Source: a bacterium
Lineage (GTDB): Bacteria; UBA8248; JACPRG01; G963555815
Direction of reading: 5' to 3'
NCBI GenBank assembly: GCA_965249615.1
Contig: CBDFMI010000006.1
Location: forward strand, 444,132-508,131
DNA length: 64,000 nucleotides
Shown: in pieces, positions 1 to 64,000 of the stretch
How the letters are laid out: every line of letters starts with the position of its first letter
How positions within the stretch are numbered: the first letter of the stretch is position 1
The notes under the pieces: generated by a model
Database searches by the model: none
Seen by the model: only the letters and a program-made list of their open reading frames with translations
Told to the model about the DNA's origin: nothing
Translations under genes and position numbers: made by a program

Positions 1-28
1 AAGGTGGTCATGGCCAGGCAGACTCCTC

Positions 29-733
29 TTGTTCACAGCCCTTTTTGTGATGGGTGTTGTGCAAGGGGGGGGATTTGCGCAAGAGCCGGATGTGACATTT
101 GAGGCGGGGCAGGAGGCGGTCCTCCAGCCGATCCCCGAAGTGAGCGACAAGTTTTTCGGCCAGAAGGTGGCTATCTTCTCTTTTGTCAACAAATCTCTCT
201 CTCGATATGCCTTTCTGGGGAACGCATCGAGCGATTTCCTCATTGAGTTCCTTCAGGACGCCGGCTTTCGGACGATAGAGGCAACGGGCCCCGAATTCGA
301 CAAGATTATGAGGGAGCTGAGACACAATGTCTCGGACCTCGTCGATGACGACACGGCCGCCCAAGTGGGAAAACACCTGGGGACGAACCTGGCCTTCATG
401 GGATCGGTGACGGACTTCAACATCGTGAAGGGAAAGGGCCGGCGGGGCATCTCGATCGGGGGGTTCGGCCTCGGCGGTAGCGGAGGGTCGATCGCCTATA
501 CTGTCCAGGTGGCGGGGCGCCTCGTGGACATCGAGACGCGGGAGATCCTGGCCTCCAAGACATCCGTCATAAAGAAAGTCTTCAAGGTGTCCGGGGGAAG
601 TTTCGTCACGCCCTGGGGGAGCTTCAGCCAGGATGCGGACGTGAACGTGGTGAACGAGACCGGCGGTAGGATCCTCCAGCAAGCGCTGAACGATATGATG
701 ATCAAGATGGTAAAACGCCTCAATAGATTCTAA
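29..733 (+). CDS. CsgG/LpoB-like envelope protein (curli production assembly/transport component CsgG family). Start uncertain: the frame is open to the window edge, and TTG at 29 is the first in-window start.
   Basis: Gly-rich core GISIGGFGLGGSGGSIAYTVQVAGRLVDIETREIL resembles the CsgG GGVG..YFGIG...VNLRVVNVSTGEIL signature; N-terminal hydrophobic signal-like segment. Confidence 0.4.
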   Translation: MFTALFVMGVVQGGGFAQEPDVTFEAGQEAVLQPIPEVSDKFFGQKVAIFSFVNKSLSRYAFLGNASSDFLIEFLQDAGFRTIEATGPEFDKIMRELRHNVSDLVDDDTAAQVGKHLGTNLAFMGSVTDFNIVKGKGRRGISIGGFGLGGSGGSIAYTVQVAGRLVDIETREILASKTSVIKKVFKVSGGSFVTPWGSFSQDADVNVVNETGGRILQQALNDMMIKMVKRLNRF

Positions 734-813
734 TCGGTTGCTTGGGGGCCTCCGTCGGAGGAGAGGAAGATAGCGCTGTTTTTCGAAGCCCGTCTTTGGA
801 ACCAGACCTCTTG

Positions 814-2259
814 ATGAAAAGAAGTTTATTTGTGCGAGGAGTCCTGAAAGGGGCCCTAGGGCTGGGGTTTGTCGCTGCCCTGGGCTTGATTCTGACACCC
901 GGGGCCTTTGGTTTGACCCTGGAGGAGGCGGCCCGACCATACCGGGGGAAGACCATCGTCCTGGGGGTGGCCTTCGCCCCTGCCATGAACGGCCTCCTGG
1001 AGCTTGTTGAGAAAGAGTTTGTCGCCCGCACCGGGATCAACGTAAAGATCGAGAAATATAGCCTTGGGCAATGGAACGAAAAGGGCGACGCTGACCTTTT
1101 TTCCCAAACTGGGCATTTCGACGTCCTTCAAATGCATCACAACCGGGCTCAGGACTGGGCCTTCAACGGCCATGTGCGCTGGATTAACGATTTCATGGAG
1201 GACCGAGAGCTCCGGGACCCGGACCTCGACCCTGAGGATTTTTTACAGCCCCTCTGGGATGACTACTGTCTCTTCGAAGACGGAAAGCGGGCCTGCTTTC
1301 CGTCGTTCAATTCTCAGGAGATCTACTGGTATCGAAATGACCTCTTCACGCACCCCGAGGAGCAGGCTGCTTTTAAGAAGAGATACGGGTATGACCTGGG
1401 GCCCGCGAAGACTTTTCAGCAGATGAAGGACATCGCTGAGTTCTTCACCCGAAAGAAGGATGAAAAACTCGCGGGGGGGATCTTGGAGGAAGATTTTTAT
1501 GGAATCGGCTTGTCAGGAGACCAGGAGCAGTCCACCGCTTGGGAGTGGTACACCGTCTTGCAGGGCTGGGGAGGAAGCCTTTTTGACAAGGAGGGGCGTC
1601 CCACCTTCGATCATCCCCGAAATATAGAGGCCATGAAGTGGTGGTTTGACATGCGAAGATTTGCCCCACCCCAGGTGGCCGAAACTGGCCGCATGGGTCT
1701 CTTCATCTGGATGACCAAAGGGAACGTTGCCCAAGCTATCCATCAAATTGACTTCTCTTTCGCTATTGACGACCCGAGGATCTCTAAGACCGTGGGGCTC
1801 TACGGCTATTCCCTTCTCCCCGTCAGGGAAGAGGGGATGGAACCGGGGGGATGGGGCGAGGCCGGGCCCTTGATCATCAGCAGATACAGCAAGAACCCCG
1901 AGGCGGCCTATCTCCTCATCCAGTGGATGAGCTCAAAAGAGGTCCAGGAGAAGTGGATTGAGGGGCCGGGAAGCGGGCTGCCGATCCGAAAATCCACGCT
2001 CAATCTTCCCTTTGTCCTAAAGCATTCGGCCTTTGCTCCTGCCATCCACAGTGCCCGGCGCGGGTGGTTTCAGCCCGGGTTCTCCGACTGGGCCACGGTA
2101 GAGCGGGTCTTTATCGTCACCCTCAGAGAGGCCGCCACCCACGAGACCCAGGTTGGAGAGGCTCTCGGTCGGGTTCAGAAGGGGGCCCTGGAAATTCACC
2201 CCGAGGGGAGCATCAATCCCGGCCAGCCCACAAGAAACGAGCTCTGGACTCACGAATAG
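814..2259 (+). CDS. ABC transporter substrate-binding protein (extracellular solute-binding family 1-like)
   Basis: ATG at 814 gives MKRSLFVRGVLKGALGLGFVAALGL, a signal/TAT-like N-terminus, then about 480 aa with the Trp/Tyr-rich pattern typical of sugar/solute-binding proteins. Confidence 0.5.
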   Translation: MKRSLFVRGVLKGALGLGFVAALGLILTPGAFGLTLEEAARPYRGKTIVLGVAFAPAMNGLLELVEKEFVARTGINVKIEKYSLGQWNEKGDADLFSQTGHFDVLQMHHNRAQDWAFNGHVRWINDFMEDRELRDPDLDPEDFLQPLWDDYCLFEDGKRACFPSFNSQEIYWYRNDLFTHPEEQAAFKKRYGYDLGPAKTFQQMKDIAEFFTRKKDEKLAGGILEEDFYGIGLSGDQEQSTAWEWYTVLQGWGGSLFDKEGRPTFDHPRNIEAMKWWFDMRRFAPPQVAETGRMGLFIWMTKGNVAQAIHQIDFSFAIDDPRISKTVGLYGYSLLPVREEGMEPGGWGEAGPLIISRYSKNPEAAYLLIQWMSSKEVQEKWIEGPGSGLPIRKSTLNLPFVLKHSAFAPAIHSARRGWFQPGFSDWATVERVFIVTLREAATHETQVGEALGRVQKGALEIHPEGSINPGQPTRNELWTHE

Positions 2260-2315
2260 ATCCTTTGGAGTGAGTTCCACCGTCTATCGATAGCCTTCAT
2301 CTTTGGAGGTGAAGG

Positions 2316-3248
2316 ATGCATCACGAGCTTCACGCTTCGCCAAAGACCGTCCATTGGGGCTTCTTTGACAGCCGGCTCAAGCCCGCTCTCTCCGTTGAGT
2401 CGGGAGACCGGGTGACCATCCATACGGTCTCGGGGGGAGGGCCGCCGGATCTCCTCAAAGACAAGATCAAGATTTTGCCGGAGCTCAAATCCATCCACGA
2501 GGAGGTGGAGCGGGGTGCCGGCCCTCACATCATGACCGGCCCCATCTGGGTGAAGGGGGCTGAGCCTGGGGATGTCCTGGAGGTTCGGATAGAAGATGTC
2601 CAGCTCCGCCAGGACTGGGGCTGGAATCTGATGCTGCCGCTAATGGGGGCCCTCTCCGAGAATTTCTGCCTTTCCCGCTATGTTGTCATCCCTCTCGATC
2701 GGGAGCGGATGGTGGCGAAAGGGCTTTCTGACACCCAGGTGCCCCTTCGGCCCTTCTTCGGGATCCTAGCGGTCGCCCCGCCTCCGGGATACGGGCGGGT
2801 CTCGAGCTTCCCGCCCAGAGAGTATGGCGGCAACATGGACAATAAGGAGCTGGTCCCCGGGACCACACTCTACCTCCCCGTCTTCAATCCGGGCGCCCTC
2901 TTTTCAGCCGGCGACGGCCACGCCGCCCAGGGGGATGGCGAGGTCAACCTGACCGCTATCGAGACGGCCATGACGGGGGTCTTCACCCTGATTGTCCGGA
3001 AAGATCTTTCGCTCAAGGTGCCCCGCGCCGAGACTCCGACCCATCACATCACGATGGGGTTTGACTCTGACCTGGATGACGCCGTGAAAGGGGCCCTTCG
3101 GGAGATGATCAAGTTTCTCGTAGAGGTCCAGGGTCTCAGCCCAGAGGATGCCTATACACTCTGCAGCATCGCTGTCGACTTTCGAGTGACCCAGCTTGTG
3201 AACAGCAATAAGGGGATCCACGCCATGCTGCCAAAGGATATCTTCTGA
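2316..3248 (+). CDS. Acetamidase/formamidase family protein (FmdA/AmdA)
   Basis: 310 aa. KTVHWGFFD...VTIHTVSGGGP...GNMDNKELVPGTTLYLPVFNPGALFSAGDGHAAQGDGEV matches the FmdA_AmdA fold motifs. Confidence 0.7.
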   Translation: MHHELHASPKTVHWGFFDSRLKPALSVESGDRVTIHTVSGGGPPDLLKDKIKILPELKSIHEEVERGAGPHIMTGPIWVKGAEPGDVLEVRIEDVQLRQDWGWNLMLPLMGALSENFCLSRYVVIPLDRERMVAKGLSDTQVPLRPFFGILAVAPPPGYGRVSSFPPREYGGNMDNKELVPGTTLYLPVFNPGALFSAGDGHAAQGDGEVNLTAIETAMTGVFTLIVRKDLSLKVPRAETPTHHITMGFDSDLDDAVKGALREMIKFLVEVQGLSPEDAYTLCSIAVDFRVTQLVNSNKGIHAMLPKDIF

Positions 3249-3337
3249 AGGTCAGAAGGCCTCCTTCGAACAAGAGTCGCTGGCTCTGATAGGGGGTTCG
3301 CTGGGAAGGTGAGGGACCCTCAGTCCCCAAAAGAAGA

Positions 3338-3372
3338 CAAAGGCCCCGGAGATTTCTCCGGGGCCTTTGTCG
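3338..3372. terminator. Bidirectional rho-independent terminator between convergent fmdA-like (+) and cspA (-)
   Basis: Perfect 10-bp GC stem GGCCCCGGAG/CTCCGGGGCC (3342-3365) with a 4-nt loop, preceded by an A-run and followed by TTTGTC. Confidence 0.55.
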
Positions 3373-3432
3373 CCATCATGAGGGCTGGAAACGGGTGTTG
3401 CCTGTTCCCTGTGCCCTTTGGCATGAACCTGG

Positions 3433-3669
3433 TTAAGGAGCCGGCTGTTCCGACTGTTCCGGCTGTTGGCCGGCCCTCACCACGTTCACGGCCCTTGGGC
3501 CTTTGGCGTCCGTCTCGATGTCGAACTCGACGGCTTCACCTTCCGAAAGGGTCCTAAAGCCATCTCCCTTTATGGACGAAAAGTGGACAAATACGTCCTT
3601 TCCGTCTTCCTGGGTGATAAAGCCAAACCCCTTCGCTTCGTTGAACCACTTCACGGTCCCACGCGCCAT
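3433..3669 (-). CDS. cspA: Cold-shock protein, CspA family
   Basis: [33 protein letters not shown]... carries the canonical CSD RNP1/RNP2 motifs; the long upstream untranslated region (3670-4037) is typical of csp genes. Confidence 0.92.
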
Positions 3670-4037
3670 TCCTCACATCACCTCCTTTCTTCCTGCGGCC
3701 AGGAGTTTCCTCTTGTCACGGCGCGTCTTCGGGTCCGGCATAAAAAAAGCGAACCCCATGTCCGGGGCTCGCGGCACACTTCCAACGCGGACGGCCTGTC
3801 AACAGCACCCTGACAACTGGCAGCGAGAATGTATTATTTTCTTCCTCTTCTGTCAACTCTTTTCTTGGTTGCCGAGAATCTTTCGAAAAGCGAAACCAAA
3901 ACGGGTGGGGGAAGGGAATATTGATGATGCAAAGACCCCCTCAAGCCCGTCTTTTTTAAGAGGCCGTCAATTCCCGTTGACATCTTCAGGGGGAACTCCT
4001 AGCCTCCCAGCCAGGAGTTTTAGAAGGAGTCTTCGCA

Positions 4038-4877
4038 TTGAGTCGTCTTTTTGGTTTGGTGCTGGCCCAGCTCGTCATCGGCGGCGTCTCGCTCCTCCTC
4101 TTGGTTCCCTTGCAGACGCTCGGCCGGCGTTTTTTTCGGACCTGCACCTGGATCTTTCTTGGGATACTCCTTTTCAGCTACTGGCTTCAGCCCCCCCCAG
4201 AGGGATATACCCGTCTCGGTTCTTTATTTAGCCAGGGCCTCTGGGCCACATGGGAGGGACGGGAGTTCGGGGGCCTTTCCCTTTATCTACTTCTCATCTT
4301 CTTACATCTTGTCTCACTCTATGCTTGGAGAGACCGGCTGGTCCGAGGTCTCCTCGGCCTGAGCGTCGCCTGTGGCGCCTTTGTGCTGTTCAGCAACTCG
4401 GCGGTCATGACGACGGTCGACATGTCGAGCCTTCAGGTGGGTCTCTTGCCTATAAATTTTTTCCTCTCGGCCTTGGCCCTTGGGACCGTTTTCACAGGGA
4501 TGCTCTTCGGTCACTGGTATCTGGTGGACCCTAGCCTCCCCTTGAGGCTTATCCACCGTTTCAGTTGGCTCCTTGTAGCGGTTCTCGTGGCCCAGGGGGT
4601 TGCGCTGATTTCCTTCGTCGTCTTCGGGTTTGAGCCGAGGCACTTTGCCGCCGTGTGGGGGGAGGGCGCCCTCTTCTCCTCCTGGGGCGTTTTTTTCTGG
4701 GGACGAGCCCTCTTCGGCCTCCTCGGGACTCTCCTCGTGGCCCTGGTCATCCTCTATAGCCTTCGGATCCACGCTACCCGGACTGCGACGGGATTTTTCT
4801 ATATTGCCATCCTCACGGTTTTTACGGGCGAGCTGATGGGGCGGTTCATTCTGTTCCTGGCGGCCGTTCCCGTCTGA
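4038..4877 (+). CDS. Hypothetical polytopic membrane protein
   Basis: 279 aa with about 7 predicted hydrophobic helices; no recognisable family. Confidence 0.4.
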   Translation: MSRLFGLVLAQLVIGGVSLLLLVPLQTLGRRFFRTCTWIFLGILLFSYWLQPPPEGYTRLGSLFSQGLWATWEGREFGGLSLYLLLIFLHLVSLYAWRDRLVRGLLGLSVACGAFVLFSNSAVMTTVDMSSLQVGLLPINFFLSALALGTVFTGMLFGHWYLVDPSLPLRLIHRFSWLLVAVLVAQGVALISFVVFGFEPRHFAAVWGEGALFSSWGVFFWGRALFGLLGTLLVALVILYSLRIHATRTATGFFYIAILTVFTGELMGRFILFLAAVPV

Positions 4878-4964
4878 GGGCCTGCACGCTCCCCCTGATC
4901 TATCCAGGACAACCTTTTTGTGGGGAGGACCCGAGGTCGGGGCGCCCCCCCCCTCAAAAAATCC

Positions 4965-5441
4965 TCAGCGCATGGTCCAGCCGATATAGAAGGCGCCGGC
5001 GGCGAGGGCCAGATTAAGGAAGGTCCCGACCTGGAGTCTCCGAAGTACCTTCATCTGCTCCTCGATCGGCATGGTGAACTCGCGGAGCTCAAGAGGGGCG
5101 TTGGCCCGGGTGAGCTTGAGGCCAACGCCAAAGAACTGGTGACTGCTGAAGAAGATGATGAGAAAGACGAGGAGAAGTTTCAGACTCAGGGATTTGTAGG
5201 TGATGGTAAAGAAATTCGCCCCAATGGCGATCTTGAGATCCGTTAGGAGGAAAGCCCCCGTCATCAACAGGAGACCAAGGAGAAAGAGGGCGTAGGGGTG
5301 GTAAAAACGGAGGATGCCGGCAACCCGCGCCATACACTCCTCGGGGGCCTTCCTTCGAAGAAGGGGAATGGCAAGAACACCCATGGCGAAGAGTGAGGCG
5401 ATGTAGATGATGGCTGCAAAAAGGTGGACCTTTAGCAACAT
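4965..5441 (-). CDS. Hypothetical small membrane protein (4 TM)
   Basis: 158 aa, four hydrophobic segments; no recognisable family. Confidence 0.4.
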   Translation of the reverse strand: MLLKVHLFAAIIYIASLFAMGVLAIPLLRRKAPEECMARVAGILRFYHPYALFLLGLLLMTGAFLLTDLKIAIGANFFTITYKSLSLKLLLVFLIIFFSSHQFFGVGLKLTRANAPLELREFTMPIEEQMKVLRRLQVGTFLNLALAAGAFYIGWTMR

Positions 5442-5769
5442 TCCCCGGGTTCCATCCTAGCGAAGACATTCGGGGTCTCAAGGACCCAGTCCGCCTATAG
5501 GGCCCTTTCCTCATTGGAGGTCAGTCTAACCTCTCTTGGACTCTCGTCCAAGGGGGTTGTTTTGCGAGGACGGCAGGTTTCTCGAAAGGGACGGCTTAAG
5601 GGTGTCCGGGCTGAAAACGGGCTGAACAAAAGAGATCTTGCTGAATTTTGGAGAGGGGAGTATACTGGCGCCACTTTTTTACTAACAGATGTTCTCATCC
5701 AATCAGCCCATTCGCATCTGCTGTTCTCTTAATATATCGGTCTTCTATCGTCTGTGGGGAGGAGAAAAG

Positions 5770-6882
5770 ATGGAGATCACGTTAAGTGTCATTAAGGCGG
5801 ACATCGGGAGTGTGGGCGGGCATATCCGCCCGAGTAAACGACTGCTTGAAACGGTGCGGGACTTTGTCTCGCGAGAAGGGGCCTCCCTCGCCATCGATAG
5901 CTATGTGGGAGCGACAGGAGACGACATCGGCATCCTCCTAACCCATACCCGAGGGGCGAGCGATGAGGCCATCCATAAACTCGGCTGGGATGCCTTCAAG
6001 GCCGGGACGGAAGTGGCCAAATCCCAGGGGCTCTACGGCGCGGGTCAGGATCTTCTGAAGGACGCCTTCTCGGGGAATATCCGGGGGCTGGGGCCCGCTG
6101 TTGCAGAGATGACCTTCGAGGAGCGCCCCAATGAGCCCTTCCTCTTCTTTCAGGCCGACAAGACAGACCCGGGGGCCTATAACCTCCCGGTCTATCTTGC
6201 CTTTTTGGACCCCATGTGGTGTCCGGGCCTGATACTGAGCCCGAAGATGAAGGAGGGCTTTAAATTTACCATCATGGACGTGGCTTCCTCCGAGGAGGAC
6301 CGCGTCATTGAGCTCAACGCCCCAGAGGAACTCTACGACATCGCCACCCTCCTTCGGGACAACTCGCGGTTCGTGGTGGAGTCGGTTCACTCCCGCATGG
6401 ATGGGGAGATAGCTGCGGTAGTGAGCACATCGCGACTCCACAACATCGCGGGGACCTATACCGGAAAAGATGACCCTGTCATGCTGATCCGCTCCCAGGG
6501 CGGTTTCCCCGCCACAGGGGAGCTCCTTGCTCCCTACAGCATCGGCCACTTGGTGGCAGGCTGCATGCGGGGAAGCCACAACATGCCCCTCATGCCGGTT
6601 CACTACGGGAGCCCCATGTCCTTCTTCGACGGGCCTCCGGGCGTGAGCTGCCTTGCCTTCTGCGTTCACGAGGGGCGCCTCACTGAGCCGGCCGACGCCT
6701 TCGATCACCCGTTCTGGGACCACATCCGGGTGGAGATCTCTAAGAAGGCCGTCGAGGTCCGCCGCCAGGGCTTCTCAGGCCCCGCCATGCTGGGGATGAA
6801 TGAGCTGGAGTACACAGGGGTCGTGGAACGCCTGTCCCAGCTGGAGGAGCGATTCAGCGTGCGGGAAGAAGTGAAGGCCTGA
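5770..6882 (+). CDS. fbp: Bifunctional fructose-1,6-bisphosphate aldolase/phosphatase (archaeal-type class V FBPase)
   Basis: ATG at 5770 preceded by GGGAGGAG. N-terminus MEITLSVIKADIGSVGGH matches the hallmark FBP aldolase/phosphatase N-terminus (MK.T.SVIKAD.GG); length 371 aa. Confidence 0.85.
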   Translation: MEITLSVIKADIGSVGGHIRPSKRLLETVRDFVSREGASLAIDSYVGATGDDIGILLTHTRGASDEAIHKLGWDAFKAGTEVAKSQGLYGAGQDLLKDAFSGNIRGLGPAVAEMTFEERPNEPFLFFQADKTDPGAYNLPVYLAFLDPMWCPGLILSPKMKEGFKFTIMDVASSEEDRVIELNAPEELYDIATLLRDNSRFVVESVHSRMDGEIAAVVSTSRLHNIAGTYTGKDDPVMLIRSQGGFPATGELLAPYSIGHLVAGCMRGSHNMPLMPVHYGSPMSFFDGPPGVSCLAFCVHEGRLTEPADAFDHPFWDHIRVEISKKAVEVRRQGFSGPAMLGMNELEYTGVVERLSQLEERFSVREEVKA

Positions 6883-7135
6883 AAGACTAAAATCCCGCCT
6901 GAGACCGCGCTAGGGTTCGCAGACTTTTCCGAGGGTCCTCCGTGAGGGTCCTTCACTCGCCCTTTCGCATCAAACCCCTTCCAATTCAGTCTTGCGTGGG
7001 CCGGGGCTCTCTGGCATCTTGGTATCCGGAGTTCTCGACGACAGGCGCAAATGACGGGCATCTGGGAAGAGATGGGGTCCATTTGTTCCTAAATGGCTTC
7101 AGGGATGGATGAGTAGGGAGGAGTCTGGCGTGGCG

Positions 7136-7525
7136 ATGAAATTTCCTGACGAGCTGAAGTACTCAAAGGAGCACGAGTGGGTCCGTGTGGACGGGAACCA
7201 CACCACGGTGGGGATCACGGAGCACGCCCAGGCGGAGCTCGGTGATGTCGTCCACGTGGAGCTTCCTGAGGTGGGAGCTGAGCTGGAGGCCAGCAATTCC
7301 TTTGGGACGGTGGAGTCTGTCAAAGCGGTTTCCGACCTCTTTGCCCCGGTCTCGGGCAAGGTGACCCAGGTTAACTCCGCTCTTGAAGAGCGGCCCGAGG
7401 TGATCAACTCCGACCCTTATGAAGATGGTTGGATGATTATTATTGAGATGTCCGACCCCGGCGAGCTGGATGGCCTGCTCTCCGCGGATGTGTACGGTAC
7501 CTACGTTGAGGAAGAGGACAGCTAA
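7136..7525 (+). CDS. gcvH: Glycine cleavage system H protein
   Basis: MKFPDELKYSKEHEWVRV...VESVKAVSDLFAPVSGKV, with the lipoyl-lysine in the ESVKA context; RBS GGGAGGAG upstream. Confidence 0.9.
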   Translation: MKFPDELKYSKEHEWVRVDGNHTTVGITEHAQAELGDVVHVELPEVGAELEASNSFGTVESVKAVSDLFAPVSGKVTQVNSALEERPEVINSDPYEDGWMIIIEMSDPGELDGLLSADVYGTYVEEEDS

Positions 7526-7673
7526 GTGCGTTTCGTCCTCCGCACCGAAGTGGATGTGGCAGCCAGCTAGGCGGCCATTGGGGCGCCTGGCCTAGAAAGC
7601 CTGCTTTCCTCCACGGCCCCGCCGACAATACCGCAGGCCTGATTCCTCTTTTTTCAAGGAGTGAAGCGCTCCC

Positions 7674-9794
7674 GTGGACGGTTTACAGTCAGATACTGGG
7701 AGCCGCTGGTCTCTTCTGTGGCGGGATTGTTTGGGGTGGCTATCGGTCTCAGCAGGTCTGGGTGTATTTGAATCGATCCTTCTGGCCTTCCAAAGACCTG
7801 AGATCAATCCCTTCGCAGTGATCGATCTTTTGGATCTCCTGAGCTCCGCCATCGTTTTAAATTCCTTGATGATTCTCCCAGTCTCAGCGGGCCATTTCCT
7901 CCTGTGTTTTCGCCTTTTGGGAGATCGCGACCGTCGGGCGCAGGGTCGAAACACGTTTTTATTCCACCTCGTTGTGTTCCTCGCGTTGGTGTTCACCATT
8001 TTTATTGGCCGAAGACTCATCTTCACGATCCCTGCAGCCATCGTGATCGCCACGGCCCTTTGGTTCGGACTGAAATATACACCCAGGCGGCTGGCCCGTA
8101 TGTTCGGGCTGGGTGTCACCGTTTTCCTGCTGGCCTTTCTTTCCTACGAATTTGCACGGCCATTTTATCCCCTAAAAAATCTCCGCGAGGTCCGGAACGA
8201 AGACAGCGCACTTCCAAATGTGCTCCTGGTGCTTGTGGATACGTTGCGGGCGGATCGGCTCTCCACATACGGCTATTCCAGGGAGACGTCCCCGTTCATT
8301 TCAAAGCTCGCGGGAGAGGGGGCGAAATTTACGAATTTCTATGCGAACGCGAGTTGGACTCCGCCGGCGACGGCAACGATTTTGACCGGCGTATTTCCCT
8401 CAATCCATGGAATAAACGGAACGTCGTTCCAAAAGAAGGCTCCGGTTAAGACGCTTTGTGAGGTTCTGCGCGGACACGGATACAACACGGCTGCGTTTGT
8501 CGCGAACCCATGGATCGGTGAGCGCAGTGGATTACTCGAAGGATGCGACTATCACAGCCCGATGTGGAACCCCTTTAGGCGAAACCACCAGAGACGTGAT
8601 GTCCCAGATCCATCCGCACCCTCTTTCCTGATCCTCGCCAGCGAGCCGATGCTGGAAAACATTTTCGTCTGGAGAAAGTTTGTTTTTTTGCCACGCATTT
8701 TCGTTTGGAATAGATTTGTTTCTTTGTCCGATAGGGTTGTAACCAGCCTTTTCATAATTGACAGGAAGAAGAGCCACCTCCTCCGCGGGGCATTTCGCCT
8801 AATTCAGGAGGTTGATGGAGATGGGAATGATAACCGAGAGGAGATAGAAAATCGCATTCCTCGTGCGGATGAGTTTACACATGGAGTCTTGAACTACGTC
8901 GATTATGTGGCATCGGTGGAAAACCATGATGGCCAAAGGACGAAATTCTTTATCTATCTGCACTATGTAGAACCGCATAGCCCGTATCAGTCACCTGGGC
9001 GCTATGGTCGCCTGTTTGATCCCCACTATCCGGATGAGCGTGTGACTGAGTATCCGGATCCGTCTGAAAATGGGACCACGCCGGAATTGCCGGATGCGCA
9101 GCTGCACAACCTTCAAGCACAATACGACGGAGAGACCCGTTACTTTGATGACAACTTCCAGTTCCTTTTCTCGAATCTAGAGGAAAGGGGGTTCGTGGAT
9201 AACACGTTGATTGTCTTTGTTTCTGACCATGGAGAGGAATTCTACGAGCATCGGGGATTTGGGCATGGGGGAACAGTCTTTGAGGAAGTGCTCAGAGTGC
9301 CTCCCATTTTATGGTACCCCGGCAGCTTGCCCGGCGGACTTGAGGTGGAGGAGCCGGGATCCCAGGTGGATCTAATGCCAACGATTATGGAGGTCCTCGG
9401 TCTTCCGGGGCCCGGGGATTTCCAGGGAAGAAGCTTGTTGCCGCTCATATATGGGGAGGAGAGCGGGGCGGCCATCTATGGAGAAAGCTCACGCGAGCCC
9501 CCTGGCCGCGAGCTTAGTTCTCATCGGTTTTTAGTTCATGGCCGATATAAATTTATCAACCAGGAAAAACCTGAGACAGAGCATGAAAAATTTCTTTTTG
9601 ACCTTCAGTTGGATCCGAACGAGCAAGAAAACATCTACGGCTCTGAAAAAAAGATAGCGGAAGAAATGGAGTTGCTACTGGAAAAATTCGTCACATTGGT
9701 CGAGAATGACCCCCGGTACTCTGAAAACCCAGAGGCCATCGGAGTTGACCCGGAACTGGAGGAGCGTCTGAAGGCTCTCGGATACGTTGAATGA
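7674..9794 (+). CDS. Membrane-anchored sulfatase-family (alkaline phosphatase superfamily; LtaS/MdoB/EptA-like) transferase/hydrolase, paralog 1
   Basis: N-terminal ~5 TM helices, then LVLVDTLRADRLSTYGYSRETSPFISKLAGEGAKFTNFYANASWTPPATATILTGVFP (PF00884-like metal-binding/nucleophile region) and DHGEEFYEHRGFGHG. Ends ...ERLKALGYVE. Confidence 0.75.
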   Translation: MDGLQSDTGSRWSLLWRDCLGWLSVSAGLGVFESILLAFQRPEINPFAVIDLLDLLSSAIVLNSLMILPVSAGHFLLCFRLLGDRDRRAQGRNTFLFHLVVFLALVFTIFIGRRLIFTIPAAIVIATALWFGLKYTPRRLARMFGLGVTVFLLAFLSYEFARPFYPLKNLREVRNEDSALPNVLLVLVDTLRADRLSTYGYSRETSPFISKLAGEGAKFTNFYANASWTPPATATILTGVFPSIHGINGTSFQKKAPVKTLCEVLRGHGYNTAAFVANPWIGERSGLLEGCDYHSPMWNPFRRNHQRRDVPDPSAPSFLILASEPMLENIFVWRKFVFLPRIFVWNRFVSLSDRVVTSLFIIDRKKSHLLRGAFRLIQEVDGDGNDNREEIENRIPRADEFTHGVLNYVDYVASVENHDGQRTKFFIYLHYVEPHSPYQSPGRYGRLFDPHYPDERVTEYPDPSENGTTPELPDAQLHNLQAQYDGETRYFDDNFQFLFSNLEERGFVDNTLIVFVSDHGEEFYEHRGFGHGGTVFEEVLRVPPILWYPGSLPGGLEVEEPGSQVDLMPTIMEVLGLPGPGDFQGRSLLPLIYGEESGAAIYGESSREPPGRELSSHRFLVHGRYKFINQEKPETEHEKFLFDLQLDPNEQENIYGSEKKIAEEMELLLEKFVTLVENDPRYSENPEAIGVDPELEERLKALGYVE

Positions 9795-9831
9795 AGGTTA
9801 AAGGGCTCGACTCGGACTTGGTGCACACAGC

Positions 9832-12039
9832 ATGAACCGCTGGTCCTTGCTTCGGCGAGATTTTTTGGGATGGCTGGCGGTTTCGGCAGGTCTGGGCGTA
9901 TTTGAATCGGTCTTGCTGGCCTTCCAAAGACCTAAGATCAACCCCTTCGCGGCCATCGATCTGGTCGCTCTTTCGATTTCTGCCGTCCTTTTCAACTCCC
10001 TGATGGTTCTACCCGTTTCACTCGGTCATTTTTTCTTGTATTGGCGGTTTTCTGGAGGCCACGACCATCAGGCGCAGGGCCGAAACGTCTTTTTATTTCA
10101 CCTCGTCGTGTTCCTCGCGGTTGCGTTCATCATTTTTATTGGCCGAAGGCTCATCCTTACGGTTCCTGCAACTATTCTGATGTCCGCGGGCCTTTGGTTC
10201 GGCCTTAGATATCTTTCGACAAGGATTGTTCGGGCATTTTCAGTAGGTGCCGGTATTTTCCTCTTGGCACTTTTTTCGTATGAGTCCCTCCGCTTGCCGC
10301 TCTATATCACAGACCCCGATTATGAACTATGGAAGTCGGAAGTTACGTTATGGGAGGAGGAAGACCCGCGATGTGAGACGCACCTGCGCTTCTCTACTCT
10401 CAACGGCGACCTGGGGTCCCTCGATTCCAGGAACTGTTCCAATTACTACCTGGAGAAGTTCAGGCAGGTAGAAGCGGAGCACCAATCACTGCCGAACGTT
10501 ATTCTGGTTCTTGTCGATACGCTTCGCCCCGATCACCTGTCCACATACGGCTATCATCGAGAGACATCGCCTTTTATTTCGAAGCTGGCGGCGGAGGGGC
10601 TAAAATTTACCAATTTCTATGCGAACGGTGCGTGGACCCCGCCGACGACTTCAACGCTTCTAACCGGCGTTTTTCCCGCAATCCATGGGATATATGAGCC
10701 TGGCGGGCAAAAGAGGGAGACAGTCAAAGTCATTTCTGAGACTCTCCGTGACTACGGCTATAACACAGCCGCCTTTATCGCGAATCCACTGATTACGAAA
10801 AGCACTGGGTTGCTGGACGGATATGATTATTTCTACCGAAAACCCAGGCCGCCGGTGTCGCGGCCGTCGTTGAGGCTCGCGAGCTTCCCCAGTCCGGAGA
10901 ACCTCCTCATATGGGTGAAGTTTCTGTCTCTGTCAGATAAGGTGGTCCAGGCGTTTCGGGGTTTTGATGGGAAGAAAAACGATCTTTTAGTTCAGATATT
11001 TCCCTTCAGCCGTGAATTAGAGCCAGAAAGACAGGAAAGGATACGGGAGGAATTCCGTTTCCCCCCCGCGGAAGTCGACATGGATAAAGAACTCGACTTC
11101 CCCCGGGCGAATGAAATGGCGAACGCGGTGCTGAATTACGTGGATTACGCCTTGGCAGGTCCTGACTTCGACGTTGTGCAAACGAAATTCTTCCTCTTTC
11201 TCCACGACATGGGTCCCCACGATCCTTATAAGTTGCCCACGCCATATGACGTCCTCTTCGACCCTGGGCGCCAGGATAGGCCGGAGGCCGAAGGGGCAGT
11301 CCGGTTTTTGGATGAGTCGCCGCCTGCGTCAGTTCGGGAGAGATTGGCCCATGATTTGCCGCTGTATGACGGAGCAATCCGTTTCTTCGATGATAATTTT
11401 CAGGTGCTCTTTTCGGAACTCAAGGAACGGGGGCTTTTGGACAATACCCTAGTGATCTTGCTGGCAGATCATGGGGAAGAATTCTATGAGCACGGTGAAA
11501 TTGGACATGGGGAGAAGGTCTTTGAGGAAATTGTCAGGATCCCCCTTGTCTTGTGGTATCCAGGGGAATTGCCCTAAGGGGTCGAGGTGAAGGAGTTCGG
11601 GTCGCAGGTGGATATAATACCCACGATCGTGGATGTTCTGGATCTGCCAGTACCAGAGGGGTTGCAGGGAAAGAGCCTCTTGCCCGCGATATCCGGGAGG
11701 GGGCTAGAGAGGGTTGTGTACGGAGAAAACTTGCGTGGTTCGCAGGATTTATCGTCGGGAGATATGTTGCGATTTTTGATCCATGGCCGATATAAACTCA
11801 TCACCATGGGGACACCTAAGACAGTGCGGGAAAAATTGCTCTTTGACCTCCAGTCGGACCCGCATGAGAAAAACAACATCTGCGGGTCTGAGAAAAAGAT
11901 AGCGGAAGAAATGGAATCGCTGCTAGAGGATTTCATCGCATTGGTGAAGAAGGACCCTAGGTATTCTGAAGACCTAGAGGCCGTTGAAGTGGACCCGGAA
12001 CTGCAGAAGCGTCTAAAGGCTCTCGGATACATTGAATGA
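9832..12039 (+). pseudogene. Tandem paralog 2 of the membrane-anchored sulfatase-family protein, interrupted by an in-frame TAA (11575-11577). N-part 9832-11577 (581 aa); C-part restarts at GTG 11587, 6 nt after a GGGG RBS-like run, and runs to 12039.
   Basis: Collinear with paralog 1 over its entire length. Paralog 1 reads WYPGSLPGGLEVEEPGSQVD where paralog 2 reads WYPGELP*GVEVKEFGSQVD; same frame before and after the stop. Ends ...KRLKALGYIE. Confidence 0.6.
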
Positions 12040-12129
12040 GGGTTAAAAAGTTCGCGTCGATCCTGGTGAAAAAGCAGGCTCACCTTTGGCCCGCGATCGG
12101 GTTTTTAGTTTGAGAGGACGTGGGTAAGA

Positions 12130-13806
12130 ATGTCCATCTCCAAGGTCGCCCTCCTGGGTCTTGACGGTGCCACCTTCTACCTCCTTCGCCCCTGGATGGA
12201 GGATGGAACGCTCCCCAATCTTGCGAACCTCCAAAAACGGGGAGCCTCTGGGGTCCTTGCCTCCACCGTTCCACCGGTGACACCGACGGCCTGGTCCACG
12301 TGCATCACGGGGGTAAACCCGGGAAAGCACGGGATATTCGATTTTCGAGATTCTCCCCTCCGTCATCCCGACCGCCCCCTTCTGAGTCTATCCTCTATCC
12401 GCGCCCCCCGGCTCTGGCAGCTCCTGAATGGGGTCGGGAAAAAGACCATCATCCTCAATGTCCCCATGACTTATCCACCTGAGGCGGTGGACGGGTGCAT
12501 GGTCTCGGGGATGATGACACCGGGGCCGGAGGCGAACTACACTTATCCCCTGGAACTCAAGGCGGAGATCCGTCGGGAGATCGGAGAGTACCTGCCGGAT
12601 ATCGACCTGCCCAAGTACGACGCCGAGCGTTATGAGGATGCCCTGGCATACCTGGACTTGATACGGAAAAGTTTTTCCCAGCGGGAAAAACTTTTCTTCC
12701 ACCTCATGGAGAACCGGCCCTGGGATTTCTTCATGGGGGTTTTCATCTTGCCCGACCGGCTCCAACACGTCTTCTGGAAATATCTGGACCCTGAGGCCGG
12801 GCTCTACGGGACCGAGATCGCCCAGCGGCTCCGAGGCTCGGTCATTGACTGCTATCGTCTGATGGATGATTTTATCGGGCGCCTCGTGGAGCGGCTTTCC
12901 TCTGATACCCTCCTTCTTATCATGTCGGACCACGGTTTTGGACCCACCCAGGCCTGGATCAACGTGAGCACCTGGCTGGAGCAGCAGGGTCTCCTCAAGA
13001 TGAGGGGCCAGATGGCCCTGCAGCGACGCCTCTTGTACCATGCTGTGGGGCTGAACGAGGTGGGCTGGCTAAAACGCCTTATCCCGCAGTCCCTTCAGGC
13101 CTTCGCCCGAAAACGGGTGCGTCAGACCAAGTCCGCCTTTCGGACCGACGTTCAGGTCACCCTGGACTGGGATCGGACCCAGGCCTTTTTTCCCAGCATT
13201 CCGGCTCAAGGGATCTACATCAATGTGGAGCGGGACGGAGCGGGGATCGTCCCCCCGGGGGAGGCCTACGAGGCCCTGCGCGCTCGGCTTCGCGATTCGT
13301 TGCTGGCCCTGAAGGACCCGGCGACAGGGGAACGGATCGTGGACGCGGTGCAGTATCGAGAAGAGGTCTACCACGGGCCCGAAACCCCCTACGCCCCGGA
13401 CCTGTTCTTCGTCGCCCGAAATTACAGCTACCTGGGCCGGCCGATGTTTGGGGGCCGAGAGGTCATCCGGTCGCGCGTCCAGGTGCCAAACGGCTTTCAC
13501 CGCCCCGACGGGATCTTCATGGCTCATGGACCTCACGTGGCCTCGGGCCGGGCGGTCACTGGCTCCCACATCGCTGACATCACCCCCACCATCCTCTATA
13601 GTCTCGGCCTCCCCGTCCCAAAAGAGATGGACGGAAAGCCTTTGTCGGAGATCTTTGAGGCGGACTTTCGGCCCGAGAAGAAGGGCCAAGAGGTGAGCGC
13701 TACTGAAAGTCCACAGCCGCCTGAGAGGACTCCCTCTGAGGCTTATCGTCCCGAGGAGGCCTCCGCCATCGAGAAACGCCTTCGGGCCCTGGGGTATGAG
13801 GACTGA
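12130..13806 (+). CDS. Alkaline phosphatase family protein (type I phosphodiesterase/nucleotide pyrophosphatase-like, PF01663-like), AP-1
   Basis: LGLDGATFYLLRPW...STVPPVTPTAWSTCITGVNPGKHGIFDF aligns to the NPP KTFPNHYS.VTG nucleophile-Thr motif; MSDHGFG metal-binding motif. Ends ...EKRLRALGYED. Confidence 0.75.
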   Translation: MSISKVALLGLDGATFYLLRPWMEDGTLPNLANLQKRGASGVLASTVPPVTPTAWSTCITGVNPGKHGIFDFRDSPLRHPDRPLLSLSSIRAPRLWQLLNGVGKKTIILNVPMTYPPEAVDGCMVSGMMTPGPEANYTYPLELKAEIRREIGEYLPDIDLPKYDAERYEDALAYLDLIRKSFSQREKLFFHLMENRPWDFFMGVFILPDRLQHVFWKYLDPEAGLYGTEIAQRLRGSVIDCYRLMDDFIGRLVERLSSDTLLLIMSDHGFGPTQAWINVSTWLEQQGLLKMRGQMALQRRLLYHAVGLNEVGWLKRLIPQSLQAFARKRVRQTKSAFRTDVQVTLDWDRTQAFFPSIPAQGIYINVERDGAGIVPPGEAYEALRARLRDSLLALKDPATGERIVDAVQYREEVYHGPETPYAPDLFFVARNYSYLGRPMFGGREVIRSRVQVPNGFHRPDGIFMAHGPHVASGRAVTGSHIADITPTILYSLGLPVPKEMDGKPLSEIFEADFRPEKKGQEVSATESPQPPERTPSEAYRPEEASAIEKRLRALGYED

Positions 13807-13807
13807 G

Positions 13808-14878
13808 ATGGCAGGTCTGATGACGAAAGTCTCCCATGCCCTTCGAGGGGGTTGGGGGACCCTTTTGAAGGTCGGGGTGAGTGGACTGCTCATCCTTGTC
13901 CTCATTTGGCAGGTGGATTTCGATCGGCTTTGGGTCGTCGTCCGGGATATGTCCCCCGCCTGGCTCCTCCTGGCGCTCTTCTTCAAGTCGGGAGGGGTAT
14001 TCTCGAGCATCCTTCGGTGGCGAGTGCTTCTGAAGGGACAGGACCTCGCCGTCCCTTTAAAAGTCCTCACCTCCTCCTTTCTCGAAGGCCGTTTCTTCGG
14101 CACCTTCACGCCGAGCACCATCGGCCTTGACGCCTATCGAACGTATGACCTGGCCAAGTATTCCGGCCGAACAGCGGCCTCGGTTTCAGTCACATTGGTG
14201 GATAAGGTGATCGGGCTGTTCTCTCTCTCCTTTCTCGTGGCGGTCACCTCATTTGCCGGCGCCCGGTTTGTTGGAGGGCAAGGGGTCTTCTCCCTTCTCC
14301 TCGTCTTCTGTGTCCCCCTCTCCCTGTCCCTGATCTTTCTCCTTTTTCCGGGGCTCCTTGGCCGACTCGTCGACATCAGGAGGTGGAAATCAGGAGGATG
14401 GGCGGAGAAGATGGGCCGTTTCGTCGAAACCGTCACCGTCTATCGCCACCACCGGATCCTCATTGTTCAGGCGGTCGGGCTCGCTATCTTGGTCCACCTT
14501 GGGACCACGCTCATGTATTACGGGACGGCCCTTTCGGTGCAAGCCCCGGTCAGCCCCTTGGACATCCTCTTCGTTGGGCCCCTGATGATCACGGCGACGG
14601 TCATCCCTCTTTCTGTGGCCGGGATCGGGGTCCGTGAGGGGACCTTTGTCTTCTTCCTCACTCGGGTGGGGATCGAGGCGGAGGCCGCCATCCTTCTCGC
14701 CTTTCTCGGGTTCCTCGTAGGCGAGGTCATCAGCCTTTTCGGAGGCTTCATCTTCCTGTTGCGCTCCCACGCGTATCATCGGCGTGAGGGGGGGGTCGCC
14801 GGGGCCGCGGAAAGCGGCCTGGGCAAAGCCGGGGGTGAGGAAGAGGCCGTGGGGACAAAGAAAGAGATTGGCTCTTGA
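13808..14878 (+). CDS. Flippase-like / lysylphosphatidylglycerol-synthase-TM-region family membrane protein (UPF0104). Alternative start ATG 13796, which would overlap the AP-1 stop.
   Basis: About 8 TM helices; N-terminal KVGVSGLLILVLIWQVDFDRLW...LALFFKSGGVFSSILRWRVLL pattern is characteristic of the TIGR00374/PF03706 family, often paired with glycosyltransferases. Confidence 0.5.
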   Translation: MAGLMTKVSHALRGGWGTLLKVGVSGLLILVLIWQVDFDRLWVVVRDMSPAWLLLALFFKSGGVFSSILRWRVLLKGQDLAVPLKVLTSSFLEGRFFGTFTPSTIGLDAYRTYDLAKYSGRTAASVSVTLVDKVIGLFSLSFLVAVTSFAGARFVGGQGVFSLLLVFCVPLSLSLIFLLFPGLLGRLVDIRRWKSGGWAEKMGRFVETVTVYRHHRILIVQAVGLAILVHLGTTLMYYGTALSVQAPVSPLDILFVGPLMITATVIPLSVAGIGVREGTFVFFLTRVGIEAEAAILLAFLGFLVGEVISLFGGFIFLLRSHAYHRREGGVAGAAESGLGKAGGEEEAVGTKKEIGS

Positions 14879-16551
14879 GACGCCTCCTCATCATCGGCGT
14901 CGACGCCGGCACCCTGGACCTCATCGAGCCGTGGGCCCGAGCGGGTGATCTCCCCCATCTGGCCCGTCTCCTCAGGGAGGGGGCCTATGGGCGAGTCCAG
15001 TCGACCCTCCCCCCCTCCACCTATCCCGCCTGGACCTCCTTCATGACCGGTCAGAACCCCGGGCGGCACGGTCTCGTGGACTTCACCTTGAGGGAGGGAG
15101 GGCGCTATGCCGTCAGATTCGCCAGCTCCCGAGACCGGCAAAGTGCTAGTTTGTGGGGGATCCTCAGTGAGGCCGGCCGAAGAGTCGCCGTCCTCGGCAT
15201 GCCCGCCACATACCCCCCTGAAGCCGTCAACGGCTGTATGGTCAGCGGATTCGACTCCCCCCTAGCATGGCGTCTCAACGAGAGCTTTTTTCATCCTCGA
15301 GGGCTCCACCGGGAGGTCATACAGGAGGCGGGACTCTTCCCGCTCTCGGCCTGCCGGGAGGATCGGATCGGAAAGGGCTGGCACGAGCGGGCCTATCGGG
15401 AGATCCTGAAATCACTGGAGCAAGAAACTCGCGTGGCGGAGTACCTCCTGGGCCGGGAAGCGTGGGATTGCTTCTGCGTCGTCTTCGGCCAGACAGATAC
15501 GGTGTGCCATCATTTCTGGAAATTCTTCGACCCATCCTCTCCCCGATATGACTCAGAGGGGGCGAGGCGCTTTGGAGACGCCATCCGTCAAGTCTATCGG
15601 CGTGTGGATTCAGCCATCGGTTCCCTGCTGCAAAAGGCGCCCGATGACGTCACGGTCCTCATCGTCTCGGACCACGGAGCGGGGGGGGCAGGAAACCAGA
15701 TTATTCATTTAAACGCTTGGCTGGCCGGGGAGGGCCATCTGACCTTTCGAAAGGGGGGGGTGGGCTACCGTGCCCTTTCAGCCCTGAAGACGCTGGGCCT
15801 CGGCTATCTCCCGAGGAGGGTTCAAGAACAGGTCTTTCGTGCGGGCGGGGGCAGGCTGGCAAATGGGCTAGAATCCCGCTTGCGTTTCGGCCAGATCGAA
15901 TGGGCGAAGACCCGGGTCTATTCCGAGGAGCTGGGTTATTTCCCCTCTCTTTGGATCAACCTTCGGGGGAGGGAGCCTCAGGGGACGGTGGAGCCCGGCA
16001 GGGAATATGAGGATCTGAGGGACGAGATCATCAGCCGCTTAGAGGTTCTCAGACACCCCGTCACGGGGAGGCGCCTCGTTGAGCGGGCCGTTCGGCGAGA
16101 GGAGGTTTATTGGGGCCCCTTTGTGGACCGGGTTCCTGACATTCTCCTGGAGCTCGCCCTCGACGAGGGCTATAGCTACTCCTGCCTTCGAAGTCCAGCC
16201 CGCTCCCAGGGCCCCTTCGTTCGCTCTCTCCAGAGAGCGGAGGGGGCCAGGGGCCAGGGGATGAACGGCTCACACCGACCAGAGGGGTTTTTCGTTCTCT
16301 CGGGTGAGGGGGTGCGCCCGGGGAAGTGCCGGTTCACCCCCCATCTCATGGACTTTGCCCCGACGCTTCTCGCCCTTTTGGGGATCACCCCTTCGGTGGG
16401 GATGGACGGTCGGGTCTTGGAAGAAGTCCTGAGCGTCCCTGAGCCTCATCCCGTCCCCGTCGCCGTGGCAGGGGAAGAGACGCCTTCGGCGGCCCAGGGG
16501 TGGGAAGGCACGGCCTTCCGGCGGCTTCGGGACCTTGGATACCTGGAATGA
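14875..16551 (+). CDS. Alkaline phosphatase family protein (type I phosphodiesterase/nucleotide pyrophosphatase-like), AP-2; TTG start overlapping the upstream stop
   Basis: IGVDAGTLDLIEPW...STLPPSTYPAWTSFMTGQNPGRHG...VSDHGAGGAG; paralogous to AP-1. Ends ...FRRLRDLGYLE. Confidence 0.72.
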   Translation: MRRLLIIGVDAGTLDLIEPWARAGDLPHLARLLREGAYGRVQSTLPPSTYPAWTSFMTGQNPGRHGLVDFTLREGGRYAVRFASSRDRQSASLWGILSEAGRRVAVLGMPATYPPEAVNGCMVSGFDSPLAWRLNESFFHPRGLHREVIQEAGLFPLSACREDRIGKGWHERAYREILKSLEQETRVAEYLLGREAWDCFCVVFGQTDTVCHHFWKFFDPSSPRYDSEGARRFGDAIRQVYRRVDSAIGSLLQKAPDDVTVLIVSDHGAGGAGNQIIHLNAWLAGEGHLTFRKGGVGYRALSALKTLGLGYLPRRVQEQVFRAGGGRLANGLESRLRFGQIEWAKTRVYSEELGYFPSLWINLRGREPQGTVEPGREYEDLRDEIISRLEVLRHPVTGRRLVERAVRREEVYWGPFVDRVPDILLELALDEGYSYSCLRSPARSQGPFVRSLQRAEGARGQGMNGSHRPEGFFVLSGEGVRPGKCRFTPHLMDFAPTLLALLGITPSVGMDGRVLEEVLSVPEPHPVPVAVAGEETPSAAQGWEGTAFRRLRDLGYLE

Positions 16552-17768
16552 GTGGAGAGAAAGGATCTCGTCGGAAGGTGGCCATGGTGGCCCCCTGTCC
16601 CTTCCCAAGCGTTCAGGGCTCCCAGATCCTGATCCAGGATCTGGCCGGGGGCCTCGAGAGGAGGGGACACGAGGTCCACGTGGTCACTTACCCCTTCGGG
16701 GGCTCCCGTCCGACCGCTTCCTTGCGGATCCACCGGGCTGCCTGTCCCCTTCGTTATGCCGTGGACCACCCGGGCCCTCATCTCTATAAACCTTTTCTGG
16801 ACCTCTTCGTCTTGAGAGAGCTCCTGCGGGTCATCCGCGGGGAGGGGATTGAGCTCCTCCACGCCCACAGCTATGAGGGGTTGCTCATCTCCCTGCTGGC
16901 CGGAAGGTGGACGGGCATTCCCGTCCTCTATCACAGCCACACCCTCCTCGAGGAGGAGCTCCCCACCTATTTTCGGGCCTCGTGGAAGCGCGCCCTGGCG
17001 CATTGGGTGGGCCGACTGCTGGACCGACAGCTTCCGCGTCGGTCAGACCATTGCATTGCCCTTTGTCAGAGAACCCTTGGGGCCTTTCGGGCCTTGGGGG
17101 TGGCGGCGGATCGCTCTTCCTGCATTCGTCCTCTGATCTTTTCCCCCGCCGATAAAACTCCTTCCAGGGTGGATGTAGAGCGCCATCCCTTCATCCTCTA
17201 TACGGGAAACCTCCACCCGTATCAGGATCTCAATCTCCTGATGGAGGGGTTCGCCGAGGTGGCCTCGAGGCTCTCAGAGGTCCGCCTGGTTATCGCCACC
17301 CATTCTGACCCTTCCCATTACGCCGCCCTGGCAAGGGCCCTGGGGCTGTCGGAGCGGGTCTCCTTTCGCGTGAAACCTCCCTTGGATGAAGAGTGGGGTT
17401 TGATGCGGAGGGCCGACCTCCTCGTCTGTCCGCGCCTTCGGTGCTCCGGCTACCCCATCAAGCTTTTGAACTACCTGGCGGCTGGAAGGCCCATCCTCGT
17501 CAGTGAGGGCTCGGCCGAGGGGATTCGCCATGGCGAGAACGGCTACGTTGTCTCTCGGCCTGAACCGAAAACCCTGGCGGAGGGGGCTATTCAAATCCTT
17601 CAGTCCCCCGCCTTGGCAAAACGGTTGGGCGAAGGGGCGGCCCGGACCTACCGGGAGGAGGTGGCGGAAGAGCGCTCCTTGTCGGCCATCGAGGCCATCT
17701 ACACGCAGTGTCTGGGGGAGGAGGGGAACGCGGCCCTCCTCGCCCACCCGAGGGAAATGGCCTCATGA
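16548..17768 (+). CDS. Glycosyltransferase family 4 (group 1)
   Basis: ATGA start/stop overlap with AP-2. N-terminal VAMVAPCPFPSVQGSQILIQDLAGGLERRGHEVHVVT (GT4 N-domain) and C-terminal ...CPRLRCSGYPIKLLNYLAAGRPILVSEGSAEGIRHGENGYVV (E-x7-E-like donor-binding region). Confidence 0.75.
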   Translation: MSGEKGSRRKVAMVAPCPFPSVQGSQILIQDLAGGLERRGHEVHVVTYPFGGSRPTASLRIHRAACPLRYAVDHPGPHLYKPFLDLFVLRELLRVIRGEGIELLHAHSYEGLLISLLAGRWTGIPVLYHSHTLLEEELPTYFRASWKRALAHWVGRLLDRQLPRRSDHCIALCQRTLGAFRALGVAADRSSCIRPLIFSPADKTPSRVDVERHPFILYTGNLHPYQDLNLLMEGFAEVASRLSEVRLVIATHSDPSHYAALARALGLSERVSFRVKPPLDEEWGLMRRADLLVCPRLRCSGYPIKLLNYLAAGRPILVSEGSAEGIRHGENGYVVSRPEPKTLAEGAIQILQSPALAKRLGEGAARTYREEVAEERSLSAIEAIYTQCLGEEGNAALLAHPREMAS

Positions 17769-19168
17769 CCAAGGTCTTGATCCTGGGCCTCGATTGCGCA
17801 GACCCTCGCCTGGTCTTTGACCGCTGGCGACAAGAACTTCCGAACCTCAGACAGCTCATGGAGGCCGGCGTCTGGGGCCCTCTTCAGAGCACCATCCCCC
17901 CCATCACGGTCCCAGCCTGGGCCTGCATGATGACGGGGCGGGACCCTGGAGAGCTAGGGATCTATGGGTTCCGAAACCGGACCTCCTATCAGTACGGGGC
18001 CCTGGGGATCACCAGCTCTCTCTCGGTCCAAGAGGAGACCCTGTGGGACATCCTGGGCCGCACCGGCCGGGAGGTGGTGGTCGTCGGGGTCCCTCCTTCA
18101 TATCCTGTGAAGCCCGTCCGGGGCAGCCTCATCTCCTGCTTTCTCACCCCGAACGCCGAGGTCCCTTTCACGCATCCCCCTGAGCTCAAGGAGGAGGTTC
18201 AGCGTCTTGCCGGCGGGTACCTGTTTGACGTGGAGGGATTCCGGACCGACGACAAGCCCCGGCTCCTCCAACAGATCCACGAGATGACAGAAAAACGCTT
18301 TAGGGTCCTGAAACACCTACTCACCCGAAAGCCGTGGGACTTTTTTATGTCGATGGAGATCGGGGTGGACCGCATGCATCACGGCTTTTGGAAATTTCAC
18401 GATGAGGGCCACATCAAGCACCCCCCGCAAAACCCCTATCAGCACGTCATTCTGGACTATTACCGCTATGTGGACAAGGAGATCGGTGAGCTGGTGGAGT
18501 CCGTCGACGAGGACACGGTCATCATCGTCCTCTCTGATCACGGGGTGAAGAGGATGGAGGGGGGGCTGTGCGTCAACGAATGGCTCATGAAGCAGAAATA
18601 TCTGAGCCTCTCCGCCTACCCCAAGGAGCTCACCTCCCTCAGCAAGCTCGATGTGAACTGGGACCGGACCATGGTCTGGGGAGAAGGGGGGTACTATGGC
18701 CGGATCTATCTCAACGTAAAGGGCCGGGAACCCCAGGGGGTCATCGCCCCAAATGACGTGGAGAAGATCCGGGCAGAGCTGAAACAGGGCATGGAAGAGC
18801 TTTCCGACGAATCAGGGCGCCCCCTCGGGACCCGCGTATTCTATCCCGAGGAGGTCTATCAGGAGGTCCGGAGGATCCCGCCCGATCTCATCGTCTATTT
18901 TGGAGACCTGGACTGGCGCTCTGTCGGGACCGTGGGCCATGGCTCGATCCACACCCGAGAGAATGACACGGGCCCTGACGACGCCAACCACGACACCCAC
19001 GGGATATTCATCATGGCGAAGAAGGCGGACCTCAAAGGGGGCGGGACCGGTCTGGGAACCCGCCTCGACGGTCTCAGCCTCTACGACGTGACCCCCACCG
19101 TCCTGGACCTCCTTGGCCTTCCCATCCCACCCTCGATGCACGGGCGAGTGATTTCTCCTAGAGCCTGA
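17765..19168 (+). CDS. Alkaline phosphatase family protein (type I phosphodiesterase/nucleotide pyrophosphatase-like), AP-3
   Basis: ATGA overlap with the GT4 stop. MTKVLILGLDCADP...STIPPITVPAWACMMTGRDPGELG...LSDHGV. Lacks the C-terminal LGY tag (ends ...HGRVISPRA). Confidence 0.75.
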   Translation: MTKVLILGLDCADPRLVFDRWRQELPNLRQLMEAGVWGPLQSTIPPITVPAWACMMTGRDPGELGIYGFRNRTSYQYGALGITSSLSVQEETLWDILGRTGREVVVVGVPPSYPVKPVRGSLISCFLTPNAEVPFTHPPELKEEVQRLAGGYLFDVEGFRTDDKPRLLQQIHEMTEKRFRVLKHLLTRKPWDFFMSMEIGVDRMHHGFWKFHDEGHIKHPPQNPYQHVILDYYRYVDKEIGELVESVDEDTVIIVLSDHGVKRMEGGLCVNEWLMKQKYLSLSAYPKELTSLSKLDVNWDRTMVWGEGGYYGRIYLNVKGREPQGVIAPNDVEKIRAELKQGMEELSDESGRPLGTRVFYPEEVYQEVRRIPPDLIVYFGDLDWRSVGTVGHGSIHTRENDTGPDDANHDTHGIFIMAKKADLKGGGTGLGTRLDGLSLYDVTPTVLDLLGLPIPPSMHGRVISPRA

Positions 19169-19202
19169 TCGGTCCGCCTGTCTGGCTGAAAGAACCGCCA
19201 GA

Positions 19203-19240
19203 AAAAGCTTGACGGGGAAAAATGGGTGTATATACTCGTT
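19203..19240 (+). promoter_or_regulatory. Sigma70-like promoter, copy A: AAAAGCTTGACGGGGAAAAATGGGTGTATATACTCGTT (TTGACG, 16-17 nt spacer, TATACT)
   Basis: Near-identical (about 34/39 nt) to the element at 35888-35930; sits about 65 nt upstream of the CDS at 19306. Confidence 0.55.
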
Positions 19241-19305
19241 GTATCGGAAGAGACTGAAGGAGACGGAATTTCAGTCCGAGAGCGGGGCCACGCAATGGAG
19301 CAGAA

Positions 19306-20034
19306 ATGGCCCAGGAGGGGGTGAACATGGGCGAGCTTTCTTCCACGGCGAAGCGTGCTGTCTCAGCCTACGGCGGGGCCGATCGCTGGCGAAACGCACG
19401 GGCCATCGAGGCTGTGGTCTCGGCCAACGGCTTGGGCTTCCGCTTGAAGTGGCGGCGTCCTGCCCCAAATGCGGACGTCCGGGTGGAGATAGCGGAACCG
19501 GTCGTCAGGATGGATCTCAAAGATAGCGAGGGGCACATCGGCGTGATGGACCGGGGAGACGTGAGGATTGAGACGTCTTCTGGTAAAGTCGTGGCCTCAC
19601 GGCCGAATCCAGAACACCTGTTTCCCTACGGGCGAAGGGCTTTTTGGTGGGATCGGCTCGACCAGATCTACTTCTCAGGGTACGCCTTGTGGAACTACAT
19701 GACGCTTCCGGCCCTGTTGCTCAGGGACGACATCCAATGGGAGGAGCTCAGAGAGGGGAGCCTTCAGGCGCGTTTTCCCAAACATCTTCCAACACATTGC
19801 GAGGTGCAGCAGTTTCATTTCGAGCCGGCCACAGGGCTCCTGCGCCAGCTCGACTACACGGCGGAGGCCTTCGGAAACTGGGCCAAGGCCGCGAACGTGG
19901 TTTTGGAGCACGGCGAATCGGAGGGGATTCCTTATCCTTCACTGCGTCGGGTTACCCCGCGCCGAGGGGACGGCAGCCCGCGCAAGGGGCCGCTCCTCGT
20001 CGGGATCGAATTCCATCGATTCCGGCTCGTCTAG
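19306..20034 (+). CDS. Hypothetical protein (242 aa), no recognised family
   Basis: ORF with coding-like composition, downstream of a strong promoter-like element; convergent with cysC. Confidence 0.4.
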   Translation: MAQEGVNMGELSSTAKRAVSAYGGADRWRNARAIEAVVSANGLGFRLKWRRPAPNADVRVEIAEPVVRMDLKDSEGHIGVMDRGDVRIETSSGKVVASRPNPEHLFPYGRRAFWWDRLDQIYFSGYALWNYMTLPALLLRDDIQWEELREGSLQARFPKHLPTHCEVQQFHFEPATGLLRQLDYTAEAFGNWAKAANVVLEHGESEGIPYPSLRRVTPRRGDGSPRKGPLLVGIEFHRFRLV

Positions 20035-20042
20035 TCCCCAAT

Positions 20043-20675
20043 CTAGTCGATATATCCCAAGCCCTTCAGTTTGGCCTGGATGGTCTGCTTCTCTTCCTCG
20101 GAATAGACGTAATCGGCGGGCTCGATGTAACCGAATTCTTCCAGCCGAGAGAGAATATGCGCGACAGATTCCTTAACCGACTCTTTGTCCGTCTCGACGG
20201 TTATCTCGGGGTTGAGGGGCTCTTCATAGGGGTCTGAGACCCCCGTAAAATTCTTAATCTCACCCTTAAAAGCTTTCGCGTACATCCCTTTCACGTCCCG
20301 TTCTGCGCAGACCTCAACAGGGCATTTGACGTAGAGCTCCACGAAGCGCCCCACCTCGGCCCTTACGGCGTCTCGGATGGCCCGGTAGGGGGCGATGACC
20401 GCCGCCATGTTGGGAACCCCGTTTCGGGTCAAGAGGTGACAGAGGTATCCCAGGCGAATGATGTGCTTATCGCGGTCCTCTTTGGAGAAGCCGAGGTCGG
20501 CGCTGAGATTGCGGCGCACTTCGTCGCCGTCGAAGACCTCGACGTTCGGAAAACCGCGCTCGTGAAGTTTCTCTCCGAGAAGAACGGCAATCGTGCTTTT
20601 CCCTGAGCAGGGAAGGCCTGTGAACCAGACCGTGAACCCTCTGGGTTTATCTTTGATCACTTTCTCTCTCCTCAA
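20043..20675 (-). CDS. cysC: Adenylylsulfate (APS) kinase with a C-terminal extension carrying the LGY tag
   Basis: RGFTVWFTGLPCSGKSTIA (P-loop), FDGDEVRRNL and the LTRNGV core of APS kinase. The C-terminus reads ...LSRLEEFGYIEPADYVYSEEEKQTIQAKLKGLGYID, i.e. two copies of an L..(F/L)GYI(E/D) element. TTG start overlaps the sat stop by 2 nt. Confidence 0.85.
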   Translation of the reverse strand: MRREKVIKDKPRGFTVWFTGLPCSGKSTIAVLLGEKLHERGFPNVEVFDGDEVRRNLSADLGFSKEDRDKHIIRLGYLCHLLTRNGVPNMAAVIAPYRAIRDAVRAEVGRFVELYVKCPVEVCAERDVKGMYAKAFKGEIKNFTGVSDPYEEPLNPEITVETDKESVKESVAHILSRLEEFGYIEPADYVYSEEEKQTIQAKLKGLGYID

Positions 20676-21850
20676 GAGCCGCCGTCAGAACCCTGTCCTG
20701 CCCGCTCGGCGTAAGCCTGGTGCAAGACCCGGGCGACTTCAGGCCGCATCACCTCCGGGGGTGGAAGCTCCCCGCGGTCTAAAATTTCCCTCACACGAGT
20801 TCCGCTCAGGAAGACGCGCTCTTTCTCCCCGTGGGGGCAGGTCTTGGCCGTTATCATGGCCTCACACCCACGGCAGTAGAAGGCGTGGTCGAAGAAGAGA
20901 GGGGTGATCCCGATCTCCGAGGCCTCGAACTCGTGGAAGATATGGTGGGCGTCATAGGAGCCGTAGTAAGACCCGACGCCGGCGTGGTCCCGGCCCACGA
21001 TGAAATGGGTACAGCCGTAGTTCTTTCGCACGATAGCGTGGAAGATGGCCTCCTTCGGCCCGGCGTAGCGCATGGCCGCCGGAAACACGGAGAGGACCGT
21101 CCGGTTCTTGGGAAAATAGCTCTCCAGGATCACCCTGTAGGAGGCCATCCGGAGGTCCGCCGCCAGGTCGCCCTCCTTGGTGGCCCCGACCAGGGGATGA
21201 AGTAGGAGGCCGTCCACACATTCTAGGGCGCACTTCTGAATGTACTCGTGGGCGCGATGAATGGGGTTTCGGGTCTGGAAGGCCACGACCGTCTTCCACC
21301 CCTTGAGCTGAAAGAGAAGGCGGGTCTCCTTGGGTTCCAGATGGAAGTTGGACCACTCGGTGGCGGCCCCTCTTCGAAGGAGTTTAATAGGCCCCCCGAT
21401 GAGGACAGGGCCTCGCTCGAAGACCTGGCGAACCCCGGGGTGGTCCGAATCTTTTGTCCCGAAGACCTGCTCCACCTCCCTCTCCTTGTCCGGCTTCCAC
21501 TGAGAGGTGACCCGAAGAAGCCCGGTCGTTTCCTTCCCGACCGTGAGGGTAATCTCGTCACCTATGGAAAGGGTCTGGGCCGTCTTCTCATCCACGCCGA
21601 GGACGATGGGAAGCGTCCAGGGAAGGCCCAAGGCGAGGCGCTGGTCTTCCACCACAGCCTGGTAGTCCTCCTCCTCCATGAATCCCCTTAGGGGGCTGTA
21701 GGCCCCCGTCGCGATGAGTTCGAGATCGGAATGCTCCTGGGCCGACAGGGCGATTTTCGGCAGCCCTTGGGCTTTTTTGTCCAAGGCGGGCCGATCCTCC
21801 TCCCGGACCATCCGGTCGACGAGGACCCCGCCGTGCGGTTTGATAGGCAC
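20672..21850 (-). CDS. sat: Sulfate adenylyltransferase (homo-oligomeric ATP sulfurylase)
   Basis: VVAFQTRNPIHRAHEYIQK contains both the QTRN and HRAH motifs; 392 aa; translationally coupled to cysC. Confidence 0.85.
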   Translation of the reverse strand: MPIKPHGGVLVDRMVREEDRPALDKKAQGLPKIALSAQEHSDLELIATGAYSPLRGFMEEEDYQAVVEDQRLALGLPWTLPIVLGVDEKTAQTLSIGDEITLTVGKETTGLLRVTSQWKPDKEREVEQVFGTKDSDHPGVRQVFERGPVLIGGPIKLLRRGAATEWSNFHLEPKETRLLFQLKGWKTVVAFQTRNPIHRAHEYIQKCALECVDGLLLHPLVGATKEGDLAADLRMASYRVILESYFPKNRTVLSVFPAAMRYAGPKEAIFHAIVRKNYGCTHFIVGRDHAGVGSYYGSYDAHHIFHEFEASEIGITPLFFDHAFYCRGCEAMITAKTCPHGEKERVFLSGTRVREILDRGELPPPEVMRPEVARVLHQAYAERAGQGSDGGS

Positions 21851-22045
21851 CTAAAAACCCTCCTCACCCCGGAGTCCCGGGGAATTGTATGGGGTGGAAA
21901 GACATCGCGCTTTTGTGTCCAAAACGCCAATTCTATCAGACAATTTCGGGTCCGTCCACCTGCCGCTGTGTTCAGGGGATCAGTTGTGGGGGGCCGGCCT
22001 TGCGGGGTTGAGGGCGGGTTTGCTCGAAGCGTCCTTCCCCGGGTC

Positions 22046-23464
22046 TTATCTCCCGGTGGCGGGCTCTAAATTCACCTCGATATAGCGCGCAATCTGGGGG
22101 TGGACTCGGGAGATCTCGTGGTAGATCTGCTGAGCCGCCCTCCGGTAGGTGAAGTGCCCCTTGGGGTCGGAGCGGAGCTTCACCACGTGCATCACCTCCC
22201 GGAGGTTCATCTGCCAGAGGAAGCGGCGGTGATGAGCGTTTAGGACAAAGTAGGGGGCCTCGTTCGGAAAATCCGCCAAAAACTTCTCAAAACACTTCTC
22301 GGCCTTGTCCACCCCTGCCAAATATTCTTGTTTCAACCCGGCGTCCTCGACGAGCTCGGGGATCGAGAACCCGTGGCGGATGGTCGGGGCCTGAGTGCTC
22401 TGGCTGCACATCCGGTGGCGCTTGAGGTCGAGGAAGGCCCCCTGGTCCACGAGACACTCGAAGGTGTAGGTCAGGTACTCCATCTCCCGGATGGGGATGT
22501 CAAAACGCTCTATTCGGCTCAGGGCCTCTTCAATGACTTTTTCCCGAGCTTCTTGGGGCATCTGTGCCACCCTCTCCCGGATGGCCTCGTAGGGGAGATG
22601 ACTGTATTTGAACAAGATGGCCGCCGCCAGGGCGACGTCGGGGTTTTCGGGGACCTGAACCAGCCGGGCATAATTTTCCTGAGGGCCGGACGCCTTTGAG
22701 ACCGGGGAGCCGTTGGTCATGGTAGAGGCGACGAGCTTCCTGAGGGCCGCCTCCGTGTCTCTCAGATAGGCGTTGTCGTCTGCATACTTGACGAGGGTTG
22801 GGGCGGCCGCCTGGCTGACCTCCTTCAGGGTGGTCCCGATCTGTTGGATTTCGGACAGGTCGTGGGAGAGCATCTTGGTGATGGCGTGCTCCAGGTGTCG
22901 GGCGTTGACGGTCATCCCCACATTGGCCAGGGCGGCGGTGGGGAGGAGAAAGCGCGAGCGGTCGAGGGCGTGGGCCCTCACGCGGACGTTGTATCCCCGA
23001 TCCGTCTCGTTCTCCCTCCTTTGGAGGACCCCCTTCTCTTTGATGAAGGCGTCCAGCTTCGTCTGGACGGCGTGGTAGTTCTCGAACATCCACTGCATGG
23101 CCTCGCGGTATTTTTGGCCGAGGGGTGAGGCGTCCACCTCGTCTGGGACATAATAGTCGTCCGGCTTGAAAACCTGATAGCGGGAGGATTTTTCGGTGTA
23201 GGAGGCGAGACGGTTCGCCTCGATGACTTCCGTTGCGTAGCGCGAAACATTCTCGATGGCGATGGAGAGGACGGCGTGCTCGGCCACCGAGGCGTGCCCA
23301 TAGCCGACGACCCATTTCTCATGGAACTCGGCCGAGGCGCTTTCGGTCAGCTCCTTGGCGATCTCGTCAAAGGCCTTTGGGGAGCGACTCGTCTTCGCGA
23401 AGGCGACGGCGACCACCTCGGGCGGGAGGTCCCGGAGGAGATAGATGCGGCGTTTTTTGTCCAT
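22046..23464 (-). CDS. thyX: FAD-dependent thymidylate synthase ThyX, long tandem-domain form
   Basis: The C-terminal half carries the canonical LKRHRMCSQS (RHR..S) motif. The N-terminal half is Thy1-like (GHASVAEHAVLSIAIENVSRYATEVIEANRLASYTEKSSRYQV) with a degenerate RHR; 472 aa is about twice a standard ThyX. Confidence 0.6.
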   Translation of the reverse strand: MDKKRRIYLLRDLPPEVVAVAFAKTSRSPKAFDEIAKELTESASAEFHEKWVVGYGHASVAEHAVLSIAIENVSRYATEVIEANRLASYTEKSSRYQVFKPDDYYVPDEVDASPLGQKYREAMQWMFENYHAVQTKLDAFIKEKGVLQRRENETDRGYNVRVRAHALDRSRFLLPTAALANVGMTVNARHLEHAITKMLSHDLSEIQQIGTTLKEVSQAAAPTLVKYADDNAYLRDTEAALRKLVASTMTNGSPVSKASGPQENYARLVQVPENPDVALAAAILFKYSHLPYEAIRERVAQMPQEAREKVIEEALSRIERFDIPIREMEYLTYTFECLVDQGAFLDLKRHRMCSQSTQAPTIRHGFSIPELVEDAGLKQEYLAGVDKAEKCFEKFLADFPNEAPYFVLNAHHRRFLWQMNLREVMHVVKLRSDPKGHFTYRRAAQQIYHEISRVHPQIARYIEVNLEPATGR

Positions 23465-23595
23465 GAGTGCCTTAGCGCAAGAGAATCCAGGGTCTGAAGA
23501 TGGACGAGAATGGCAGGGCCAGCGCTTCTTTTATACCAAAACCCCCACGTCTTTCACAATGACCTCAAAAGGCGGGAATTTTGTTCACAGGACCA

Positions 23596-25074
23596 CTATG
23601 GGACCAGGGCGATGGCCGACGCCCCTTGGAAGAAAGGGGCCGCTGAGGCCTTAACCGCGGAGAGCAGGGGGTCGGGATAGAGCCCGATCAGGAGGACTCC
23701 GACCACCATCAAGCCGAGGGCGAGACGGAGTGGGACGGAGGTGGAGATTTCGACCTTTCCGGCCGGTTCCACCATGTACATATTCACGACGACCTTGAAG
23801 TAGTAGTAGACGGAGAGGACGCTGTTCAGGACCCCGATGAGGGCCAGCCAGATATAGCCTGACTCGATGGCCGCCGAGAAGAGATAGAACTTCCCGACAA
23901 AACCCGCCGTCGGCGGGACCCCCGCCAGAGAGAGAAAGAAGACGACAAAGCCGATGCCGGCCAGGGGGTGGGCCCTCGCGAGTCCCCGAAAATCCTCCAC
24001 CCGGTCTCCTCGGAAGTTTTGGCGGCACAGGAGGATCACCATGGCGAAGGCGCCCATGTTCATGAAGATGTAGACGGCCAGGTAGAGGAGGACGCTTGCC
24101 ATCCCGATCTCGCTGCCGACGACGAGGCCGATCATGACGTAGCCGGCATGGGCCACCGAAGAGTAGGCCAGGAGCCGTTTCAGGTTGGACTGAACCATGG
24201 CGGCGATGTTGCCCCAGGTCATGCTGAAGACGGCCAGGAGCCAGAGGAGAATGGCCCACTGGTCGGCGATCCCCTCGAAGGCGACGGCGAAGATCCGGAG
24301 CAACCCCGCGAAGGCCGCCGCCTTGGTCCCCACGCTCATGAAGGCCGTGATGGAGGTGGGGGCTCCCTGGTAGGCGTCCGGGGCCCACATGTGGAAGGGG
24401 ACGAGGGCGATTTTGAAGGCGAACCCAGCCACGATCATGATGACAGAGAGGGTGAGGAGAATATTGGGGCCTGTCATCTCCCCGAAGGCGGCATGCATGG
24501 CGGCGAGGTTCGTCGTCCCCGTAATGCCGTAAGCGAGTGCGATTCCGTAGAGGATGATCCCCGAACTGAAAGCCCCCAGGAGAAAGTATTTGATCCCTCC
24601 CTCTTGGGACAAGAGATCGCGCTTCATGAAGCCGACCAGCATGTAGATGGGGATGGAGAGAAGCTCCATGCCGATGTAGATGGTCAGGAGGTCGCTCCCC
24701 CCGGCCATCACCATCATCCCGATAACGCTGAAGAGGATCAGGGCGTAGTACTCCCCCAGGTGAATCTCCTCTATCGAGAGGTATCGCAGGGAGATGAGGA
24801 CCGTGAGGACGGTGATCGCCAGAAAGATGAACTTGAAGAAGATGGCGAAGGAGTCCACCCGGTACATGTCGCTGAAGAGGCTGGCCTCCATCCCGATCAG
24901 GGGGAGGGTGAGGAGGCCCGTCACGACGACCCCGAAAAGCGTCAGGAGGCCCAAGAGCGCCTTTCGCCTCTGGGGGACAAAGAGGTCCACCAAAATCACG
25001 AGGCAAACGAGGACCGTCATGGCGATCTCCGGCATGATCGCAAAAAGGTTGACGGCGGGGAGCTTAAGCGGCAT
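23596..25074 (-). CDS. nuoN: NADH-quinone oxidoreductase subunit N
   Basis: 14-TM antiporter-like subunit; position and sequence typical of NuoN at the distal end of the operon. Confidence 0.85.
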   Translation of the reverse strand: MPLKLPAVNLFAIMPEIAMTVLVCLVILVDLFVPQRRKALLGLLTLFGVVVTGLLTLPLIGMEASLFSDMYRVDSFAIFFKFIFLAITVLTVLISLRYLSIEEIHLGEYYALILFSVIGMMVMAGGSDLLTIYIGMELLSIPIYMLVGFMKRDLLSQEGGIKYFLLGAFSSGIILYGIALAYGITGTTNLAAMHAAFGEMTGPNILLTLSVIMIVAGFAFKIALVPFHMWAPDAYQGAPTSITAFMSVGTKAAAFAGLLRIFAVAFEGIADQWAILLWLLAVFSMTWGNIAAMVQSNLKRLLAYSSVAHAGYVMIGLVVGSEIGMASVLLYLAVYIFMNMGAFAMVILLCRQNFRGDRVEDFRGLARAHPLAGIGFVVFFLSLAGVPPTAGFVGKFYLFSAAIESGYIWLALIGVLNSVLSVYYYFKVVVNMYMVEPAGKVEISTSVPLRLALGLMVVGVLLIGLYPDPLLSAVKASAAPFFQGASAIALVP

Positions 25075-25077
25075 CTC

Positions 25078-26673
25078 CTACCTGCTCCATTCTGTGGTCA
25101 GGTACTGGTGCTGTCTCAAGGCCTCAGACGCCTGGGCGGACAGGCTTTCGGGCGTCCCCCGGGCCAGCTCCACGTGCTGGATGAGGTTCTTGACGCTCGG
25201 TTCCATGATTTCGAGGAAAGGCTTGGGGTACATCCCGATCCAGAACATGAGAAGGAGGATGGGGAGCATGTAGGCGACTTCGCGGCGGTTCAAGTCCGGG
25301 AGGTTTTGGTTCTCCTCATGGGTCACGGCCCCGAACATCATCCGCTGGAAGAGCCAGAGCATATAGCCCGCCCCGAGGACGATCCCCGTGACAGCGAAGG
25401 CGGCGTACACCGTGCTCGTCTGAAAGACCCCAAGGAGGATGAGGAATTCTCCCACGAAGCCGTTGAGGCCGGGAAGCCCAATGGACGAGAACATGGCGAT
25501 GGCGAAGACCACCGTGAAGACCGGCATCACGCGCGCGAGGCCGCCGTAGTCGGCGATCATTCGGCTGTGTCTTCGCTCATAGAGGATCCCCACGATCAAG
25601 AAGAGGGCCCCGGTGGAGAGACCGTGGTTCAGGTTCTGAAGGAGGGCCCCAAGAAGACCCTGGGGGTTCAGGGCGAAGATCCCCAGCATGACGAACCCGA
25701 GATGGCTCACGGAGCTATAGGCCACCAATTTTTTAATGTCTTTCTGGGCCATGGCCACAAGGGCCCCGTAGATGATCCCGATGATGGCCAGAAGGGCGAT
25801 GAAGGGGACGAGGTTGAAACTGGCCCTGGGCAGCAGGGGGAGGCTGAAGCGGACGAAGCCGTAGGTCCCCATCTTGAGGAGCACCCCGGCCAGGATGACA
25901 CTCCCCGCCGTGGGGGCCTCCACGTGGGCGTCGGGAAGCCAGGTGTGGAAGGGGAACAAGGGGACCTTGATGGCGAAGCCCACAAAGAGGGCGAGGAAGA
26001 TCCAGAACTGAAAGTTCTCGGGCAGCTTCGGCGCCATCCGGTAGAGCTCAAGCAAATTAAAGGTGAACTCGCCGGAGCCGTAGATGGGGTCGGCGTTCAG
26101 GAAGTAAAGGGCCAGAAAACCCAGGAGGAGGAGGACGCTTCCGAAGAGTGTGTAGAGGAAAAACTTGATGGCGGCGTAGAGCTTCCGAGCCCCCCCCCAG
26201 ATGCCGATGAGGAAATACATGGGGACCAGCATGACCTCCCAGAAGACGTAGAACAGGAAAACGTCAAGGGCCATGAAGACCCCCAGCATCCCTGTCTCCA
26301 GGATGAGGAGGCTCACGTAGTACTCTTTTTGCCGCTCTCCGATGTTGCTGAAGGAGCAGAGAACCGCGACGGAGCTGAGGAGCGTGGTCAGGATGATGAG
26401 GGGGAGGCTGATCCCATCGATGCCAAAGAAGTATTGGACCCCGATGGATGGGATCCACTCCGCGCGTTCGACGAACTGCATTTGGACATTGCTCGGCTCA
26501 AAGTAGGGGATCATGAAGAGTGAGGAAAAGAGGGAGATCAGCGAGACGCCGAAGGCGAACCATTTGATGACGAGTGGTCGCTGCCTGGAGAAGAGGAGCA
26601 TGATCAAGACGGCCCCTACGATGGGGACGTAGGCCGTCATCGAAAGGACGGGGAAGCCGAGGGCGTTTGTCAT
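25078..26673 (-). CDS. nuoM: NADH-quinone oxidoreductase subunit M
   Basis: Antiporter-like subunit, 531 aa, conserved NuoM order between L and N. Confidence 0.85.
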   Translation of the reverse strand: MTNALGFPVLSMTAYVPIVGAVLIMLLFSRQRPLVIKWFAFGVSLISLFSSLFMIPYFEPSNVQMQFVERAEWIPSIGVQYFFGIDGISLPLIILTTLLSSVAVLCSFSNIGERQKEYYVSLLILETGMLGVFMALDVFLFYVFWEVMLVPMYFLIGIWGGARKLYAAIKFFLYTLFGSVLLLLGFLALYFLNADPIYGSGEFTFNLLELYRMAPKLPENFQFWIFLALFVGFAIKVPLFPFHTWLPDAHVEAPTAGSVILAGVLLKMGTYGFVRFSLPLLPRASFNLVPFIALLAIIGIIYGALVAMAQKDIKKLVAYSSVSHLGFVMLGIFALNPQGLLGALLQNLNHGLSTGALFLIVGILYERRHSRMIADYGGLARVMPVFTVVFAIAMFSSIGLPGLNGFVGEFLILLGVFQTSTVYAAFAVTGIVLGAGYMLWLFQRMMFGAVTHEENQNLPDLNRREVAYMLPILLLMFWIGMYPKPFLEIMEPSVKNLIQHVELARGTPESLSAQASEALRQHQYLTTEWSR

Positions 26674-26714
26674 AGAGGCGAAACTCCCAGTCAGGACTTA
26701 GAAGTTATCTTTCC

Positions 26715-28748
26715 TCATCCGAGAAGGAGGAAGAGGCTCACGGTGATGAAAATGCCAAGGAGCATGACCAGGGCATAGTTCTGGACGACGCCCGTCTGAA
26801 GGCGGCGAAGCCCCCGGGCCCAGTTGATGAGAATGACCCCGATCCCATTCACGGCGCCGTCCACCGTTTGAAGATCGAAAATGCCAGACAGCTTGCTGAG
26901 GGCCACCGTTCCCCATGAGACCCCGTTGACAGCCCCGTCCACACCCTTGGCGTCAGTGCCCGAACAAAGATGAGCCAGGCGTATCGAGGGCCGTATGAAG
27001 ACGGCGTGGTAGATCTCGTCCACCCAGTATTTATTGAGGAGGAGCCGGTGGACTCCACGGAATCGCTCGGCCACCTTGGCGGGGAGGTCTGGCCGCTTTC
27101 GATACATGTGGCGGGCCAGCATCCACCCCGACACCCCCACCACCACCGAAAAGACGGCGAGCCACAGCTCCAGAAGGCCGAATCTCCCTGATTTGTTTTC
27201 GGCTGAAGCCGCCACCAGCTGGATGCCGGCATGGCCCCCGTCTGGGAAGACTGGCGCCAAATGCTCGTGAAAGAAGTTCATCTGCGGGATGCCGACCCAG
27301 CCCCCCAGCAGGGCGAGGACGGCGAGGATCACCAAGGGAACCGTCATCACGGCGGGGGATTCGTGGACATGGGAGACGACGTGAGGGTCGCCCCGGGATT
27401 CTCCGTAGAAGGCGAGATAGATGAGGCGGAACATGTAGAAGGCCGTCATGAAGGCGGTGATGATCCCCAGGGCGTAGAGGAAATAGTGGCCGCCCTTAAA
27501 AGTCTCGGCCAGGATCTCGTCTTTGCTGAAGAAGCCCGCGAAGGGCGGAATCCCGGCGATGGCGAGGGCCCCCATGTAAAAGGTGATGGCCGTGACGGGG
27601 AGGCGGCGACGAAGCCCCCCCATGTAGCGAAGGTCCTGCCTCCGCCCCTCCTCCGGGTCGGAGTGCAGGGCGTGGATGACGCTCCCCGCGCCGAGGAACA
27701 TGAGGCCTTTGAAAAAGGCGTGGGTCATGAGATGAAAGATCCCGGCCCCGAAGGCCCCCACCCCAAGGGCCATAAACATGTAGCCGAGCTGGCTCACCGT
27801 GGAGTAGGCCAGGACCTTTTTGATGTCATTCTGGACGAGCGCAATGGAGGCGGCGAAGATGGCCGTGAGGGCCCCGACCAGAGCCACCACGCTCATAGAC
27901 ACGGGGGAGAGGAGATACAAGGCGTTCGAGCGGGCCACCATGTAAACCCCGGCGGTCACCATGGTGGCGGCGTGGATGAGGGCGCTGACCGAAGTGGGGC
28001 CTTCCATGGCGTCCGGAAGCCAGGTGTAGAGGGGAAGCTGGGCCGATTTCCCCACGGCCCCCACAAAGAGGAGGAGTGTAATGGCCGTCGCCGCGCCGGC
28101 GATGGCGGAGCCCGCCACCGCTGCCCCGGCCTGATCGAAGACGCCTGCGTAGTTCAGCGTCCCGAATGTCTGGAAGATGAGAAAGAGGCCGAGGAGGAAA
28201 CTCGCGTCCCCGATGCGGTTCATGATGAAGGCCTTTTTTCCCGCGTCGGCGGCTGACTTCTTGTGGTACCAAAAGCCGATGAGGAGATAAGAACAGAGCC
28301 CCACCCCCTCCCAGCCGACGAACATGAGGAGGTAGTTGTTGGCCAGGATGAGAAGGAGCATCGAGAACATGAAGAGGTTCAGGTAGGCGAAGTAGCGGGA
28401 GTAGCCCGGGTCCCCACGCATATACCCGGCCGAGTAGACGTGGATGACGAACCCCACCCCCGTTACCACGAAGAGCATCACGGCGCTGAGGGGGTCCAGA
28501 AGGAACGCCACCTCGACCAGAAGGCTCGGCACCGGGATCCACTCAAAGAGGCGCACCTCACCGCTCAGGCCCCGGAAGACCGCCTGATAGAGGAGGAGGA
28601 GGGACAGCCCCAGAGAAAGGCCGGTGGAGATAATGGCGGGCCAGTGGGCTTTCCTTCCGATGTAGCGCCCGAGGAATCCGTTCACCAAGACCCCCAGGGC
28701 CGGAAAGACGAGGACGAGAGGCAGAAGATTCAGCACTGATATCACCAC
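26715..28748 (-). CDS. nuoL: NADH-quinone oxidoreductase subunit L
   Basis: 677 aa antiporter-like subunit with long C-terminal extension (horizontal helix) typical of NuoL. Confidence 0.85.
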
Positions 28749-29044
28749 TTCAACAGGTTGATCTCGTCGACGTTTAGGGCGGCTCTTTGCCGGTTGATGG
28801 AGATGATGAGGGCGAGTCCGACGGCGGCCTCGGCCGCCGCCACCGTGATGACAAAGATGGCGAAGACCTGCCCCGTTAGGTTCCCATGGGCCCTGGAGAA
28901 GGCTATCAGGGTCAGGTTGACGGCGTTCAGCATGAGTTCGATGGACATCAGGATGATCATGATGTTTCGCCTGGTCAGGACCCCGACGGCCCCAATCAGG
29001 AAGATGATGCCCCCCAGGGCGAGGTAGTAAGGAATGGGAACCAT
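28742..29044 (-). CDS. nuoK: NADH-quinone oxidoreductase subunit K
   Basis: 100 aa, 3 [38 protein letters not shown] matches NuoK. Confidence 0.85.
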
Positions 29045-29566
29045 TTACTTAATCTCTCGCTTGGCCAGCACGATGGCCCCGATCATGGCCGCCAGGAGGA
29101 GGAGGGAGGCCACCTCAAAGGGGAAGAGGAACTGGGTGTAGAGAACGCCCCCGAAGGCCTCGGTGTTGCCTATCTCCGCGGCGGCCTTCGCCCCCTCTGC
29201 GACAACCCCCGCCGGGGGCAGCAATTCGAAGAATCCCCCCAACAGGATGACCAGGAACTCGGCGGCCAGGAGCCCACCGATGATGAAAGCGAAGGCCCGC
29301 TGGCGGTTCCACTGACGGACCCCCATCTGTTCGCGCACATTAACGAGCATAATGACGAAGACGTAGAGCATCATGATGGCCCCGGCGTAGATGAGGATCT
29401 GGATGGCAGCGAGAAACTCCGCGCCCAGCATGACGTAAAGGGCAGCCACGAAGAAGAAGCTGAGGAGGAGAGCGAGGGCGCTGTGGACCACGTTTCTCAG
29501 GCTGATGACCATCACGGAGGCGGCGATCATCCCGACCGCGAAGATGAGAAAGAATGGCCATTCCAT
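29045..29566 (-). CDS. nuoJ: NADH-quinone oxidoreductase subunit J
   Basis: 173 aa, 5 TM, conserved position between H and K. Confidence 0.8.
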   Translation of the reverse strand: MEWPFFLIFAVGMIAASVMVISLRNVVHSALALLLSFFFVAALYVMLGAEFLAAIQILIYAGAIMMLYVFVIMLVNVREQMGVRQWNRQRAFAFIIGGLLAAEFLVILLGGFFELLPPAGVVAEGAKAAAEIGNTEAFGGVLYTQFLFPFEVASLLLLAAMIGAIVLAKREIK

Positions 29567-29579
29567 CTTGGAATCCCCT

Positions 29580-30662
29580 TTAAACGAGCTGCAGGACGAT
29601 ACCGGTGATAAAAATGTTCAAGAGAGCCAGCGGGAACATCATCTTCCACCCCAGCGCCATGAGCCGGTCATAGCGAAAGCGCGGCAGGGTCCCCCTGATC
29701 CAGATGAACATGAACATCCCGAACAGCACCTTGAGGAAGAACCAGAGAGGTCCTGAGATGAGGACGGCCTTCGTCACCCCCCCGATGTTCTGGACCAGGG
29801 AGGCCAACCCCACAGAGGCGGCGCCGACGGCCGATGCCACCAGGAAGGTGACCAGGTCCACGCCGCCCGAGATGATGGTTTCCAGGAACTGGGGGATTTG
29901 CCAGCCCCCGAAGAAGAGGATCGCCCCGATGGAGCAGATCACCATCATGTTGGCGTACTCAGCCAGGAAGAAGAAGGCGAACTTCATGCCGCTGTACTCG
30001 GTGTGGAAGCCCCCCACCAGCTCTGTCTCGGCCTCGGGGAGGTCGAAGGGGAGGCGGTTGGTCTCGGCGAGCCCGGCGACGAAGTAGAGGACGAAAGCCA
30101 GGGGCTGATAGAAGATGAACCAGACGTTCTTCTGGGCCTCGACGATCTCAAGGAGGTTCAGGGACCCGGCCACCATGAGAGGGCCGATTAGGGCGAACCC
30201 CAAAAAAATCTCGTAGCTGATGAGTTGGGCCGCGCTCCGGAACCCCCCCAGCAGGGAATACTTGCTCCCCGAGGCCCAGCCCGCCATGACGATGCCGAAG
30301 ACACCGAGGGAGGAGATCCCGAGGATGTAGAGGATCCCGATGTTGATGTTGGCGATGAAGAAGTTCCCCGAGATGGGGATGACCGAGTAGACGATGAAGG
30401 CGGGGATGAGGGCGAAGAGCGGGGCCATCAGGAAGACCGGTCGATCCGCCTGGTGCGGGATGATGTCTTCCTTGAGGAAGAGTTTTAGACCGTCGGCGAT
30501 GGGCTGAAGGAGGCCGTGGTAGCCGACCCGCATGGGCCCCATGCGCACCTGAATGTGCCCGATGACCTTCCGCTCGAAGTAGACCATGTAGGCCACCAGG
30601 AACGAGACCGCCCCCCAGATAATCAGGATCTTGATGAGGGCGAAACCAACCTCAAGCCACAT
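29580..30662 (-). CDS. nuoH: NADH-quinone oxidoreductase subunit H
   Basis: 360 aa; [17 protein letters not shown] and the FDLPEAE...E motif typical of NuoH/ND1. Confidence 0.85.
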
Positions 30663-30701
30663 CTGTGTGCACCTTGCCTCCGCTAGGGGGGGTCGCTGAC
30701 C

Positions 30702-31826
30702 TCAGCGATCCACTTCCCCGAGCACAATATCGATGCTTCCGATGGCGGCGACGGCGTCCGAGATGAGGCCGCCCTGCATCATGGTGGAGATCGACTGCAG
30801 ATTCACGAAAGAGGGGGGACGGATCCTCAGCCGGTAAGCCCGGTCGGTCCCGTCACTGACTAGATAGTAGCCCAGCTCCCCCTTGGGACTCTCGATCCGG
30901 TGGTAGACTTCCCCCTTTTTTGGCTTCAACACCCGGGGAACCTTGGCCATGGTCTTTCCGGAGGGGAGGTCGGCGGCGGCCTGCTCGATGATGAAGGCGC
31001 TCTGGCGCATCTCCTCCACACGGACGAGGTAACGGTCATAGACATCGCCATTCTTTCCCACCGGGACGGTGAAGTCAAAATCCTCGTAGGCGGCGTAGGG
31101 CTCTGCACGCCGCACGTCATGGGCCACGCCGGAGGCCCTCAGGATGGGCCCACTGGCCCCGAGGTCAATGGCGTCCTCGGCGGAGAGAACGGCCACTCCG
31201 CGGGTCCTGGACTGCCAGATACGGTTCTCGGTGAGGAGGTCTTCATAATCGTAGATGGCCTTGGGGAACTCGCGGGCGAACTCCAAACACTTGTCGTAAA
31301 AAAGTTTGGGGGGGTCGTGGTAGACGCCTCCGACGCGGAAGGCATGAACCGTGAGCCTCGCCCCAAAGGCGGTCTCGAAAAGATCCAGGACCTTCTCTCG
31401 GTCCCGGAAACAATAGAGGAAGGCCGTCATGGCCCCGATGTCCAGGGCGTGGGTGGCGAGCCAGAGGAGATGACTCGCGATCCGGGTGAGTTCGGCTGTG
31501 ATGACGCGGATGTACTGGGCCCGGGCCGGAACCTCCATCTGAGCAAGCTTTTCCACCGTCTCCACATATCCCAGGTTGTTGGCTGGGGAGGCCACATAAT
31601 CCGTTCGGTCTGTGTAGGGAACGAACTGGGCGTAGGTGATGTTCTCGCCGATCTTCTCGACGCCCCGGTGGAGATAACCGATGTCCACGTCAACCCCTTG
31701 CACAATCTCCCCCTTCAGCCGAAGGATGACGCGAAGGACCCCGTGGGTGCTGGGGTGCTGGGGCCCCATGTTGAGGATGAGCTCTTCCGTCTGGGGGACG
31801 ATGGTCTCTGGGGTGACCTGGGTCAT
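30702..31826 (-). CDS. nuoD: NADH-quinone oxidoreductase subunit D (49 kDa)
   Basis: NMGPQHPSTHGVLRVILRLKGEIV...YLHRGVEKIGE is canonical NuoD. Confidence 0.85.
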   Translation of the reverse strand: MTQVTPETIVPQTEELILNMGPQHPSTHGVLRVILRLKGEIVQGVDVDIGYLHRGVEKIGENITYAQFVPYTDRTDYVASPANNLGYVETVEKLAQMEVPARAQYIRVITAELTRIASHLLWLATHALDIGAMTAFLYCFRDREKVLDLFETAFGARLTVHAFRVGGVYHDPPKLFYDKCLEFAREFPKAIYDYEDLLTENRIWQSRTRGVAVLSAEDAIDLGASGPILRASGVAHDVRRAEPYAAYEDFDFTVPVGKNGDVYDRYLVRVEEMRQSAFIIEQAAADLPSGKTMAKVPRVLKPKKGEVYHRIESPKGELGYYLVSDGTDRAYRLRIRPPSFVNLQSISTMMQGGLISDAVAAIGSIDIVLGEVDR

Positions 31827-31830
31827 AGTC

Positions 31831-32622
31831 TCACTCTCGATGGGCCATGGGCCGGGCGGCGGGCGGGATATGGCTTTCTACCCATTGGAGCCCGAACCCA
31901 TCCCCGCGAACGGGATACTCCTTTCGGAGGGGATGGCCCTCCCAGTCGTCCGGGAGGAGGATCCGTCTGAGGTCGGGGTGGCCCTCGAAATCAATCCCCA
32001 CCATGTCGTAGGCCTCTCGTTCGAGCCAGTTGGCCGTCCGCCAGATGTCAGACACGGTCGGGGCCGTCTCCGCCTCCCCAAGGCGGACCTTCAGCCGAAG
32101 GCGCCCCCTTCGCTCCAAGCCATAGAGGTGATAGACCACCTCGAAGGGGCGATCCCGGTCCGGGTAGTGGACACCGCAGAGGTCCGACAGGAAATTGAAA
32201 TGGTGTTGGTCTTTGAGGTGAAGACAAAGTGGGTGGATCTGGTCCCGCCGGACGACGACGGTGAGTTCGTCCTCTTTTCCCATGAAGGCGGAGACCTCTT
32301 CCACCCCTTCCCCTGAAAAGGCGCGAATGGCCTTCACCAGGGGGAGTTCCTCGAGATTTTCGCCGGGCTTTTTGTCCGCTTTGACCGGTGGCGGGGCCTT
32401 TTTTTGTTCCGAGGCCGGGGGTTTCTCAGCCGGAGGCGCTTTGGGCTCTTCGGATTCAGCCGTTGGAGGGGAAGCTTCGGGAGCGGCTGACTCTTCCCCC
32501 TCGGGCTTTTTGTCCGCCTTGACCGGCGGTGAGGCCTCTTTTTGTTCCGAGGCCGGGGGTTTCTCAGCCGAGGACGCTTCGGGCTCCTCGGGCTCAGCGG
32601 GGGCGGAGTTCTCTTCGGTCAC
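31831..32622 (-). CDS. nuoC: NADH-quinone oxidoreductase subunit C (30 kDa) with ~95-aa N-terminal Ala/Pro/Glu/Lys-rich tandem-repeat extension; GTG start
   Basis: C-terminal 170 aa are canonical NuoC ([31 protein letters not shown]...[24 protein letters not shown]). The N-terminus has two copies of [10 protein letters not shown](E/K)[10 protein letters not shown]. Confidence 0.8.
32340..32620. repeat. ~140-bp imperfect tandem duplication inside the 5' end of nuoC, encoding the repeated Ala/Pro/Glu/Lys-rich peptide
   Basis: The DNA run ...GGGCTTTTTGTCCGC(T/C)TTGACCGG(T/C)GG(C/T)G(G/A)GGCCT(T)TTTTTGTTCCGAGGCCGGGGGTTTCTCAGCCG... occurs twice in direct succession. Confidence 0.6.
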
Positions 32623-32742
32623 CTCGTCTCTCCTCTAGACGACGACCCATCTAACCTGTGCAAAAATTCACAAAAGGCGGCCAAAAAAAAGCTTCCCGTT
32701 GTTCCTTTGGCCTCCCTGACTCACGGTCATCGTTTCCCTGGG

Positions 32743-33219
32743 CTACTTTCGAAGAAACTTTTCCTGCTGGATCTTCTCCTGCAGCTTCAGAATTCCCCAC
32801 ATCAAGGCCTCCGGGCGGGGAGGGCAGCCCGTGAGATAGATGTCGACGGGGACCACTTGGTCCACGCCCTGGAGGGTGGAGTAGGTGTTGAAAGGTCCTC
32901 CTGCCGTCGAGCAGCTCCCCATGGAGACCACCCATCGGGGTTCTGCCATCTGGTCATAGATCTTGCGCAAAACCGGGGCCATCTTGTAGGTGACGGTCCC
33001 GGCCACGATCATCACGTCCGACTGACGCGGGCTCGCCCTGAAGATGACCCCAAAGCGGTCGAGGTCATATCGGGAGGCGCCTGTGGCCATCATCTCAATC
33101 GCGCAGCAGGCCAGGCCGAACTGCATGGGCCAAAGGGCTGATTTTCGGGCCCAATTGACCAGGTAATCGAGGGTTGTCGTGAAGATGTTCTCCTCGAAGC
33201 GGTGTTCCACTACACCCAT
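32743..33219 (-). CDS. nuoB: NADH-quinone oxidoreductase subunit B (20 kDa, N2 cluster)
   Basis: [11 protein letters not shown]...[12 protein letters not shown]...LTGCPPRPE are the four Cys motifs of NuoB. Confidence 0.85.
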
Positions 33220-33602
33220 TTAAGGGCCCCTTTGCGCCAGGCGTAGAAGTAACCGACGAGGAGGATGAGAATGAAGAGCATCATCTCGACGAGGCCAAAT
33301 AGGCCGAGCCGGCCGTAGACCACCGCCCAGGGAAACAGGAAGACCGCCTCCACGTCAAAAAGGAGGAAGAGGATGGCGACGATGTAAAACCGGATGGAAA
33401 ATTGTTCCCCCGCCCGCGTGAGGGGCGGGATCCCGCACTCATAGGGGGAGAGTTTCTCGGTGTCTGGCCGGTTGGGTCGGATGAGATAGGCCAGGAGGAG
33501 GGTCCCGATTCCGAAGGCCGCCACCACCAGGATGAAAATGAAGATTGGGACATAGGGATGGATGACAGTGTAGTCACTGAAAAACCGGTTAACCAGTTCC
33601 AC
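33210..33602 (-). CDS. nuoA: NADH-quinone oxidoreductase subunit A
   Basis: 130 aa, 3 [13 protein letters not shown] motif of NuoA; first gene of the operon. Confidence 0.8.
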
Positions 33603-33714
33603 GCCGGGCCCCCTCGAAACCCCACATCCCTACTTAGTAATTATACTTTATTAGTCCCCGGAAGCGAAGACGCAACGGGAAAAAAGGTCTCCTGATCGGT
33701 CCTTGGATTTTTCT

Positions 33715-34032
33715 TCACGGCTTGAAGAAGACCTCGGTCAGACAGGGGTCGATCTCTGGTTTCAATTCCAGATAACGCTCACTTCGCTGGAGCTGGTTGA
33801 AGAGGGCCGTCTTTCCGGCTACGCCCAGTTCTGACCAGTTGACGCAAGCCTTGGCCTCCTTAACGAGGAGGTCCAGGCGCTTCGCCCGCTCTTTCTCATC
33901 TTCCTCATCGCCCGTCTCGGCCAGGGCCCGAAGGCGCTGGATGCACCCGGAGAGGGTGTCTTCCCGGGAAGGTAGAGACTCGAAGATATAGAGATAGCCC
34001 TCTATCCGCTGACGCAGGGCCTGCGCGTCCAT
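33715..34032 (-). CDS. Hypothetical protein (about 105 aa from internal Met; the ORF is open up to 34236)
   Basis: ORF only; acidic/coiled-coil-like; no recognisable family. Confidence 0.3.
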   Translation of the reverse strand: MDAQALRQRIEGYLYIFESLPSREDTLSGCIQRLRALAETGDEEDEKERAKRLDLLVKEAKACVNWSELGVAGKTALFNQLQRSERYLELKPEIDPCLTEVFFKP

Positions 34033-34267
34033 GGCCCCCCACTTCTTCTTCTCGCTCACCAGGCAACTCCGCCGTCTTAGGGCTTTCCGCGGGCGAGGAC
34101 CGTGGTCCCCACCATCGCGGCGAACCGGATAAGGAAACGACCTCAAAAGGGCGAAAGAAGATCTCTGAAGATAAAGCGCCTTGAGCGATCCTGGTTCCTT
34201 TCCTTGATTTATAGAGCTTCGCAGGCGAAAATGCACCCTCTTTTGCTTTCACGAAAGAGGTTTCGGC

Positions 34268-34867
34268 ATGGCCTGGAAGTTTCCAGCGGAGGAGATGCAT
34301 CTCCTCATCCGTCCCACCCGCCTTCGAACCACCCCTCCTTTTAAAACCCTCCGGCGGATGGGCCTTCGCCGCGGGATGGTCGCCGTGGACCTCGGGTGTG
34401 GACCCGGCTATTTCGCCATTCCCGCTGCCAAGATCGTGGGAGAGAAGGGGCGGGTCTTCGCCTGCGACACCTCGCGGGCGATGTTGCGGGTGGCAAGGGA
34501 GCGGGCCGCTCAGGCCGGCGTCTCGAACCTTGTCCTAAAGCCGTCGACGGAATACGTCTCTTCCTTTGCCAAAGGGGCGGCCGACTTCTGCCTGCTCAGT
34601 TATGTCCTTCACGAGGTCGATGACCCCCCTCGCCTCCTTCGGGAGGCGAGGCGTCTCCTTCGCCCGGGAGGGATCTTCGCCATCATCGACTGGAAGAAGC
34701 GGCCGACCGAAACCGGACCTCCCCTCGAGGACCGGATCTCCACCGCTCGCATGGGGGCGATGCTCCGCAGGCTTGGGTTTAGCGTGGGGGGCCGGTGGAG
34801 CCCCAAGGCAGAAAACTATGTCCTCGTCGGCACCTTGTCGCCGGGGCCCACGAAAGGCTCGAAATAG
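34268..34867 (+). CDS. Class I SAM-dependent methyltransferase (type 11-like)
   Basis: VAVDLGCGPGYF (motif I) ... LLRPGGIFAIIDW (post-II/III region). Confidence 0.7.
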   Translation: MAWKFPAEEMHLLIRPTRLRTTPPFKTLRRMGLRRGMVAVDLGCGPGYFAIPAAKIVGEKGRVFACDTSRAMLRVARERAAQAGVSNLVLKPSTEYVSSFAKGAADFCLLSYVLHEVDDPPRLLREARRLLRPGGIFAIIDWKKRPTETGPPLEDRISTARMGAMLRRLGFSVGGRWSPKAENYVLVGTLSPGPTKGSK

Positions 34868-34953
34868 AAATTCACTGGGCCTGGGGGATTACGAAGAGCC
34901 AGGGGGTTTCCAGGACATTTTCTTTAAATCAGAAAGCGGGAGGGGAGCTCATC

Positions 34954-35610
34954 ATGAATCAGGCCCTCGATGTCACCTGCTATGTCTGCTACGTCTGACC
35001 CTTTGCCTATCGGGCCACGGAGTGGCTCGAACGTCTAAGGGAGAGTCGGCCCCTTCGGGTCGTCTATAAGCCCTTCATCCTGGAGCAGGTGAACTTCCAG
35101 GAGAAGCGGGGTCCGGAATGGAAGATCTGGGAGGACGACTTTTTCCCCAGCCGGGACCTTCCGCCCCTCGAGGCGGCCAGGTGCGCTGCCCTCCAGGGGG
35201 AGGAGGCTTTTGGGCGATTCCATCTCCTCCTCTTTCGAGCGAGACATCAGAAGAATTTTGACATCACGAACCAGCTCATCCTCCTCGACGTGGCCAAGGA
35301 GGCGGGGCTCGATGGAGAGCGCTTCGCCAGTGATCTCAAGAGCCGAAGCCAGTTGGAGGGGGTCGCCCGAGGGCACATGGAGGCCGTCGAGAAGCATGGG
35401 GTCTTCGGCGTCCCGACACTCATCTTCAACGGCGGGAGGCCCCTCTTCGTGAAGCTGGGGGAGGGGAAGTGGGAGGGGAAGGAAGACCAAAAACTCCTGG
35501 AACAACTTCTCAAGCTCTCGGTGGATCAGCCCTATGTCCTAGAGGTGAAACAGCCGAAATCGGCCGTCCTCGCCGAGGAGGCTGAGAAGAAATATCAGGC
35601 CTATCCCTAA
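34954..35610 (+). CDS. DsbA/FrnE-like thioredoxin-fold oxidoreductase with an in-frame TGA (34996-34998) at the active-site position; candidate selenoprotein (CxxU), alternatively a pseudogene
   Basis: ATG 34954 is preceded by GGGAGGGGAG. It gives MNQALDVTCYVCYV-TGA-PFAYRATEWLERLRES... in one frame, continuing into the annotated 35089 ORF. This aligns to the FrnE/DsbA-like IDV..D.VCP(W/F)CY...LE motif with the TGA in place of the first Cys. A stem-loop lies at 35010-35030. Confidence 0.55.
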
Positions 35611-35751
35611 GAAGGTTCTGAAGAAGTCTCAGGGGGTCGCCTGAGAATCCACGCCGTCGCTTGCCCGTCTGAGGCAGGCTGGCTATATTGGGTTTCGTTT
35701 AGAGAGGAGATGGAAGTTCTCTTCGTTTTCGCGCGGTAGGGCGGGTCAATT

Positions 35752-35853
35752 ATGGACTTGGATTTTCTCTTCGTCGTCGGCGGGATTATCATCCTGGCGG
35801 GGATGGCCTTTATTGTCCTCCTCGGCATCCTTTGGGTATTTCGCCGGGGATAA
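35752..35853 (+). CDS. Small hydrophobic peptide (33 aa, single TM): MDLDFLFVVGGIIILAGMAFIVLLGILWVFRRG
   Basis: ORF below the track length cutoff; preceded at 35710 by a 9-codon ORF MEVLFVFAR with a similar start. Speculative. Confidence 0.25.
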   Translation: MDLDFLFVVGGIIILAGMAFIVLLGILWVFRRG

Positions 35854-35887
35854 CCCTCACTTTTCCCATCCCACAGAAAAATCCCGC

Positions 35888-35930
35888 AGAAAAAACTTGA
35901 CGAGGCAAAATAGGTGTATATACTCATTTA
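35888..35930 (+). promoter_or_regulatory. Sigma70-like promoter, copy B: AAAAACTTGACGAGGCAAAATAGGTGTATATACTCATT
   Basis: Near-identical to the element at 19203-19240; about 55 nt upstream of the SDR gene. Confidence 0.55.
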
Positions 35931-35982
35931 GATAACACTGGAGACACACGAGCACCTAAACCGATGAGGAGGGGTCGTTGAA

Positions 35983-36711
35983 ATGAGACTAGAGGGGGAA
36001 AGCGTATTGGTCACCGGCGCCAATCGCGGCATAGGCGCAGCACTCGTTAACGCCTTGCTTGGCAAAGGTGTGCGAAAAGTCTATGCCGCCGCAAGGAATC
36101 CCGACAGCCTGCCGGATTTTGGAGATAGCCGTGTTGTACCTATAGCTATCGATATCACTAACACCGAGCAGGTCAAACAAGCGGCCAAGACTGCGGCCGA
36201 TGTCGAGTTACTCATCAACAACGCAGGCGTCGCCGCCTTCACGAGCCTGCTGGATGGTCCCATCGACCTGATAAAGCGAGACATGGACACCAACTACTAC
36301 GGCACTCTGGATATGGTTCGACGCTTTGTGCCCGTGTTGGAAACCAAGACCGATGCGGCAATTGTAAATGTGGTAACCATTGGCGCCTTTGTGAATTTCC
36401 CGATGTTGGGAGGCTATTGCACGTCTAAGTCGGCACTGTTCTCACTTTCCCAGGGAATCCGAATCGAACTCGCGGCTAAGAGCATTGCGATCCACACCGT
36501 TAATCCCGGGCCAATCGACACTGACATGGCCAAGGATTTTCAGGCAGAGAAAACCAGTCCGGAGGTGACCGCAGAGAACACTCTGACAGCGCTGGAAAGC
36601 GGTGAGGTCGATATTTTCCCTGACGCCGGTAGCCAGGGGATGATTAAGGTATGGAAAAGCGACTATCGTGCCCTCGAGCAAATGGTAGCCGAAATGCATA
36701 ACGCGACTTAG
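35983..36711 (+). CDS. SDR family oxidoreductase (short-chain dehydrogenase/reductase)
   Basis: VLVTGANRGIGAAL (TGxxxGxG), NNAG, and YCTSK (YxxxK catalytic); visibly lower G+C than neighbours. Confidence 0.8.
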   Translation: MRLEGESVLVTGANRGIGAALVNALLGKGVRKVYAAARNPDSLPDFGDSRVVPIAIDITNTEQVKQAAKTAADVELLINNAGVAAFTSLLDGPIDLIKRDMDTNYYGTLDMVRRFVPVLETKTDAAIVNVVTIGAFVNFPMLGGYCTSKSALFSLSQGIRIELAAKSIAIHTVNPGPIDTDMAKDFQAEKTSPEVTAENTLTALESGEVDIFPDAGSQGMIKVWKSDYRALEQMVAEMHNAT

Positions 36712-36790
36712 AAGGGAAAGGAATCGACCAGCAAAAAGGGCACCTATGGGAGACTGTTCGCTGAACGTTCTCCCATCTCCCATTGGCTCT

Positions 36791-36835
36791 GCTTTTTCAG
36801 AAAGAAAGTCCCGAGGAGCCTCGGGACTTTGAGAT
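36791..36835. terminator. Bidirectional rho-independent terminator between the convergent SDR (+) and aminotransferase (-) genes
   Basis: 11-bp stem AAAGTCCCGAG/CTCGGGACTTT with a 4-nt loop, T-run upstream (GCTTTTTC) and TTTGAG downstream. Confidence 0.55.
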
Positions 36836-36855
36836 GCAGAAGGGCCGGAAGCCTT

Positions 36856-38040
36856 TTAGCTTCCCGCCTTCGCCAGGGCCGCCGTCACCTTCCCCATCCG
36901 CTCGACCCCCTTTTCGAGATCTTCCATGGACTGGGCGTAGCAGAGGCGGATATACCCCTGCCCGTGGGGCCCAAAACCGTCTCCGGGGACTGAGGCCACC
37001 TTCCCCTTCTCCAGGAGGTGTTTGGCAAAAGTCATCGAGTCCATCCCTGTCCCTTCGATGTTGGGGAAGAGATAGAAGGCGCCCCCGGGGGTGGGGCATT
37101 TGATGCCGGGGAGCTCGTTCAGGTTCTTCGCCATGTAGTCTCGCCGAAGCAGGTAGCTTTTCACCATTTCCTGGACGGCGGATTCCGACCCGTCGTAGGC
37201 GGCAACGCAGGCCTTCTGGGCGGCCGCAGTGGGGTGGCAGTTCGCGTAGAGCTGAAGCTTTGGTATGGGGGCGATGATCTCGGCTGGACCTGCGGCAAAT
37301 CCTATCCGCCAGCCGGTCATCGCGTAGGTCTTCGAGACCGTGTTCACCGTGATGGTCCGCTCGGCCATCCCAGGGAAGGTGGCGAGGGAATGATGGACGT
37401 GAGGGTCGTAGACAATCCGCTCGTAGACCTCATCAGAGATGACGAGAAGATCCCGTTTCTTTGCCAGCTGACAGATGGCCTCCATGCCCTCTCGGTCCAG
37501 GATGGCCCCGGTCGGGTTGCTCGGCGAATTTATCAGGAGGACCTTCGTCTTCGGGGTGATGAGGGGCTCAATCAGGTGGGCCCTGGCCCGAAAGCCCTCC
37601 TTCTCCAGGAGGGGATACAAGACGGGGGTGGCCCCCGTCAGCTGGACGATGGATGCGTAAGGGGGCCAGCCGGGGTCAGGAAGAAGGACTTCTTCTCCCG
37701 GGTTGACCGTGCCCTGGATGGTGAGAAAGAGGGCGGCCGTCGCCCCTGTCGTGACGACCACCTGGGTGGCCGGGTCCACCGTCATCCCATTTTCGCGGGC
37801 GAGCTTTCGGGCGATGGCCTCCCGAAGCTCCAAGATACCGGCAGAGGAGGTGTAGTGGGTATATCCATCGTCCAGGGCGTCCTTGGCCGCTTGAATGATA
37901 TTGGCGGGGGTGTCGAAGTCCGGCTCTCCGATCTCCAGCCGGACGACATCCTCCATCTTTGCGACGATCTCGAAGATCTCGCGGATCTCAGAGAGGCGGA
38001 GACCCCGAGCCCGCTCTGAAATAAAAGACTTCATGCCCAT
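36856..38040 (-). CDS. Pyridoxal-phosphate-dependent aminotransferase, class I/II (aspartate aminotransferase-like)
   Basis: 394 aa. EIGEPDFDTP...NSPSNPTG...SKTYAMTGWRIGF (PLP-lysine region) are canonical. Confidence 0.8.
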   Translation of the reverse strand: MGMKSFISERARGLRLSEIREIFEIVAKMEDVVRLEIGEPDFDTPANIIQAAKDALDDGYTHYTSSAGILELREAIARKLARENGMTVDPATQVVVTTGATAALFLTIQGTVNPGEEVLLPDPGWPPYASIVQLTGATPVLYPLLEKEGFRARAHLIEPLITPKTKVLLINSPSNPTGAILDREGMEAICQLAKKRDLLVISDEVYERIVYDPHVHHSLATFPGMAERTITVNTVSKTYAMTGWRIGFAAGPAEIIAPIPKLQLYANCHPTAAAQKACVAAYDGSESAVQEMVKSYLLRRDYMAKNLNELPGIKCPTPGGAFYLFPNIEGTGMDSMTFAKHLLEKGKVASVPGDGFGPHGQGYIRLCYAQSMEDLEKGVERMGKVTAALAKAGS

Positions 38041-38230
38041 CTCCCCATCTCCAGAGGGAAAGCGAACGCCTTTTTGGTTGAAACCTCTTGATTCTAATGG
38101 GTTAGGCCCTGGAATGGCAAGACATATCGGAGCCCCCGAGGGTTAGAGCCTGTCAGGGGAAGAAGGAATGATTGACGATGATATGGGTGGGCAGAAGACC
38201 TTTGGCCAGTTCACCGCAGTTCAAACCGGT

Positions 38231-40297
38231 TTATTTTGGCCCTTCGACCAGCTTCTCTGGGAGTCTTTCATTGTGGTCGGGCGAGAGCCCGAGGTCCTTG
38301 AGGAGTTTGGCGCTGTAGAAGGCGAGCTCCCAAGATACCGCGGGCCTGATCTGAGAAGGCGTGAGCCCCTCAGCAAACGTCAGGTCAGCCCCCTTGAGGT
38401 TGGCCAGGAGAAGATCGGCCCCTTCGAGGTTAGCCCCGCGCAGGTCGGCCCCTTGGAGGTTGGCCTGGGTCAGTACGGCCCCTTGGAGGTTGGCCTGGAG
38501 CAGGTTGGCCCTCTGGAGGTTGGCCTGGAGCAGGTTGGCCCCCTGGAGGTTGGCGGAAAACAGGACGACTTCCTGGAGATCAGCTCCCTGGAGGTCGCTC
38601 CTCTGGAGGTCGGCCTCGTGGAGGAGGGCCCCTTGAAGTTTTGCCCCCTGCAAGTCGGCATTGACTAGGAAGGAACGAAACCCTGCGGCGTATCGCAGGT
38701 CTCTTCCCCTGAGACGGGCCCCTTTCACCAGACTAAACTCATCTTCGTTCTGTCCCGTCCAGTTTGGGGGCTTGGTTGAAACCTCCACCTCGCTGAAGTC
38801 CGCGAAGGGGCTGAGGCCAATGAGCGCGAAGGCGCCTGGCACCCATCTCCGGATGCTGATCGGTTTCAGGTCGGGGGCGATAGGCGTGGTGGCTTGCCGT
38901 ATGAAGCGAGCAGGAGGGGCAAAGTAGGCGGGGGGGACGCCGTCAATCCCCCCGAGGGCGAACAAAGAAAAGATGGCGCCGATACCGAGGGCCATTGCCA
39001 GGGGCACGTAAATCCTCCCTAAGGCCGATATGTATGGTCCCCAGACCCTCCATCTTCCCTTGAGACGAACCGGGATTAACTCCTCGCCGCGAAGCGTTCT
39101 CCTCGCGAGCTGGATGAACCAAAGGGCGCAAAAGGCTGAAAGGGCCAGAAGGGCTGAGTGAAACCAGGTCCCGGCCCATTCGTGGCGGGGGAGATATCTC
39201 GTCCAGAAGAGAAGGAGCGTTGCCGGGACGACCCACCAGCCAAGGACGAAGGAGATATGCACCTGCAGGCGAGAAAGTGGCGGGCGGTTTTTCCTCAACA
39301 GCGGGAAATGAGCCCGCGCAAGACAATTCAGGAGCCAGGGGTAGGCCCTCTTGTCGATGGGCCTCCCGTCGGGGAAGACAGCGGGAAGATCCGCCAGACC
39401 TTCCCACAGGCGAAGTAGGTGGACATGAAAATAGATGTAGTGGCCAAGAATGAGGAGGGGCACCGCTAAGTAGAACCAGACGATGGGGATCGCGGTCCCG
39501 AGGATGGGAAGGGGCGAGGAAGCGGAGTTGGTCAGGAGCCGGGTGTCTGTCGTCGTGGCGATAGTCAGCAGGGCATAGAGGCATGCCAGCAGCATCGCGA
39601 GGAAGATCTTTCGCGCGCTTTTGGACGCCTCCTCAACAATTCTCAGAGGCTCAAACCTGTGAAGGTCACCCGGGAGCGCCACTGCGTCCAGGTTGGCCCC
39701 GCCAAGCTTCACCCCTGAGAAGTTGACGACCCCCTGGAGGCTGGTCCCCTTCAGGTTTGACCCCCGGAAGTCCGTATCAGTCAGGCTGGCCCCGTGGAGG
39801 TCGGCGTGATCGAGATTGGCCTCGCGGAGGAGGGCCCCTTGAAGCTCGGCCTCGTTCAGGCTGGCCCTCTGGAGCTTGGCCCTCCTCAGACTGGCCCCTT
39901 CAAGGTTGGCCCCGGTCAGGTTGGCTTCCTTGAGGTTGACGTCCTCCAGATTCGCCCCCTTGAGGTTAGCCTTCACTAGGTTGGCCTCCTTGAGGTTGGC
40001 TTCAGACAAGCTCGCCCCTTCGAGGTTGGCCTTAAGCAGATTGGCCTCTTGAAGGTTAGCGCCACTCAGATTGGCCAGTCGGAGATCGGTGTCGGAAAGG
40101 TTGCGTCGTCGGAGGTCAGTGTTCGAGAGATCGGCTTTTTGCCCCTCCTTTTTTGATCCCTGCCACTTCCGGTGCGCCTCAAGGATTTCTGTCAGCTGCT
40201 CCTTGGTGAGCGTCCGAAGCGCGGAAATTTCTTGGGGGATCATTTCAGGTTTGTCGGTTTCCTGACTCATCTTCCCTTTACCCGTAATGGGCCGCAC
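38231..40297 (-). CDS. Pentapeptide-repeat membrane protein: N-terminal pentapeptide beta-helix domain, central multi-TM core, C-terminal pentapeptide domain
   Basis: Dozens of A(D/N)L.. pentapeptides at both ends (e.g. ANLQEANLLKANLEGASLSEANLKEANL... and ANLQGANLLQANLQRANLLQANLQGAVL). Between them lie about 8 hydrophobic helices. Confidence 0.7.
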   Translation of the reverse strand: MRPITGKGKMSQETDKPEMIPQEISALRTLTKEQLTEILEAHRKWQGSKKEGQKADLSNTDLRRRNLSDTDLRLANLSGANLQEANLLKANLEGASLSEANLKEANLVKANLKGANLEDVNLKEANLTGANLEGASLRRAKLQRASLNEAELQGALLREANLDHADLHGASLTDTDFRGSNLKGTSLQGVVNFSGVKLGGANLDAVALPGDLHRFEPLRIVEEASKSARKIFLAMLLACLYALLTIATTTDTRLLTNSASSPLPILGTAIPIVWFYLAVPLLILGHYIYFHVHLLRLWEGLADLPAVFPDGRPIDKRAYPWLLNCLARAHFPLLRKNRPPLSRLQVHISFVLGWWVVPATLLLFWTRYLPRHEWAGTWFHSALLALSAFCALWFIQLARRTLRGEELIPVRLKGRWRVWGPYISALGRIYVPLAMALGIGAIFSLFALGGIDGVPPAYFAPPARFIRQATTPIAPDLKPISIRRWVPGAFALIGLSPFADFSEVEVSTKPPNWTGQNEDEFSLVKGARLRGRDLRYAAGFRSFLVNADLQGAKLQGALLHEADLQRSDLQGADLQEVVLFSANLQGANLLQANLQRANLLQANLQGAVLTQANLQGADLRGANLEGADLLLANLKGADLTFAEGLTPSQIRPAVSWELAFYSAKLLKDLGLSPDHNERLPEKLVEGPK

Positions 40298-40432
40298 TTA
40301 GAGCCGCCAGGGATCTGTGTGGCTCAGATAGTTCTCATAATATCATATGGTTTCGGAGAATTTTGGTCCTGGGCCGTAATCGCCTGGATGCGCCCTGGAC
40401 AGACGGTCAGCCCGTGTCTATATTCTTGTTTT

Positions 40433-40750
40433 ATGGAGCCGAAAGAGCACGTCGAGATCGCATCGGTGGACAAGGAGGGCCGCATAGAACTTTCCCAAAA
40501 GGTTCTCAAGACCCTTGGCGTCGCCCCTGGGAAAGAGGTCAAGCTAAAGGTCCGGGGAAAGCAGGTGACGGTCGAACGTCACATCGCAGACCTTTTTGCG
40601 GAGTACCGCAATAGGCCGAAGGCCCCGGGCATTCAGGAGCTCGCCAAGGCCCAGAAGAAGAAAAAAGAGGAGGCCAAAGAGGAGTTCAAAAAACGTCTCA
40701 AAGAACGTCCTGAAGTCCGCCCCGAAGATCGTCCGGATTTTTGGGATTAG
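40433..40750 (+). CDS. AbrB/MazE/SpoVT-family (looped-hinge helix) DNA-binding protein with Lys/Glu-rich C-terminal tail
   Basis: VDKEGRIELSQKVLKTLGVAPGKEVKLKVRGKQVTVER resembles the SpoVT_AbrB swapped-hairpin domain; divergent from the pentapeptide gene. Confidence 0.45.
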   Translation: MEPKEHVEIASVDKEGRIELSQKVLKTLGVAPGKEVKLKVRGKQVTVERHIADLFAEYRNRPKAPGIQELAKAQKKKKEEAKEEFKKRLKERPEVRPEDRPDFWD

Positions 40751-40941
40751 AATAAAGAGATACGCAGCGAGTTCGATTGCCCGCTGGTTCCCTTTAGTCG
40801 CCGCAAAGAATTCCACGATCAGTCAAATCCCCGCTCTTCCCCTTGACGCCTCAACTTGTTTCTGTTAATTCTTGACCGCCGGTTGGAAGACCTTGTCCGG
40901 CCCCTGCCGCTTGACGAAATTCCCCTCGGAGGAATTCTGCT

Positions 40942-43317
40942 TTGATCTGGATTCGCCTCTTTCTCTTCTTCGTTTCGCTCAGCTTCCTTTTTCCTGGTCT
41001 CGGCGGGGCGCAGGATGTCTTTCCCACCCCCAAGGGTCTAGAGGCAGCTCAAAAATTTTGGATCGACATCTTCACTAAGCACGGCAGGAATCAAGTCGTT
41101 ATCCACGATGCCGATCACCTGGACGTGGTCTATGAAGTCCTCCAGCTTGATGGGCGCGGCCCCTCCGGCAAGGTCAGCCCCAAACGGCGGGAGGCCGGGA
41201 TTCGTCGAGCCAAGAGCCGCTACCGTGAGCTCATCGACTCCTGGAGGAAGAACTCGCCCGACCCCTCTCAGCTGTCGAGCTCCCATAGGCGGATCTATCT
41301 CGCGTTGACGCGCCCGGAGCGCCGCTACAGCCTGCAGGAGGCCCGAAAGAACATTCGCGGGCAACTGGGACTTAAAGAGAGGTTCCGCGAGGGCCTTATC
41401 CGGTCCGGACTTTATCTGAACCGCATGAAGGAGATCTTTCGCCAGCACGGCCTGCCGGACGATCTCATCGCCATCCCCCACGTGGAGTCCTCCTTTCAGA
41501 TCCACGCCCTCTCCAGATACGGGGCTGCGGGGATCTGGCAGTTCACGCGGGACACGGGCCGAAGGTTTCTCACCATCAATTACGCCATCGATGAGCGCCG
41601 GGACCCTATTCTCGCCACTGAAGCGGCGGCAAAACTCCTGAAGGCGAACTTTGCGGATCTGGGGAGCTGGCCCCTCGCCGTGACGGCCTATAACCATGGC
41701 CTCGGAGGGATGAGGAGAGCCGTCCGCACGGTGGGGACCAAAGACCTTCCCACCATTATCCGACGCTACAGGGGGCGGATCTTTGGCTTTGCCTCGAAGA
41801 ATTTTTACGCCGAATTTCTGGCGGCAAGAGAGGTCAACAATCACCCAGAAAAGTATTTCGGCGGGGTTCCTTTTGCGTCTCCCCTGAAGTTCGATGTTTT
41901 CGAAATTCCTGACTACATTGGGATGGAGACCGTCACCCGGCACCTTGGCCTGGGGCAGGAGGAGATCCGAGCGCTGAACCCGGCCCTTCGCCGCCCTATC
42001 CTGGATGGAAGACGGTATCTCCCGAAAGGCTATCCCCTTCGGGTGCCTCCAGGGAGTGGAGAAGAGATCGCCAGGGCCTACGCCGCCATCCCTTCCGACG
42101 AAAAGTCGAGAAGCCAACAGCGCGACCAGTGGTATCGAGTCCGGCGGGGAGATACGCTCATCAAGATCGCCCGCCTCTTCGGGACTTCCCTCAACGCCCT
42201 CGTGGCGGTCAACGATCTCCGAGACCCGGACCGCATCCGTAAAGGGGCGGTCCTCGCCATCCCCCCAGCGCGCGGGTCCAGAGAACAAGGGCGCCCCGGG
42301 TCGTATCAAGTTCAAAGGGGAGACACGCTCGGCAAGATCGCCCGCCTCTTTGGGACCTCCGTCAACGCCCTCATGGCCGCCAACAACCTTCGGAACCCGA
42401 ACCACGTTCGTAAAGGGACGGTTCTGACCGTTCCCTCGACGGAGGCGTCCATCAAGCAGGAGCGTCCTCAGTCGTATCGAGTGCGAAGGGGAGATACGCT
42501 GACCGAGATCGCCCGCCTCTTTGGGACCTCCGTCAAGGCCCTGATGGCCGCCAACGGCCTTCGGAACGCGGACCACGTCCGCAAAGGGGTGGTCCTCGCC
42601 ATCCCCGGGGTGGAGAAGACGACGCTGGCCCGCCTCGAACAGGAGGAGCCGAAACCGAGCCCTCTAAAACCTCCTGAGAAACCCGAGCAAGAGGAGATTG
42701 AGGCTGTCCAAATTGACATTGTCCAAGAGGACATCCCTGAGAAAATCCCTGACGAGGTCTTGAACGGGGAAACCGTCCCCTCAGACGGGAGCCCGGCGGC
42801 ACCCCCGGCCGAGGAAGAGGCCCCCCTTCCTTCTCCTCTCGCCATCTCCGAGGTCAGATTTCCAGAAGCCTCCAGGGACCGAGGCTGGATCATCGTTGAG
42901 CCGGCGGAGACCCTGGGCCATTTTGCCGATTGGCTTGAGGTGGAGACCCAGGCCCTCAGACACCTGAACAGGCTCAGGCGCGGGAGGGCCATTCAGGTCG
43001 GACAGCGGATCTCACTCGCCTTTCAAAAAGTGGGCGTGGAGGTGTTCGAGGCAAGACGGCTTGAGTACCACAGGGGGCTAGAAGAGGACTTCTTTGAGGT
43101 CTACCAGGTCGAGGGAACCGAGCTCCACGCCCTCCAGACCGGGGAGAATATCTGGGCCCTCGCCCGTGGACGCTATGGGGTTCCCTTCTGGCTCGTGGCC
43201 AGATATAATCCTGACAAAATCCTTTCCCGGTTGGGCACAGGGGAGCGGGTGGTCATTCCCATTGTCGGGTCCCGGGCGGCTGAACCGCTTCAAGCGGAGA
43301 CCGGTATCGAGCCCTAA
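40942..43317 (+). CDS. mltD: Membrane-bound lytic murein transglycosylase D-like: SLT domain plus three LysM repeats
   Basis: Signal peptide; SLT catalytic region AIPHVESSFQIHALSRYGAAGIWQF; three LysM units Y.V.RGDTL..IARLFGTSV.AL.A.N.LR....VRKG.VL.IP. Confidence 0.8.
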   Translation: MIWIRLFLFFVSLSFLFPGLGGAQDVFPTPKGLEAAQKFWIDIFTKHGRNQVVIHDADHLDVVYEVLQLDGRGPSGKVSPKRREAGIRRAKSRYRELIDSWRKNSPDPSQLSSSHRRIYLALTRPERRYSLQEARKNIRGQLGLKERFREGLIRSGLYLNRMKEIFRQHGLPDDLIAIPHVESSFQIHALSRYGAAGIWQFTRDTGRRFLTINYAIDERRDPILATEAAAKLLKANFADLGSWPLAVTAYNHGLGGMRRAVRTVGTKDLPTIIRRYRGRIFGFASKNFYAEFLAAREVNNHPEKYFGGVPFASPLKFDVFEIPDYIGMETVTRHLGLGQEEIRALNPALRRPILDGRRYLPKGYPLRVPPGSGEEIARAYAAIPSDEKSRSQQRDQWYRVRRGDTLIKIARLFGTSLNALVAVNDLRDPDRIRKGAVLAIPPARGSREQGRPGSYQVQRGDTLGKIARLFGTSVNALMAANNLRNPNHVRKGTVLTVPSTEASIKQERPQSYRVRRGDTLTEIARLFGTSVKALMAANGLRNADHVRKGVVLAIPGVEKTTLARLEQEEPKPSPLKPPEKPEQEEIEAVQIDIVQEDIPEKIPDEVLNGETVPSDGSPAAPPAEEEAPLPSPLAISEVRFPEASRDRGWIIVEPAETLGHFADWLEVETQALRHLNRLRRGRAIQVGQRISLAFQKVGVEVFEARRLEYHRGLEEDFFEVYQVEGTELHALQTGENIWALARGRYGVPFWLVARYNPDKILSRLGTGERVVIPIVGSRAAEPLQAETGIEP

Positions 43318-43402
43318 AGGCAACCCGCCGCTTCCCTCAAAGGGGATCTAAACCGGGCGGGCTGTCCCGTAGGTTCCAAGAGCGACAGCCTCCAGGGGAA
43401 TC

Positions 43403-44569
43403 ATGGACCTCAAGATCTCCAAAGAAGAACTTCAGAAGGCGCTCGCCCGAGTGCAGGGGATCGTCGAGACCCGCACCAGCGCCATGCCCATCCTTCAAAA
43501 CTTCCTCCTCCAGGTGCCTAAAAAAAAGAAAGAGGGCAAGGTGGTCGTCTCCGCCACTGACCTGGACATCAGCTTCCAGGGGACCTACGAGGCAGAGATC
43601 CTCTCCCCGGGCCAGATCACCCTCCCCGCCCGAAAGGTTTTTGACATCGTCAAAGAACTCCCCTCCGCCGAGGTCTCCCTCAAGTTGGAAGAGAATCAAT
43701 GGCTGCGCCTCACGTGTGCGAAAAGCGTCTTCCGGTTCCCAGGGCTTCCGGCGGAGGATTTCCCCGCGGTCCCCTCCCTGCAGGAAGGGCCCACCCTTGA
43801 CCTGAAGGCCCAGGATCTGGCGGAGATGCTCCGGAAAACCATGTTCGCCATCTCGACGGACGAGACCCGTCACGCCCTCAACGGGGTCTTCTTGGAGGGA
43901 GAAAAGGATCGCCTGAGCTTGGTGGCAACCGATGGGCACCGGCTGGCCTTCATCTCCCGGGCCTGTGAGCCCCTTCAAGAGCCGGTTGGATTCATCGTCC
44001 ACCGCAAGGCCGTCGCCGAACTCCTAAAACTTCTCTCTGAGGTGAAAGACACCGTCCGCGTACAGGTCCAGGAAAATCACGTCCTATTCGCCTTGGGTTC
44101 CTTGCTGATCGTCTCAAGGCTCATCGAGGGCCAGTTCCCCAATTACCGCCAGGTCATCCCCAGCCAGAACGAGCGAAAGGTCTCCCTTTCCCGTGCCGCC
44201 CTCTGGGGAGGGCTTCGCCGGGTGTCTCAGATGGCCGACGAGAGGTCCCGCCTGGTCAAGTTCAAGCTGGAGCCCAAGACCCTCTCCCTGCTCACCGACG
44301 CTCGGGAGCTCGGGGAAGCCCACGAGACCCTCGAGGTGGACTATGAGGGAGAGGAGGTCACCGTCGGCTTCAACGCCAGATATGTCCTGGACTTCCTGAA
44401 CGCCATTGAAACCGAGTCGGTTCAAGTCGCGCTGAATGACCCTCTGAGTCCAGGCCTTTTCCGACCCGATGGAGCCGAAGGCCAAGAGAAACCCCCCTCC
44501 GGCAAGGGGAAGAAGAAAGCACCGAGTCAAGAGGAATACCTCTGCGTTATCATGCCCATGCGGGTCTAG
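43403..44569 (+). CDS. dnaN: DNA polymerase III subunit beta (sliding clamp)
   Basis: MDLKISKEELQKALARVQGIVETRTSAMPILQNFLL, three-domain length (388 aa); no dnaA upstream. Confidence 0.85.
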   Translation: MDLKISKEELQKALARVQGIVETRTSAMPILQNFLLQVPKKKKEGKVVVSATDLDISFQGTYEAEILSPGQITLPARKVFDIVKELPSAEVSLKLEENQWLRLTCAKSVFRFPGLPAEDFPAVPSLQEGPTLDLKAQDLAEMLRKTMFAISTDETRHALNGVFLEGEKDRLSLVATDGHRLAFISRACEPLQEPVGFIVHRKAVAELLKLLSEVKDTVRVQVQENHVLFALGSLLIVSRLIEGQFPNYRQVIPSQNERKVSLSRAALWGGLRRVSQMADERSRLVKFKLEPKTLSLLTDARELGEAHETLEVDYEGEEVTVGFNARYVLDFLNAIETESVQVALNDPLSPGLFRPDGAEGQEKPPSGKGKKKAPSQEEYLCVIMPMRV

Positions 44570-44613
44570 CCCCTTCGGGCACGCAGTGCCTTTCCCCTTT
44601 TACTGGCGACGCT

Positions 44614-44994
44614 TTAGTCTTCCAGGATGACCTCGGCGAGGGCCATCTCGTCGGTGTGGGAGAGGCTCACGTGGGCCTTTCTGACGCCGAGCGAGTGGGC
44701 TCTTCGCTCGGCGGCACCGTACAGATGAAGGTCTGGACGGCCCCCCTCGGCGGGGAGGACCTCGATCTCCGTCCACGAAAGGCCACCATGGGGCCAGCCC
44801 CTGCCCAGGGCCTTAAAAGCGGCCTCTTTGGCAGCGAAGCGGGCGGCGTAGTGCGTGTACTTTCGCGGGCGGGATTCGCAATAGACGATCTCGGCGGATG
44901 TGAACACCCGGCGGAAGAACCGCGTCCCGTATCGCGTGCCCGCCGATTGAAGCCTTGCCACATCGACGAGGTCAGTCCCGATGCCGACGATCAT
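44614..44994 (-). CDS. acpS: Holo-[acyl-carrier-protein] synthase
   Basis: MIVGIGTDLVDVARL...FAAKEAAFKALG is the canonical AcpS 4'-phosphopantetheinyl transferase. Confidence 0.85.
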   Translation of the reverse strand: MIVGIGTDLVDVARLQSAGTRYGTRFFRRVFTSAEIVYCESRPRKYTHYAARFAAKEAAFKALGRGWPHGGLSWTEIEVLPAEGGRPDLHLYGAAERRAHSLGVRKAHVSLSHTDEMALAEVILED

Positions 44995-45209
44995 CCGCCA
45001 CCTCCGATGAAAAATCATCCATGGGGAAGTTTTTAGTCATTATAGACGAAGAGGGGCGGGCGTGAGAACCGACTGGCGCCTTGAAAATGTGAAAATGAAA
45101 AATTGAAAAAGTCCTACCTCTTAAAATCCCTTGTCATGGAAGACGGATGGTGTTAGTTTCCTACTTGTCCTGGGTGCTTCAGCTGATGCCTTCCGCAAGT
45201 TCTTCTTAG

Positions 45210-46664
45210 ATGAAATTTGAGCAAGACTTCCAAAGCCTGATCGAGCTCGTCAGCAATGTCACAGACGCCTTCACGGCGGGAGTTTTTCTCCCCGGCCCCG
45301 CGGAGGGAATGCTGACTCTCAGGATCTATCACACCCTCAGCGACCATCTGAGGACCGATGCCCATATTGAGCGCGGGCAGGGGCTTGTCGGCTGGGTGGC
45401 CGAACACGGCAAACCCTTGAATTCCGTAGAGTTCAAGCACGACATCTCTGCCCTCGGTCTCTACGGCGGGCCAGAGGACATCAAATCTTTCATGGCCGTC
45501 CCGATTCGCACCCCAGAGGGGACCGGCGTCCTCTGCATAGACAGCAAGCGTCAATATGTCTTCACCCCCAAGGTTCAAAAGATCCTCCTCGACTTTTCGC
45601 GGCTCATCTCCTACCTGCTGGAGAACTCTGACGTCTACCGGCAGATTGGCCGAGGGGCCATCTCTCTTTCCGATATGCGGGACTACGCAGGGGCCCTCAC
45701 CCATTCCTGCGATGAGGAGGCCTTCCTCGACTCCGCTTGCAATCTGCCAAAGAAACTCCTGGACTATGATGCCTGCCTCATCGCCCTGCGGGCCCCCGGG
45801 GAGGACCGCTTTGAAGTGGCTCGCTGTATCTGTCGCTTGGAGGACCCCCTGGAGGGACGCCCGGTCGACCTCGACCGAAGCCTCGTGGGCTGGGTCCTCT
45901 CCCGCGGGGAGGTCCTTCATCTGCAGACCCTGAACCGAGAGAGGGGCAAGAGTCACCTCATCCATCCCGAAGAGCCGGCGTGGCCCGTGGCCTCTTTCCT
46001 CGGCCTCCCTCTTCAGGTGGCAGAGGATTTCCTCGGCGTCCTCGCCTTCACCCGCTCGAGGCCGGGGGGATTTTTGGATCGGGAGCTTGCGGCGGCCGAA
46101 CTGGTCCAGCGCCTGCTGTCCCTGGGCCTCGCCAACACCAGAATGCATACCAAGTGGCGGAACCTGGCCGAGGTGGACCGCCTCACGGGCCTTCCGAACT
46201 ACCGCCGTTTTCAGGCTCATCTCAAGGCCGCGCTGGAGCGGACCACCGAGCAAAAAGGGTTTCTCGCCCTGCTGGCCGTCGAGGCCGTGGAATTTCCCGA
46301 CCCGGGTCGGGAGGCTTGGCTGGGAGATGGGCTCCTCAAGGAGCTGGCGCTTCTTCACCGGCAGTTTGCGGGGGACCCGGACTTAGTGACATGCTTTCAA
46401 GGACAGAGGTTCCTCCTCGCCTTAGAGGGGGCGAGTCCCGAAGCGGCGCGGGCCCTCGCCGAGAGGCTCCGGGAGGTTGTCGAGGAGACCATCTTTCCTT
46501 CCCAGGGCCCTCAAGTCCGCCTCAGGATCCACATCGGCCTCAGCAGCTTTCCAGAGGACGGTCGCACAGAGGGGCAGCTCGTCCTTCAAGGGCTTCGAGC
46601 GCTGGAGTGGGCCAAGGAAGAGGGGCGAAACACCATCTGTTCTTGCGCGGAGGTAATGGAGTGA
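45210..46664 (+). CDS. GAF-GAF-GGDEF-domain protein with degenerate GGDEF motif (CFQGQRF in place of RYGGEEF); probably a catalytically inactive diguanylate-cyclase-like sensor
   Basis: Two GAF-like regions (GLVGWVAEHGKPLN...; LVGWVLSRGEVLHL...), then DRLTGLPNYRRFQAHL... with a GGDEF fold but altered signature. Confidence 0.65.
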   Translation: MKFEQDFQSLIELVSNVTDAFTAGVFLPGPAEGMLTLRIYHTLSDHLRTDAHIERGQGLVGWVAEHGKPLNSVEFKHDISALGLYGGPEDIKSFMAVPIRTPEGTGVLCIDSKRQYVFTPKVQKILLDFSRLISYLLENSDVYRQIGRGAISLSDMRDYAGALTHSCDEEAFLDSACNLPKKLLDYDACLIALRAPGEDRFEVARCICRLEDPLEGRPVDLDRSLVGWVLSRGEVLHLQTLNRERGKSHLIHPEEPAWPVASFLGLPLQVAEDFLGVLAFTRSRPGGFLDRELAAAELVQRLLSLGLANTRMHTKWRNLAEVDRLTGLPNYRRFQAHLKAALERTTEQKGFLALLAVEAVEFPDPGREAWLGDGLLKELALLHRQFAGDPDLVTCFQGQRFLLALEGASPEAARALAERLREVVEETIFPSQGPQVRLRIHIGLSSFPEDGRTEGQLVLQGLRALEWAKEEGRNTICSCAEVME

Positions 46665-46666
46665 GG

Positions 46667-47692
46667 ATGCCACTGAGCTTTTTGCCCCGGCGGCTGGCCG
46701 GGGACATCGCCATCGACCTCGGTACCGCCAATACCCTCATCTACATCCCCGGGAGAGGGATCGTGTTGCAGCAACCCTCGGTCGTGGCCGTTGTCCAGGA
46801 CAATGGGGAGGTCCTCGCCGTGGGGGATGGGGCGAAGACCATGTGGGGCAAGACGCCGGACTCCATCACCATCATCCGGCCCATGAAAGATGGCGTCATC
46901 GCTGATTTTGAAGTCACCCGAACCATGATCCAGTACTTCATCCGCCAGGTCTATCAGGGCCGGCGCTACTTCAAGCCTCGAATGATGGTGTGCGTTCCCT
47001 CCGGGATCACCCAGGTGGAAAAACGCGCCGTGAAGGAGTCGGCCTTTCAGTCGGGGGCCCGAAGTGTCCATCTCATCGAGGAGCCCATGGCGGCCGCCAT
47101 CGGCAGCAAGCTGCCCGTCCACGAGGTGGGCGGGAACATGGTCGTCGACATCGGGGGTGGGACCACCGAGGTCGCCGTCATCTCCCGATATGCCACCGCC
47201 TACAGCGAGTCCATCCGAATCGCGGGGGACGAGATGGATGAGGCTATCCAGGCCCAGGTGAAGCGGGTTTACAGGCTTGCCATCGGCCCCTTTGAGGCCG
47301 AACGGGCCAAGATCGAGATCGGCTCCGCCGCCCCCCTGGACTCCCCGCTGACGACTGTCATCCGGGGCCGGGACATTGTGGAGGGGATCCCCAAGGCCAT
47401 CAATGTCGACGACACCATGATCCGTGAGGCCCTCAACGGCCCTGTGAAGGCCATTGTGGAGGCCATCCGGCGGGCCCTGGAGCGTTCCACGCCGGAGCAG
47501 GCCGCCGACATCACGCGAAAGGGCATCGTCCTGGCGGGTGGCGGATCGCTTCTGAAGGGCCTGGGAAAACGCCTGCACGAGGAGACGGGTCTTCGCATCT
47601 ATCGGGCCAAGGACCCCCTAACAGCCATCGTGCGAGGGACCGGGGAAGTCCTGGAAAACATGAAGATAATGCACAAGGTCTGCGTCACCTAG
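46667..47692 (+). CDS. mreB: Rod shape-determining protein MreB
   Basis: DIAIDLGTANTLIY...DIGGGTTEVAVIS...GIVLAGGGSLLKGL are actin-fold motifs. True start is ATG 46667, just after the upstream stop; the longer track ORF is a low-complexity artifact. Confidence 0.9.
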   Translation: MPLSFLPRRLAGDIAIDLGTANTLIYIPGRGIVLQQPSVVAVVQDNGEVLAVGDGAKTMWGKTPDSITIIRPMKDGVIADFEVTRTMIQYFIRQVYQGRRYFKPRMMVCVPSGITQVEKRAVKESAFQSGARSVHLIEEPMAAAIGSKLPVHEVGGNMVVDIGGGTTEVAVISRYATAYSESIRIAGDEMDEAIQAQVKRVYRLAIGPFEAERAKIEIGSAAPLDSPLTTVIRGRDIVEGIPKAINVDDTMIREALNGPVKAIVEAIRRALERSTPEQAADITRKGIVLAGGGSLLKGLGKRLHEETGLRIYRAKDPLTAIVRGTGEVLENMKIMHKVCVT

Positions 47693-47723
47693 GGATTCCT
47701 GAAAGCAGGAACGGGAGCCTTTC

Positions 47724-48359
47724 ATGGGAGTTCTGGATTACGTCATTCTGGGCATCCTGGGGGCCAACGCCCTCTATGGTTTCCTCAGAGGGATGGTCCG
47801 GGAGGCCCTTTCGTTGGCGGTCTGGGTGGCGAGTTATATGGTGGCGGCCCGGGTTTACGGCTTCGGGGCAGCGTACCTGGGTCGGGTTGCCGGGGACCCC
47901 ATCCTGGCGGGCGGGATCAGCTTTACCACCGTCTTCCTCGTGACCACCCTTGTGATTGGGACACTGGTGGGGTTGATTTATCGACTGACCAGCCGAGGCT
48001 CTCCCTCTTTCCCCAGCCGGTTCATCGGATCTATCTTCGGTTTCGCCCGGGGGTTCCTCGTTGTCTCGGTCCTTCTCCTCTTCTCCAACACCTTCTCCGA
48101 ACGGGCCACCCAGGGAGACCTCCTGAACAGTTCTCCCCTGGCCCCCTATTTGGACATTATGACTGAGTCCATCTCCCTGGCTTTCCCCACCGCGAACCAT
48201 GGGTCTCTGGACAACCGGCTCACCCGGGAACTCAAAGACGTCCGAAAAAATCGAGGTGAGGGGCTCCTCGGAAACCTGGCGAAGGCTATGGAAAGCCGTC
48301 AGGACCCCGAGCGGCTTAAAGAAACTGTGAAGGATTTGTCCCTCGAGGAGCTACAATAG
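47724..48359 (+). CDS. cvpA: CvpA family membrane protein (colicin V production protein)
   Basis: MGVLDYVILGILGANALYGFLRGMVREALSLAVWVASYMVA is the typical CvpA N-terminus; 4 TM. Confidence 0.7.
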   Translation: MGVLDYVILGILGANALYGFLRGMVREALSLAVWVASYMVAARVYGFGAAYLGRVAGDPILAGGISFTTVFLVTTLVIGTLVGLIYRLTSRGSPSFPSRFIGSIFGFARGFLVVSVLLLFSNTFSERATQGDLLNSSPLAPYLDIMTESISLAFPTANHGSLDNRLTRELKDVRKNRGEGLLGNLAKAMESRQDPERLKETVKDLSLEELQ

Positions 48360-48390
48360 GGGGCCTCCTCTCTTCGAGGCCCAATCATTC

Positions 48391-49262
48391 TTGACCCCAC
48401 GCCATCGCTCACGGAGACCCCCCGCCTGGATCCAGGCCCTCGCCCACGACCGGGAGAGCGGCGCGACGGTCTTGGCCCAACGGGCGGCGAAGGGCCTTCT
48501 CAAAGCCCTCAAGAGGCATCAAGGCGACAGCGAGTTCATTGAAGAGATCGCTCGCCTCGGTAGGCAGCTTCAGTTGGCCCAACCGGCCATGGCACCCCTC
48601 TTTCACCTGGCGAACGCGGCCCTTCTCGGCGCCTCGGCAAAAAGGCCTGCTGAAGGGGCCACCCGGTCTGTCGCCAAATTCCTTAAATCCCTCGAGTGGG
48701 CCAAGGGCCAGCTTCTTCGGGTTGCCCTCCCCCTCATTCCGAGGGGGGGGCGTCTTCTGACTCATTCAGCCAGCAGCGCCGTTGAGGCCCTCCTTCGGGA
48801 GGTTGAAGGGGTCTCGGTCCTGTGCACCGAGTCCAGGCCGGGCCATGAGGGCCTGGGGCTTCACCGGCGGCTCTCGCGCGCAGGGGTGCACGTTCGCCTC
48901 GTCCCCGACCTGGCGGCCTTTGAAGCTTTTAAAGAGATGGATCTCTTTCTCGTTGGTGCGGACGCCCTCACGCCCCGGGGCCTGATTCACAAGATAGGGA
49001 CGGCTCCCCTGGCGCGATGGGCGAGAGAGCATGGGGTCCCGGTCTTCACGCTGTGCACGACCCAAAAATTTCTGCCCGAGCGGATGCTGCCAGCCCCGCC
49101 TTTGAGAGTGAGGGGCTCTTTGACCGGACGCCTTGGCGGCATTTGACCTGCGTCGTTACAGAGCGAGGCCCCATGGGGAGAAAGGAGGTGCTTCAAGCGA
49201 TCGCTTCCATCCAGATTGCTCGTGCCTGGAAGACCCTCGCTCGTGAGGAGAGAGAGGGCTGA
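48391..49262 (+). CDS. eIF-2B alpha/beta/delta-like family protein (PF01008), apparently frameshifted near 49064-49090
   Basis: Frame 1 carries ...HGVPVFTLCTTQKF. The conserved C-terminal block ...SPAFESEGLFDRTPWRHLTCVVTERGP (compare NPAFDVTP..LIT.IITE.G) continues in another frame (ORF 49017-49262). The shift lies at or near an A5 run. Confidence 0.5.
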
Positions 49263-49384
49263 GGGTTGAGTGCTGTCCGATGCGCCTGACCCCATCGGGG
49301 TGGCTCCGAAGGGAGGGCCTGCGGTATACTCCCCGCGATTTTCTTAAAAATTAAAAATTCTTCTTTCAAGGAGGAAGGAGGTTC

Positions 49385-50506
49385 ATGCGCATTCTAGTGA
49401 CAGGGGGGGCCGGATTTATCGGCTCCTTCCTGGTGGATGAGCTCATCGGGCGCGGCCATGAGGTCAGAGTGTTCGACGCCCTCCTTCCCCAGGTCCACGG
49501 AGATGGGGGCCGACCCGCCTATCTCAATCCAAAGGCCGAGCTCGTTCACGGTGATGTCCGAGACCGGGAGGCCCTTGGCGCCGCCCTGGAGGGGGTGGAA
49601 TGGGTCTACCACAAGGCGGGGGCGGTGGGGGTTGGGCAGTCCCAGTACGAGATCAAGCATTATGTGGATGTCAATATCGGTGGGACTGCGAACCTCCTGG
49701 ATCTCCTGGTGAGTTCAACGAATCAAGTCCGGGGGCTGGTGGTGGCCGCCTCCATGAGCAGCTACGGGGAGGGGAGCTACCGCTGCGAGGGGCAAAAATC
49801 GTGCGGAGTCATCCGCCCCCCCCTTCGGACGCTTGAGCAGATGGCCAAGAGGGAGTGGGAACCCCTCTGTCCCCATTGTGGTGCTCACCTTCACCCCATC
49901 CCGACCGATGAGGAGGCCGCCTTTCACCCCAACTCCGTCTACGCCATCACGAAGCAGGTCCAGGAGGACCTCGTCGTGAATTTCGGAAGGACCTACGCCC
50001 TTCCGGTCGCCTCCTTTCGGTACTTCAACGTCTACGGGCCCCGCCAGTCTCTCTCCAATCCTTACACCGGGGTGGCCGCCATCTTCCTCAGCCGCTTGAA
50101 GAACGACCAGCCTCCGGTGATCTACGAGGACGGCCGCCAGACCCGGGATTTTGTCTCCGTCCATGACGTGGTTCAGGCCAATCTGAGGGCGCTGGAGCAG
50201 GACTGGAAGGGTCCCCTGGTGCTGAACATCGGAAGCGGTGAGCCCCGGAAAATCTCGGGCATCGCCGAGACCCTCGCCCAAGTGCTCGGAAAAGAAATAG
50301 CGCCCGATGTGACCCAGACCCCCAGGAAGGGTGATGTCCGCCACTGTTTTGCCGATATCAGCCGGGCCCAAAAAGCCCTCGATTTTGTCCCTCAAGTGGA
50401 TTTTGAGACGGGGATGCGAGAGCTTATTGAGTGGTCGAGGGAGGTTGAGGCGGAAGACCGGTTCGACCAGGCCGCGGGGGAACTGAAAGCCCGGGGGCTC
50501 CTATGA
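49385..50506 (+). CDS. NAD-dependent epimerase/dehydratase (extended SDR) with a 4-Cys zinc-ribbon-like insertion
   Basis: ILVTGGAGFIGS...YAITK (YxxxK). Insertion YRCEGQKSCGV...LCPHCGAHL is not present in standard GalE-like enzymes. Confidence 0.75.
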   Translation: MRILVTGGAGFIGSFLVDELIGRGHEVRVFDALLPQVHGDGGRPAYLNPKAELVHGDVRDREALGAALEGVEWVYHKAGAVGVGQSQYEIKHYVDVNIGGTANLLDLLVSSTNQVRGLVVAASMSSYGEGSYRCEGQKSCGVIRPPLRTLEQMAKREWEPLCPHCGAHLHPIPTDEEAAFHPNSVYAITKQVQEDLVVNFGRTYALPVASFRYFNVYGPRQSLSNPYTGVAAIFLSRLKNDQPPVIYEDGRQTRDFVSVHDVVQANLRALEQDWKGPLVLNIGSGEPRKISGIAETLAQVLGKEIAPDVTQTPRKGDVRHCFADISRAQKALDFVPQVDFETGMRELIEWSREVEAEDRFDQAAGELKARGLL

Positions 50507-50524
50507 GGTCTGCCTGACGAAAAG

Positions 50525-51976
50525 CTAGCGGCGGGATCGGCGTCGGCGACGGAGGGTCTGAAGCTTTAGAAGATTAGTAGGACCCCGTTCTGAGAGGGGA
50601 GACCCGCTCAGGATGGCGATGACGTCGCCCTCTTTGGCCTGCTTGTGTCGCAGGAGTCGCTCCTCCACCTGCTCGAAGACCTTTTCGGTGTGATCGCCCA
50701 GGGGCAAGAACTGGGGAGTCACCCCCCAATAGAGGGCCATCCGCTCGAGGATGCGATCATCATGCGTATAGGCCAGGATGGGCACTGCCGGCCGGTTCCT
50801 TGCGACGAAGCGCGCGGTAAGCCCTGACTGTGTAAAGGCGACGATGGCCCGGGCCTTGAGGGCCTGCACGGCATCACAAGCGGCCCGCGTCACCACACTG
50901 GCCGGGGTGACCGCTCCCTCAGGAGCGACGTCCCGCTTCCGTGCAGCGGTCTCAGCCTCCATGATGATCCGGGATATCATCTCTACGGTGTGGACAGGGT
51001 AACGACCGATGGCGGTCTCCCCGGAGAGCATGACAGCGTCCGTCCCATCCAGGATGGCATTGGCCACGTCAGAGGCCTCAGCCCGGGTCGGGCGTGGGTT
51101 TGAGATCATAGAGAAGAGCATTTGGGTGGCCGTGATAACGGGGAGAGCCCTCGCGTTGGCGGCCCGGATGATCTGCTTTTGGACGATGGGCACCTTCTCC
51201 GGGGGCATCTCAACCCCTAGGTCCCCGCGGGCCACCATGACGCCGTCGGCCGCCTCCAAGATGGCCTCCAGGTGCGAGATGGCCTGGGGTTTCTCCAGCT
51301 TGGCGATGAGGGGAATCTTTGACTTTCGGCGGGCGAGGATCCTTCTTGCCGCCTCCAGGTCCGAAGCCCCCCGCACAAAGGACAGGGCGATATAGTCCAC
51401 TTTCTGGCGGATGCCGAATTCAAGGGCCTCACGGTCTTTTCGGGTGAGCGTGGGGACGTTCACTGCGGAGGCCGGGAGGTTGATCCCCTTGTGGTCTCGA
51501 AGGATCCCTCCCTGGTCGATTCGACACCGGACGTCACCTCCGACCACCTTCTTCACCGTCATCTGAATGAGGCCGTCGTCTATCAGAATGAGGTCTCCCG
51601 GGCGCACATCTTTCGCAAGGAGAGGATGGGTGGTGGAGACTCGCTCGGCCGTCCCCAGGATGGGGCGCGGCGTGAGGACGATCTCTCTGCCCCTGATCAA
51701 TTCGACCGCCCCCTCCCGGATGCGGCGGGTGCGGACCTTGGGGCCGGGAAGGTCCTGCAGGATGGCGATAGGTTTTTGGCATTTCTTAGAGGCGGCCCGA
51801 ACCCGTCGGATGGTCTCGGTGTGCTCGGCGAAAGCCCCGTGGGAAAAATTCACTCGTGCGACGTCCATCCCCGCCAGGATGAGCCGATGGATCATCTCCT
51901 TAGAGTGGCTGGCAGGACCGAGTGTGCACACGATCTTGGCGCGCCGGCGGGTTTTGGAATTTCCTGCTGTCTTCAA
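50525..51976 (-). CDS. pyk: Pyruvate kinase
   Basis: KIVCTLGPAS...MDVARVNFSHG...MVARGDLGVE are canonical. Confidence 0.85.
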   Translation of the reverse strand: MKTAGNSKTRRRAKIVCTLGPASHSKEMIHRLILAGMDVARVNFSHGAFAEHTETIRRVRAASKKCQKPIAILQDLPGPKVRTRRIREGAVELIRGREIVLTPRPILGTAERVSTTHPLLAKDVRPGDLILIDDGLIQMTVKKVVGGDVRCRIDQGGILRDHKGINLPASAVNVPTLTRKDREALEFGIRQKVDYIALSFVRGASDLEAARRILARRKSKIPLIAKLEKPQAISHLEAILEAADGVMVARGDLGVEMPPEKVPIVQKQIIRAANARALPVITATQMLFSMISNPRPTRAEASDVANAILDGTDAVMLSGETAIGRYPVHTVEMISRIIMEAETAARKRDVAPEGAVTPASVVTRAACDAVQALKARAIVAFTQSGLTARFVARNRPAVPILAYTHDDRILERMALYWGVTPQFLPLGDHTEKVFEQVEERLLRHKQAKEGDVIAILSGSPLSERGPTNLLKLQTLRRRRRSRR

Positions 51977-52026
51977 TGATTTCCTCCGAAGGTCGGATTC
52001 ACCGCACAGGGCGAGGATAGCATAGG

Positions 52027-53285
52027 GTGGATGATCCGGGAAAACCCAGACGGGCTCAGGCGAAGCCCCCCGGGCGGTTTTTCGACGCGAAAAAGGCCCT
52101 CCCTCACGCCCATCAGATCGCTTCCCCTCGCTTGGTCGGGACGGAGGGAGAGGGGGCCGCCGCGGCCTATCTTCGGCGCACTCTCCTTGAGGCCGGGTGG
52201 CAAGTGAGGGAAGAGGCCTTTGGCCTGGGGACGACGGGCTCGGCCTTCACCTCGTGGGCGCTGGGGGGCTCCAGTCTCCTCTGTCTCGCAGCCAGGGTTT
52301 TCAGCCCCGCCCGCCCCTGGGCTTCAGCCGCCCTGGTGACCGCCTTGGGCTTTTTTGCATTGAAGGCGGGTTCTTTGTGGAGGTCCTTCGCTCGAAGGCA
52401 AGCCCTTCGCGAAGCGCCCAAGGGTCGGGGGTCGAAGAACCTAGTGGCGGAAATGGGGACGAGGGAGAAGGAAGCTCCCCGGCTCATTCTCATGGCCCAC
52501 TACGACTCGAAGGGAACAAGCCAATACCTCACGCATACGAGCCAATCCCTCACGCAACGGCTCCTCCTCTTTCTCACTCTTTCTGCCAGCTTCTTCGCCC
52601 TGTCGGTTTTTTATGTTCTCTCGGCGGTCTCCCTTATCGAGCCTGGTGGCTTGGGTGTGAACCTCCTGACGGCACTCGCACTTCTCCTCACTCTCATCCT
52701 GGCGACCGCTCGGACGGATAATTTATCGCCCGGGGGGTTGGACAACGCCTCCGGGGCCGGAGTTGTCCTCGCCCTGGCCGAGACCCTGGCCTCCAGTCCC
52801 ACCCGGGGTCTTTAGGTGGTTTTGGCCTTGACCGGTGCGGAGGAGTTGGGCCTGTGCGGGGCTTATGCCCTCCTTCGCCAACAGAGACACGAGTGGGACC
52901 CTGGAGAGACCGCTGTTATCAACATCGATACAGTGGGGATTCCGCAAAAACTTCGCCTTTTCGGAGGACCGGGGAAGAGATGGGGGGACCGGGCAAGCAC
53001 GCTCCAGGAGCTCCTTCAAGACGCGGCCCACCAAGAGGGGGTTTCTCTCCGGCGGTTCAGCCTCCTTGGCAGTCTTTTGATGGATCATGTCCCTTTCTCC
53101 GATGCGGCTACCCGGCGGTCGACTTCTCCGTCGTGGCCCGGGCGATTGGTCATGCTCACACACGGAGAGATTCTCCCGATTTGATTGAGGAGGAAGGGCT
53201 TGACGAGGTGGGCCGCGTTATTCTCAGGGCCATTTCGCTCATCGAGGAGACGGCCACAGCCACCTCATCGGCTGACGGGCGTTGA
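52027..53285 (+). pseudogene. M28-family aminopeptidase with internal TM insertion, disrupted by in-frame TAG (52813-52815) and a frameshift near 53100
   Basis: HYDSKG...DNASGAGVVLALAETLASSPTRGL-TAG-VVLALTGAEELGLCG (zinc ligands of M28) is interrupted; C-terminal conserved block ...AVDFSVVARAIGHAHTRRDSPDLIEEEGL is in a different frame. Confidence 0.5.
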
Positions 53286-53347
53286 CTTTCAAGGTCGTAG
53301 TTGGTAGCTTTTATAGGGGTTAGTGAACCTTTTAGGGTCGGTGGATC

Positions 53348-54079
53348 GTGCTTTTTTCCGTTAATCTCGGACAAGATAGCAGCGGTATATGGGGACTTGT
53401 CCTCAGTGCTGGGCCGATGGTCCAGTTCGTCCTTCTCATCCTTCTGGCTTTCTCCGTAGTCTCCTGGGCCATCATCTTTTTAAAGTATCGTCTCATCGGG
53501 AGGGCCCAGACGCAGTCAGAGGGCTTCCTTCAGGCCTTTTGGAGCAACAAGAACCTGGATTCCCTCTATGAGATTTCGTCCGGCCTCCTGGAGAGTCCTC
53601 TGGCTAAAGTGTTTCGGGCGGGCTACCGGGAATTTTCCCGGGTCAACCAGGCAGTCTCCGGCGAATCTGGCGAATCGCAGGAGAACTCCATCGCCGTGGC
53701 GACAGAGCTCTCCGGCGTTGACAATATTCGCCGGGCCCTCGTGAGGGCGCGGAGCCTGGAGTCGAACCGGCTGGAGCGGTCCCTCATCTTTCTCGCCACG
53801 ACGGGGAGCACGGCCCCCTTCGTCGGTCTCTTTGGGACGGTGTGGGGGATCATGAATGCCTTTCGGGGGATCGGTCGCACTGGGGCGGCGAGTCTGGCCG
53901 TGGTGGCCCCAGGGATCAGCGAGGCCTTGATCGCCACGGCCGCTGGCCTGGCGGCGGCCATCCCGGCGGTGGTGGCCTACAACTACTATGTGAATCGCAC
54001 CAGGGCCCTTGGGGAGGAGATGGAGAACTTTTCGTCCGAGTTCCTGAACCTGGTCGAGCGCTACTATTTACGGAGGTGA
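53348..54079 (+). CDS. tolQ: Tol-Pal system protein TolQ (MotA/TolQ/ExbB proton channel)
   Basis: 3-TM MotA/ExbB architecture; first gene of the tolQRAB-pal-cpoB cluster. Confidence 0.75.
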   Translation: MLFSVNLGQDSSGIWGLVLSAGPMVQFVLLILLAFSVVSWAIIFLKYRLIGRAQTQSEGFLQAFWSNKNLDSLYEISSGLLESPLAKVFRAGYREFSRVNQAVSGESGESQENSIAVATELSGVDNIRRALVRARSLESNRLERSLIFLATTGSTAPFVGLFGTVWGIMNAFRGIGRTGAASLAVVAPGISEALIATAAGLAAAIPAVVAYNYYVNRTRALGEEMENFSSEFLNLVERYYLRR

Positions 54080-54085
54080 GGCCTC

Positions 54086-54502
54086 TTGGCCCTCGATTCC
54101 AAACAGGGAAGCGCACTCCACGAGATCAACATGATACCCCTCGTGGACGTCATGCTGGTTCTCCTGATCATCTTTATGGTCACAGCCCCTCTCCTTCAGC
54201 AGGGGGTGGACGTGAGTCTTCCCGCTGTGAACGCCCCTGAGCTTCCCCTCCAGGAAGATCAGTTCGTGGTGACCATTACAAAGGAGCGAAAGGTCTACCT
54301 CAACCGGGCTCCGCTCACCCTCTCCCAGCTCGGGGCCAAGCTTCAGGCCCTCTATCAGGATCGATCCAGAAAAGAGGTCTTTCTCAGGTCCGATAAGGAT
54401 GTCCCCTACGGTTTCGTCGTCGAGGTGATGGGGCTGATCCGAAAGAGCGGGATCGGGCGGGTCGGCATGGTGACCGAAGCGACGACCGTAACTGAGCCAT
54501 GA
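54086..54502 (+). CDS. tolR: Tol-Pal system protein TolR (ExbD/TolR family)
   Basis: INMIPLVDVMLVLLIIFMV single TM plus periplasmic domain; 138 aa. Confidence 0.75.
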   Translation: MALDSKQGSALHEINMIPLVDVMLVLLIIFMVTAPLLQQGVDVSLPAVNAPELPLQEDQFVVTITKERKVYLNRAPLTLSQLGAKLQALYQDRSRKEVFLRSDKDVPYGFVVEVMGLIRKSGIGRVGMVTEATTVTEP

Positions 54503-55335
54503 ATTCTATAGAGATCTCCTCGCGCCAGGCTGGATGGGCCCCCGTGGTAGTCGTCTCAGTGCTGGTTCATGCGGCTATTCTGGGGGGGATCTTGACCCTG
54601 AGCCCATCGTCGGACAAACCCCGGAATTTCTACGCGCCGGCCATGACCGTGAATCTCGTTGGGCCGGGGCCTGCCAGGCCCGCTGCACCGTCCTCCCCTA
54701 GAAAGGTTGAGGCGGCACCGAGGCCTGCCCCTAAGGTGGAACCCAAGAGGACACCTCCACCGAAAGAGACACCAGCGGTTAAGGCGACGCCTGCGCCCAA
54801 GGTGAAAGCTGTGCCCAAGGTGGTGCCCGCACCCAAGCCGAAGCCCCCGGCTGAGGCGAAGGTGGTCGAGCCTACGAAGCCTAAGGAGGAACCTCCTGCC
54901 AAGCAGGAGAGTGTCCCCGAGCCCGAGGAGGCTGAGGTGAAGGCCGGCCTGGAAGAGATCCGGGAGCGGCTTGCCAAGGCGCGGGCCGGAGAGGGAGTAG
55001 AGGGTCCCGGAGGCCCACCCAAGGGGGGTGTCTCCTCGGTCGCCCTGGACCTTCGCCACAGGGCTTATTACAATCAGGTTTGGCAAATCCTCGAGGAGGC
55101 CTGGGTCCTGCCGGGTTCCGCTCGTGCAGAGACCCTTCAGGCGGTTGTCTCCATCGGGCTCGATCCGGCAGGGAAAATTATCGAAGTCAAATTTGAGCGT
55201 CGTTCAGGGAATCGTTATTTCGACGAGTCTGTGGAGCGGGCCCTGGCCAAGGTCGCTCAGTTTCCCACTCCCCCTGAGGCCGCTTCGGGTAGCATCTTTC
55301 GTGTAGGATTGCGCTTCATGCCGAGGGTTCAGTGA
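54499..55335 (+). CDS. tolA: TolA/TonB-family protein (N-terminal TM, Pro/Lys/Ala-rich linker, C-terminal TonB-like domain)
   Basis: ATGA overlap with tolR; domain organisation and cluster context. Confidence 0.6.
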   Translation: MNSIEISSRQAGWAPVVVVSVLVHAAILGGILTLSPSSDKPRNFYAPAMTVNLVGPGPARPAAPSSPRKVEAAPRPAPKVEPKRTPPPKETPAVKATPAPKVKAVPKVVPAPKPKPPAEAKVVEPTKPKEEPPAKQESVPEPEEAEVKAGLEEIRERLAKARAGEGVEGPGGPPKGGVSSVALDLRHRAYYNQVWQILEEAWVLPGSARAETLQAVVSIGLDPAGKIIEVKFERRSGNRYFDESVERALAKVAQFPTPPEAASGSIFRVGLRFMPRVQ

Positions 55336-55384
55336 ATCACATCTCCAGACCCTCGGCTTAATTTCAGACGAAGGGCCAACAGGA

Positions 55385-56707
55385 ATGAAGAATCTCAAAA
55401 TATCCAAGTGGACCCTTTGCCTTGCGGTAGGGGTCTTGCTTGTTTTCGCGGCGGTCCCCTCTCATTCCCAGCCCAAGGTCTATCTGGACATCGGCCCCGG
55501 GGGGGGCAGACAGTTGCCCATCGCCATTCCCCCCTTTAAAAACCTCACCCCCGAGAGTGGAGATGAGGCCCTGGGCTGGAAGCTCGGACAGGTCCTTGCG
55601 GACGACCTCGGGGTCACAGGCCTCTTTCGGATCCTTGATCCGGTCACCTTTCTTGAGGATCCCCTTCAGGGGGGGCTGGAACCCGAGGACATCGACTTTC
55701 GGGATTGGACGGCCATTGGGGCGGAGGCCCTGATTAAGGGGGGATTCCGGGTCGAGGGGGAACAGCTAGAGATAGAGGCCAGGCTCTTTGTGGTGGTCCA
55801 GGGGGCCATGGCGGTCGGAAAAAAGTACACCGTCAAGCTCGACGACTATCGCCAGGTCTCCCACAACTTCGCCAATGAGGTGCTGAAAAGCCTGTCCGGC
55901 GAGTCCGGGATCTTCGACACGCAGATCGCCTTTATCTCGTCCCGCCGGGGAAACAAAGAGATCTTTGTGATGGACTACGACGGTTTTAACGTGAGGCAGC
56001 TGACGCGAAACGGCTCGACCAACCTCAAGCCCGCTTGGTCGCCGGATGGGGCGAGACTCTCCTTCACTTCTTTTCAGCAAGGACAGCCGAGTCTCTACAT
56101 GCTGGAGCTGGCCCAGGCCAAGGTGCAGTCCTTTGGCCTCTCGGCTGAGGTGGCAACCGGCGGCGTCTGGTCGCCGGACGGCTCTCTCATGACAGCCGTC
56201 CTCAGCCGTGCTGGAAACGCAGATCTCTATCTTCTTGACCCCGACGGCCAGATCCTTCGCCGGCTCACCGATCACTTCGCTATTGACGTAGACCCGGCCT
56301 GGTCGCCCGACGGAGAATCCATCGCCTTCACTTCCAACCGTTCGGGCTCCCCCCAGGTCCACCTCATGAAGGTCTCGGGCCAAGAGGTCCAGAGGCTCAC
56401 CTTTGAAGGCAATTACAATTCGGGACCCGCCTGGTCTCCGCGGGGAGACCAGATCGTCTTCTCCAGCCTGGCGAATGGACGTTTTGACATCTTCCTCATC
56501 CATCCCGATGGCAGCGGTCTGCTCCAGCTGACCCGAAATGCTGGCGACAATACGGACCCTGTCTGGTCTCCCGACGGGCGCCTTATCGCTTTTACCTCGA
56601 CTCGGAGCGGGAGAGAGGCCATCTACGTCATGAACACCGTGGGCCAGTTTGTCCGCCGCCTTCAGCCCGGGGAGACGCCCGCCTGGTCCCCTCGAAAAAA
56701 GAGATGA
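55385..56707 (+). CDS. tolB: Tol-Pal system beta-propeller protein TolB
   Basis: Signal peptide plus repeated PAWSPDG beta-propeller blades. Confidence 0.85.
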   Translation: MKNLKISKWTLCLAVGVLLVFAAVPSHSQPKVYLDIGPGGGRQLPIAIPPFKNLTPESGDEALGWKLGQVLADDLGVTGLFRILDPVTFLEDPLQGGLEPEDIDFRDWTAIGAEALIKGGFRVEGEQLEIEARLFVVVQGAMAVGKKYTVKLDDYRQVSHNFANEVLKSLSGESGIFDTQIAFISSRRGNKEIFVMDYDGFNVRQLTRNGSTNLKPAWSPDGARLSFTSFQQGQPSLYMLELAQAKVQSFGLSAEVATGGVWSPDGSLMTAVLSRAGNADLYLLDPDGQILRRLTDHFAIDVDPAWSPDGESIAFTSNRSGSPQVHLMKVSGQEVQRLTFEGNYNSGPAWSPRGDQIVFSSLANGRFDIFLIHPDGSGLLQLTRNAGDNTDPVWSPDGRLIAFTSTRSGREAIYVMNTVGQFVRRLQPGETPAWSPRKKR

Positions 56708-56809
56708 ACATGGAGGGCCGAATAGGATATATTGGGGCGCACCTTTTTTAGGCGATAGATTCGCTGCGGGGGCCTCGAGGGGGTCTTGTGAGAAAGAGGA
56801 GGAAGATAG

Positions 56810-57394
56810 ATGTCCAGAACTTGGCGTAGTCGTGTCCCACTTCTGTCTGTTATTGGTCTGGCTGTCCTTGTGATAGGGTGCCCCAAGGCGCCTCCCGAAG
56901 CGACGCCACCGCCGGCTCATACCCCGCCGCCGAGTGAAGAGGTCCGTCGCCCGGAGCCGCATCGGCCTCCGGTACTGTCCCGGGTCGTTCCGGAAGAGGA
57001 TCGACGGAGGTTGGATCAGGCCCGAAGGGAGCGGGAGTTCCAGCTGGCCCTGTCGAACTTCGAGCGAACGCTCATCCAGTTTGACTTCGACCGATCTGAG
57101 ATCAAAGAGCGGTACAAGGGTGTCCTTCAGCAGAAAGCTGACTTTCTCAGGGCCCATCCCAATATCCGGGTTCAGATTGAAGGGCATGCCGATGAGCGCG
57201 GAACGGTCCAGTACAACCTGGCCCTGGGGGATCGGCGGGCAGAGAGCGCCAAGGCCTTTTTGGCGGCCCTGGGCATCGACGCCAACCGGCTCTCGACCAT
57301 CAGCTTTGGCGAGGAGCGGCCCCTTGACCCGTCTAAGAACGACGTGGCCTACACCAAGAACCGAAGGGCACGCCTTCTCGTGATTGGGCAGTAA
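56810..57394 (+). CDS. pal: Peptidoglycan-associated lipoprotein Pal (OmpA-like)
   Basis: Lipobox (VLVIGC) and OmpA-domain FDFDRSEI...RVQIEGHADERGT.QYNLALGDRRAESAK...NRRARL. Confidence 0.85.
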   Translation: MSRTWRSRVPLLSVIGLAVLVIGCPKAPPEATPPPAHTPPPSEEVRRPEPHRPPVLSRVVPEEDRRRLDQARREREFQLALSNFERTLIQFDFDRSEIKERYKGVLQQKADFLRAHPNIRVQIEGHADERGTVQYNLALGDRRAESAKAFLAALGIDANRLSTISFGEERPLDPSKNDVAYTKNRRARLLVIGQ

Positions 57395-57436
57395 GAGAAG
57401 GGCGTTTTTCGAGCAGACACCGCCGCTGAGGCTTGA

Positions 57437-58348
57437 ATGGTTCGCGCAACTTCATGGCGTCTGGCAGGTGCAGGCTTCTTCCTCCTGCTTGCCGGCTGCA
57501 TACCAATCGAAGAGGCTGAGGTCTTGCAGCGCGATATCAGGCGCCTTCAGGCGGACGTTGCGACCCTGAAGGACACTGAGGGCACAGAGGGGGGAAAGCG
57601 GACGGCCTCGCAAGAGGTGGAGACACTTCAAACGGAACTAAAGCGGTTGCAAGAAACTCAGGCCGATTTGGAGGCAAGGCTTCAGAGCGCGCTTCAGTCG
57701 ACGGCGACAGCCACCGGGGATGTCGAGGAGACCCAGTTCCTGGCCACCAAAACGGCCAGGGAGCTTGAGGAATTGAAGGGGGGCCTGCAAGGGCGTCTGG
57801 AAGCCCTGGAGAGGGACCTCCTCCTGGTCAAGAATAACCTAGGCTTCAGGTCGAGCGTCCCTCCCACAACACCAGCGGAGTCCCTGCCGTTTCCCCCTGT
57901 GGAGGGAGTCCCGCCCATTCTCCGCCTTGTTCCCGATTCGGGTCCAGCGGCTGTTGCCCCGATCCCGCCTCACATGTCTGAAGAAAGACGCCTTTATGAC
58001 GATGCCCTCGAACTGGCCCTGGGGGGCAACCTCTCCGAGGCGCGAAGGGAGCTTGAGGGCTTCCTGAGGCTCTTCCCGAAGTCTGAGTTCGCGGATGACG
58101 CCCAGTACTCCATCGGGGAGACTTACTTCACCGAGAGACGCTACGAAAAAGCGATCCTGGAATTTGACAAGGTCGTCATCAATTATGATACGGGAGACAG
58201 GCTCGCAAGCGCTCTACTCAAGCAGGGTTATGCCTTCCTCGCCCTGGGGGATGAGACCTCCGCAAGGCAACTGCTGACGCAGGTCATCGATCAACATCCT
58301 GACTCCTCCGAGGCGGAAGAGGCTCTGTCAAAGCTGGAAGACCTGTGA
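57437..58348 (+). CDS. cpoB: Tol-Pal system protein YbgF/CpoB (coiled coil plus TPR)
   Basis: N-terminal coiled coil (LQADVATLKD...), C-terminal TPR-like ...AQYSIGETYFTERRYEKAILEFDKVV... Confidence 0.75.
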   Translation: MVRATSWRLAGAGFFLLLAGCIPIEEAEVLQRDIRRLQADVATLKDTEGTEGGKRTASQEVETLQTELKRLQETQADLEARLQSALQSTATATGDVEETQFLATKTARELEELKGGLQGRLEALERDLLLVKNNLGFRSSVPPTTPAESLPFPPVEGVPPILRLVPDSGPAAVAPIPPHMSEERRLYDDALELALGGNLSEARRELEGFLRLFPKSEFADDAQYSIGETYFTERRYEKAILEFDKVVINYDTGDRLASALLKQGYAFLALGDETSARQLLTQVIDQHPDSSEAEEALSKLEDL

Positions 58349-58421
58349 TCCCCGGGGGCTCTTGGGTCTTCGCGCCCCCGGCGGCCCGGGAAATACCGCC
58401 TCTTCCCCGCTAAGGACTGCC

Positions 58422-61181
58422 ATGTGGCGCGCCAGACGCAAGCCACGCTGGGGACGGCGACTGGCCGCCGCCTTTGGGCTGCTGGTTGTTCTCCTAGTCG
58501 TCCTTCTTTTTGCCCTTCCCGTTATCCTCCGCTTGGATGCCCTGCGTAACCGAATCGTTCAGGAGTTGAGCCAACAGCTTGCGCGACCGGTGAACGCCGA
58601 GGCTATGCGGTTCAGGATCTTCCCCTCCGCCCGGTTGGAACTGGAGGGGGTGAGCCTCCTGGACCCACCCGACTTCGGCGGCCAACCGGCCCTGACAGCA
58701 CGAAGCCTAGGCGCCCACCTTCGGCTCTTTCCTTTATTGCAACGTCGGCTGGAGATCACAAGCATCGATCTGAGGAAGCCGGTGATCACCCTTCGCCGCG
58801 TTCCGGGTGGGGGGTACAACCTTTTCGGGCCGGCCCCCGCAGGGGAAGAGGTGCCGCCTGGGGGAGGGGAGGAGTCGCCTCCCGCCGGACCCGGCCTCAC
58901 TCCCACCGAACCCGAGTCCCCCCTAGTCTCGCCTCTGGCGGGCCTCCTGATTGCCCGCCTCGGAGTGCGCGATGGGGAATTTCGCCTGGAGCCCGAGATC
59001 GGGAGGACTGAGGCCTTCGCGCTCAAGGGGGTTGATATTGACTTCAGCCAGCCAGCCTTGGGTTCAACGGTAGAGTTCCGCATGAGGGTCCGAGAGCCAA
59101 ACCTCCAATTCACCGCTGAGGCAGGGCCCTTTGAGGACTTTTCGACCTTCCCCACGACCTTCCCCGCGGAGGGAGAACTTCAAATCGGGGGGTTGAGTGT
59201 CGAGACCCTTCAGCCCCTCCTCGCGCGGACCTTTCGAAGGGCCCCCTTTGTCCCGACGGCGGGGAAGGTGGAAGGTGCCCTGCGCTTTATGGGAAACCCC
59301 TCTGAGACCCTTACCCTCCAGGGAGAGCTCTTTCTCTCCGGCCTCCAAGCCTCTTTCCTGGGGAAGCCGGTTCAACAGGCAAGGGGCGAAGAGTTCCGCA
59401 TCCTTCCCAGAATAGAGCTTCAAATTTCGGAGAGTCCAAGCTTGAACGCCGAGGTAGACCTCTTTCCCAAGGCGGGCCGGTTGAAGCTCAGGGCCAAGGC
59501 CGAGGGTATTCACAGAAGCAGCCATTGGCAGGGGTCTCTGGATGGCCCGCAACTTATTCTGACCGAGCTCCTCCCCCTCCTTAAAGCCCTTGCGAGTCCT
59601 TCTTTGGATTCCCTCGAGGCGGATGGGTTCTCCTCTCTGAAGGCCTCCTTTGAGCGCTCGCAGACGGTCTCTACCTTTCACCTGGAGTGGGACGCCCTGG
59701 CGTCGGAGATCCGGTTCGGAGACTTTTTTGGAAAGGGCCGCGGAGTTCCCATGCGCCTTACGGCCGACGCCGTGCGAAAGGAGAACAGCCTGGAGGTCAA
59801 CCCGTTGAGGCTAAAGCTTCGACAGCTGGAGCTCGAGGGATCGCTGATCGCCGAAGCTTTTGGGTCGGGCCCATTACGCCTCAATGCCTCTTCGGGGAAT
59901 TTCCCCCTGGAGGGCCTCGATGAGCTGGTGCCGTTGCTCAAGGCCTATGCCCCGGCGGGCGAGGCCCGGCTGACGATTGCCGCCGTGGGTACCGCCGAAG
60001 AGATTGCCTCGGGAAGGCATCAGGCGGAGATCCTTCTGGAAAAGGCCGCCTTCAGTCTCCCGGGGTTCCCACACCGGGTCAGGGACCTGGAGGGGTTGAT
60101 CCTCGCATCCCTCGGATCTCTTCAACTCTCTGGACTGAAGGCGCTGATCGGGGAATCGGCCCTTGAGATCGAGGCCCAGCTGACGGATTGGAATTCGCCC
60201 CGACTGACTTTCGACGTGCGGGCCCCGCGATTCATCCTGGATGATCTTTTGCCGCCTAAGGGACCCCCCAGGGCGGTTTCGCGCCCTCCCCTCATCCAAA
60301 AGGCCGCCTGGTCTCTCTTCGCGCAGGCCCCGGAAGAAGTCCAGGAGCAGTCCTCCAAATCTTTTCCTCTACTGGCTCGGGCGGAGGCTGAGGGTTCCAT
60401 CCAGGTAGATGAGGGCGCAGCCTTTGGGACAATCTTCCAGAACCTCAAGTCCTCCGTTCAGCTTTCTGAAGGGGTGCTTCGGGCCGACGGGCTGAGGGCG
60501 GAGATCTACGGAGGGACCCTAGAGGGAGAGGGGGAGATGGAAGTGGGAGTTGACCGCCCCGCCTACAAGGCCCGAATTCAAGTTGACGACGCCCGGGTCG
60601 AGGCGCTTCTCGCAGCCTTCGGTGCCTCCAAGGCGCCTCTCGCGGGGCAATTTCGTCTCCAGGGAGATTTCGAGGGCCTGGGTTTCGGCAAAGAGGACAT
60701 AACGAACGGGCTTTCGGGCATGGGAGAGATCTCCCTGACTGATGGGGAGCTCTCCGGCGTTGGATTCCTGGAAGAATTGGAGGCGCTCCTCCAGGTGTCC
60801 GGCCTCTTCTCTGAAGAGGCCGGAAGGATTCGCTTTCGTTCACTTCAAGGCCCCTTCCATTTGGAAGAGGGGCGGCTTTCCTTGCCGGATATCGAGCTCG
60901 TGGCGGACAAGGTGACTCTCCGTGGCGAGGGCCACGTCGGCCTGGACGGGACAGTGGACCTTGAAGTGAGGGCCCTTTTCTCCGACTCGATGAGCCGTCG
61001 GCTCATCCGGGGGATACTGGGGCCCTTGTTCCCGGAGGGAGAGCGGGTCGAGGTGCCTTTCCGGGTGAAAGGCCCCCTTGACTCTCCTGCTGTGCGCCTG
61101 GACCCGGACTTCCTGAAAGAGCGTCTGGGGGAAGACCCCACGCGGGTGCTGGGTGACGTCCTGAAGAGGCTCCTTCGTTGA
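58422..61181 (+). CDS. AsmA-family outer-membrane assembly protein (alternative start 58362)
   Basis: N-terminal TM anchor then a long beta-rich periplasmic domain; the AsmA-like N-terminus ...ALPVILRLDALRNRIVQELSQQLARPV is a typical family start. Confidence 0.6.
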   Translation: MWRARRKPRWGRRLAAAFGLLVVLLVVLLFALPVILRLDALRNRIVQELSQQLARPVNAEAMRFRIFPSARLELEGVSLLDPPDFGGQPALTARSLGAHLRLFPLLQRRLEITSIDLRKPVITLRRVPGGGYNLFGPAPAGEEVPPGGGEESPPAGPGLTPTEPESPLVSPLAGLLIARLGVRDGEFRLEPEIGRTEAFALKGVDIDFSQPALGSTVEFRMRVREPNLQFTAEAGPFEDFSTFPTTFPAEGELQIGGLSVETLQPLLARTFRRAPFVPTAGKVEGALRFMGNPSETLTLQGELFLSGLQASFLGKPVQQARGEEFRILPRIELQISESPSLNAEVDLFPKAGRLKLRAKAEGIHRSSHWQGSLDGPQLILTELLPLLKALASPSLDSLEADGFSSLKASFERSQTVSTFHLEWDALASEIRFGDFFGKGRGVPMRLTADAVRKENSLEVNPLRLKLRQLELEGSLIAEAFGSGPLRLNASSGNFPLEGLDELVPLLKAYAPAGEARLTIAAVGTAEEIASGRHQAEILLEKAAFSLPGFPHRVRDLEGLILASLGSLQLSGLKALIGESALEIEAQLTDWNSPRLTFDVRAPRFILDDLLPPKGPPRAVSRPPLIQKAAWSLFAQAPEEVQEQSSKSFPLLARAEAEGSIQVDEGAAFGTIFQNLKSSVQLSEGVLRADGLRAEIYGGTLEGEGEMEVGVDRPAYKARIQVDDARVEALLAAFGASKAPLAGQFRLQGDFEGLGFGKEDITNGLSGMGEISLTDGELSGVGFLEELEALLQVSGLFSEEAGRIRFRSLQGPFHLEEGRLSLPDIELVADKVTLRGEGHVGLDGTVDLEVRALFSDSMSRRLIRGILGPLFPEGERVEVPFRVKGPLDSPAVRLDPDFLKERLGEDPTRVLGDVLKRLLR

Positions 61182-61194
61182 GAACGAGATCTTT

Positions 61195-62424
61195 TTGGAG
61201 GGGTGGCTGAGAGTGACTCAGATCAAGCTCCCCGACGCCTTGGTGGTTAGCCAGACGTCCAAGATCGTCTTTCTCATCCTGGACGGGCTTGGGGACCTCC
61301 CCGATGGGCCTTCCGCGAAGACCCCTCTTGAGGCCGCCTGGACGCCGCACCTGGACGACCTTTGCGCCGCTGGTGTCTGCGGTCTCCTGGACCCTGTCTC
61401 ACCCGGTATCACACCCGGGAGCGGACCGGGCCATCTCGCCCTCTTTGGCTACGATCCGCTGGCTCATCAGGTGGGCCGGGGGGTCCTCTCCGCCCTGGGT
61501 CTTGATTTTCGTCTGGGGCCGGGGGATCTGGCCGCTCGCATGAATTTTGCGACGCTGGATAAGGCCGGAAATATCACGGACCGACGTGCCGGACGGATCG
61601 ACGACGACTTGAACCGGCGTCTGACCGACCTCCTCAACCAGGGAATCAAATTGGGAGAGGGGGTGCAGTGCTTTGTCCAGACGGAGAGGGAGCATCGGGC
61701 CCTGGTGGTCATTCGGGGGGATGGCCTCTCGGCCGAGGTGTCGGACACTGATCCCCAAAGGACCGGGGTGCCGCCCAGCCCCGCCCGGGCTAGCGGTTCC
61801 TCCGGGACCCGTTCGGCGGAGCTCGTCAACGCCTTTGTGGCCCAGGCAACTGAGCTCCTGCGGGAGCAACCCCGGGCGAACGGAGTCCTTTTGCGGGGGT
61901 TCGACACGCTGAGGCAGCTTCCCTCTATGAAGGAGAGATATGACCTTCGCTGCCTTGCCATCGCGGGATATCCCATGTACCGGGGCCTCGCCCGCCTGGT
62001 GGGCATGGAGGCTCACCCCGGTTCGTCAGACCTTGAGGAACAGATAAAAATTCTGGCTCAGAATTTTAAGGCCTTTGATTTCTTCTATCTCCACGTCAAG
62101 GCCACCGACCTCTTTGGAGAGGACGGAAATTTTGAAGGAAAGAGGCAAGCCATTGAAGCAGTAGATCGGGTGGTTCCACAGATTGTCGATCTCCGCCCAG
62201 ACGTCCTCGTCGTGACCGGGGACCACTCGACCCCGGCCTCCATGCGGGCTCATAGCTGGCACCCGGTCCCCGTCCTGCTCTGGGCAGCGAGATGCCGGCC
62301 CGATGAACTAAAGACCTTTGGAGAGCGGGCCTGTCTTCGGGGGGGGCTTGGCCGCCAACTCATGCGCCATCTCATGGCCCTTGCCCTCGCCCACGGGGGC
62401 CGCTTGGCCAAGTATGGGGCCTGA
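61195..62424 (+). CDS. apgM: Cofactor-independent phosphoglycerate mutase, archaeal type (ApgM family)
   Basis: KIVFLILDGLGDLP...TPHLDDL...VTGDHSTP are metalloenzyme-superfamily motifs of archaeal-type iPGM; 409 aa. Start may be GTG 61213. Confidence 0.75.
   Translation: MEGWLRVTQIKLPDALVVSQTSKIVFLILDGLGDLPDGPSAKTPLEAAWTPHLDDLCAAGVCGLLDPVSPGITPGSGPGHLALFGYDPLAHQVGRGVLSALGLDFRLGPGDLAARMNFATLDKAGNITDRRAGRIDDDLNRRLTDLLNQGIKLGEGVQCFVQTEREHRALVVIRGDGLSAEVSDTDPQRTGVPPSPARASGSSGTRSAELVNAFVAQATELLREQPRANGVLLRGFDTLRQLPSMKERYDLRCLAIAGYPMYRGLARLVGMEAHPGSSDLEEQIKILAQNFKAFDFFYLHVKATDLFGEDGNFEGKRQAIEAVDRVVPQIVDLRPDVLVVTGDHSTPASMRAHSWHPVPVLLWAARCRPDELKTFGERACLRGGLGRQLMRHLMALALAHGGRLAKYGA

Positions 62425-64000
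<1,576 letters not shown>

Follow-up and report, generated by a model that had tools for sequence, protein, structure and literature searches.

A previously unannotated C-terminal module shared by alkaline phosphatase-superfamily enzymes and their gene neighbors, and its possible role in docking

The locus and its tagged proteins

The window, a 64 kb stretch of bacterial DNA, contains a locus (Table 1) in which two sulfatase-like paralogs, the PF01663 enzymes AP-1, AP-2, and AP-3, a flippase-like membrane protein, and a GT4 glycosyltransferase are encoded on one strand, and the APS kinase CysC and the ATP sulfurylase Sat on the other. A six-frame translation of the window contains exactly five matches to the strict motif L[KR]xLGY[VILE][DE], each immediately 5' of a stop codon, and no match was seen in 600 shuffled windows (300 mononucleotide and 300 triplet shuffles). 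The initial annotation had reported such tails on both sulfatase-like paralogs, AP-1, AP-2, and CysC, and the translations bear it out for all five; it was also correct that GT4, the flippase-like protein, and AP-3 lack the tag, as does Sat. Beyond the five tagged proteins, no window ORF ends in ΦGY followed by 0-2 residues. The description of the carriers as "five unrelated proteins" is overstated, however: only CysC is truly of an unrelated fold, and the other four form two pairs of paralogs, whose families, PF00884 and PF01663, are both placed in the alkaline phosphatase (AP) superfamily and cross-hit in the Pfam scan of window proteins. That scan, which took in most ORFs of at least 180 aa, yielded no shell, TPR, or PDZ partner among the window ORFs covered.

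Table 1. Genes, tags, and motif copies of the locus, in window coordinates
Feature	Coordinates	Strand	Basis or remark
Sulfatase-like paralog 1, PF00884 + SGSH_C, tagged	7674..9794	+	translation, domain scan
Paralog 1 tag DPELEERLKALGYVE	9747..9791	+	
Paralog 1 strict motif, tail ELEERLKALGYVE	9768-9791	+	
Sulfatase-like paralog 2, tagged	9832..12039	+	split by in-frame TAA
Paralog 2 strict motif, tail ELQKRLKALGYIE (QKRLKALGYIE)	12013-12036	+	
AP-1, soluble PF01663 enzyme (COG3379-type), tagged	12130..13806	+	
AP-1 full 20-aa tag module YRPEEASAIEKRLRALGYED	13744..13803	+	
AP-1 strict motif, tail AIEKRLRALGYED	13780-13803	+	
Flippase-like membrane protein, PF03706 LPG_synthase_TM / TIGR00374, untagged	13796..14878	+	
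AP-2, soluble PF01663 enzyme, tagged	14875..16551	+	
AP-2 strict motif, tail FRRLRDLGYLE	16525-16548	+	
GT4 glycosyltransferase, untagged	16500..17768	+	start codon uncertain
AP-3, PF01663 enzyme, 486 aa, untagged	17708..19168	+	
APS kinase CysC, PF01583, tagged	20043..20675	-	
CysC full 20-aa tag module YSEEEKQTIQAKLKGLGYID	20046..20105	-	
CysC strict motif, tail IQAKLKGLGYID	20046-20069	-	
CysC "internal copy" LSRLEEFGYIE	20121..20144	-	kinase-fold C-terminal helix
ATP sulfurylase Sat, PUA_2 + ATP-sulfurylase, untagged	20672..21850	-	

Paralogs 1 and 2 probably face outward, and paralog 1 has ~5 N-terminal transmembrane (TM) segments. Neither qualifies as a true arylsulfatase of the FGly type: where the C/S-x-P-x-R nucleophile site usually stands, paralog 1 has SWTPP, the sequence examined in both paralogs is SWTPPATATILTG, the homolog consensus is SWTxPS without Arg, and the sulfatase-like proteins score 167 with the NCBIfam arylsulfatase model, far below its cut-off of 481. 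Paralog 2 is interrupted at 11575-11577, so that its tag lies on a 150-aa C-terminal ORF unless this stop is an error. AP-1 has neither a signal peptide nor a TM segment.

CysC is an APS kinase of the P-loop class, matching PF01583 (187.6 bits) and TIGR00455 (211.7 bits) above their curated cut-offs. PF01583 covers residues 12-160 and the NCBIfam models extend to residue 185, so the tag, which lies in a 25-aa extension of the kinase domain, falls outside them; canonical APS kinases have no such extension. A second internal copy of the motif, RLEEFGYIE, had been claimed for CysC. This is simply the helix with which the APS-kinase fold normally ends, rather than an added tag: APS kinases natively terminate in L..L.Y[IL]E, and the PDB chains 5cb6, 2gks, and 8a8h end at this site.

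Anatomy and distribution of the module

The module consensus is [YF][ST]x[ED]Exxx[IV]xxRLxxLGYΦ, which a D/E may follow as the last residue; in position-specific logos, AP-1 homologs match CysC homologs at Y/F(-12), S/T(-11), E(-8), I/V(-4), R(-1), L0, L3, G4, Y5, and Φ6. It reads as a helix of ~20 residues with an N-cap box and a Gly C-cap, whose hydrophobic face would be only ~1.5 heptads long. Within tails R-L-x-x-L-G-Y is invariant, and Phe replaces the Tyr in 0 of 336. Net charge averages -2.8 over the last ~20 residues of AP-1 tails (98% are below zero), and haloarchaeal tails are likewise net acidic; CysC-type cores are basic, with an average net charge of +2.65. In AF2 models, the AP-1 tail is an isolated, undocked helix (residues 541-553, pLDDT 46-65) on a low-confidence linker, and the CysC tail forms a helix (residues 193-206) with pLDDT 86-93. 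The tails of the locus and of the AP-1 and CysC homologs stop 0-2 residues past GYΦ, and no TM segment follows the motif. The earlier view that the motif must lie at a free C-terminus does not hold for all carriers: there are internal copies in sulfatase/PF01663-TPR fusions and in tandem-sulfatase proteins (one motif per catalytic domain, placed after the domain), and in many sulfatase-like proteins 5-15 extra residues trail the motif. One protein, P0391, has two tags in tandem.

The tag is found at the C-terminal end of 117 of 120 AP-1 homologs and 99 of the 120 closest APS kinases. Among 150 sulfatase-like cluster representatives, 104 have the motif no more than 4 residues from the end, and by a tally of those listed ~140 have it anywhere (the 104 near-terminal plus ~35 further in). 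The initial annotation had held that the motif is not inherited family sequence, and that its idea of a shared peptide would fail if all homologs had the tag whatever their genomic context. The clade-wide counts contradict the first point, and in the AP and sulfatase clades the tag is indeed present whatever the context; among APS kinases it is not, as canonical kinases are untagged and an AP3-like gene is present on 14 of the 16 CysC-tag contigs of at least 3 kb.

Thousands of small proteins also carry the tag. By sequence they are assigned to the ribbon-helix-helix (RHH) proteins of CopG/NikR type: their profile matches the NikR RHH domain in the PDB (E=5e-4), their alignment shows a G[FY]xS turn, and the source annotation is "CopG family"; the Pfam RHH_1 match is below threshold only. 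Additional carriers are DUF2061 proteins, one located separately, and a P-loop sulfotransferase. The carrier lineages include Haloarchaea, Thermoproteota, Planctomycetota, and Chloroflexota. A scan of a genome collection gave at least 120 loci, with nearly all tails genuine; among the matches listed, 67 are PF01663 AP-1/AP-2-like, 17 sulfatase-like, and ~22 small RHH. In a metagenome scan, the 121 tails comprise 36 from CysC, ~40-60 from RHH-like proteins, and 18 from AP or sulfatase enzymes, plus Sulfotransfer_1/3. Some carriers have a signal peptide or lipoprotein signal, and many tagged AP-1/AP-2-like genes, in haloarchaea and Planctomycetota, have no Sat or CysC nearby.

Presence of the module on P-loop APS kinase, RHH, DUF2061, sulfotransferase, and AP-superfamily proteins supports the proposal that it is a genuine shared module rather than a chance likeness. 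The initial annotation did not recognize it as a described sorting signal, and no model covering it was found in Pfam or NCBIfam. Its spread over many bacterial and archaeal phyla disposes of a tag specific to one operon; the tag is a previously unannotated module that is not locus-specific. PDB searches with AP-1, AP-3, and RHH returned no solved structure over the tail; the relatives found are distant NPP hits for AP-1, none for AP-3, and the NikR N-domain for RHH. A literature string search for LGYIE/LGYLE-type tails gave casein peptides only, and searches on COG3379, DUF2061, and AP-superfamily sulfotransferases found nothing relevant. A tie between the tagged haloarchaeal AP-like enzymes and Agl7, which is required for DolP-hexose sulfation in Haloferax (PMC3892788), was considered; the Agl7 papers do not state the family of this protein.

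Gene neighborhoods and fusions

The annotated related loci are nine fetched by protein look-up, and contigs from the scans were matched against one fixed reference protein set. Tagged non-AP proteins adjoin an untagged PF01663 gene of ~460 aa (AP-3 type), often in the arrangement Sat–AP3–CysC. Four tagged CysC homologs were looked up, and each adjoins PF01663 genes, three of them Sat as well; the neighbors of the one untagged CysC looked up include neither. Archaeal RHH-tag genes (Archaeoglobus-like, Thermoprotei) flank AP3-like genes as well, and the locus with the DUF2061 carrier (L121) has the row RHH-tag, AP3, DUF2061-tag, CysC-tag, AP. The AP-3 of the window belongs to this AP3-like family, the constant neighbor of tagged CysC/RHH genes in other loci, and its Sat to the conserved Sat-AP3-CysC set. 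In these loci the tag is present on 38 of 52 CysC, 3 of 46 AP3-like, and 0 of 25 Sat proteins. There are also two fusions, one of APS_kinase, PF01663, and the tag (L243), and another of APS_kinase, RHH, and the tag (L147).

A possible docking helix, its alternatives, and known systems

The module, its distribution, its linkage to neighboring genes, and the fusions are observations; that the tag mediates binding, and to what, we infer. In our preferred reading, whose probability we place just short of even, it is a protein-protein docking helix centered on AP-superfamily enzymes, with an AP3-like receptor where it acts in trans. On this view the tag is a mobile α-helix of ~20 residues that carries its own caps: [YF]-[ST]-x-x-E would serve as hydrophobic staple and N-cap box, [IV]xxRLxxL as the amphipathic core, and Gly-Tyr-Φ as the C-cap, and a variable, mostly acidic linker would connect it to the host protein. 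Its ancestral hosts would be a large clade of Thr-type AP-superfamily enzymes (COG3379/PF01663 and "sulfatase-like" PF00884), and it would later have been copied onto partners, namely APS kinase, PAPS-type sulfotransferase, DUF2061 membrane proteins, and small RHH regulators, which it would tether to AP-type catalytic domains. For tags provided in trans, co-occurrence points to the untagged AP3-like enzyme as the probable receptor, and AP-3 is the candidate in the window. The locus would then encode a non-covalent assembly that couples PAPS supply by Sat/CysC to AP-like enzymes, which may form a glycan or glycolipid-modification cluster with GT4 and the flippase-like protein. Of the roles suggested in the initial annotation, the one that still fits best is a docking peptide that brings the PAPS-producing kinase to AP-superfamily enzymes, given the link of carriers to PAPS synthesis.

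Several observations argue for a docking helix: a module common to unrelated folds, a census of carriers made up of AP-type enzymes and a few partner families, the linkage of tagged genes to PF01663/AP3-like genes, the complementary tagging (CysC tagged, AP3-like and Sat mostly not), the Rosetta-stone fusions, and tandem sulfatases that fit one tag per AP domain. In addition, the undocked AP-1 tail predicted by AF2 is what would be expected of a trans-acting peptide, and the invariant R-L-x-x-L-G-Y, with Tyr never Phe, suggests a specific binding pocket rather than generic amphipathicity. Other observations fit less well. The high pLDDT of the CysC tail suggests that it may pack in cis on its own kinase; the CysC-AP3 fusion keeps the tag though covalently joined, which would be puzzling if linking CysC to AP3 were the sole role of the tag; the many tagged AP genes without Sat or CysC nearby indicate that a "PAPS metabolon" is not the whole story; and, with secreted or lipoprotein carriers and paralogs that probably face outward, one cytoplasmic complex cannot contain all carriers.

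An unlikely but substantial alternative is that the tags are "sticky helices" that bundle together, oligomerizing their carriers and co-assembling tagged proteins without a dedicated receptor. RHH dimers, for example, would become tetramers. C-terminal helices commonly tetramerize RHH repressors, such as Mnt, and this precedent favors homotypic bundling, as do the two tags each in P0391 and tandem sulfatases, the several tagged proteins per operon, retention of the tag in the CysC-AP3 fusion, the tag-like native last helix of CysC and the confidence of AF2 in the added one, and the finding of no universal untagged partner except AP genes. Yet a generic oligomerization helix would not be confined to AP-superfamily enzymes and their neighbors, the hydrophobic face is short, and AF2 models the AP-1 tail as unstructured with respect to the body. 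It is quite unlikely, in our estimate, that the helix packs on its own host, the likeness being convergence on an "L..LGY" helix-cap sequence. A 20-residue similarity that includes the upstream [YF][ST]xEE box is common to unrelated folds, the predicted AP-1 tail lies away from the body, and the neighborhood linkage and fusions are unexpected for convergent caps; on the other side are the clade-wide occurrence in AP-1, sulfatase-like, and CysC families, the similar native end of APS kinases, the well-predicted CysC tail, and the L..L..LGY in helix 1 of PG-binding domains (sub-threshold PF08823 matches).

We consider it improbable that the invariant Tyr is a substrate, pseudo-substrate, or carrier for AP-type enzymes, through, for example, O-sulfation or phosphorylation using PAPS, or as an autoinhibitory plug of the bimetal active site. 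Known Tyr-sulfation sites have an acidic context, as the tag does, and AP-superfamily active sites bind aryl sulfate and phosphate esters; the lack of Phe replacements, the clustering of carriers with Sat, CysC, and a sulfotransferase, and a flexible linker that could bring the Tyr to an active site fit as well. However, L-x-x-L-G-Y-Φ is equally the textbook pattern of a helix C-cap with a Tyr that packs back, and PAPS genes are absent near many carriers. More improbable still is the specific proposal that the tail Tyr receives PAPS-derived sulfate, by O-sulfation or other esterification, and is offered to the active sites of AP-superfamily enzymes, as a sulfuryl swinging arm or a regulatory switch; if true, there would be a widespread prokaryotic protein-tyrosine-sulfate system in bacteria and archaea. 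In the switch version, protein-tyrosine sulfation would be common to the enzymes and the RHH regulator. A membrane-targeting amphipathic helix like those of MinD/FtsA, bringing soluble enzymes to lipid-linked substrates, we regard as very improbable: a C-terminal amphipathic helix on a flexible linker, basic CysC-type cores, and loci with membrane proteins, a flippase-like gene, and GT4 speak for it, but AP-1-type and haloarchaeal tails are acidic, G-Y is invariant across archaeal and bacterial membranes, and the motif is also internal and on integral membrane or secreted proteins. A C-terminal sorting, cargo-loading, or degradation signal (exosortase/sortase, encapsulin/microcompartment peptide, protease degron) would account for a terminal position, a poorly conserved linker, and several carriers in one locus, and is nevertheless hardly credible, since neither a TM helix nor a basic tail follows the motif, the scanned window ORFs and nine loci contain no shell, sortase, or exosortase domain, internal copies occur, and DNA-binding regulators are among the carriers.

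If the tag is a docking helix, it is an unannotated interaction module on thousands of bacterial and archaeal proteins, and RLxxLGYΦ near a C-terminus becomes a sequence handle for pathway members; the tag could also be used in engineering as a portable tether. Cytoplasmic AP-superfamily "phosphodiesterases" and "sulfatases" would then be suggested to act in PAPS-fed sulfate-ester or glycan-modification chemistry. The analysis also exposes a conserved, uncharacterized gene set of Sat, the AP3-like PF01663 enzyme, CysC, the RHH regulator, and in places DUF2061.

Several known systems resemble the tag in part. SHOCT (PF09851) is likewise ~20-30 aa long, usually C-terminal, and present on many unrelated bacterial and archaeal proteins, where it is presumed to oligomerize; however, its sequence is unrelated to the RLxxLGY module, which is confined to AP-superfamily enzymes and gene neighbors, and Pfam scans at E up to 0.01 or 1, according to the carrier set, gave no PF09851 match on carriers. 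PKS/NRPS docking domains and the cargo peptides of BMCs and encapsulins are also short terminal helices on poorly conserved linkers, common to functionally linked, unrelated enzymes of one locus, but the RLxxLGY motif is also internal and on secreted proteins. PF04454, PF00936, and PF03319 are absent from the scanned window ORFs and the nine annotated loci. The MinD/FtsA sequence is a C-terminal amphipathic helix of ~10-15 residues conserved in bacteria and archaea; most tags, unlike this helix, are net acidic, have the invariant R-L-x-x-L-G-Y, and occur also on integral membrane proteins, so that in charge and distribution they do not match a net-positive element of peripheral cytoplasmic proteins. 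PEP-CTERM, LPXTG, and GlyGly-CTERM-type signals have a hydrophobic TM helix and basic cluster that the tag lacks, and no cognate exosortase or sortase processing enzyme is found among the Pfam-scanned window ORFs and called genes of the nine loci.

The HbYX motif of proteasome activators shares a conserved docking Tyr very near the free C-terminus, but demands hydrophobic-Tyr-X as the last three residues; the tag has an invariant Gly before a Tyr at -2/-3 or further in, and D/E or up to ~15 residues may follow. The native APS-kinase end and PG_binding helix 1 (LQ..L..LGY) have the same local L..L(G)YΦ cap within larger folds, whereas the tag has an N-cap box of its own and is an additional unit set off by a linker. 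It is not a PG_binding_1/2 domain, as PF08823 matches at positions 4-30 only (15-16 bits against a cut-off of 21.1) and the complete domain is ~60-70 aa. Finally, in the covalent PAPS synthases (Aquifex Sat-CysC, PDB 2gks; CysNC; metazoan PAPSS) APS kinase is physically coupled to partners, and the CysC-AP3 fusion is a parallel. The coupling in the window, unlike that of these synthases, would be non-covalent, through a peptide tag, and toward an AP-superfamily enzyme; a docking tag would thus provide a non-covalent counterpart of fused PAPS synthases.

Five tails in the window

The initial annotation had described a C-terminal tag on five proteins of one locus, and both the list of ORFs and a regex search of all reading frames show the five tails where it placed them (see table). 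Over the six frames of the window's 64 kb, the strict motif, L[KR]xLGY[VILE][DE], is found at five sites and nowhere else, all of them directly 5' of a stop codon, and it was absent from 600 shuffled windows; among all window ORFs, none besides these five ends in ΦGY plus 0-2 residues. The shared tail is real and far from chance. The description of its carriers as five unrelated proteins holds for the APS kinase CysC, but the other four are two paralog pairs of one superfamily, given the cross-match between PF00884 and PF01663. Likewise, what had been taken for a second, internal tag in CysC is the ordinary end of the kinase: the solved APS kinases 5cb6 (Synechocystis), 2gks (Aquifex) and 8a8h (Methanothermococcus) come to an end precisely at the position corresponding to residue 184-185, in the sequence …L..L.Y[IL]E, and the Pfam and NCBIfam kinase models terminate around the same residue. 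The add-on in CysC is the 25 residues beyond this point.

Features of the window and of related loci (window positions unless a locus, L, is named)
Feature	Position	Strand	C-terminus or remark
Sulfatase-like paralog 1	7674-9794	+	…ELEERLKALGYVE; SWTPP
Sulfatase-like paralog 2	ends 12039	+	…ELQKRLKALGYIE
Paralog 2, part up to TAA	9832-11577		SWTPP
In-frame TAA, paralog 2	11575-11577		…WYPGELP-stop-GVEVKEFGSQVD…
AP-1 (soluble PF01663)	12130-13806	+	…AIEKRLRALGYED
AP-2 (soluble PF01663)	14875-16551	+	…FRRLRDLGYLE
CysC	20043-20675	-	…IQAKLKGLGYID
Putative ORF	19306-20034	+	242 aa
ThyX-like protein	22046-23464	-	472 aa
Sat-AP3-CysC set	17708-21850; L121-L124, L136, L170, L171, L189, L249
DUF2061 protein	L121:9717-9968		…QRLRDLGYID
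DUF2061 protein	L248:4432-4761		untagged
RHH-tag pair	L246:6909-7133, 8001-8216
RHH-tag pair	L248:7541-7771, 8001-8237
~270-aa membrane protein	L003, L025, L028, L038, L048, L060, L096, L118, L119, L124:16482-17306

Several other features of the window may be recorded. The sulfatase-like paralogs have SWTPP where true sulfatases have C/S-x-P-x-R, and their NCBIfam arylsulfatase scores lie far under the cut-off. Paralog 2, interrupted by an in-frame TAA, is a pseudogene unless this stop stems from an error in sequencing or assembly; a database relative of 424 aa (P0241) matches its N-terminal part and ends differently. Between CysC and AP-3 (the untagged 486-aa PF01663 enzyme) lies a putative ORF that has no Pfam/NCBIfam match and is absent from the syntenic locus L123. 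The ThyX-like protein contains two Thy1 (PF02511) stretches, i.e. it is a duplicated or fused flavin-dependent thymidylate synthase, and its L123 counterpart is split into two genes. The remaining genes are housekeeping (complex I, DnaN, MreB, TolB, pyruvate kinase and others), and no shell, TPR, PDZ or sortase-type gene was found among the window ORFs scanned.

The module and its carriers

The AP-1 tail is terminal in 117 of the 120 best homologs (45-96% identity), with tailed members from Tectomicrobia, Zixibacteria, Chloroflexota, Sumerlaeota and other phyla. An extension of ~25 residues ending …RLKxLGY[IL] is present in 99 of the 120 closest APS kinases (56-98% identity), and W or R replaces the Leu before GY in a further 16; extended kinases come from Nitrospinota, Poribacteria, Syntrophobacterales and others. 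The logos of the two homolog sets agree over ~20 residues, [YF]-[ST]-x-[ED]-E-x-x-x-[IV]-x-x-R-L-x-x-L-G-Y-Φ; the terminal D/E is usual in AP-type tails, which are net acidic (mean charge -2.8), and mostly missing from CysC-type tails. Read by the established helix-capping rules, this pattern suggests a single helix with a hydrophobic staple and S/T-x-x-E N-cap box, an I/L/L face, and a Gly C-cap followed by Tyr-Φ. The AF2 models agree, predicting a helix at residues 541-553 of AP-1 and 193-206 of CysC.

Sulfatase-like paralog 1, used as the query of a full HMMER scan, gave 150 cluster representatives; L..ΦGY lies at most 4 residues from the end in 104 of these and 5-15 residues from it in most others, and in tandem-sulfatase proteins it follows each catalytic domain. 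The number of N-terminal hydrophobic segments varies among the representatives (0, 1 or 4-6), and lipoprotein signals occur in several, so carriers of the motif are not all cytoplasmic. Contrary to what had been supposed, the motif also occurs away from a free C-terminus: in fusions of sulfatase or PF01663 domains to TPR repeats (L025, L119, L124:4969-7248, L171 and the protein P0259) the motif is internal, immediately N-terminal of the TPR region, so a free carboxylate is not strictly needed. The internal position could reflect a TPR receptor, or simply domain accretion.

A DNA pattern scan for Φ..RL..LGYΦ[DE]-stop, in a collection with one genome per species, returned at least 120 loci, nearly all of them genuine tails with an acidic linker upstream. 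Among the matches listed are 67 soluble PF01663 proteins like AP-1 and AP-2, 17 sulfatase-like proteins, ~22 small proteins (63-82 aa) and one probable chance match, an ImmA/IrrE peptidase; the hosts include Haloarchaea, Thermoplasmatota, Planctomycetota, Verrucomicrobiota, Chloroflexota, Myxococcota, Acidobacteriota, Actinomycetota and a CPR bacterium. The form without the final acid (EExΦxxRLxxLGYΦ-stop) was sought in metagenomes, where the matches listed include at least 36 APS kinases, at least ~40-60 small proteins, at least 18 AP or sulfatase proteins, a P-loop sulfotransferase (PF00685/PF13469) and short proteins like the CysC C-terminus. A neighbourhood look-up added a small tagged DUF2061 membrane protein; this and an untagged DUF2061 copy both lie in sulfate-activation loci.

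The small tagged proteins are ribbon-helix-helix (RHH) proteins: their alignment has the pattern β-strand, helix, G[FY]xS turn, helix, their profile matches the NikR RHH domain in the PDB, and the source annotation is 'CopG family'. At E ≤ 0.01 an RHH profile matched 2956 proteins, some of them from Archaeoglobus profundus, Pyrococcus sp. ST04, Thermoprotei and Bathyarchaeota; in one of the 2956, P0391, two tags stand in tandem. In two archaeal loci a pair of RHH-tag paralogs surrounds a gene of the AP-3 family (AP3-like), and in both pairs the tag of one paralog is shortened and ends in …RRL[RK]ALGY[IL]P.

The tag, which had seemed specific to one locus, is a widespread module across many phyla; it is clade-inherited, has also been transferred to partner proteins, and is not strictly terminal.

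Gene neighbourhoods and fusions

On long contigs, tagged CysC homologs have PF01663 neighbours in all four cases and an adjoining ATP sulfurylase gene (Sat) in three. The gene orders are RHH-tag, AP3-like, DUF2061-tag, CysC-tag, AP in L121 (Syntrophobacterales); Sat, AP3-like, CysC-tag in L122; ThyX, Sat, CysC-tag, AP3, GT4, AP2-tag, flippase-like, AP1-tag in L123; and Sat, AP3, CysC-tag, three further AP paralogs, RHH-tag and a conserved ~270-aa membrane protein in L124. An untagged CysC (L125) has neither PF01663 nor Sat neighbours. Among the matches listed on metagenome contigs of at least 3 kb, an AP3-like gene is present in 14 of 16 CysC-tag loci, and AP, Sat or CysC genes in 27 of 42 small-protein loci. 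Archaeal RHH-tag genes also adjoin an AP3-like gene (~455-466 aa), and their loci contain APS kinase, CysD/CysN or DUF2061, varying by locus. Within linked loci the tag is carried by 38/52 CysC, 3/46 AP3-like and 0/25 Sat proteins. Two fusions were found, one of APS kinase, PF01663 and tag (709 aa; L243, a metagenome contig of Ga0307468 type) and one of APS kinase, RHH domain and tag (254 aa; L147).

Sat, CysC and an AP3-like PF01663 enzyme, of ~460 aa and usually without the tag, form a conserved gene set that is found repeatedly, in archaeal as well as bacterial loci. For AP3, no solved relative or functional annotation was found; candidate reactions are those of a PAP or PAPS phosphatase, or a sulfotransferase. 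In AP-paralog operons of Planctomycetota and Acidobacteriota, the RHH-tag gene is flanked on one side by membrane-anchored AP paralogs that lack the tag and, directly downstream, by the gene for the ~270-aa protein, which is polytopic and has no Pfam/NCBIfam match. Haloarchaeal tagged AP-like and sulfatase-like genes (L055, L081, L097, L026, L044) look like members of surface-glycan biosynthesis clusters, in which nearby ORFs, judged from their translations, resemble a flippase, epimerase, aminotransferase, deacetylase and oxidoreductase. Haloferax Agl7, which is required for DolP-hexose sulfation (PMC3892788), is a possible further member of this tagged family.

Possible function and relation to known systems

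No Pfam/NCBIfam model covering the tail was found in scans of carriers, no solved structure containing it in PDB searches, and no literature on the module. Because, in addition, its association with AP enzymes and sulfate activation is restricted and fusions exist, the tag is credibly a previously undescribed interaction module, and it points to an uncharacterised Sat-AP3-CysC-RHH system.

With a helix pre-organised by caps at both ends and a linker that is flexible and acidic, the tag would have the anatomy of a docking peptide, and the AF2 model of AP-1 leaves the tail helix undocked (pLDDT 46-65). The carriers are AP-superfamily enzymes or the products of adjoining genes, the untagged AP3-like enzyme is the constant neighbour of non-AP carriers, and tandem sulfatases have one motif per domain; together these argue for the model that we favour, in which the helix would bind in trans, to an AP-type catalytic domain of another subunit or of a different protein. 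At this locus CysC, and hence PAPS supply, would be tethered to AP-3 and its relatives in a glycan/glycolipid-modification cluster; in other genomes an RHH regulator would be tethered to the AP3-like enzyme, giving a feedback route.

Four points weaken this docking model. The CysC-AP3 fusion retains the tag; AF2 places the CysC tail confidently, and this tail may pack in cis or on the kinase's own tag-like last helix; many tagged AP genes have no Sat or CysC neighbours; and the tags of the window's sulfatase-like paralogs probably lie on the outer side of the membrane, a topology towards which positive-inside analysis leans, not conclusively. The main rival, homotypic association of tag with tag, would account about equally well for all four. 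A chemical role for the Tyr hydroxyl, through modification or active-site insertion, is unlikely; it would fit the absolute conservation of Tyr over Phe (117/117, 115/115 and 104/104), and if true would be the most novel outcome.

Among described signals, an exosortase/sortase signal was ruled out, as no TM helix follows the motif. A MinD-like membrane anchor is unlikely because AP-type tails are acidic and because polytopic and secreted proteins carry the motif as well. HbYX was likewise ruled out: the tag Tyr follows an invariant Gly and is not penultimate. The window's sulfatase-like paralogs themselves, with five TM segments and a catalytic domain, are similar in architecture to LtaS/EptA-type transferases.

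Follow-up and report, generated by a model that had tools for sequence, protein, structure and literature searches.

A locus joining sulfate activation to a membrane-associated glycoconjugate unit, with AP-fold enzymes as putative users of PAPS

The window analysed here, a 64-kb stretch of bacterial DNA, brings together two conserved units. One of them, for sulfate activation (Unit B), is made up of sat, cysC and the NPP-fold gene AP3; the other (Unit A) is membrane-associated, concerned with glycoconjugates, and comprises Sulf1 (and Sulf2), AP1, an LPG_synthase_TM protein, AP2 and the glycosyltransferase GT4 (Table 1). From sequence comparisons we tentatively favor the reading that these genes specify a PAPS-centred system for the modification of glycoconjugates, in which AP-fold enzymes are the putative users of PAPS. 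If this is true, the locus may represent an undescribed way of using activated sulfate to modify sugars or lipids of the envelope.

Table 1. Features of the locus (positions in the 64-kb window).
Feature	Position	Strand	Description
Sulf1	7674..9794	+	706 aa; PF00884 and SGSH_C; N-terminal multi-TM region
LGY tail of Sulf1	9747..9791	+	…DPELEERLKALGYVE
Sulf2	9832..12039	+	tandem paralog of Sulf1, in-frame TAA
LGY tail of Sulf2	11992..12036	+	…DPELQKRLKALGYIE
AP1	12130..13806	+	558 aa, PF01663 (NPP-like)
LGY tail of AP1	13744..13803	+	YRPEEASAIEKRLRALGYED
LPG_synthase_TM / TIGR00374 flippase-like protein	13796..14878	+	360 aa, polytopic membrane protein
AP2	14875..16551	+	558 aa, PF01663
LGY tail of AP2	16510..16548	+	TAFRRLRDLGYLE
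GT4 (GT-B) glycosyltransferase	16548..17768	+	406 aa counted from ATG at 16548
AP3	17765..19168	+	467 aa, PF01663, without tail
ORF, 242 aa	19306..20034	+	no family match; spacer between AP3 and cysC
cysC (APS kinase)	20043..20675	-	210 aa, 20-aa C-terminal LGY tail
LGY tail of CysC	20046..20105	-	20 aa, YSEEEKQTIQAKLKGLGYID
sat (ATP sulfurylase)	20672..21850	-	392 aa

Pfam and NCBIfam scans upheld the ORF and domain calls of the original prediction, including its placement of three PF01663 enzymes, a flippase-like protein and a GT4 in one operon. The tight packing that it described is also evident in the sequence, with 4-bp start/stop overlaps at 14875 (TTGA), 16548 (ATGA) and 17765 (ATGA); AP1 and the LPG_synthase_TM gene overlap by 11 bp and sat and cysC by 4 bp (TTGA). 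The sat-cysC pair and the AP/GT4 operon are convergent, with a variable spacer in between. CysC matches PF01583 at 1.8e-55 and TIGR00455 with 211.7 bits (vs 138.7), and Sat contains PF01747 and PUA_2 and scores 552.8 bits against NF003166 (vs 387). PF01663 is matched by AP1 at 5.1e-35 and by AP2 at 5.6e-43; the nucleophile of AP1 is a Thr, and AP2 and AP3 have kept the bimetallo ligands together with a Thr nucleophile. Neither a signal peptide nor a TM segment was found in AP1, and all three AP proteins are cytoplasmic. The flippase-like protein (LPG_synthase_TM, 116.6 bits vs a cutoff of 33.4; TIGR00374, 48.5 bits vs 43.2) has no synthase domain, and GT4 has the Glyco_transf_4 and Glycos_transf_1 domains. 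The layout of the window recurs in L001 (94% identity) and in L170 (63% CysC identity).

A single gene, AP3, accounts for most of the link to sat-cysC. Of 80 metagenomic loci carrying a member of the AP3 family, 35 have sat and/or cysC within 1.5 kb of it, and AP3 is linked to sat/cysC in 16 of the 32 loci whose two flanks each measure at least 2 kb. The linkage takes at least six gene orders, in addition to Sat::CysC fusions followed by AP3, and full-length Sat::AP3 fusion proteins occur in L087 and L100, with P0285 as a third case. When tagged CysC homologs were sampled blind, six of seven had an AP3-like neighbor. Several loci (L086, L095, L126) have AP3 and cysC without sat, and about half of the AP3 orthologs have neither gene nearby and are found in polysaccharide loci. 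The recurrent neighbors of AP3 are sugar-pathway and EPS genes (GHMP kinase, SIS, Polysacc_synt_2, Wzz/BY-kinase and GT2), which point to a glycan acceptor.

The remaining AP genes behave differently from AP3. There is a separate conserved core, [TM-sulfatase-fold]-AP2-GT4, with GT4 present in 75 of 83 AP2 loci, mostly directly downstream of AP2, and cysC is found within 10 kb of this core in only 3 lineages among the 83 loci. That AP genes might occur in relatives without sat/cysC linkage had been named in the original prediction as a point that would count against it, and this is partly so for AP1 and AP2; AP3 is linked. Conversely, composite loci (L089, L120, L138, L141, L152), in which Sat, CysC and AP3 are mixed with AP1, AP2, GT4, LPG_synthase_TM and Sulf, recur across several lineages, and in L004 and L056 cysC lies inside the AP operon. 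That the AP, GT4 and flippase-like genes make up a functionally linked module with sat-cysC is supported by the AP3 linkage, the fusions, the blind sample and the composite loci, although the AP2-GT4-Sulf core usually lacks sat/cysC. That most such cores, and about half of the AP3 orthologs, lack these genes also speaks against AP-fold enzymes as PAPS users.

CysC, AP1, AP2, Sulf1 and Sulf2 share a C-terminal tail with the consensus …RL+xLGY[ILV][ED], which follows a disordered linker and appears in the window as RLKALGYVE, RLKALGYIE, RLRALGYED, RLRDLGYLE and KLKGLGYID. This shared tag, remarked on earlier, is real and within the 64-kb window is confined to these proteins. When AP2 was aligned with 27 homologs and with its paralog AP1 (29 sequences), R550, L551, G555 and Y556 of the AP2 family were invariant; the tail is also present in 11 of 16 members of the AP1 family and, of the 120 top CysC homologs, in 99. 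In a set of about 8,900 ORFs it is confined to proteins of the system. In relatives these include, within the operons themselves, small RHH regulators, a DUF2061 protein and remnants of CysC (mini-CysC). In the AF2 model of AP2, residues 522-541 have pLDDT <50 and residues 543-553 form a helix, suggesting a tail that is free and tethered. Tethered C-terminal peptides are known from the cargo of encapsulins and microcompartments and from the membrane-targeting helices of MinD and FtsA. The LGY tail resembles such docking peptides as a short conserved helix behind a variable disordered linker, carried by functionally related enzymes; it differs from them in motif, has no shell genes nearby and is also carried by an RHH protein that binds DNA and by a domain predicted to be periplasmic. 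Physical coupling of a PAPS producer to a sulfotransferase has been described for PAPS synthase 2 and SULT2A1 (PMC6016456). The tail of Sulf1 is predicted to be periplasmic and the other tails cytoplasmic, so that a single docking partner does not fit all of them.

The original prediction that no P-loop sulfotransferase or PAPS reductase is present in the window held in two kinds of search. Pfam found no Sulfotransfer_* or PAPS_reduct domain in 47 window ORFs (all greedy-called genes of at least 138 aa except three ORFs at 26715-32622 in a nuo-like run), and neither enzyme was detected when motifs were sought in all six frames along the entire window. A Proton_antipo_M gene lies at the edge of the nuo-like run. 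The PAPS-reductase motif was found in 0 of 163 related loci as well as 0 times in the window, and no Sulfotransfer, PAPS_reduct or NIR_SIR family was recurrent among 141 neighbors. A PAPS-loop regex returned only 2 candidates, and in L169 the AP3-cysC cluster lies 5 kb away from a canonical Sulfotransfer_1 gene; this gene, and the two further loci with regex candidates, tell against the PAPS-user reading. A PHP-type 3',5'-bisphosphonucleotide (pAp) phosphatase is frequent in the operons of relatives, its best matches being 2yb1 (6e-37) and NF041577, and pAp-releasing chemistry is therefore expected locally. Since the partnership of AP-fold enzymes with sat/cysC recurs in many uncultured bacteria without an ordinary sulfotransferase close by, it may be an undescribed use of activated sulfate.

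Known sulfation clusters in which genes for sulfate activation are joined by one for a transferase include rhizobial nodP/nodQ/nodH, mycobacterial cysDNC with Stf and Bacteroides cysDNC-cysQ-SULT. As in these, ATP sulfurylase and APS kinase stand here beside glycoconjugate-building genes, with a pAp phosphatase (in relatives) and without a PAPS reductase in the neighborhood. Unlike these, the locus has no P-loop Sulfotransfer_1/2/3 protein, NPP-fold PF01663 proteins occupying its place in the operon, and a C-terminal peptide is common to CysC and several of the PF01663 enzymes. In the scheme that we tentatively favor, PAPS made by Sat and CysC would serve sulfation rather than assimilation and would be consumed by AP3, possibly also by the tailed AP1 and AP2. 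As acceptor of the sulfuryl group, the consuming AP enzyme would use a sugar, sugar phosphate or glycolipid that GT4 has made, the flippase-like protein would move the product to the outer face, and the predicted periplasmic Sulf1 might then trim it or add a phospho-substituent. The tethered LGY helix may act as a docking peptide that gathers the PAPS producer and the tailed enzymes in one assembly, which in relatives the RHH regulator might also join. Against this scheme, sulfuryl transfer at a Zn2/Thr NPP-type site would, to our knowledge, have no native precedent and is known only as weak promiscuity.

The main rival, which fits much of the same evidence and which we judge plausible but less probable, makes AP3 an accessory hydrolase of sulfate activation and assigns to Sulf-AP1-AP2-GT4 a phosphoryl chemistry unrelated to sulfate. 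AP3 might then be a pyrophosphatase pulling the unfavorable ATP sulfurylase reaction, or a phosphatase or phosphodiesterase acting on pAp, PAPS or APS, with sat-AP3-cysC as a PAPS-supply cassette that feeds assimilation or canonical sulfotransferases whose genes lie elsewhere, as the one near AP3-cysC in L169 might suggest. Stramenopiles and haptophytes possess fusions of ATP sulfurylase with inorganic pyrophosphatase (Patron et al. 2008, PMC2275785). The Sat::AP3 fusions and the sat-AP3-cysC order mirror these in that a third enzyme joins ATP sulfurylase and APS kinase by fusion or in an operon, and that AP3 is fused to Sat, not to CysC, favors a helper role. However, the partner here is NPP-like and of the AP superfamily, not a soluble inorganic pyrophosphatase, and AP3 is found, too, in polysaccharide loci from which sat is absent. 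AP3 has the fold and active site of the phosphoryl-transfer enzymes NPP, PhnA, PhoK and PafA, although identity to Xac NPP, ENPP4/6/7, PhnA, PhoK and PafA is only 13-19% and an AP3 profile had no sequence match in the PDB at E 1e-6; the AP proteins here further differ in being cytoplasmic and without signal peptide, in extra inserted elements, in several invariant Arg residues (YGFRNR, DRIHHGFW) and in an operon context of sulfate activation.

For Unit A, the same rival envisages, for example, dephosphorylation of a glycoside phosphate made by GT4, or phospho-alcohol transfer, and sat/cysC is indeed mostly missing from the AP2-GT4 core. The closest solved structures to GT4 are BshA and MshA, UDP-GlcNAc transferases that use small phosphorylated or acidic acceptors (inositol phosphate or malate), and many synthases of this type come paired with a phosphatase, as GT4 is paired with a phosphoesterase-fold enzyme. 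However, the resemblance is weak and covers only part of the sequence (E 1e-15 to 1e-8), thiol-pathway genes are absent and the context here is membrane-associated. Several observations fit the accessory-hydrolase reading poorly. AP3 would be redundant as a pAp phosphatase where the PHP-type enzyme is in the same operon, as it often is; AP3 with cysC but no sat is odd for a pyrophosphatase, and half of the AP3 orthologs lie in polysaccharide loci with neither gene. Moreover, cysH and sulfite reductase are not recurrent near these operons, and the tail common to CysC and AP1/AP2/Sulf is unexplained if those enzymes are unrelated to PAPS.

A different role for the sulfatase-fold proteins, which we consider unlikely, is that of a phospho-substituent system of the LtaS/OpgB/EptA type, sat-cysC being ordinary assimilatory genes. 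Sulf would take phosphoglycerol or phosphoethanolamine from phospholipids and place it on a glycan or glycolipid in the periplasm; GT4 would build this acceptor, and the LPG_synthase_TM protein, encoded in the same operon, would flip it. Like LtaS, OpgB/MdoB, EptA/MCR and CptA, Sulf1 has an N-terminal multi-TM anchor (hydrophobic over ~160 aa, 5-6 TM), a sulfatase-fold domain predicted to be extracytoplasmic (PF00884 at 1.4e-43) and a Thr nucleophile, in WTPPAT, conserved in 57 of 58 family members. Diderm markers are present in the organism, and the Sulf-AP2-GT4 core mostly lacks sat/cysC. The "LtaS-like" label of the original prediction is thus apt for the architecture of TM anchor and AP-superfamily domain, but not for the catalytic domains of Sulf1 and Sulf2, which in the PDB come closest to S1 sulfatases (choline sulfatase at 1.7e-30); further distinctions are the LGY tail and, C-terminally, a subdomain like SGSH_C. 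Scores of 27-36 bits with the EptA, CptA, LtaS and YejM models, against cutoffs of 404-970, together with this likeness, rule out membership of the LtaS/EptA families; the Thr at the nucleophile position likewise rules out formylglycine sulfatases. The phospho-substituent reading would also leave unexplained the presence of three NPP-like enzymes in the cytoplasm, the linkage and fusion of AP3 with Sat/CysC, and the tail shared with CysC.

Finally, a chance juxtaposition of the AP/GT4 operon and sat-cysC with a coincidental tag, although consistent with two convergent units, a variable spacer and the absence of sat/cysC at most AP2 loci, is very improbable and is ruled out by the comparative data, since a single-copy gene would fall within 1.5 kb at well under 1% of loci (a rough estimate, not computed) as against 35 of 80, AP3 and sat/cysC occur in fusions and in many gene orders, the tail does not vary among the aligned AP2 homologs and is present in most top CysC homologs, and cysC can lie within the AP operon.

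The tandem pair of sulfatase-fold paralogs described earlier is present, but the reading frame of Sulf2, which has about 51% global identity to Sulf1, is broken by a TAA at 11575-11577; the 150 C-terminal aa beyond it (11587-12039) retain the LGY tail at their end. Sulf2 is an additional tandem copy, missing from the 94%-identical relative, and is decaying. The 242-aa ORF in the AP3-cysC spacer had no Pfam or NCBIfam match and no homolog among 166 related loci, and is probably outside the system; in L001 a Trypsin_2 gene occupies the same place.

The AP-superfamily enzymes to which AP3 belongs form a large and widely distributed family that is tied to ATP sulfurylase (Sat) and APS kinase (CysC), which together make PAPS, by operons, by gene fusions and by a shared peptide tag. 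We begin with the window itself. An ORF map and domain scans reproduced the gene layout of the original prediction, as collected in the table, and its 4-bp overlaps (TTGA at 14875, ATGA at 16548 and ATGA at 17765) were confirmed. Further overlaps join sat to cysC (TTGA) and AP1 to the gene of the flippase-like protein (11 bp).

Features of the sulfatase-fold, AP and sat-cysC genes in the window
Feature	Position	Strand	Description
Sulf1	7674-9794	+	706 aa
Sulf2	9832-12039	+	tandem paralog, in-frame TAA
AP1	12130-13806	+	PF01663
LPG_synthase_TM/TIGR00374 protein	13796-14878	+	360 aa
AP2	14875-16551	+	PF01663
GT4	16548-17768	+	Glyco_transf_4 and Glycos_transf_1
AP3	17765-19168	+	PF01663
cysC	20043-20675	-	TIGR00455; convergent to AP operon
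sat	20672-21850	-	NF003166; convergent to AP operon

The stop codon in Sulf2, the second of two membrane-anchored sulfatase-fold paralogs, lies at 11575-11577 and splits the gene into parts of 581 aa and 150 aa; downstream of it the frame is intact and runs on to the normal C-terminal end, including the tail described below. Sulf2 may be a young pseudogene, or this TAA may be an error of sequencing or a site of read-through. The closest relative found, L001 (94% amino-acid identity, on a contig of 2.13 Mb), has one Sulf gene as against two in the window, and the middle third of Sulf2 has little DNA similarity to that single gene. The GC content is 0.52 in both Sulf genes (7674-12039), compared with 0.60-0.64 in their neighbors. 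The spacer between AP3 and cysC (19169-20042) also differs in this relative, where it holds a Trypsin_2 gene on the other strand, versus an ORF of 242 aa in the window that had no Pfam or NCBIfam match and no homolog in 166 loci.

The three PF01663 enzymes of the operon score 122 (AP1), 148 (AP2) and 174 bits (AP3) against a cutoff of 23, and have an NPP-like three-dimensional fold. The nucleophilic threonine is retained, as are the Asp and His ligands for two metals. In AP3, D10, T48, D202, H206, D258, H259 and H409 are invariant among 41 sequences; in AP2, the invariant residues are D10, D208, H212, D266, H267 and H467, and at least 90% of the sequences keep T49. By comparison with NPP, we take the Asp and His residues of AP2 and AP3 to form the two-metal site. 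Each of the three proteins starts right at the strand bearing the metal-binding Asp, which leaves no space for a signal peptide; TM segments are absent from all three. The names attached to their homologs are all generic ("alkaline phosphatase family protein", "predicted AlkP superfamily phosphohydrolase/phosphomutase"), and an AP3 profile found no match among PDB sequences at 1e-6. Sat (NF003166, 552.8 bits, cutoff 387) and CysC (TIGR00455, 211.7 bits, cutoff 138.7) exceed the cutoffs of their models, as do both domains of the GT4 glycosyltransferase (Glyco_transf_4, 79.1 bits; Glycos_transf_1, 72.8 bits), whose nearest solved relatives are BshA and MshA. The flippase-like protein matches PF03706 (116.6 bits, cutoff 33.4) and TIGR00374 (48.5 bits, cutoff 43.2); it shares the LPG_synthase_TM flippase-like domain with MprF but, having TM segments only, is without the C-terminal aminoacyl-PG synthase domain of that protein.

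Five window proteins, Sulf1, Sulf2, AP1, AP2 and CysC, end in …[RK]L[RK]xLGY[IVLE][ED], here called the LGY tail, and it is present on no other called ORF of the 64 kb; a shared C-terminal tag was part of the original prediction. R550, L551, G555 and Y556 are invariant in 29 sequences (AP2, 27 homologs and the AP1 paralog), with a variable linker before them. In an AF2 model of AP2, residues 522-541 of the linker are disordered (pLDDT <50) and lead to a low-confidence free helix at 543-553. The tail is therefore modeled as a tethered peptide outside the fold, and packing of the tail on its own catalytic domain was considered in the light of this model. A census of genome loci found the tail on 79/91 AP2, 11/16 AP1, 31/66 Sulf and 4/4 CysC proteins, on 0/11 AP3 and on 0/82 GT4. 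At the loci collected with AP3 it occurs on 6 of 82 AP3 orthologs and also on a DUF2061 membrane protein. The CysC tail is not peculiar to one locus. It is clade-wide, since 99 of the 120 top CysC homologs end in Y[ST]xEEExxIKxRLKxLGY[IL], in a search that favors sequences sharing words with the query, tail included.

Two kinds of small protein carry the tail as well. Tailed ribbon-helix-helix (RHH)-like proteins, judged by eye to be of the CopG/Arc type, lie beside sat, AP3 and cysC in three loci (L108 1786-2004, L086 6606-6926 and L111 12511-12756), which suggests a regulator that shares the docking partner. Tailed CysC-like proteins of 93-97 aa that have no P-loop were found at L107 2088-2372, L117 2520-2801 and L165 3897-4190. 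These sit between AP3 and a PHP-domain phosphatase. In sequence they are like the opening strand-helix and the final helix of CysC, and they may be remnants of CysC that no longer catalyze but have been kept for their tail. Among ~8,900 ORFs the pattern is hardly ever found outside the families named here. The tail is a putative address or docking motif specific to the system. An amphipathic helix that targets the membrane, as in MinD, was also considered. The hydrophobic moments of the tail (0.14-0.40) are unremarkable beside 0.27 for MinD, and the tail is also present on the RHH-like DNA-binding proteins; on balance the results speak neither for nor against a simple membrane anchor. The tail is found on cytoplasmic proteins and on the predicted periplasmic Sulf domain alike.

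Three tailed CysC homologs were chosen blind to their genomic context, and four more were sampled later. An AP3 ortholog was next door in all of the first three, and 6 of the 7 samples were linked to AP3; in L167 the CysC had no AP neighbor. The tailed CysC clade is the AP3-linked clade. The arrangements in this sample are varied. Sat-cysC converge on AP3 in a member of the Nitrospinota (L084), whose AP3 is 69% identical to that of the window, and other loci read sat-AP3-cysC (L085), AP3-DUF2061-cysC-AP (L086, Syntrophobacterales), Sat-AP3-CysC-PHP (L168) and AP-AP3-CysC-AP (L169). L170 repeats the window layout, with nuoN-thyX…sat-cysC converging on AP3-GT4-x-AP-flippase, and its CysC is 63% identical. 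When metagenomes were scanned with an alignment of AP3, 80 loci at 51-58% identity were obtained, of which 35 have Sat and/or CysC within 1.5 kb of AP3; where both flanks reach at least 2 kb, the proportion is 16/32. The gene orders include sat-AP3-cysC, AP3-cysC-sat, cysC-sat-AP3, sat-AP3-PHP, AP3-cysC alone, and Sat::CysC fusions followed by AP3. Full-length Sat::AP3 fusions are encoded at L087 909-3698 (929 aa) and at L100 4999-7590 (863 aa, followed by cysC), and the protein P0285 is a third case. In these, ATP sulfurylase is N-terminal and the AP3-type NPP-fold enzyme follows in frame. The chance of finding a single-copy gene this close is well below 1% per locus, by rough estimate rather than computation. 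Chance adjacency is excluded by the linkage rate, by the fusions and by the many gene orders, and the variation in arrangement argues for selection on the linkage rather than inherited synteny.

For AP2 the picture is different. The AP2 alignment, scanned against one genome per species, gave 80 loci, all from MAGs and at no more than 49% identity, from Binatia, Hydrogenedentota, Myxococcota, Chloroflexota, Nitrospirales, Glassbacteria and others. When the window proteins were searched against six-frame ORFs of 83 AP2 loci, GT4 was found in 75, mostly directly downstream of AP2, and a Sulf1-like gene in 49, mostly directly upstream; AP1 was found in 14, LPG_synthase_TM in 11 and AP3 in 11. CysC appeared in three lineages only, that of the window, L004 and L056. 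L004, from Glassbacteria, has an operon AP1-flippase-Sulf-AP2-GT2-GT4-AP3-CysC, and L056 has CysC-AP1-Sulf-AP2; Pfam scans of the remaining genes of these two loci found no sulfotransferase. In the Glassbacteria MAG, the AP operon closes with the tailed cysC, whose end is overlapped by a homolog of the RNA 2'-phosphotransferase Tpt1/KptA (14768-15415). The original prediction had linked the AP genes as a group to sat and cysC. This holds strongly for AP3 but not for AP2-type genes, which are widely unlinked, and any connection of AP1 and AP2 to PAPS therefore rests on the tail and on composite loci. These unite the two sets of genes as the window does: flippase…Sat::CysC-AP3-GHMP kinase-AP2-hexapeptide transferase-GT4 (L138), AP3-GHMP kinase-AP2-hexapeptide transferase-GT4 (L152), Sat-GT4-AP1-AP3-CysC-AP (L141), Sat-AP3-CysC-AP2 (L120) and Sulf-CysC-Sat-AP3-AP1 (L089).

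The Sulf proteins had been called LtaS-like, and as a statement of family this fails. Both match PF00884 well (149.8 bits for Sulf1 and 147.5 for Sulf2, cutoff 25), yet they reach only 36 bits with the CptA model (cutoff 900), 29 with EptA (561), 27 with LtaS (970) and 27 with YejM (825), that is 27-36 bits where the cutoffs of the EptA, CptA, LtaS and YejM models span 404-970. The best PDB matches of their catalytic domains are S1 sulfatases, with choline sulfatase 7oz8 at 1.7e-30, and the arylsulfatase model PRK13759 matches at 5e-49, under its cutoff. They are not true formylglycine S1 sulfatases either, as the C/S-x-P-x-R motif is missing; Sulf1 has T-P-P-A-T and Sulf2 T-P-P-T-T. In 57 of 58 family members a threonine (SWT[RK]PS) occupies the column of the formylglycine Cys/Ser, and V, T, I or F that of the motif arginine. 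The family thus combines a sulfatase fold with a threonine nucleophile, and is neither a classical sulfatase nor a member of LtaS/EptA. Its likeness to LtaS, EptA, CptA and OpgB would be one of architecture. Five or six TM segments (within residues 19-158) and a threonine nucleophile are seen, and the loop before the last TM segment is positively charged, from which the catalytic domain is predicted to face outward. The organism is indicated to be diderm by TolQ/R, TonB_2, AsmA, CsgG and BamD-like genes in the window.

If PAPS is made here, what consumes it? The prediction that the window holds no P-loop sulfotransferase or PAPS reductase was upheld by a Pfam scan of 47 ORFs, which are all greedy-called genes of at least 138 aa bar three (26715-32622) that sit inside a nuo-like run with a Proton_antipo_M gene at its edge. 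A six-frame motif scan of the whole window likewise found neither enzyme and gave a single, out-of-frame regex match. A cysH just outside the region would make sat-cysC simply assimilatory; within the window it is absent from the 7.6 kb upstream and the 42 kb downstream. Linkage of cysH or sulfite reductase to sat/cysC does not recur in the related loci either. Among 141 neighbors of 37 Sat/CysC-linked loci no Sulfotransfer_*, PAPS_reduct or NIR_SIR family had two or more matches, the PAPS-reductase motif was found in no ORF of 163 loci, and a PAPS-loop regex gave two candidates only in 170. In L169, a Sulfotransfer_1/3 protein of 259 aa (12508-13287, minus strand) lies 5 kb from the AP-AP3-CysC-AP cluster, on the other strand, in a locus of LPS/polysaccharide type; it is the sole Pfam-annotated canonical sulfotransferase found near these clusters.

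The genes that do recur beside AP3 are of another kind. They include a GHMP sugar kinase (best match HddA, under cutoff), a SIS isomerase, Polysacc_synt_2 and other epimerase/dehydratases, Wzz/BY-kinase, GT2 and a hexapeptide acyltransferase. The HddA-like kinase is directly downstream in L139, L146, L157, L159, L127, L150, L128 and L138, after AP3-cysC-sat or Sat::CysC-AP3, and a GmhA-like SIS isomerase is usually next. This pair suggests that the acceptor comes from a heptose or sugar-phosphate pathway. A PHP-domain protein lies in or beside sat-AP3-cysC operons at L117 2941-3795, L118 10281-11138, L168 7602-7988 and five further loci. Its best matches are PDB 2yb1 (6e-37) and NF041577, "3',5'-nucleoside bisphosphate phosphatase", at 212 bits, under the cutoff of 400. 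The PHP/COG0613 group includes phosphatases of pAp, the 3',5'-bisphosphonucleotide.

As a whole, these results establish that a dedicated PAPS supply (Sat and CysC, in many cases joined by a pAp phosphatase) is inherited together with NPP-fold enzymes and genes for sugars and glycoconjugates, and not with genes of reductive assimilation or a recognizable sulfotransferase. The simplest account is that of a sulfation system with an AP-fold protein as the user of PAPS; its chemistry, which would be unusual, is read from genomic association only, and we put it at somewhat short of an even chance. AP3 would be the first choice for this role, with the tailed AP1 and AP2 as possible participants. The acceptor would be built by GT4 and exported by the flippase-like protein, with Sulf1 then working on it at the outer side of the membrane. 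The main rival, somewhat less likely in our judgment, is that AP3 is instead a helper hydrolase of sulfate activation. The Sat-AP3 fusion does closely parallel the ATP sulfurylase-pyrophosphatase fusions that occur in stramenopiles and haptophytes (PMC2275785), and the active site of AP3 is built for phosphoryl transfer. However, AP3-cysC pairs exist without sat, AP3 is found in polysaccharide loci too, the tail is common to CysC and to AP1, AP2 and Sulf, and a pAp phosphatase of the PHP type is already co-encoded, which weakens in particular the case for AP3 as a pAp phosphatase. A purely LtaS/OPG-type system of phospho-substituents may describe the role of Sulf1 but leaves sat, cysC and AP3 unexplained.

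The sulfation reading can be carried further, to an altogether new class of sulfotransferase, a form that we regard as less likely than not but to which we give a substantial chance. COG3379-type NPP-fold enzymes, AP3 and possibly AP1 and AP2, would be an unrecognized class of PAPS/APS-dependent sulfuryl transferases acting on sugars or glycolipids, which the LGY helix would assemble with APS kinase (and in relatives with the RHH regulator) as a sulfation metabolon, widespread in uncultured Nitrospinota, Acidobacteriota-type soil bacteria, Myxococcota, Binatia and others. Clusters that join sulfate activation with a transferase are of a known kind; the window cluster differs in having an AP-superfamily family in place of the known transferase, and in its shared peptide tag. 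A literature search found no paper on the sat-AP3-cysC association, on the function of COG3379 or on the tail, and to our knowledge the sulfation of bacterial lipids and glycans has been attributed almost entirely to P-loop sulfotransferases. Use of PAPS by these enzymes would represent a new catalytic solution for sulfuryl transfer and would imply that environmental bacteria hold a store of sulfated envelope molecules that has stayed hidden. If AP3 were a dedicated pyrophosphatase or nucleotide phosphatase, it would still add to sulfate activation, in many phyla, a third component that has not been described. The LGY tail is in addition a candidate for a new bacterial docking motif.

Several neighboring genes deserve mention in their own right. 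ThyX (22046-23464, minus strand) is a protein of 472 aa with two tandem Thy1 domains. L001 and L084 have this form too, and gene calling in L170 gives two separate genes. Next to gcvH in this diderm host lies a class V fructose-1,6-bisphosphate aldolase/phosphatase (FBPase_3, 5689-6882), and the synteny is kept in the close relative. The longest ORF for MreB (45980-47692) has 570 aa, with an N-terminal extension of 240 aa ahead of the MreB domain, and its start codon has probably been called too early. Near it, at 38231-40297, is a pentapeptide-repeat protein of 688 aa.

Follow-up and report, generated by a model that had tools for sequence, protein, structure and literature searches.

Why two unrelated genes in one stretch of bacterial DNA should be preceded by almost the same promoter is the question raised by this locus. 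The stretch analysed, called the window here, comprises 64,000 nucleotides, and the two genes lie 17 kb apart within it. The reading favored here, with a probability of about 0.7, is that the two promoters carry operators for a MosR-like MarR repressor encoded outside the window, that the genes are co-induced by oxidation and that the copies arose by duplication. The two genes would then have nearly the same promoter because each copy overlaps a MarR-type repressor site.

The duplicated block was recovered as a gap-free direct repeat of 53 nt with 83% identity (family D18, 19188-19240 versus 35876-35928), and the likeness between the copies ended at the edges of this ~53-nt block. The original prediction of a near-identical promoter module ahead of two distant genes was borne out and both sequences were found at the positions given, except that the 38-mer of the second copy occupies 35891-35928 and not 35888-35930. 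Near-identity likewise stood, and only the count of about 34 matches in 39 positions was revised, the quoted 38-mers agreeing at 33 of 38 positions (5 differences). Agreement was also said to reach beyond the hexamers; identity does cover the spacer and flanks, and the repeat is longer than had been claimed. The parts of the two blocks are as follows.

19188-19240, plus strand: module 1, the whole promoter-operator block upstream of the LolA-fold gene (D18; also in the close relative L067)
19200-19207, plus strand: A-rich tract AGAAAAAG just 5' of the module-1 -35, UP-element-like (sequence reading)
19209-19214, plus strand: predicted -35 hexamer TTGACG, module 1 (promoter scan)
19231-19236, plus strand: predicted -10 hexamer TATACT within the operator, module 1 (promoter scan)
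35876-35928, plus strand: module 2, the whole promoter-operator block upstream of the SDR gene (D18; identical in relatives L149 and L150)
35889-35895, plus strand: A-rich tract GAAAAAA 5' of the module-2 -35 (sequence reading)
35897-35902, plus strand: predicted -35 hexamer TTGACG, module 2 (promoter scan)
35919-35924, plus strand: predicted -10 hexamer TATACT within the operator, module 2 (promoter scan)

Both modules were scored as sigma70-like by the promoter scan (spacer of 16 nt, 10 of 12 consensus positions matched), and both predicted promoters would be expected to fire. From the usual 6-8 nt distance to the -10, transcription from module 1 should start near 19243; the corresponding start in module 2 is predicted near 35930-35931. 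The module-1 A-tract may act as an UP element, and A-tracts were found in the same position of marR promoters from Methylomirabilota-type loci. The string GGTGTATATACTC occurred exactly twice in the window even with 2 mismatches allowed (0.17 occurrences expected from shuffles), and the 30-nt consensus of both copies matched only these two places. No Rfam family reached its gathering score anywhere in the window, both 5' leaders included, and a known cis-regulatory leader RNA was rejected on this absence of a match.

Several other repeats were observed in the window. A 688-aa pentapeptide-repeat protein (38231-40297, minus strand) is encoded by DNA with a 15/30-nt periodic repeat (family D1), and the three LysM domains of an SLT-LysM transglycosylase (40942-43317) are encoded by three tandem 171-nt units (42105-42617). 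A 97-nt direct repeat at 32364-32598 (88% identity, copies 138 nt apart) lies within the N-terminal extension of a NuoC-like gene (31831-32622, minus strand), upstream of its Complex1_30kDa domain.

The genes downstream of the modules had been called unrelated, and their annotation agrees.

19327-20034, plus strand: target gene 1, a 235-aa conserved protein with a LolA-superfamily fold and no Pfam family (ribosome-binding site AGGAGG at 19313-19318, leader of ~84 nt)
35983-36711, plus strand: target gene 2, a 242-aa SDR (Pfam adh_short, E = 2.9e-35; ribosome-binding site GAGGAGG at 35966-35972, leader of ~52 nt)

Each target is a single gene with convergent neighbors on either side. In target gene 1 the ribosome-binding site lies 8 nt upstream of the ATG, and 215 homologues were found at E ≤ 1e-3. 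Its AlphaFold2 model (pLDDT 96.1) has a half-barrel fold, matched in Foldseek by LolA, LolB, RseB and DUF1329 structures (E down to 5.5e-07, TM ~0.5); no obvious signal peptide was seen on inspection of the sequence, and the model suggests a cytoplasmic binder of a hydrophobic ligand. One orthologue adjoins genes for an HxlR-type regulator, a DinB-family protein and glyoxalases, and SDR orthologues 68-70% identical to the window protein occur in divergent LysR, GST and SDR clusters (L151:2288-4729 and L152:2250-4729); the contexts of both genes' orthologues suit electrophile or oxidant defense. The GC content of the SDR region is 0.55 versus ~0.61, and the SDR of the window lineage is a solitary gene preceded by a MosR-type module; this looks like regulatory rewiring after horizontal acquisition. 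The operator described below was absent from distant orthologues of target gene 1 (L068, L153-L157) and of the SDR (L151, L152), both within 250 nt and locus-wide. Since the distant orthologues of both genes lack the site, the regulon link is lineage-specific.

The surroundings of the targets also include other genes. At least six paralogous sulfatase / type I phosphodiesterase genes form a run at 7674-19168, with segments of 200-300 nt that are 77-79% identical between neighbors (repeat families D3-D5); in a relative, genes for a glycosyltransferase and LPG-synthase-like membrane proteins are interleaved with the run. Genes for ATP sulfurylase and APS kinase lie near it (20043-21850, minus strand). 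A small hydrophobic ORF (35742-35855, 37 aa; 33 aa in relatives) ends 20 nt before module 2 and has its own promoter-like site at 35661-35689.

The original prediction had noted a near-palindrome in the module, GTGTATATACTC, present at 19226-19237 and 35914-35925. This sequence matches the conserved operator of MosR-like MarR regulators, as identified from two sets of loci. One genome per species (185,579 species) was scanned for the pattern CTTGAC-N10-12-GGTGTATATACT, yielding 66 loci, approximately the number expected by chance. Most of these are nonetheless clearly not chance matches, because they have flanking bases in common to which the search pattern was indifferent (ATA on the 5' side of the motif, CCTA on the 3' side) and because a MarR-like ORF of ~150 aa begins directly after the motif in 39. 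The carriers belong to Methylomirabilota, Dadabacteria, Gemmatimonadales, Omnitrophota, Chloroflexota (including the isolate Ktedonosporobacter rubrisoli), Desulfobacterota, Gammaproteobacteria, Acidobacteriota, Spirochaetota, Nitrospirota and Obscuribacterales. As a guard against circularity, 80 metagenome loci were picked by MarR protein similarity alone, independently of the motif (alignment A3). Upstream of marR in these protein-selected loci the exact 12-mer was present in 23 of 79, with one mismatch in a further 21 and with two in 16; by our own calculation, the chance of a match with at most two mismatches in 170 nt is ~0.006. Such regulators are abundant, with at least 597 relatives encoded (597 of the 600 candidate metagenome stretches listed).

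O1 denotes the form of the motif that occurs in the promoter of marR itself, where the -35 is TTGAC and the -10 TATACT. In its true form the palindrome reads GTGTATATACAC; when it also serves as a -10, position 11 is usually T, giving TATACT. The marR start codon falls 6-7 nt past the -10 in 23 of the scan loci and at most 11 nt past it in 32, so close that the marR mRNAs appear to be leaderless. The same arrangement (start 6-7 nt after the -10) was seen in most of L005-L064 and L069-L148, across many phyla. Taken together, more than 12 phyla have this module at the promoter that drives the regulator gene itself, mostly in leaderless form. Most marR promoters combine TTGACA with 17-nt spacing, versus TTGACG and the minority 16-nt spacing in the window copies.

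A 24-nt position weight matrix was built from marR promoters chosen by protein similarity and applied to the window, where it picked out two candidate operators.

19221-19242, plus strand: candidate 22-bp operator AATGG-GTGTATATACTC-GTTGT, site 1 (core palindrome 19226-19237; matrix score 31.0 bits at 19219)
35909-35930, plus strand: candidate 22-bp operator AATAG-GTGTATATACTC-ATTTA, site 2 (core palindrome 35914-35925; matrix score 36.3 bits at 35907)

The next distinct site in the window scored 3.4 bits and the highest of 50 shuffles 20.1 bits; the training sites scored 15.3 to 40.2 bits (median 31.8), placing site 2 above the median. Both sites carry the 12-bp core GTGTATATAC(A/T)C that is near-invariant across 66 protein-selected marR promoters, and in both the core overlaps the TATACT -10 of a sigma70-type promoter whose TTGAC -35 lies 16-17 nt upstream. 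The arms follow the symmetric pattern (A)ATAG ... C(C)TAT(T) in part. At site 2 the left arm matches the consensus AATAG in full, and at site 1 it departs from it at 1 position; the right arms are off-consensus (CTCGTTGT and CTCATTTA versus CTCCTATT), with 3 of 5 positions mismatched at both sites, yet the totals still reach 31-36 bits. Both sites are kept in the close relatives L067, L149 and L150, and site 1 of L067 reads TAGG, which is the consensus left arm. As these relatives are ~97-99% identical in the spacers concerned, conservation of the sites there carries little weight. A shared regulator site overlapping the -10, one of the accounts offered in the original prediction, is supported: the same motif occurs at the regulators' own promoters and downstream of marR genes at more than 100 loci in many phyla, and the window sites score like genuine members.

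A second form of the operator, O2, was found downstream of the regulator gene. The perfect palindrome GTGTATATACAC lies 14-25 nt past the marR stop codon at 97 of 118 loci, with A at position 11 in 99% of cases. It is preceded by a T-run at a fixed -17 to -11 and by 'ATA' at -4 to -2 (loci L002-L148, for example L057:3160-3210, L044 and L081:4400-4450), and is followed by a ribosome-binding site and a cargo gene. The T-run sits where a -35 would be, and the unit contains no canonical promoter; in L057, L111 and L032 the unit recurs before further genes. The T-run was considered as an intrinsic terminator and rejected, as no consistent hairpin was found 5' of it (mean z -0.44). The cargo is variable: a 4Fe-4S/SCP2 protein at 18 loci, an SDR directly after marR at 8 loci, and elsewhere metallo-beta-lactamase-fold proteins, MFS transporters, alpha/beta hydrolases, molybdopterin oxidoreductase, thioesterase and DUF169. 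MarR is the sole constant gene at motif loci and is for that reason the likeliest binder of the palindrome. In the Methylomirabilota-type loci L012, L043, L071, L072, L070 and L077 the same small cargo genes follow marR in differing order, and an insert of ~870 nt before the 4Fe-4S/SCP2 gene is present or absent. Cassette shuffling at operator units was rejected as an account of this, for the cargo is reordered yet each locus has a single downstream palindrome, so that the cargo junctions are not at operator units. The exact operator strings were not found in the searchable literature, where only unrelated primers and similar matches were returned; three features appear to be undescribed there, namely an operator conserved across phyla, a regulator mRNA without a leader, and a second operator preceded by a T-run.

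The regulators linked to the motif were compared with known families, and these tests apply to the motif-linked regulators and not to any protein of the window. They are MarR-type winged-helix proteins that match Pfam MarR and MarR_2, with scores too low for any named NCBIfam model. Among solved structures the nearest is Mycobacterium tuberculosis MosR (4FX0/4FX4, E = 4e-23 to 2e-24), with the N-terminal CxC aligned. The CxC is present in 91 of 118 regulators, the first Cys being invariant (alignment A2), and is located at the N-terminus of helix 1 (Cys10/Cys12 in MosR). In MosR, oxidation leads to a Cys10-Cys12 disulfide and release of DNA, and MosR represses rv1050, whose product has been called a secreted oxidoreductase and also a short-chain dehydrogenase (PMC5823404, PMC11351531).

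A search with 10 MosR-like proteins (tblastn) found no MarR homologue better than E = 0.14 in the 64-kb window, and among the best 120 homologues of a Methylomirabilales MosR-like protein none lay on the source's 881-kb contig or on the 272-kb contig of its relative. Since the window has no MarR homologue and its sites precede a LolA-fold gene and an SDR, the sites are remote targets and not autoregulatory sites. The window modules are in this respect unlike nearly all other O1-type modules, having non-marR genes downstream and leaders of 52-84 nt. From the abundance of the family and the preservation of the sites we infer that this genome encodes a cognate MosR-like regulator, which would bind at the window sites and would respond to oxidation.

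Other explanations of the paired promoters were weighed against this one. The two modules might be orphans or relics in a genome with no cognate repressor, leaving both genes constitutive. That would agree with the lack of a regulator in the window and, among the best 120 homologues, on the source and relative contigs, with the degenerate right arms and with the position of the modules away from any marR, unlike the 39 of 66 genome matches. Against it, the 12-bp core and the left arm were called intact in both copies and in the relatives (site 1 with its one left-arm mismatch); the one substitution in a relative goes towards the consensus, a score of 31-36 bits is what working autoregulatory sites typically reach, and MosR-like regulators are common in many soil and sediment lineages, as the at least 597 of 600 listed stretches attest. 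Constitutive orphans are on balance unlikely. Still less credit is given to the proposal that the palindrome is the operator of a different transcription factor that merely lies near MarR genes. In its favor, the exact motif strings were not found in the searchable literature; against it, MarR is the only gene always adjacent while the cargo varies, the motif brackets marR on both sides, and a MarR dimer is the kind of protein expected on a 12-bp palindrome flanked by AT-rich arms. We consider this very improbable.

The copies are more alike than functional constraint requires, and both precede single genes with convergent neighbors, as might be expected of a mobile-element fragment (the end of a MITE or IS) or a 'mobile promoter' without a regulatory link. 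The window, however, holds two copies only in 64 kb, the likeness spans ~53 nt, and neither copy has terminal inverted repeats, target duplications or a transposase; mobility of this kind is given slightly less credence even than a different factor. The original prediction had itself named a longer MITE or IS element as a finding that would overturn it; the homology proved limited to ~53 nt, and a MITE or IS remnant was rejected for want of flanking inverted repeats and of any longer homology. Chance convergence of two good sigma70 promoters could account for hexamers that are near consensus in both copies, but zero matches to the 30-nt consensus were expected, the identity spans spacer and flanks, and in many phyla the 12-mer goes with one and the same regulator family. 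Convergence can be practically dismissed, and the original argument that the modules did not evolve independently is upheld by that expectation and by the identity in spacer and flanks.

If both modules serve the same MosR-like repressor, their likeness could reflect the shared site, descent from one cassette, or both. The copies agree at 19 of 26 low-information positions, compared with 9.7 ± 4.0 for other O1 modules in the same register, and agreement at 19 or more of the 26 was otherwise reached only by orthologous promoter pairs. This agreement, together with the shared TTGACG and 16-nt spacer, favors duplication of one cassette, and we conclude that both modules probably arose by duplication of a single promoter-operator cassette. 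The original prediction had offered such a duplication as one possibility, and the excess over 9.7 ± 4.0 points to common descent. Shared site and duplication are mutually compatible. The duplicated cassette was possibly derived from a marR promoter. When the window leaders were compared with the 5' end of a marR gene, only a weak, loose resemblance emerged, between the first ~35 nt (CTCGTTGTATCGGAAGAGACTGAAGGAGACGG) of the site-1 leader (19237-19275) and the 30-nt marR leader of L025 (CTCGCAATAACGAATCAAGGGATCTGTGAAGGATGG); it hints that the module was copied from a leadered marR promoter, and no conclusion here depends on it.

In the proposed mechanism, each copy would be a strong sigma70-type promoter with its -10 inside a 22-bp operator, AATAG-GTGTATATAC(T)C-nTTnn. 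A dimer of the reduced repressor on the palindrome would deny RNA polymerase access to the -10, so that both genes stay silent. The repressor would leave the DNA once its N-terminal Cys-x-Cys pair is oxidized, by analogy with MosR of M. tuberculosis, and both genes would come on together. Through duplication of the cassette, two single genes with no relation to each other would have joined the regulon, and in this lineage alone; they are probably switched on jointly under oxidative stress.

The promoter duplicate can be explained in this way, with two unrelated genes most likely in one stress regulon. Read from their sequence, the window sites are new candidate operator sites for a regulator of known type, consistent with established MarR biology, which they leave unchanged. 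The analysis supplies a candidate operator, AATAG-GTGTATATACAC-CTATT, for a large uncharacterised MosR-related branch of MarR present in Methylomirabilota, Chloroflexota, Acidobacteriota, Gemmatimonadota, Desulfobacterota, Gammaproteobacteria and other groups. The motif allows regulons to be predicted from sequence in uncultured lineages, and the module is a compact, probably oxidant-inducible promoter and a possible genetic part. A more far-reaching view, which we regard as doubtful, is that the module is the portable cassette of a widely transferred MosR-like redox regulon, in which O1 copies recruit unlinked genes and the T-run and palindrome form a new modular control element. Were it true, a near-invariant 12-bp operator would serve regulators made from leaderless mRNAs in more than 12 phyla, with interchangeable cargo behind the second operator, the LolA-fold gene and the horizontally acquired SDR would be newly recruited unlinked genes, and the unit of T-run and palindrome would be an unusual promoter or a cassette junction.

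Among known systems, MosR (Rv1049) and rv1050 offer the closest parallel. The comparison is made at the protein level: the motif-linked regulators are the nearest relatives of MosR among solved structures and keep the CxC. The regulator is often followed by an SDR, as in rv1049-rv1050 (PMC11351531), and one of the window targets is also an SDR. The window SDR differs in being 24-30% identical to the marR-adjacent SDRs and in having no regulator gene beside it, and no description was found for MosR of a leaderless marR, of a 12-mer shared across phyla or of a second operator preceded by a T-run. OhrR, a thiol-based peroxide sensor of the MarR family, represses ohrA from a palindrome that overlaps the promoter. 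OhrR and ohrA resemble the arrangement proposed here by analogy, in which a MarR dimer would sit on an AT-rich palindrome over the -10 and be released by cysteine oxidation, and the motif-linked regulators match OhrR models and structures weakly. Their scores are 27-43 bits versus an OhrR family cut-off of 200, and OhrR senses by Cys22 and Cys127' (PMC5823404), whereas the motif-linked regulators carry CxC. In a further difference, no ohr peroxidase was present among the sampled cargo genes.

At Escherichia coli marO, and under MarR-family autoregulation in general, a locus has two operator sites, with operator sequence extending over core elements of the promoter that drives the regulator gene. 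The motif loci likewise have an operator on the regulator's own promoter and two sites; they differ in that the second site lies after the regulator gene and before the cargo and in that the marR mRNA is leaderless, and the window copies differ in being remote target sites. Near-identical promoters ahead of non-homologous genes were reportedly described as 'putative mobile promoters' by van Passel and colleagues in about 2012. The two window blocks resemble such propagated promoters, being near-identical, placed before unrelated genes and alike beyond functional constraint; they differ in that there are two copies only, without mobile-element features, and in that the block is explained by a defined operator.

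Follow-up and report, generated by a model that had tools for sequence, protein, structure and literature searches.

A ten-gene complex I operon, nuoABCDHJKLMN, that lacks nuoI as well as nuoE, nuoF and nuoG occupies positions 23596-33602 (minus strand) of the window, i.e. the whole 64-kb stretch of DNA analysed here. In about 40 related genomes such a ten-gene operon lies directly behind a nuoI-bearing 14-gene operon, and the absent part is therefore probably borrowed from that canonical operon. The reading that we favour, with a probability of about 50%, is that the ten genes encode a second quinone/pump isoform of complex I, which is supplied in trans with NuoI and perhaps with NuoEFG. NuoI carries two 4Fe-4S clusters (N6a and N6b) that feed cluster N2 and is the last relay before it; to our knowledge, this protein (TYKY/Nqo9) is counted among the core subunits universal to complex I and its hydrogenase relatives. 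The literature that we searched on NuoI-less and Nitrospinae complex I gave no description of a nuoI-less variant or of a 14+10 gene array.

Ten open reading frames fit the gene order and strand given by the original prediction. Each of them matched its Pfam family (E = 1e-29 to 1e-123) as well as the corresponding NCBIfam Nuo model. Key residues were checked, in E. coli numbering, in the window and in 32 to 46 members of the nuoI-less clade depending on the subunit, and dN/dS values for single genes refer to the comparison with locus L001. The first gene, nuoA (33210-33602, 130 aa, PF00507, E = 3e-40), starts with GTG; its residues D79 and E81 are invariant (n = 43 nuoI-less sequences) and its dN/dS is 0.21. 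NuoB, which carries the Fe-S cluster N2 (32743-33219, 158 aa, PF01058; NF005012, 258 bits; dN/dS 0.17), has the four N2 cysteine ligands (C63, C64, C129 and C158) in the window and in 44/44 nuoI-less sequences. The nuoC gene (31831-32622, 263 aa, PF00329, E = 7e-46 over residues 122-240) starts at a GTG at position 32622 preceded by a GGAGAG ribosome-binding site; its product bears an N-terminal extension of about 100 aa, rich in Pro, Glu, Ala and Lys and with an internal repeat, that is not alike in the window and in L001, and gene callers give 218 aa for nuoC in the sister assemblies. The quinone-site subunit NuoD (30702-31826, 374 aa, PF00346, E = 9e-101; NF008974, 506 bits) is of the short type and has a dN/dS of 0.09; the quinone-site His (in GPQHPSTHG) and Tyr (in DRTDY), equivalent to H224 and Y273, are invariant in 45/45 sequences.

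The membrane subunits follow in the same direction. A spacer of 39 bp (30663-30701) separates nuoD from nuoH (29580-30662, 360 aa, PF00146, E = 2e-123). In NuoH the conserved Glu, Asp, Arg and Lys are the same in 46/46 sequences, and residues 260-296 make up a hydrophobic insertion of about 37 aa that is specific to the lineage. Only 13 bp (29567-29579) lie between nuoH and nuoJ, at the position that nuoI takes in all other complex I operons compared; both tiny spacers are as first described. Then come nuoJ (29045-29566, 173 aa, PF00499, E = 4e-42; Y59 invariant), nuoK (28742-29044, 100 aa, PF00420, E = 2e-30; E36 and E72 invariant) and nuoL (26715-28748, 677 aa with a GTG start, TIGR01974, 750 bits), for which gene callers give 669-673 aa in the sister assemblies and in which E144, D178, K229, H334, H338, K342, K399 and D400 are invariant. 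The operon ends with a single nuoM (25078-26673, 531 aa, TIGR01972, 633 bits; E144, K234, K265 and E407 invariant) and with nuoN (23596-25074, 492 aa, TIGR01770, 459 bits; E133, K217, K247 and K395 invariant).

The lack of nuoEFG and nuoI noticed at the outset holds for the whole window, which reaches 30 kb beyond the operon on its upstream side and 23 kb on its downstream side. No ORF of at least 50 aa with a CxxCxxCxxxC motif was found in these 64 kb, nor was a second nuo copy. In tblastn searches of the window with NuoE, NuoF, NuoG and NuoI from E. coli and a relative, there was no match better than E = 0.1, and none better than E = 0.9 for NuoI. The adjoining genes (thyX, sat, cysC and genes for a methyltransferase, a DsbA-like protein, a short-chain dehydrogenase and an aminotransferase) offered no candidate for an alternative electron-input module. 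Likewise, no clade-specific insertion that could replace NuoI was found in A, B, C, D, H, J or K; the sole insertions, namely the disordered NuoC extension and the hydrophobic segment of NuoH, are without cysteines. Beyond the window, homologue searches traced neither a NuoI nor a NuoG orthologue of the neighbouring-operon type to the large contigs of this species, and the same searches did recover all known tandem genomes. Two leads on large contigs were discarded, P0074 (654 kb) and P0326 (2.145 Mb) being ordinary 14-gene operons of other organisms. Two short, divergent contigs, P0027 and P0221, stem from other samples and could not be linked to the window's species.

The operon could be a remnant that is decaying or redox-dead, or it could result from an error of assembly or annotation; apart from the absent gene nothing speaks for this. 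We consider it highly improbable: the ten ORFs are intact and without indels compared with a 95%-identical relative, and all ten genes are under purifying selection (dN/dS 0.09-0.24). The same gene order with the same neighbours was found in four other assemblies of the window's species, on contigs of 0.72, 1.42, 2.13 and 2.15 Mb, so that the layout is common to five independent assemblies and to more than 40 genomes. Across the nuoI-less clade there is no variation in the N2 cysteine ligands, in the His and Tyr of the quinone site or in any of the proton-pump residues examined, which argues that electrons still pass through the complex and that N2 requires a partner. Of the columns conserved in nuoI-containing complexes, 92% are kept in B, C, D and H and 92% in A and J-N, while columns conserved in 11-subunit clusters and variable in the nuoI-less clade amount to 4.2% and 2.3%, respectively. 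Judged by these alignments, the subunits that touch NuoI show no large loss of constraint.

The proteins are bona fide Nuo orthologues. As in the canonical 14-subunit complex I of E. coli and Thermus thermophilus, A, B, C, D, H and J-N are present in the usual order, with the N2 ligands, the quinone-site His and Tyr and all antiporter-type Lys and Glu residues conserved. The window operon differs from the canonical type by the absence of nuoE, F, G and I, by a short NuoD (374 aa versus 411 aa) and by an identity of only 40-63% to the canonical set found in the relatives' genomes. NuoD is not NiFe-hydrogenase-like, since it has the N-terminal GPQHPSTHG, ends with VLGEVDR and lacks the Cys pairs; its top profiles were NuoD equivalogs (490-506 bits), and hydrogenase-4 models appeared only among the NuoL, NuoM and NuoN matches, far below their cut-offs. 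On these sequence features the operon does not qualify as a group 4 [NiFe] hydrogenase (Ech, Mbh, Hyf, Ehr or Mbx). Ehr clusters are likewise not known to have the 2x[4Fe-4S] subunit; however, they are distant hydrogenase relatives. A Mrp-type cation/proton antiporter was ruled out by the presence and conservation of NuoB, C, D and H.

We then looked for relatives by scanning genome contigs with NuoH as the query. In 42 related loci nuoH was followed by nuoJ after a spacer of at most 85 bp, and in 41 related loci a nuoI-bearing cluster lay upstream on the same strand, its nuoN ending 131-353 bp before the nuoI-less operon. Where it was fully visible (L081 and L085, and L082 from nuoD onward), the upstream cluster was a complete nuoABCDEFGHIJKLMN, so that the tandem relatives have an array of 14 + 10 = 24 genes. 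The second complete nuo operon that was to be looked for is thus present in the relatives, although not in the window. The genes missing from the nuoI-less operon (E, F, G and I) are exactly those that the upstream neighbour provides, whereas the ten other subunits are all duplicated; between them, E, F, G and I also bear all the Fe-S clusters that precede N2. Among the relatives, nuoE, F and G are confined to the canonical operon upstream. The window's species departs from this pattern, the operon standing alone in its five assemblies.

The nuoI-less operons form a conserved, monophyletic family in Nitrospinota-like genomes and are normally found in tandem, neither point being part of the original prediction. 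In a tree of NuoB, NuoD and NuoH, built by neighbour-joining only, they grouped with the stand-alone 11-subunit cluster L036, which has kept nuoI (bootstrap 81), within the 11-subunit group (bootstrap 91). This topology indicates that the nuoI-less operon descends from the 11-subunit, EFG-less type (nuoABCDHIJKLMN) of Acidobacteriota, Schekmanbacteria and some Nitrospinota. Cyanobacterial NDH-1 and archaeal Fpo are also 11-subunit, EFG-less complex I-like enzymes. The type resembles the window operon in its phylogenetic position and in the lack of EFG, but it keeps NuoI/NdhI/FpoI between H and J, where the ten-gene operon has 13 bp. That 11-subunit complexes retain NuoI, as the original prediction stated, was true of every such cluster in our comparison set (27/27 with nuoI between H and J), and an ORF for a 2x[4Fe-4S] protein was found at this position in every 11- and 14-subunit cluster of the set. 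The loss of nuoI coincides with the adjacent canonical operon; the stand-alone L036 and all 11-subunit outgroups keep the gene.

These observations are consistent with the following scheme. The ten genes would encode the membrane arm (A, H, J, K, L, M and N) and the quinone-reducing core (B, C and D, including cluster N2) of a proton-pumping complex I, and nuoI would have been lost in an ancestor in which the EFG-less operon directly followed the canonical nuoA-N operon. NuoI from the canonical operon would complete the ten-subunit complex in trans, possibly together with its NADH-oxidising NuoE/F/G module, and the cell could thus build two isoforms with a common electron-input wire and a different quinone site and pump, the second being expressed from its own promoter. 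We infer that the canonical NuoI assembles with these subunits. In the window's species the two operons would have become separated later, and its genome would still have a nuoI, acting from an unlinked locus. The choice first put forward was between a nuoI encoded elsewhere and a different entry of electrons; the nuoI-bearing cluster directly upstream in 41 related loci favours supply from elsewhere, while different entry retains some probability.

Supply in trans has a precedent in the clade, where peripheral subunits are encoded apart: the second operon of L017 also lacks nuoB, its nuoA-nuoC gap being only 6 bp, and the NUO-2 genes of Nitrospina gracilis are scattered. That no nuoI copy of the second-cluster type was found on the chromosomes of these genomes also counts for it, as do the invariant N2, quinone-site and pump residues, the purifying selection on the window operon, and the finding that the NuoI-contacting subunits have neither lost much constraint nor gained an insertion able to replace NuoI. 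Against it are the isolated operon in the five assemblies of the window's species and the neighbour-type NuoI and NuoG that could not be traced there. Cross-fitting of NuoI is not guaranteed because the two subunit sets diverged anciently: paralogues within one genome are 62% (NuoB), 49% (NuoD) and 57% (NuoH) identical, and the 14-subunit-type NuoI is 38% identical to that of the nearest 11-subunit cluster. The short NuoD may also count against docking of NuoG.

Since the window's operon stands alone and its nuoI was not found, the complex could also be truly NuoI-free. The ten subunits would then form an autonomous complex with N2 of NuoB as its sole Fe-S cluster; a ferredoxin, a flavodoxin or some other soluble carrier protein would dock on the surface that NuoI normally covers, and the exchange of electrons would be coupled to quinone reduction or quinol oxidation and to proton pumping. 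The solitary operon of the five assemblies, kept under purifying selection, fits this proposal, as do the absence of all four genes from the window and the failure to trace the neighbour-operon orthologues to the large contigs. It would further agree with the promoter-like site that the operon possesses even in tandem genomes, with the paralogous sets being only 40-62% identical, which makes sharing of subunits less obvious, and with the slight excess of relaxed columns in B, C, D and H. We nevertheless hold it to be rather unlikely. The loss of the gene goes together with an adjacent operon that supplies it, and neither a new conserved insertion nor an extra conserved gene accompanies the loss; in addition, the failure to find nuoI in this species comes from matching homologues to contigs and not from a genome scan. 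We also know of no member of complex I or of the group 4 hydrogenases with NuoB and NuoD homologues that has been shown to work without its 2x[4Fe-4S] subunit. That the window's species in particular has lost its canonical nuo operon and runs a ten-subunit complex I in which a soluble carrier feeds N2, the sole Fe-S cluster, directly seems unlikely to us.

Another possibility is that the ten-subunit complex has a second nuoI of its own, or a diverged ferredoxin-like substitute, which serves this complex only and is encoded at an unlinked locus, like the scattered NUO-2 genes. The dispersal of peripheral nuo genes in Nitrospinia, described in PMC3578206 and in the PMC10839748 supplement, and the loss of nuoB from the second operon of L017 would suit such an arrangement. 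With the L036 NuoI as query, however, no translocated nuoI of the 11-subunit type was found: the search returned only 41 homologues, none of them on a contig matching a genome with a nuoI-less operon. Moreover, in all tandem loci the canonical NuoI was the only 4Fe-4S ORF less than 10 kb away from the second operon. A very diverged copy could escape the search, which needs shared 5-residue words. We regard a dedicated nuoI as distinctly unlikely.

Second complexes I have been described in Nitrospina and Nitrospira. NUO-2 of Nitrospina gracilis is non-canonical, has peripheral genes that are not all in one operon and was proposed to drive reverse electron flow from quinol to ferredoxin (PMC3578206, Lücker et al. 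2013). According to that paper and the supplement of Kop et al. 2024 (PMC10839748), it consists of nuoACHIJKLMN, nuoEGD and separate nuoB2 and nuoF2. It belongs to the same phylum and has peripheral subunit genes apart. NUO-2 has retained a nuoI of its own together with modified E, F and G, whereas the window operon lacks I and encodes B, C and D in cis. The '2M' complex I of Nitrospira also lacks the N-module genes, according to PMC8115632, citing Chadwick et al. 2018. The 2M type resembles our case in being a second paralogue that lacks the NADH-oxidising module and occurs in lineages related to nitrite oxidisers, but its nuoM is duplicated, whereas the window has single L, M and N genes.

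In Aquifex aeolicus, paralogous membrane and quinone-module genes coexist with one copy each of nuoE, F and G, and this implies isoforms with common subunits. A family in which every quinone-module and pump subunit is duplicated, but not NuoI, E, F or G, and which is conserved and under selection, would have one of two meanings. With modular isoforms, one electron-input module would serve two different quinone/pump modules; in Nitrospinota, a phylum with an important part in the marine nitrogen cycle, this would bear on the choice of quinone and on forward versus reverse electron flow. Should the solitary operon truly do without nuoI, N2 would be serviceable without a ferredoxin subunit, and the complex would be a minimal redox-driven proton pump lacking the NuoI-type ferredoxin. 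Either way, the tandem 14+10 array would be a clean natural system for studying the modularity of complex I assembly.

Finally, we examined the non-coding region upstream of nuoA (33603-33714, minus strand) by aligning it with the nuoN1-nuoA2 spacers of the tandem relatives L002-L006. A small ORF just upstream of nuoA was rejected as a substitute subunit, being without Pfam match or Fe-S motif and confined to the window's species. The region is a putative promoter. A TATAAT box lies at 33640-33645, about 38 nt before the nuoA GTG, and an A-rich GTGAAGAAAAA element upstream of nuoA is also present in the spacers of L002-L006. The consensus scan found no full sigma-70-like match in the window; at the corresponding position in L003 and L006 it found a sigma-70-like site with 10/12 positions.

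Ten consecutive ORFs on the minus strand of the window (positions 23596 to 33602) each match one complex I subunit family, with Pfam E values of 1e-29 to 1e-123 and concordant NCBIfam Nuo models. They follow the order nuoA-B-C-D-H-J-K-L-M-N, as the original prediction had it, and reading of the sequence bore out the spacers it had reported, 39 bp between nuoD and nuoH and 13 bp between nuoH and nuoJ. The claim that nuoE, F, G and I are missing from the locus also stood: no ORF of at least 50 amino acids anywhere in the 64-kb window carries the ferredoxin motif CxxCxxCxxxC, and tblastn searches of the window with E. coli and close-relative NuoE, F, G and I gave nothing better than E = 0.1. There is no second nuo copy within the window.

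The nuoI-less operon is a family and not a one-off. We scanned for NuoH, taking one genome per species, and drew gene maps for the 80 best loci; 42 loci, whose genomes bear the labels Nitrospinota, 'Tectomicrobia' or 'bacterium', have nuoJ 85 bp or less behind nuoH. In a neighbour-joining tree of NuoB, NuoD and NuoH (100 bootstraps), the nuoI-less sequences form a single clade (support 60); its sister (support 81) is the stand-alone cluster L036 of Nitrospinae, nuoABCDHIJKLM, in which nuoI is retained. With support 91, both are nested among EFG-less clusters of the 11-subunit type from Acidobacteriota, Schekmanbacteria and other groups. These surrounding clusters all have nuoI, as do all the 11-subunit clusters compared, in agreement with the original prediction that such relatives retain the gene. 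Judged by sequence, the window proteins are true Nuo orthologues and belong to the 11-subunit lineage.

The 14- and 11-subunit families are both defined by NuoI, a feature that the nuoI-less operon lacks in cis. The operon is not a hydrogenase relative, since its NuoD has no NiFe cysteines, nor is it of the Mrp antiporter type, and, with its single nuoM, it differs from the 2M type of Nitrospira. NUO-1 and NUO-2 have been described in Nitrospinia (for NUO-2, PMC3578206; PMC10839748 supplement). In the literature searched, neither a nuoI-less operon nor an array of 14 plus 10 genes is described, and the string nuoABCDHJKLMN is absent. A different reduced layout was seen in two Eiseniibacteriota clusters (L057:9145-16809 and L048:6778-12996), where nuoA and a NuoE-like protein (thioredoxin-type [2Fe-2S], PF01257, E = 1e-52) are followed by nuoH-J-K-L-M-N; these clusters are devoid of nuoB, C, D and I and comprise a membrane arm and a single 2Fe-2S protein.

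In 41 loci the nuoI-less operon is preceded on its strand by another nuo cluster, whose nuoN ends 131 to 353 bp before the operon starts. Wherever it is fully readable (relatives L081 and L085; L082 from nuoD onward), this upstream cluster is a canonical nuoABCDEFGHIJKLMN, which gives these relatives an array of 24 genes, 14 and then 10. The genes missing from the second operon are exactly E, F, G and I, all others being present twice in the array; between them, the four missing subunits hold all the Fe-S clusters that lie before N2 in the electron path. Within one genome the two sets share 62% identity for NuoB, 49% for NuoD and 57% for NuoH and are, on sequence divergence, old paralogues. 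The inter-operon spacer holds a conserved sigma-70-like site, scoring 10/12 in L003 and L006 (0.2 sites expected by chance), and no terminator-like hairpin. As these consensus matches suggest, the second operon can probably be transcribed alone as well as by read-through. In one soil genome (L017:2991-4076) the second operon lacks nuoB as well, nuoA ending at 3383 and nuoC beginning at 3390 (6 bp apart); its genes, nuoA-C-D-H-J-K-L, lie immediately behind nuoM-N of the upstream cluster, and its NuoB has to be encoded elsewhere. Just upstream of the canonical nuoA, and divergent from it, two tandem genomes (L081:1-1241 and L085:1-1314, minus strand) have a fused NuoE-NuoF-like gene of 553-560 aa with 2Fe-2S thioredoxin-like, Complex1_51K, SLBB and NADH_4Fe-4S domains; this gene is not in the window.

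That the operon is a dead remnant or an artefact is very improbable given its integrity. An 881-kb contig from a metagenome-assembled genome encodes the window proteins, and four further assemblies of the species (contigs of 0.72, 1.42, 2.13 and 2.15 Mb) share these ten genes and their neighbours: LysM/SLT, pentapeptide, aminotransferase, DsbA-like and methyltransferase genes and a 115-aa ORF on one side, thyX and sat on the other. The ten genes align without indels to those of L001, a 95%-identical relative, with dN/dS values of 0.09-0.24. We then compared key residues in an alignment that included E. coli and clusters of both the 11- and the 14-subunit kind (32-46 nuoI-less sequences). The window and every nuoI-less sequence aligned retain without exception the four N2-binding cysteines of NuoB and the His and Tyr at the quinone site of NuoD. 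The same is true of NuoA D79/E81, NuoK E36/E72, NuoJ Y59, eleven conserved charged residues of NuoH and, in NuoL, M and N, those Lys/Glu/His/Asp residues of the pump that were checked. Where complexes with nuoI are at least 90% conserved at a column, the nuoI-less clade keeps the residue in 77-97% of cases per subunit (about 92% overall), and the few changes are conservative. These alignments indicate that the operon encodes a functional redox-coupled pump module. Given the strict conservation of cluster N2 and of the quinone site, the complex would still transfer electrons, and N2 would need a partner.

The best explanation, to which we assign a probability of about one half, is that the complex obtains its NuoI in trans, from the canonical operon. 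NuoI would join the subunits of the nuoI-less operon, the NADH module NuoEFG might come along with it, and the cell would have two isoforms, sharing one input wire but differing in their quinone/pump modules. Such sharing is favoured by the complementarity of the gene sets and by the coincidence of nuoI loss with an adjacent nuoI-bearing operon, the stand-alone L036 having kept its nuoI. It is also favoured by the fact that the subunits touching NuoI are not strongly relaxed: B, C, D and H keep 92% of the conserved columns and A and J-N likewise 92%, with 4.2% and 2.3% of columns relaxed, respectively. Moreover, we found no compensating insertion or new conserved gene accompanying nuoI loss. 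This last result also speaks against a genuinely nuoI-free complex in which a soluble carrier serves N2 directly, an arrangement that has no known precedent and that we consider doubtful, even though the operon stands alone and under selection in the window species. Sharing of NuoI further agrees with the scattering of peripheral nuo genes in the phylum, as in L017 and in NUO-2 of Nitrospina gracilis (PMC3578206; PMC10839748 supplement). The same scattering would suit a nuoI at an unlinked locus that serves this complex alone, or a diverged substitute; this is unlikely, as a search with the L036 NuoI (11-subunit type) yielded only 41 relatives and no candidate from genomes with a nuoI-less operon. 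Counting against supply by the canonical operon are the deep divergence of the two nuo sets, the 38% identity between the 14-subunit-type NuoI and its nearest 11-subunit-type counterpart, the short NuoD, and the window species, where the operon stands alone and no nuoI was traced.

The window species is indeed the exception to the tandem array, and tblastn detected no trace of a canonical nuo operon upstream in the window. The window and L001 are sister to the L002-L006 group (support 100). Since these closest relatives all have the tandem array, the simplest history would be relocation or loss of the canonical operon in the window lineage. Assigned by the length of the contigs that carry them, orthologues of the neighbouring-operon NuoI (identity of 60% or more) and NuoG (58% or more) all belong to known tandem genomes or to short unlinked contigs, and none was placed on a contig of the window species. 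Related chromosomes measure 2.9-5.2 Mb; if the genome of the window species is 3-5 Mb, as it may be, its largest contigs cover perhaps half of it.

Several other features of the window were recorded. NuoC has an N-terminal extension of about 100 aa (32300-32622, minus strand), Pro/Glu/Ala/Lys-rich and disordered-looking, in which a 19-residue repeat occurs twice; its length differs between the window and L001, and NuoC is annotated with 218 aa in sister assemblies. In NuoH, residues 260-296 (29775-29885, minus strand) form a hydrophobic insertion, about 37 aa long, that is found only in the window species (360 aa versus 313-317 aa in other nuoI-less operons) and may provide an extra membrane segment. 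The small ORF 112 bp upstream of nuoA (33715-34236, minus strand; 115 aa in the sister-assembly annotation) has no Pfam match, is about 95% conserved within the window species only and is missing from all other loci. Immediately downstream of nuoN, a thyX-like gene (22046-23464, minus strand) is, at 472 aa, longer than usual and matches the Thy1 domain in two stretches, and this neighbourhood is kept in L004 and L006. Positions 5689-6882 encode a fructose-1,6-bisphosphatase (Pfam FBPase_3, PF01950, E = 7e-157), of the family of the bifunctional aldolase/phosphatase often present in autotrophs and archaea. Finally, a run of five alkaline-phosphatase-superfamily genes (sulfatase/type I phosphodiesterase; 7674-19168) is interspersed with genes for a lysyl-phosphatidylglycerol-synthase-like membrane protein and a GT4 glycosyltransferase, a locus that may serve lipid or cell-envelope modification.
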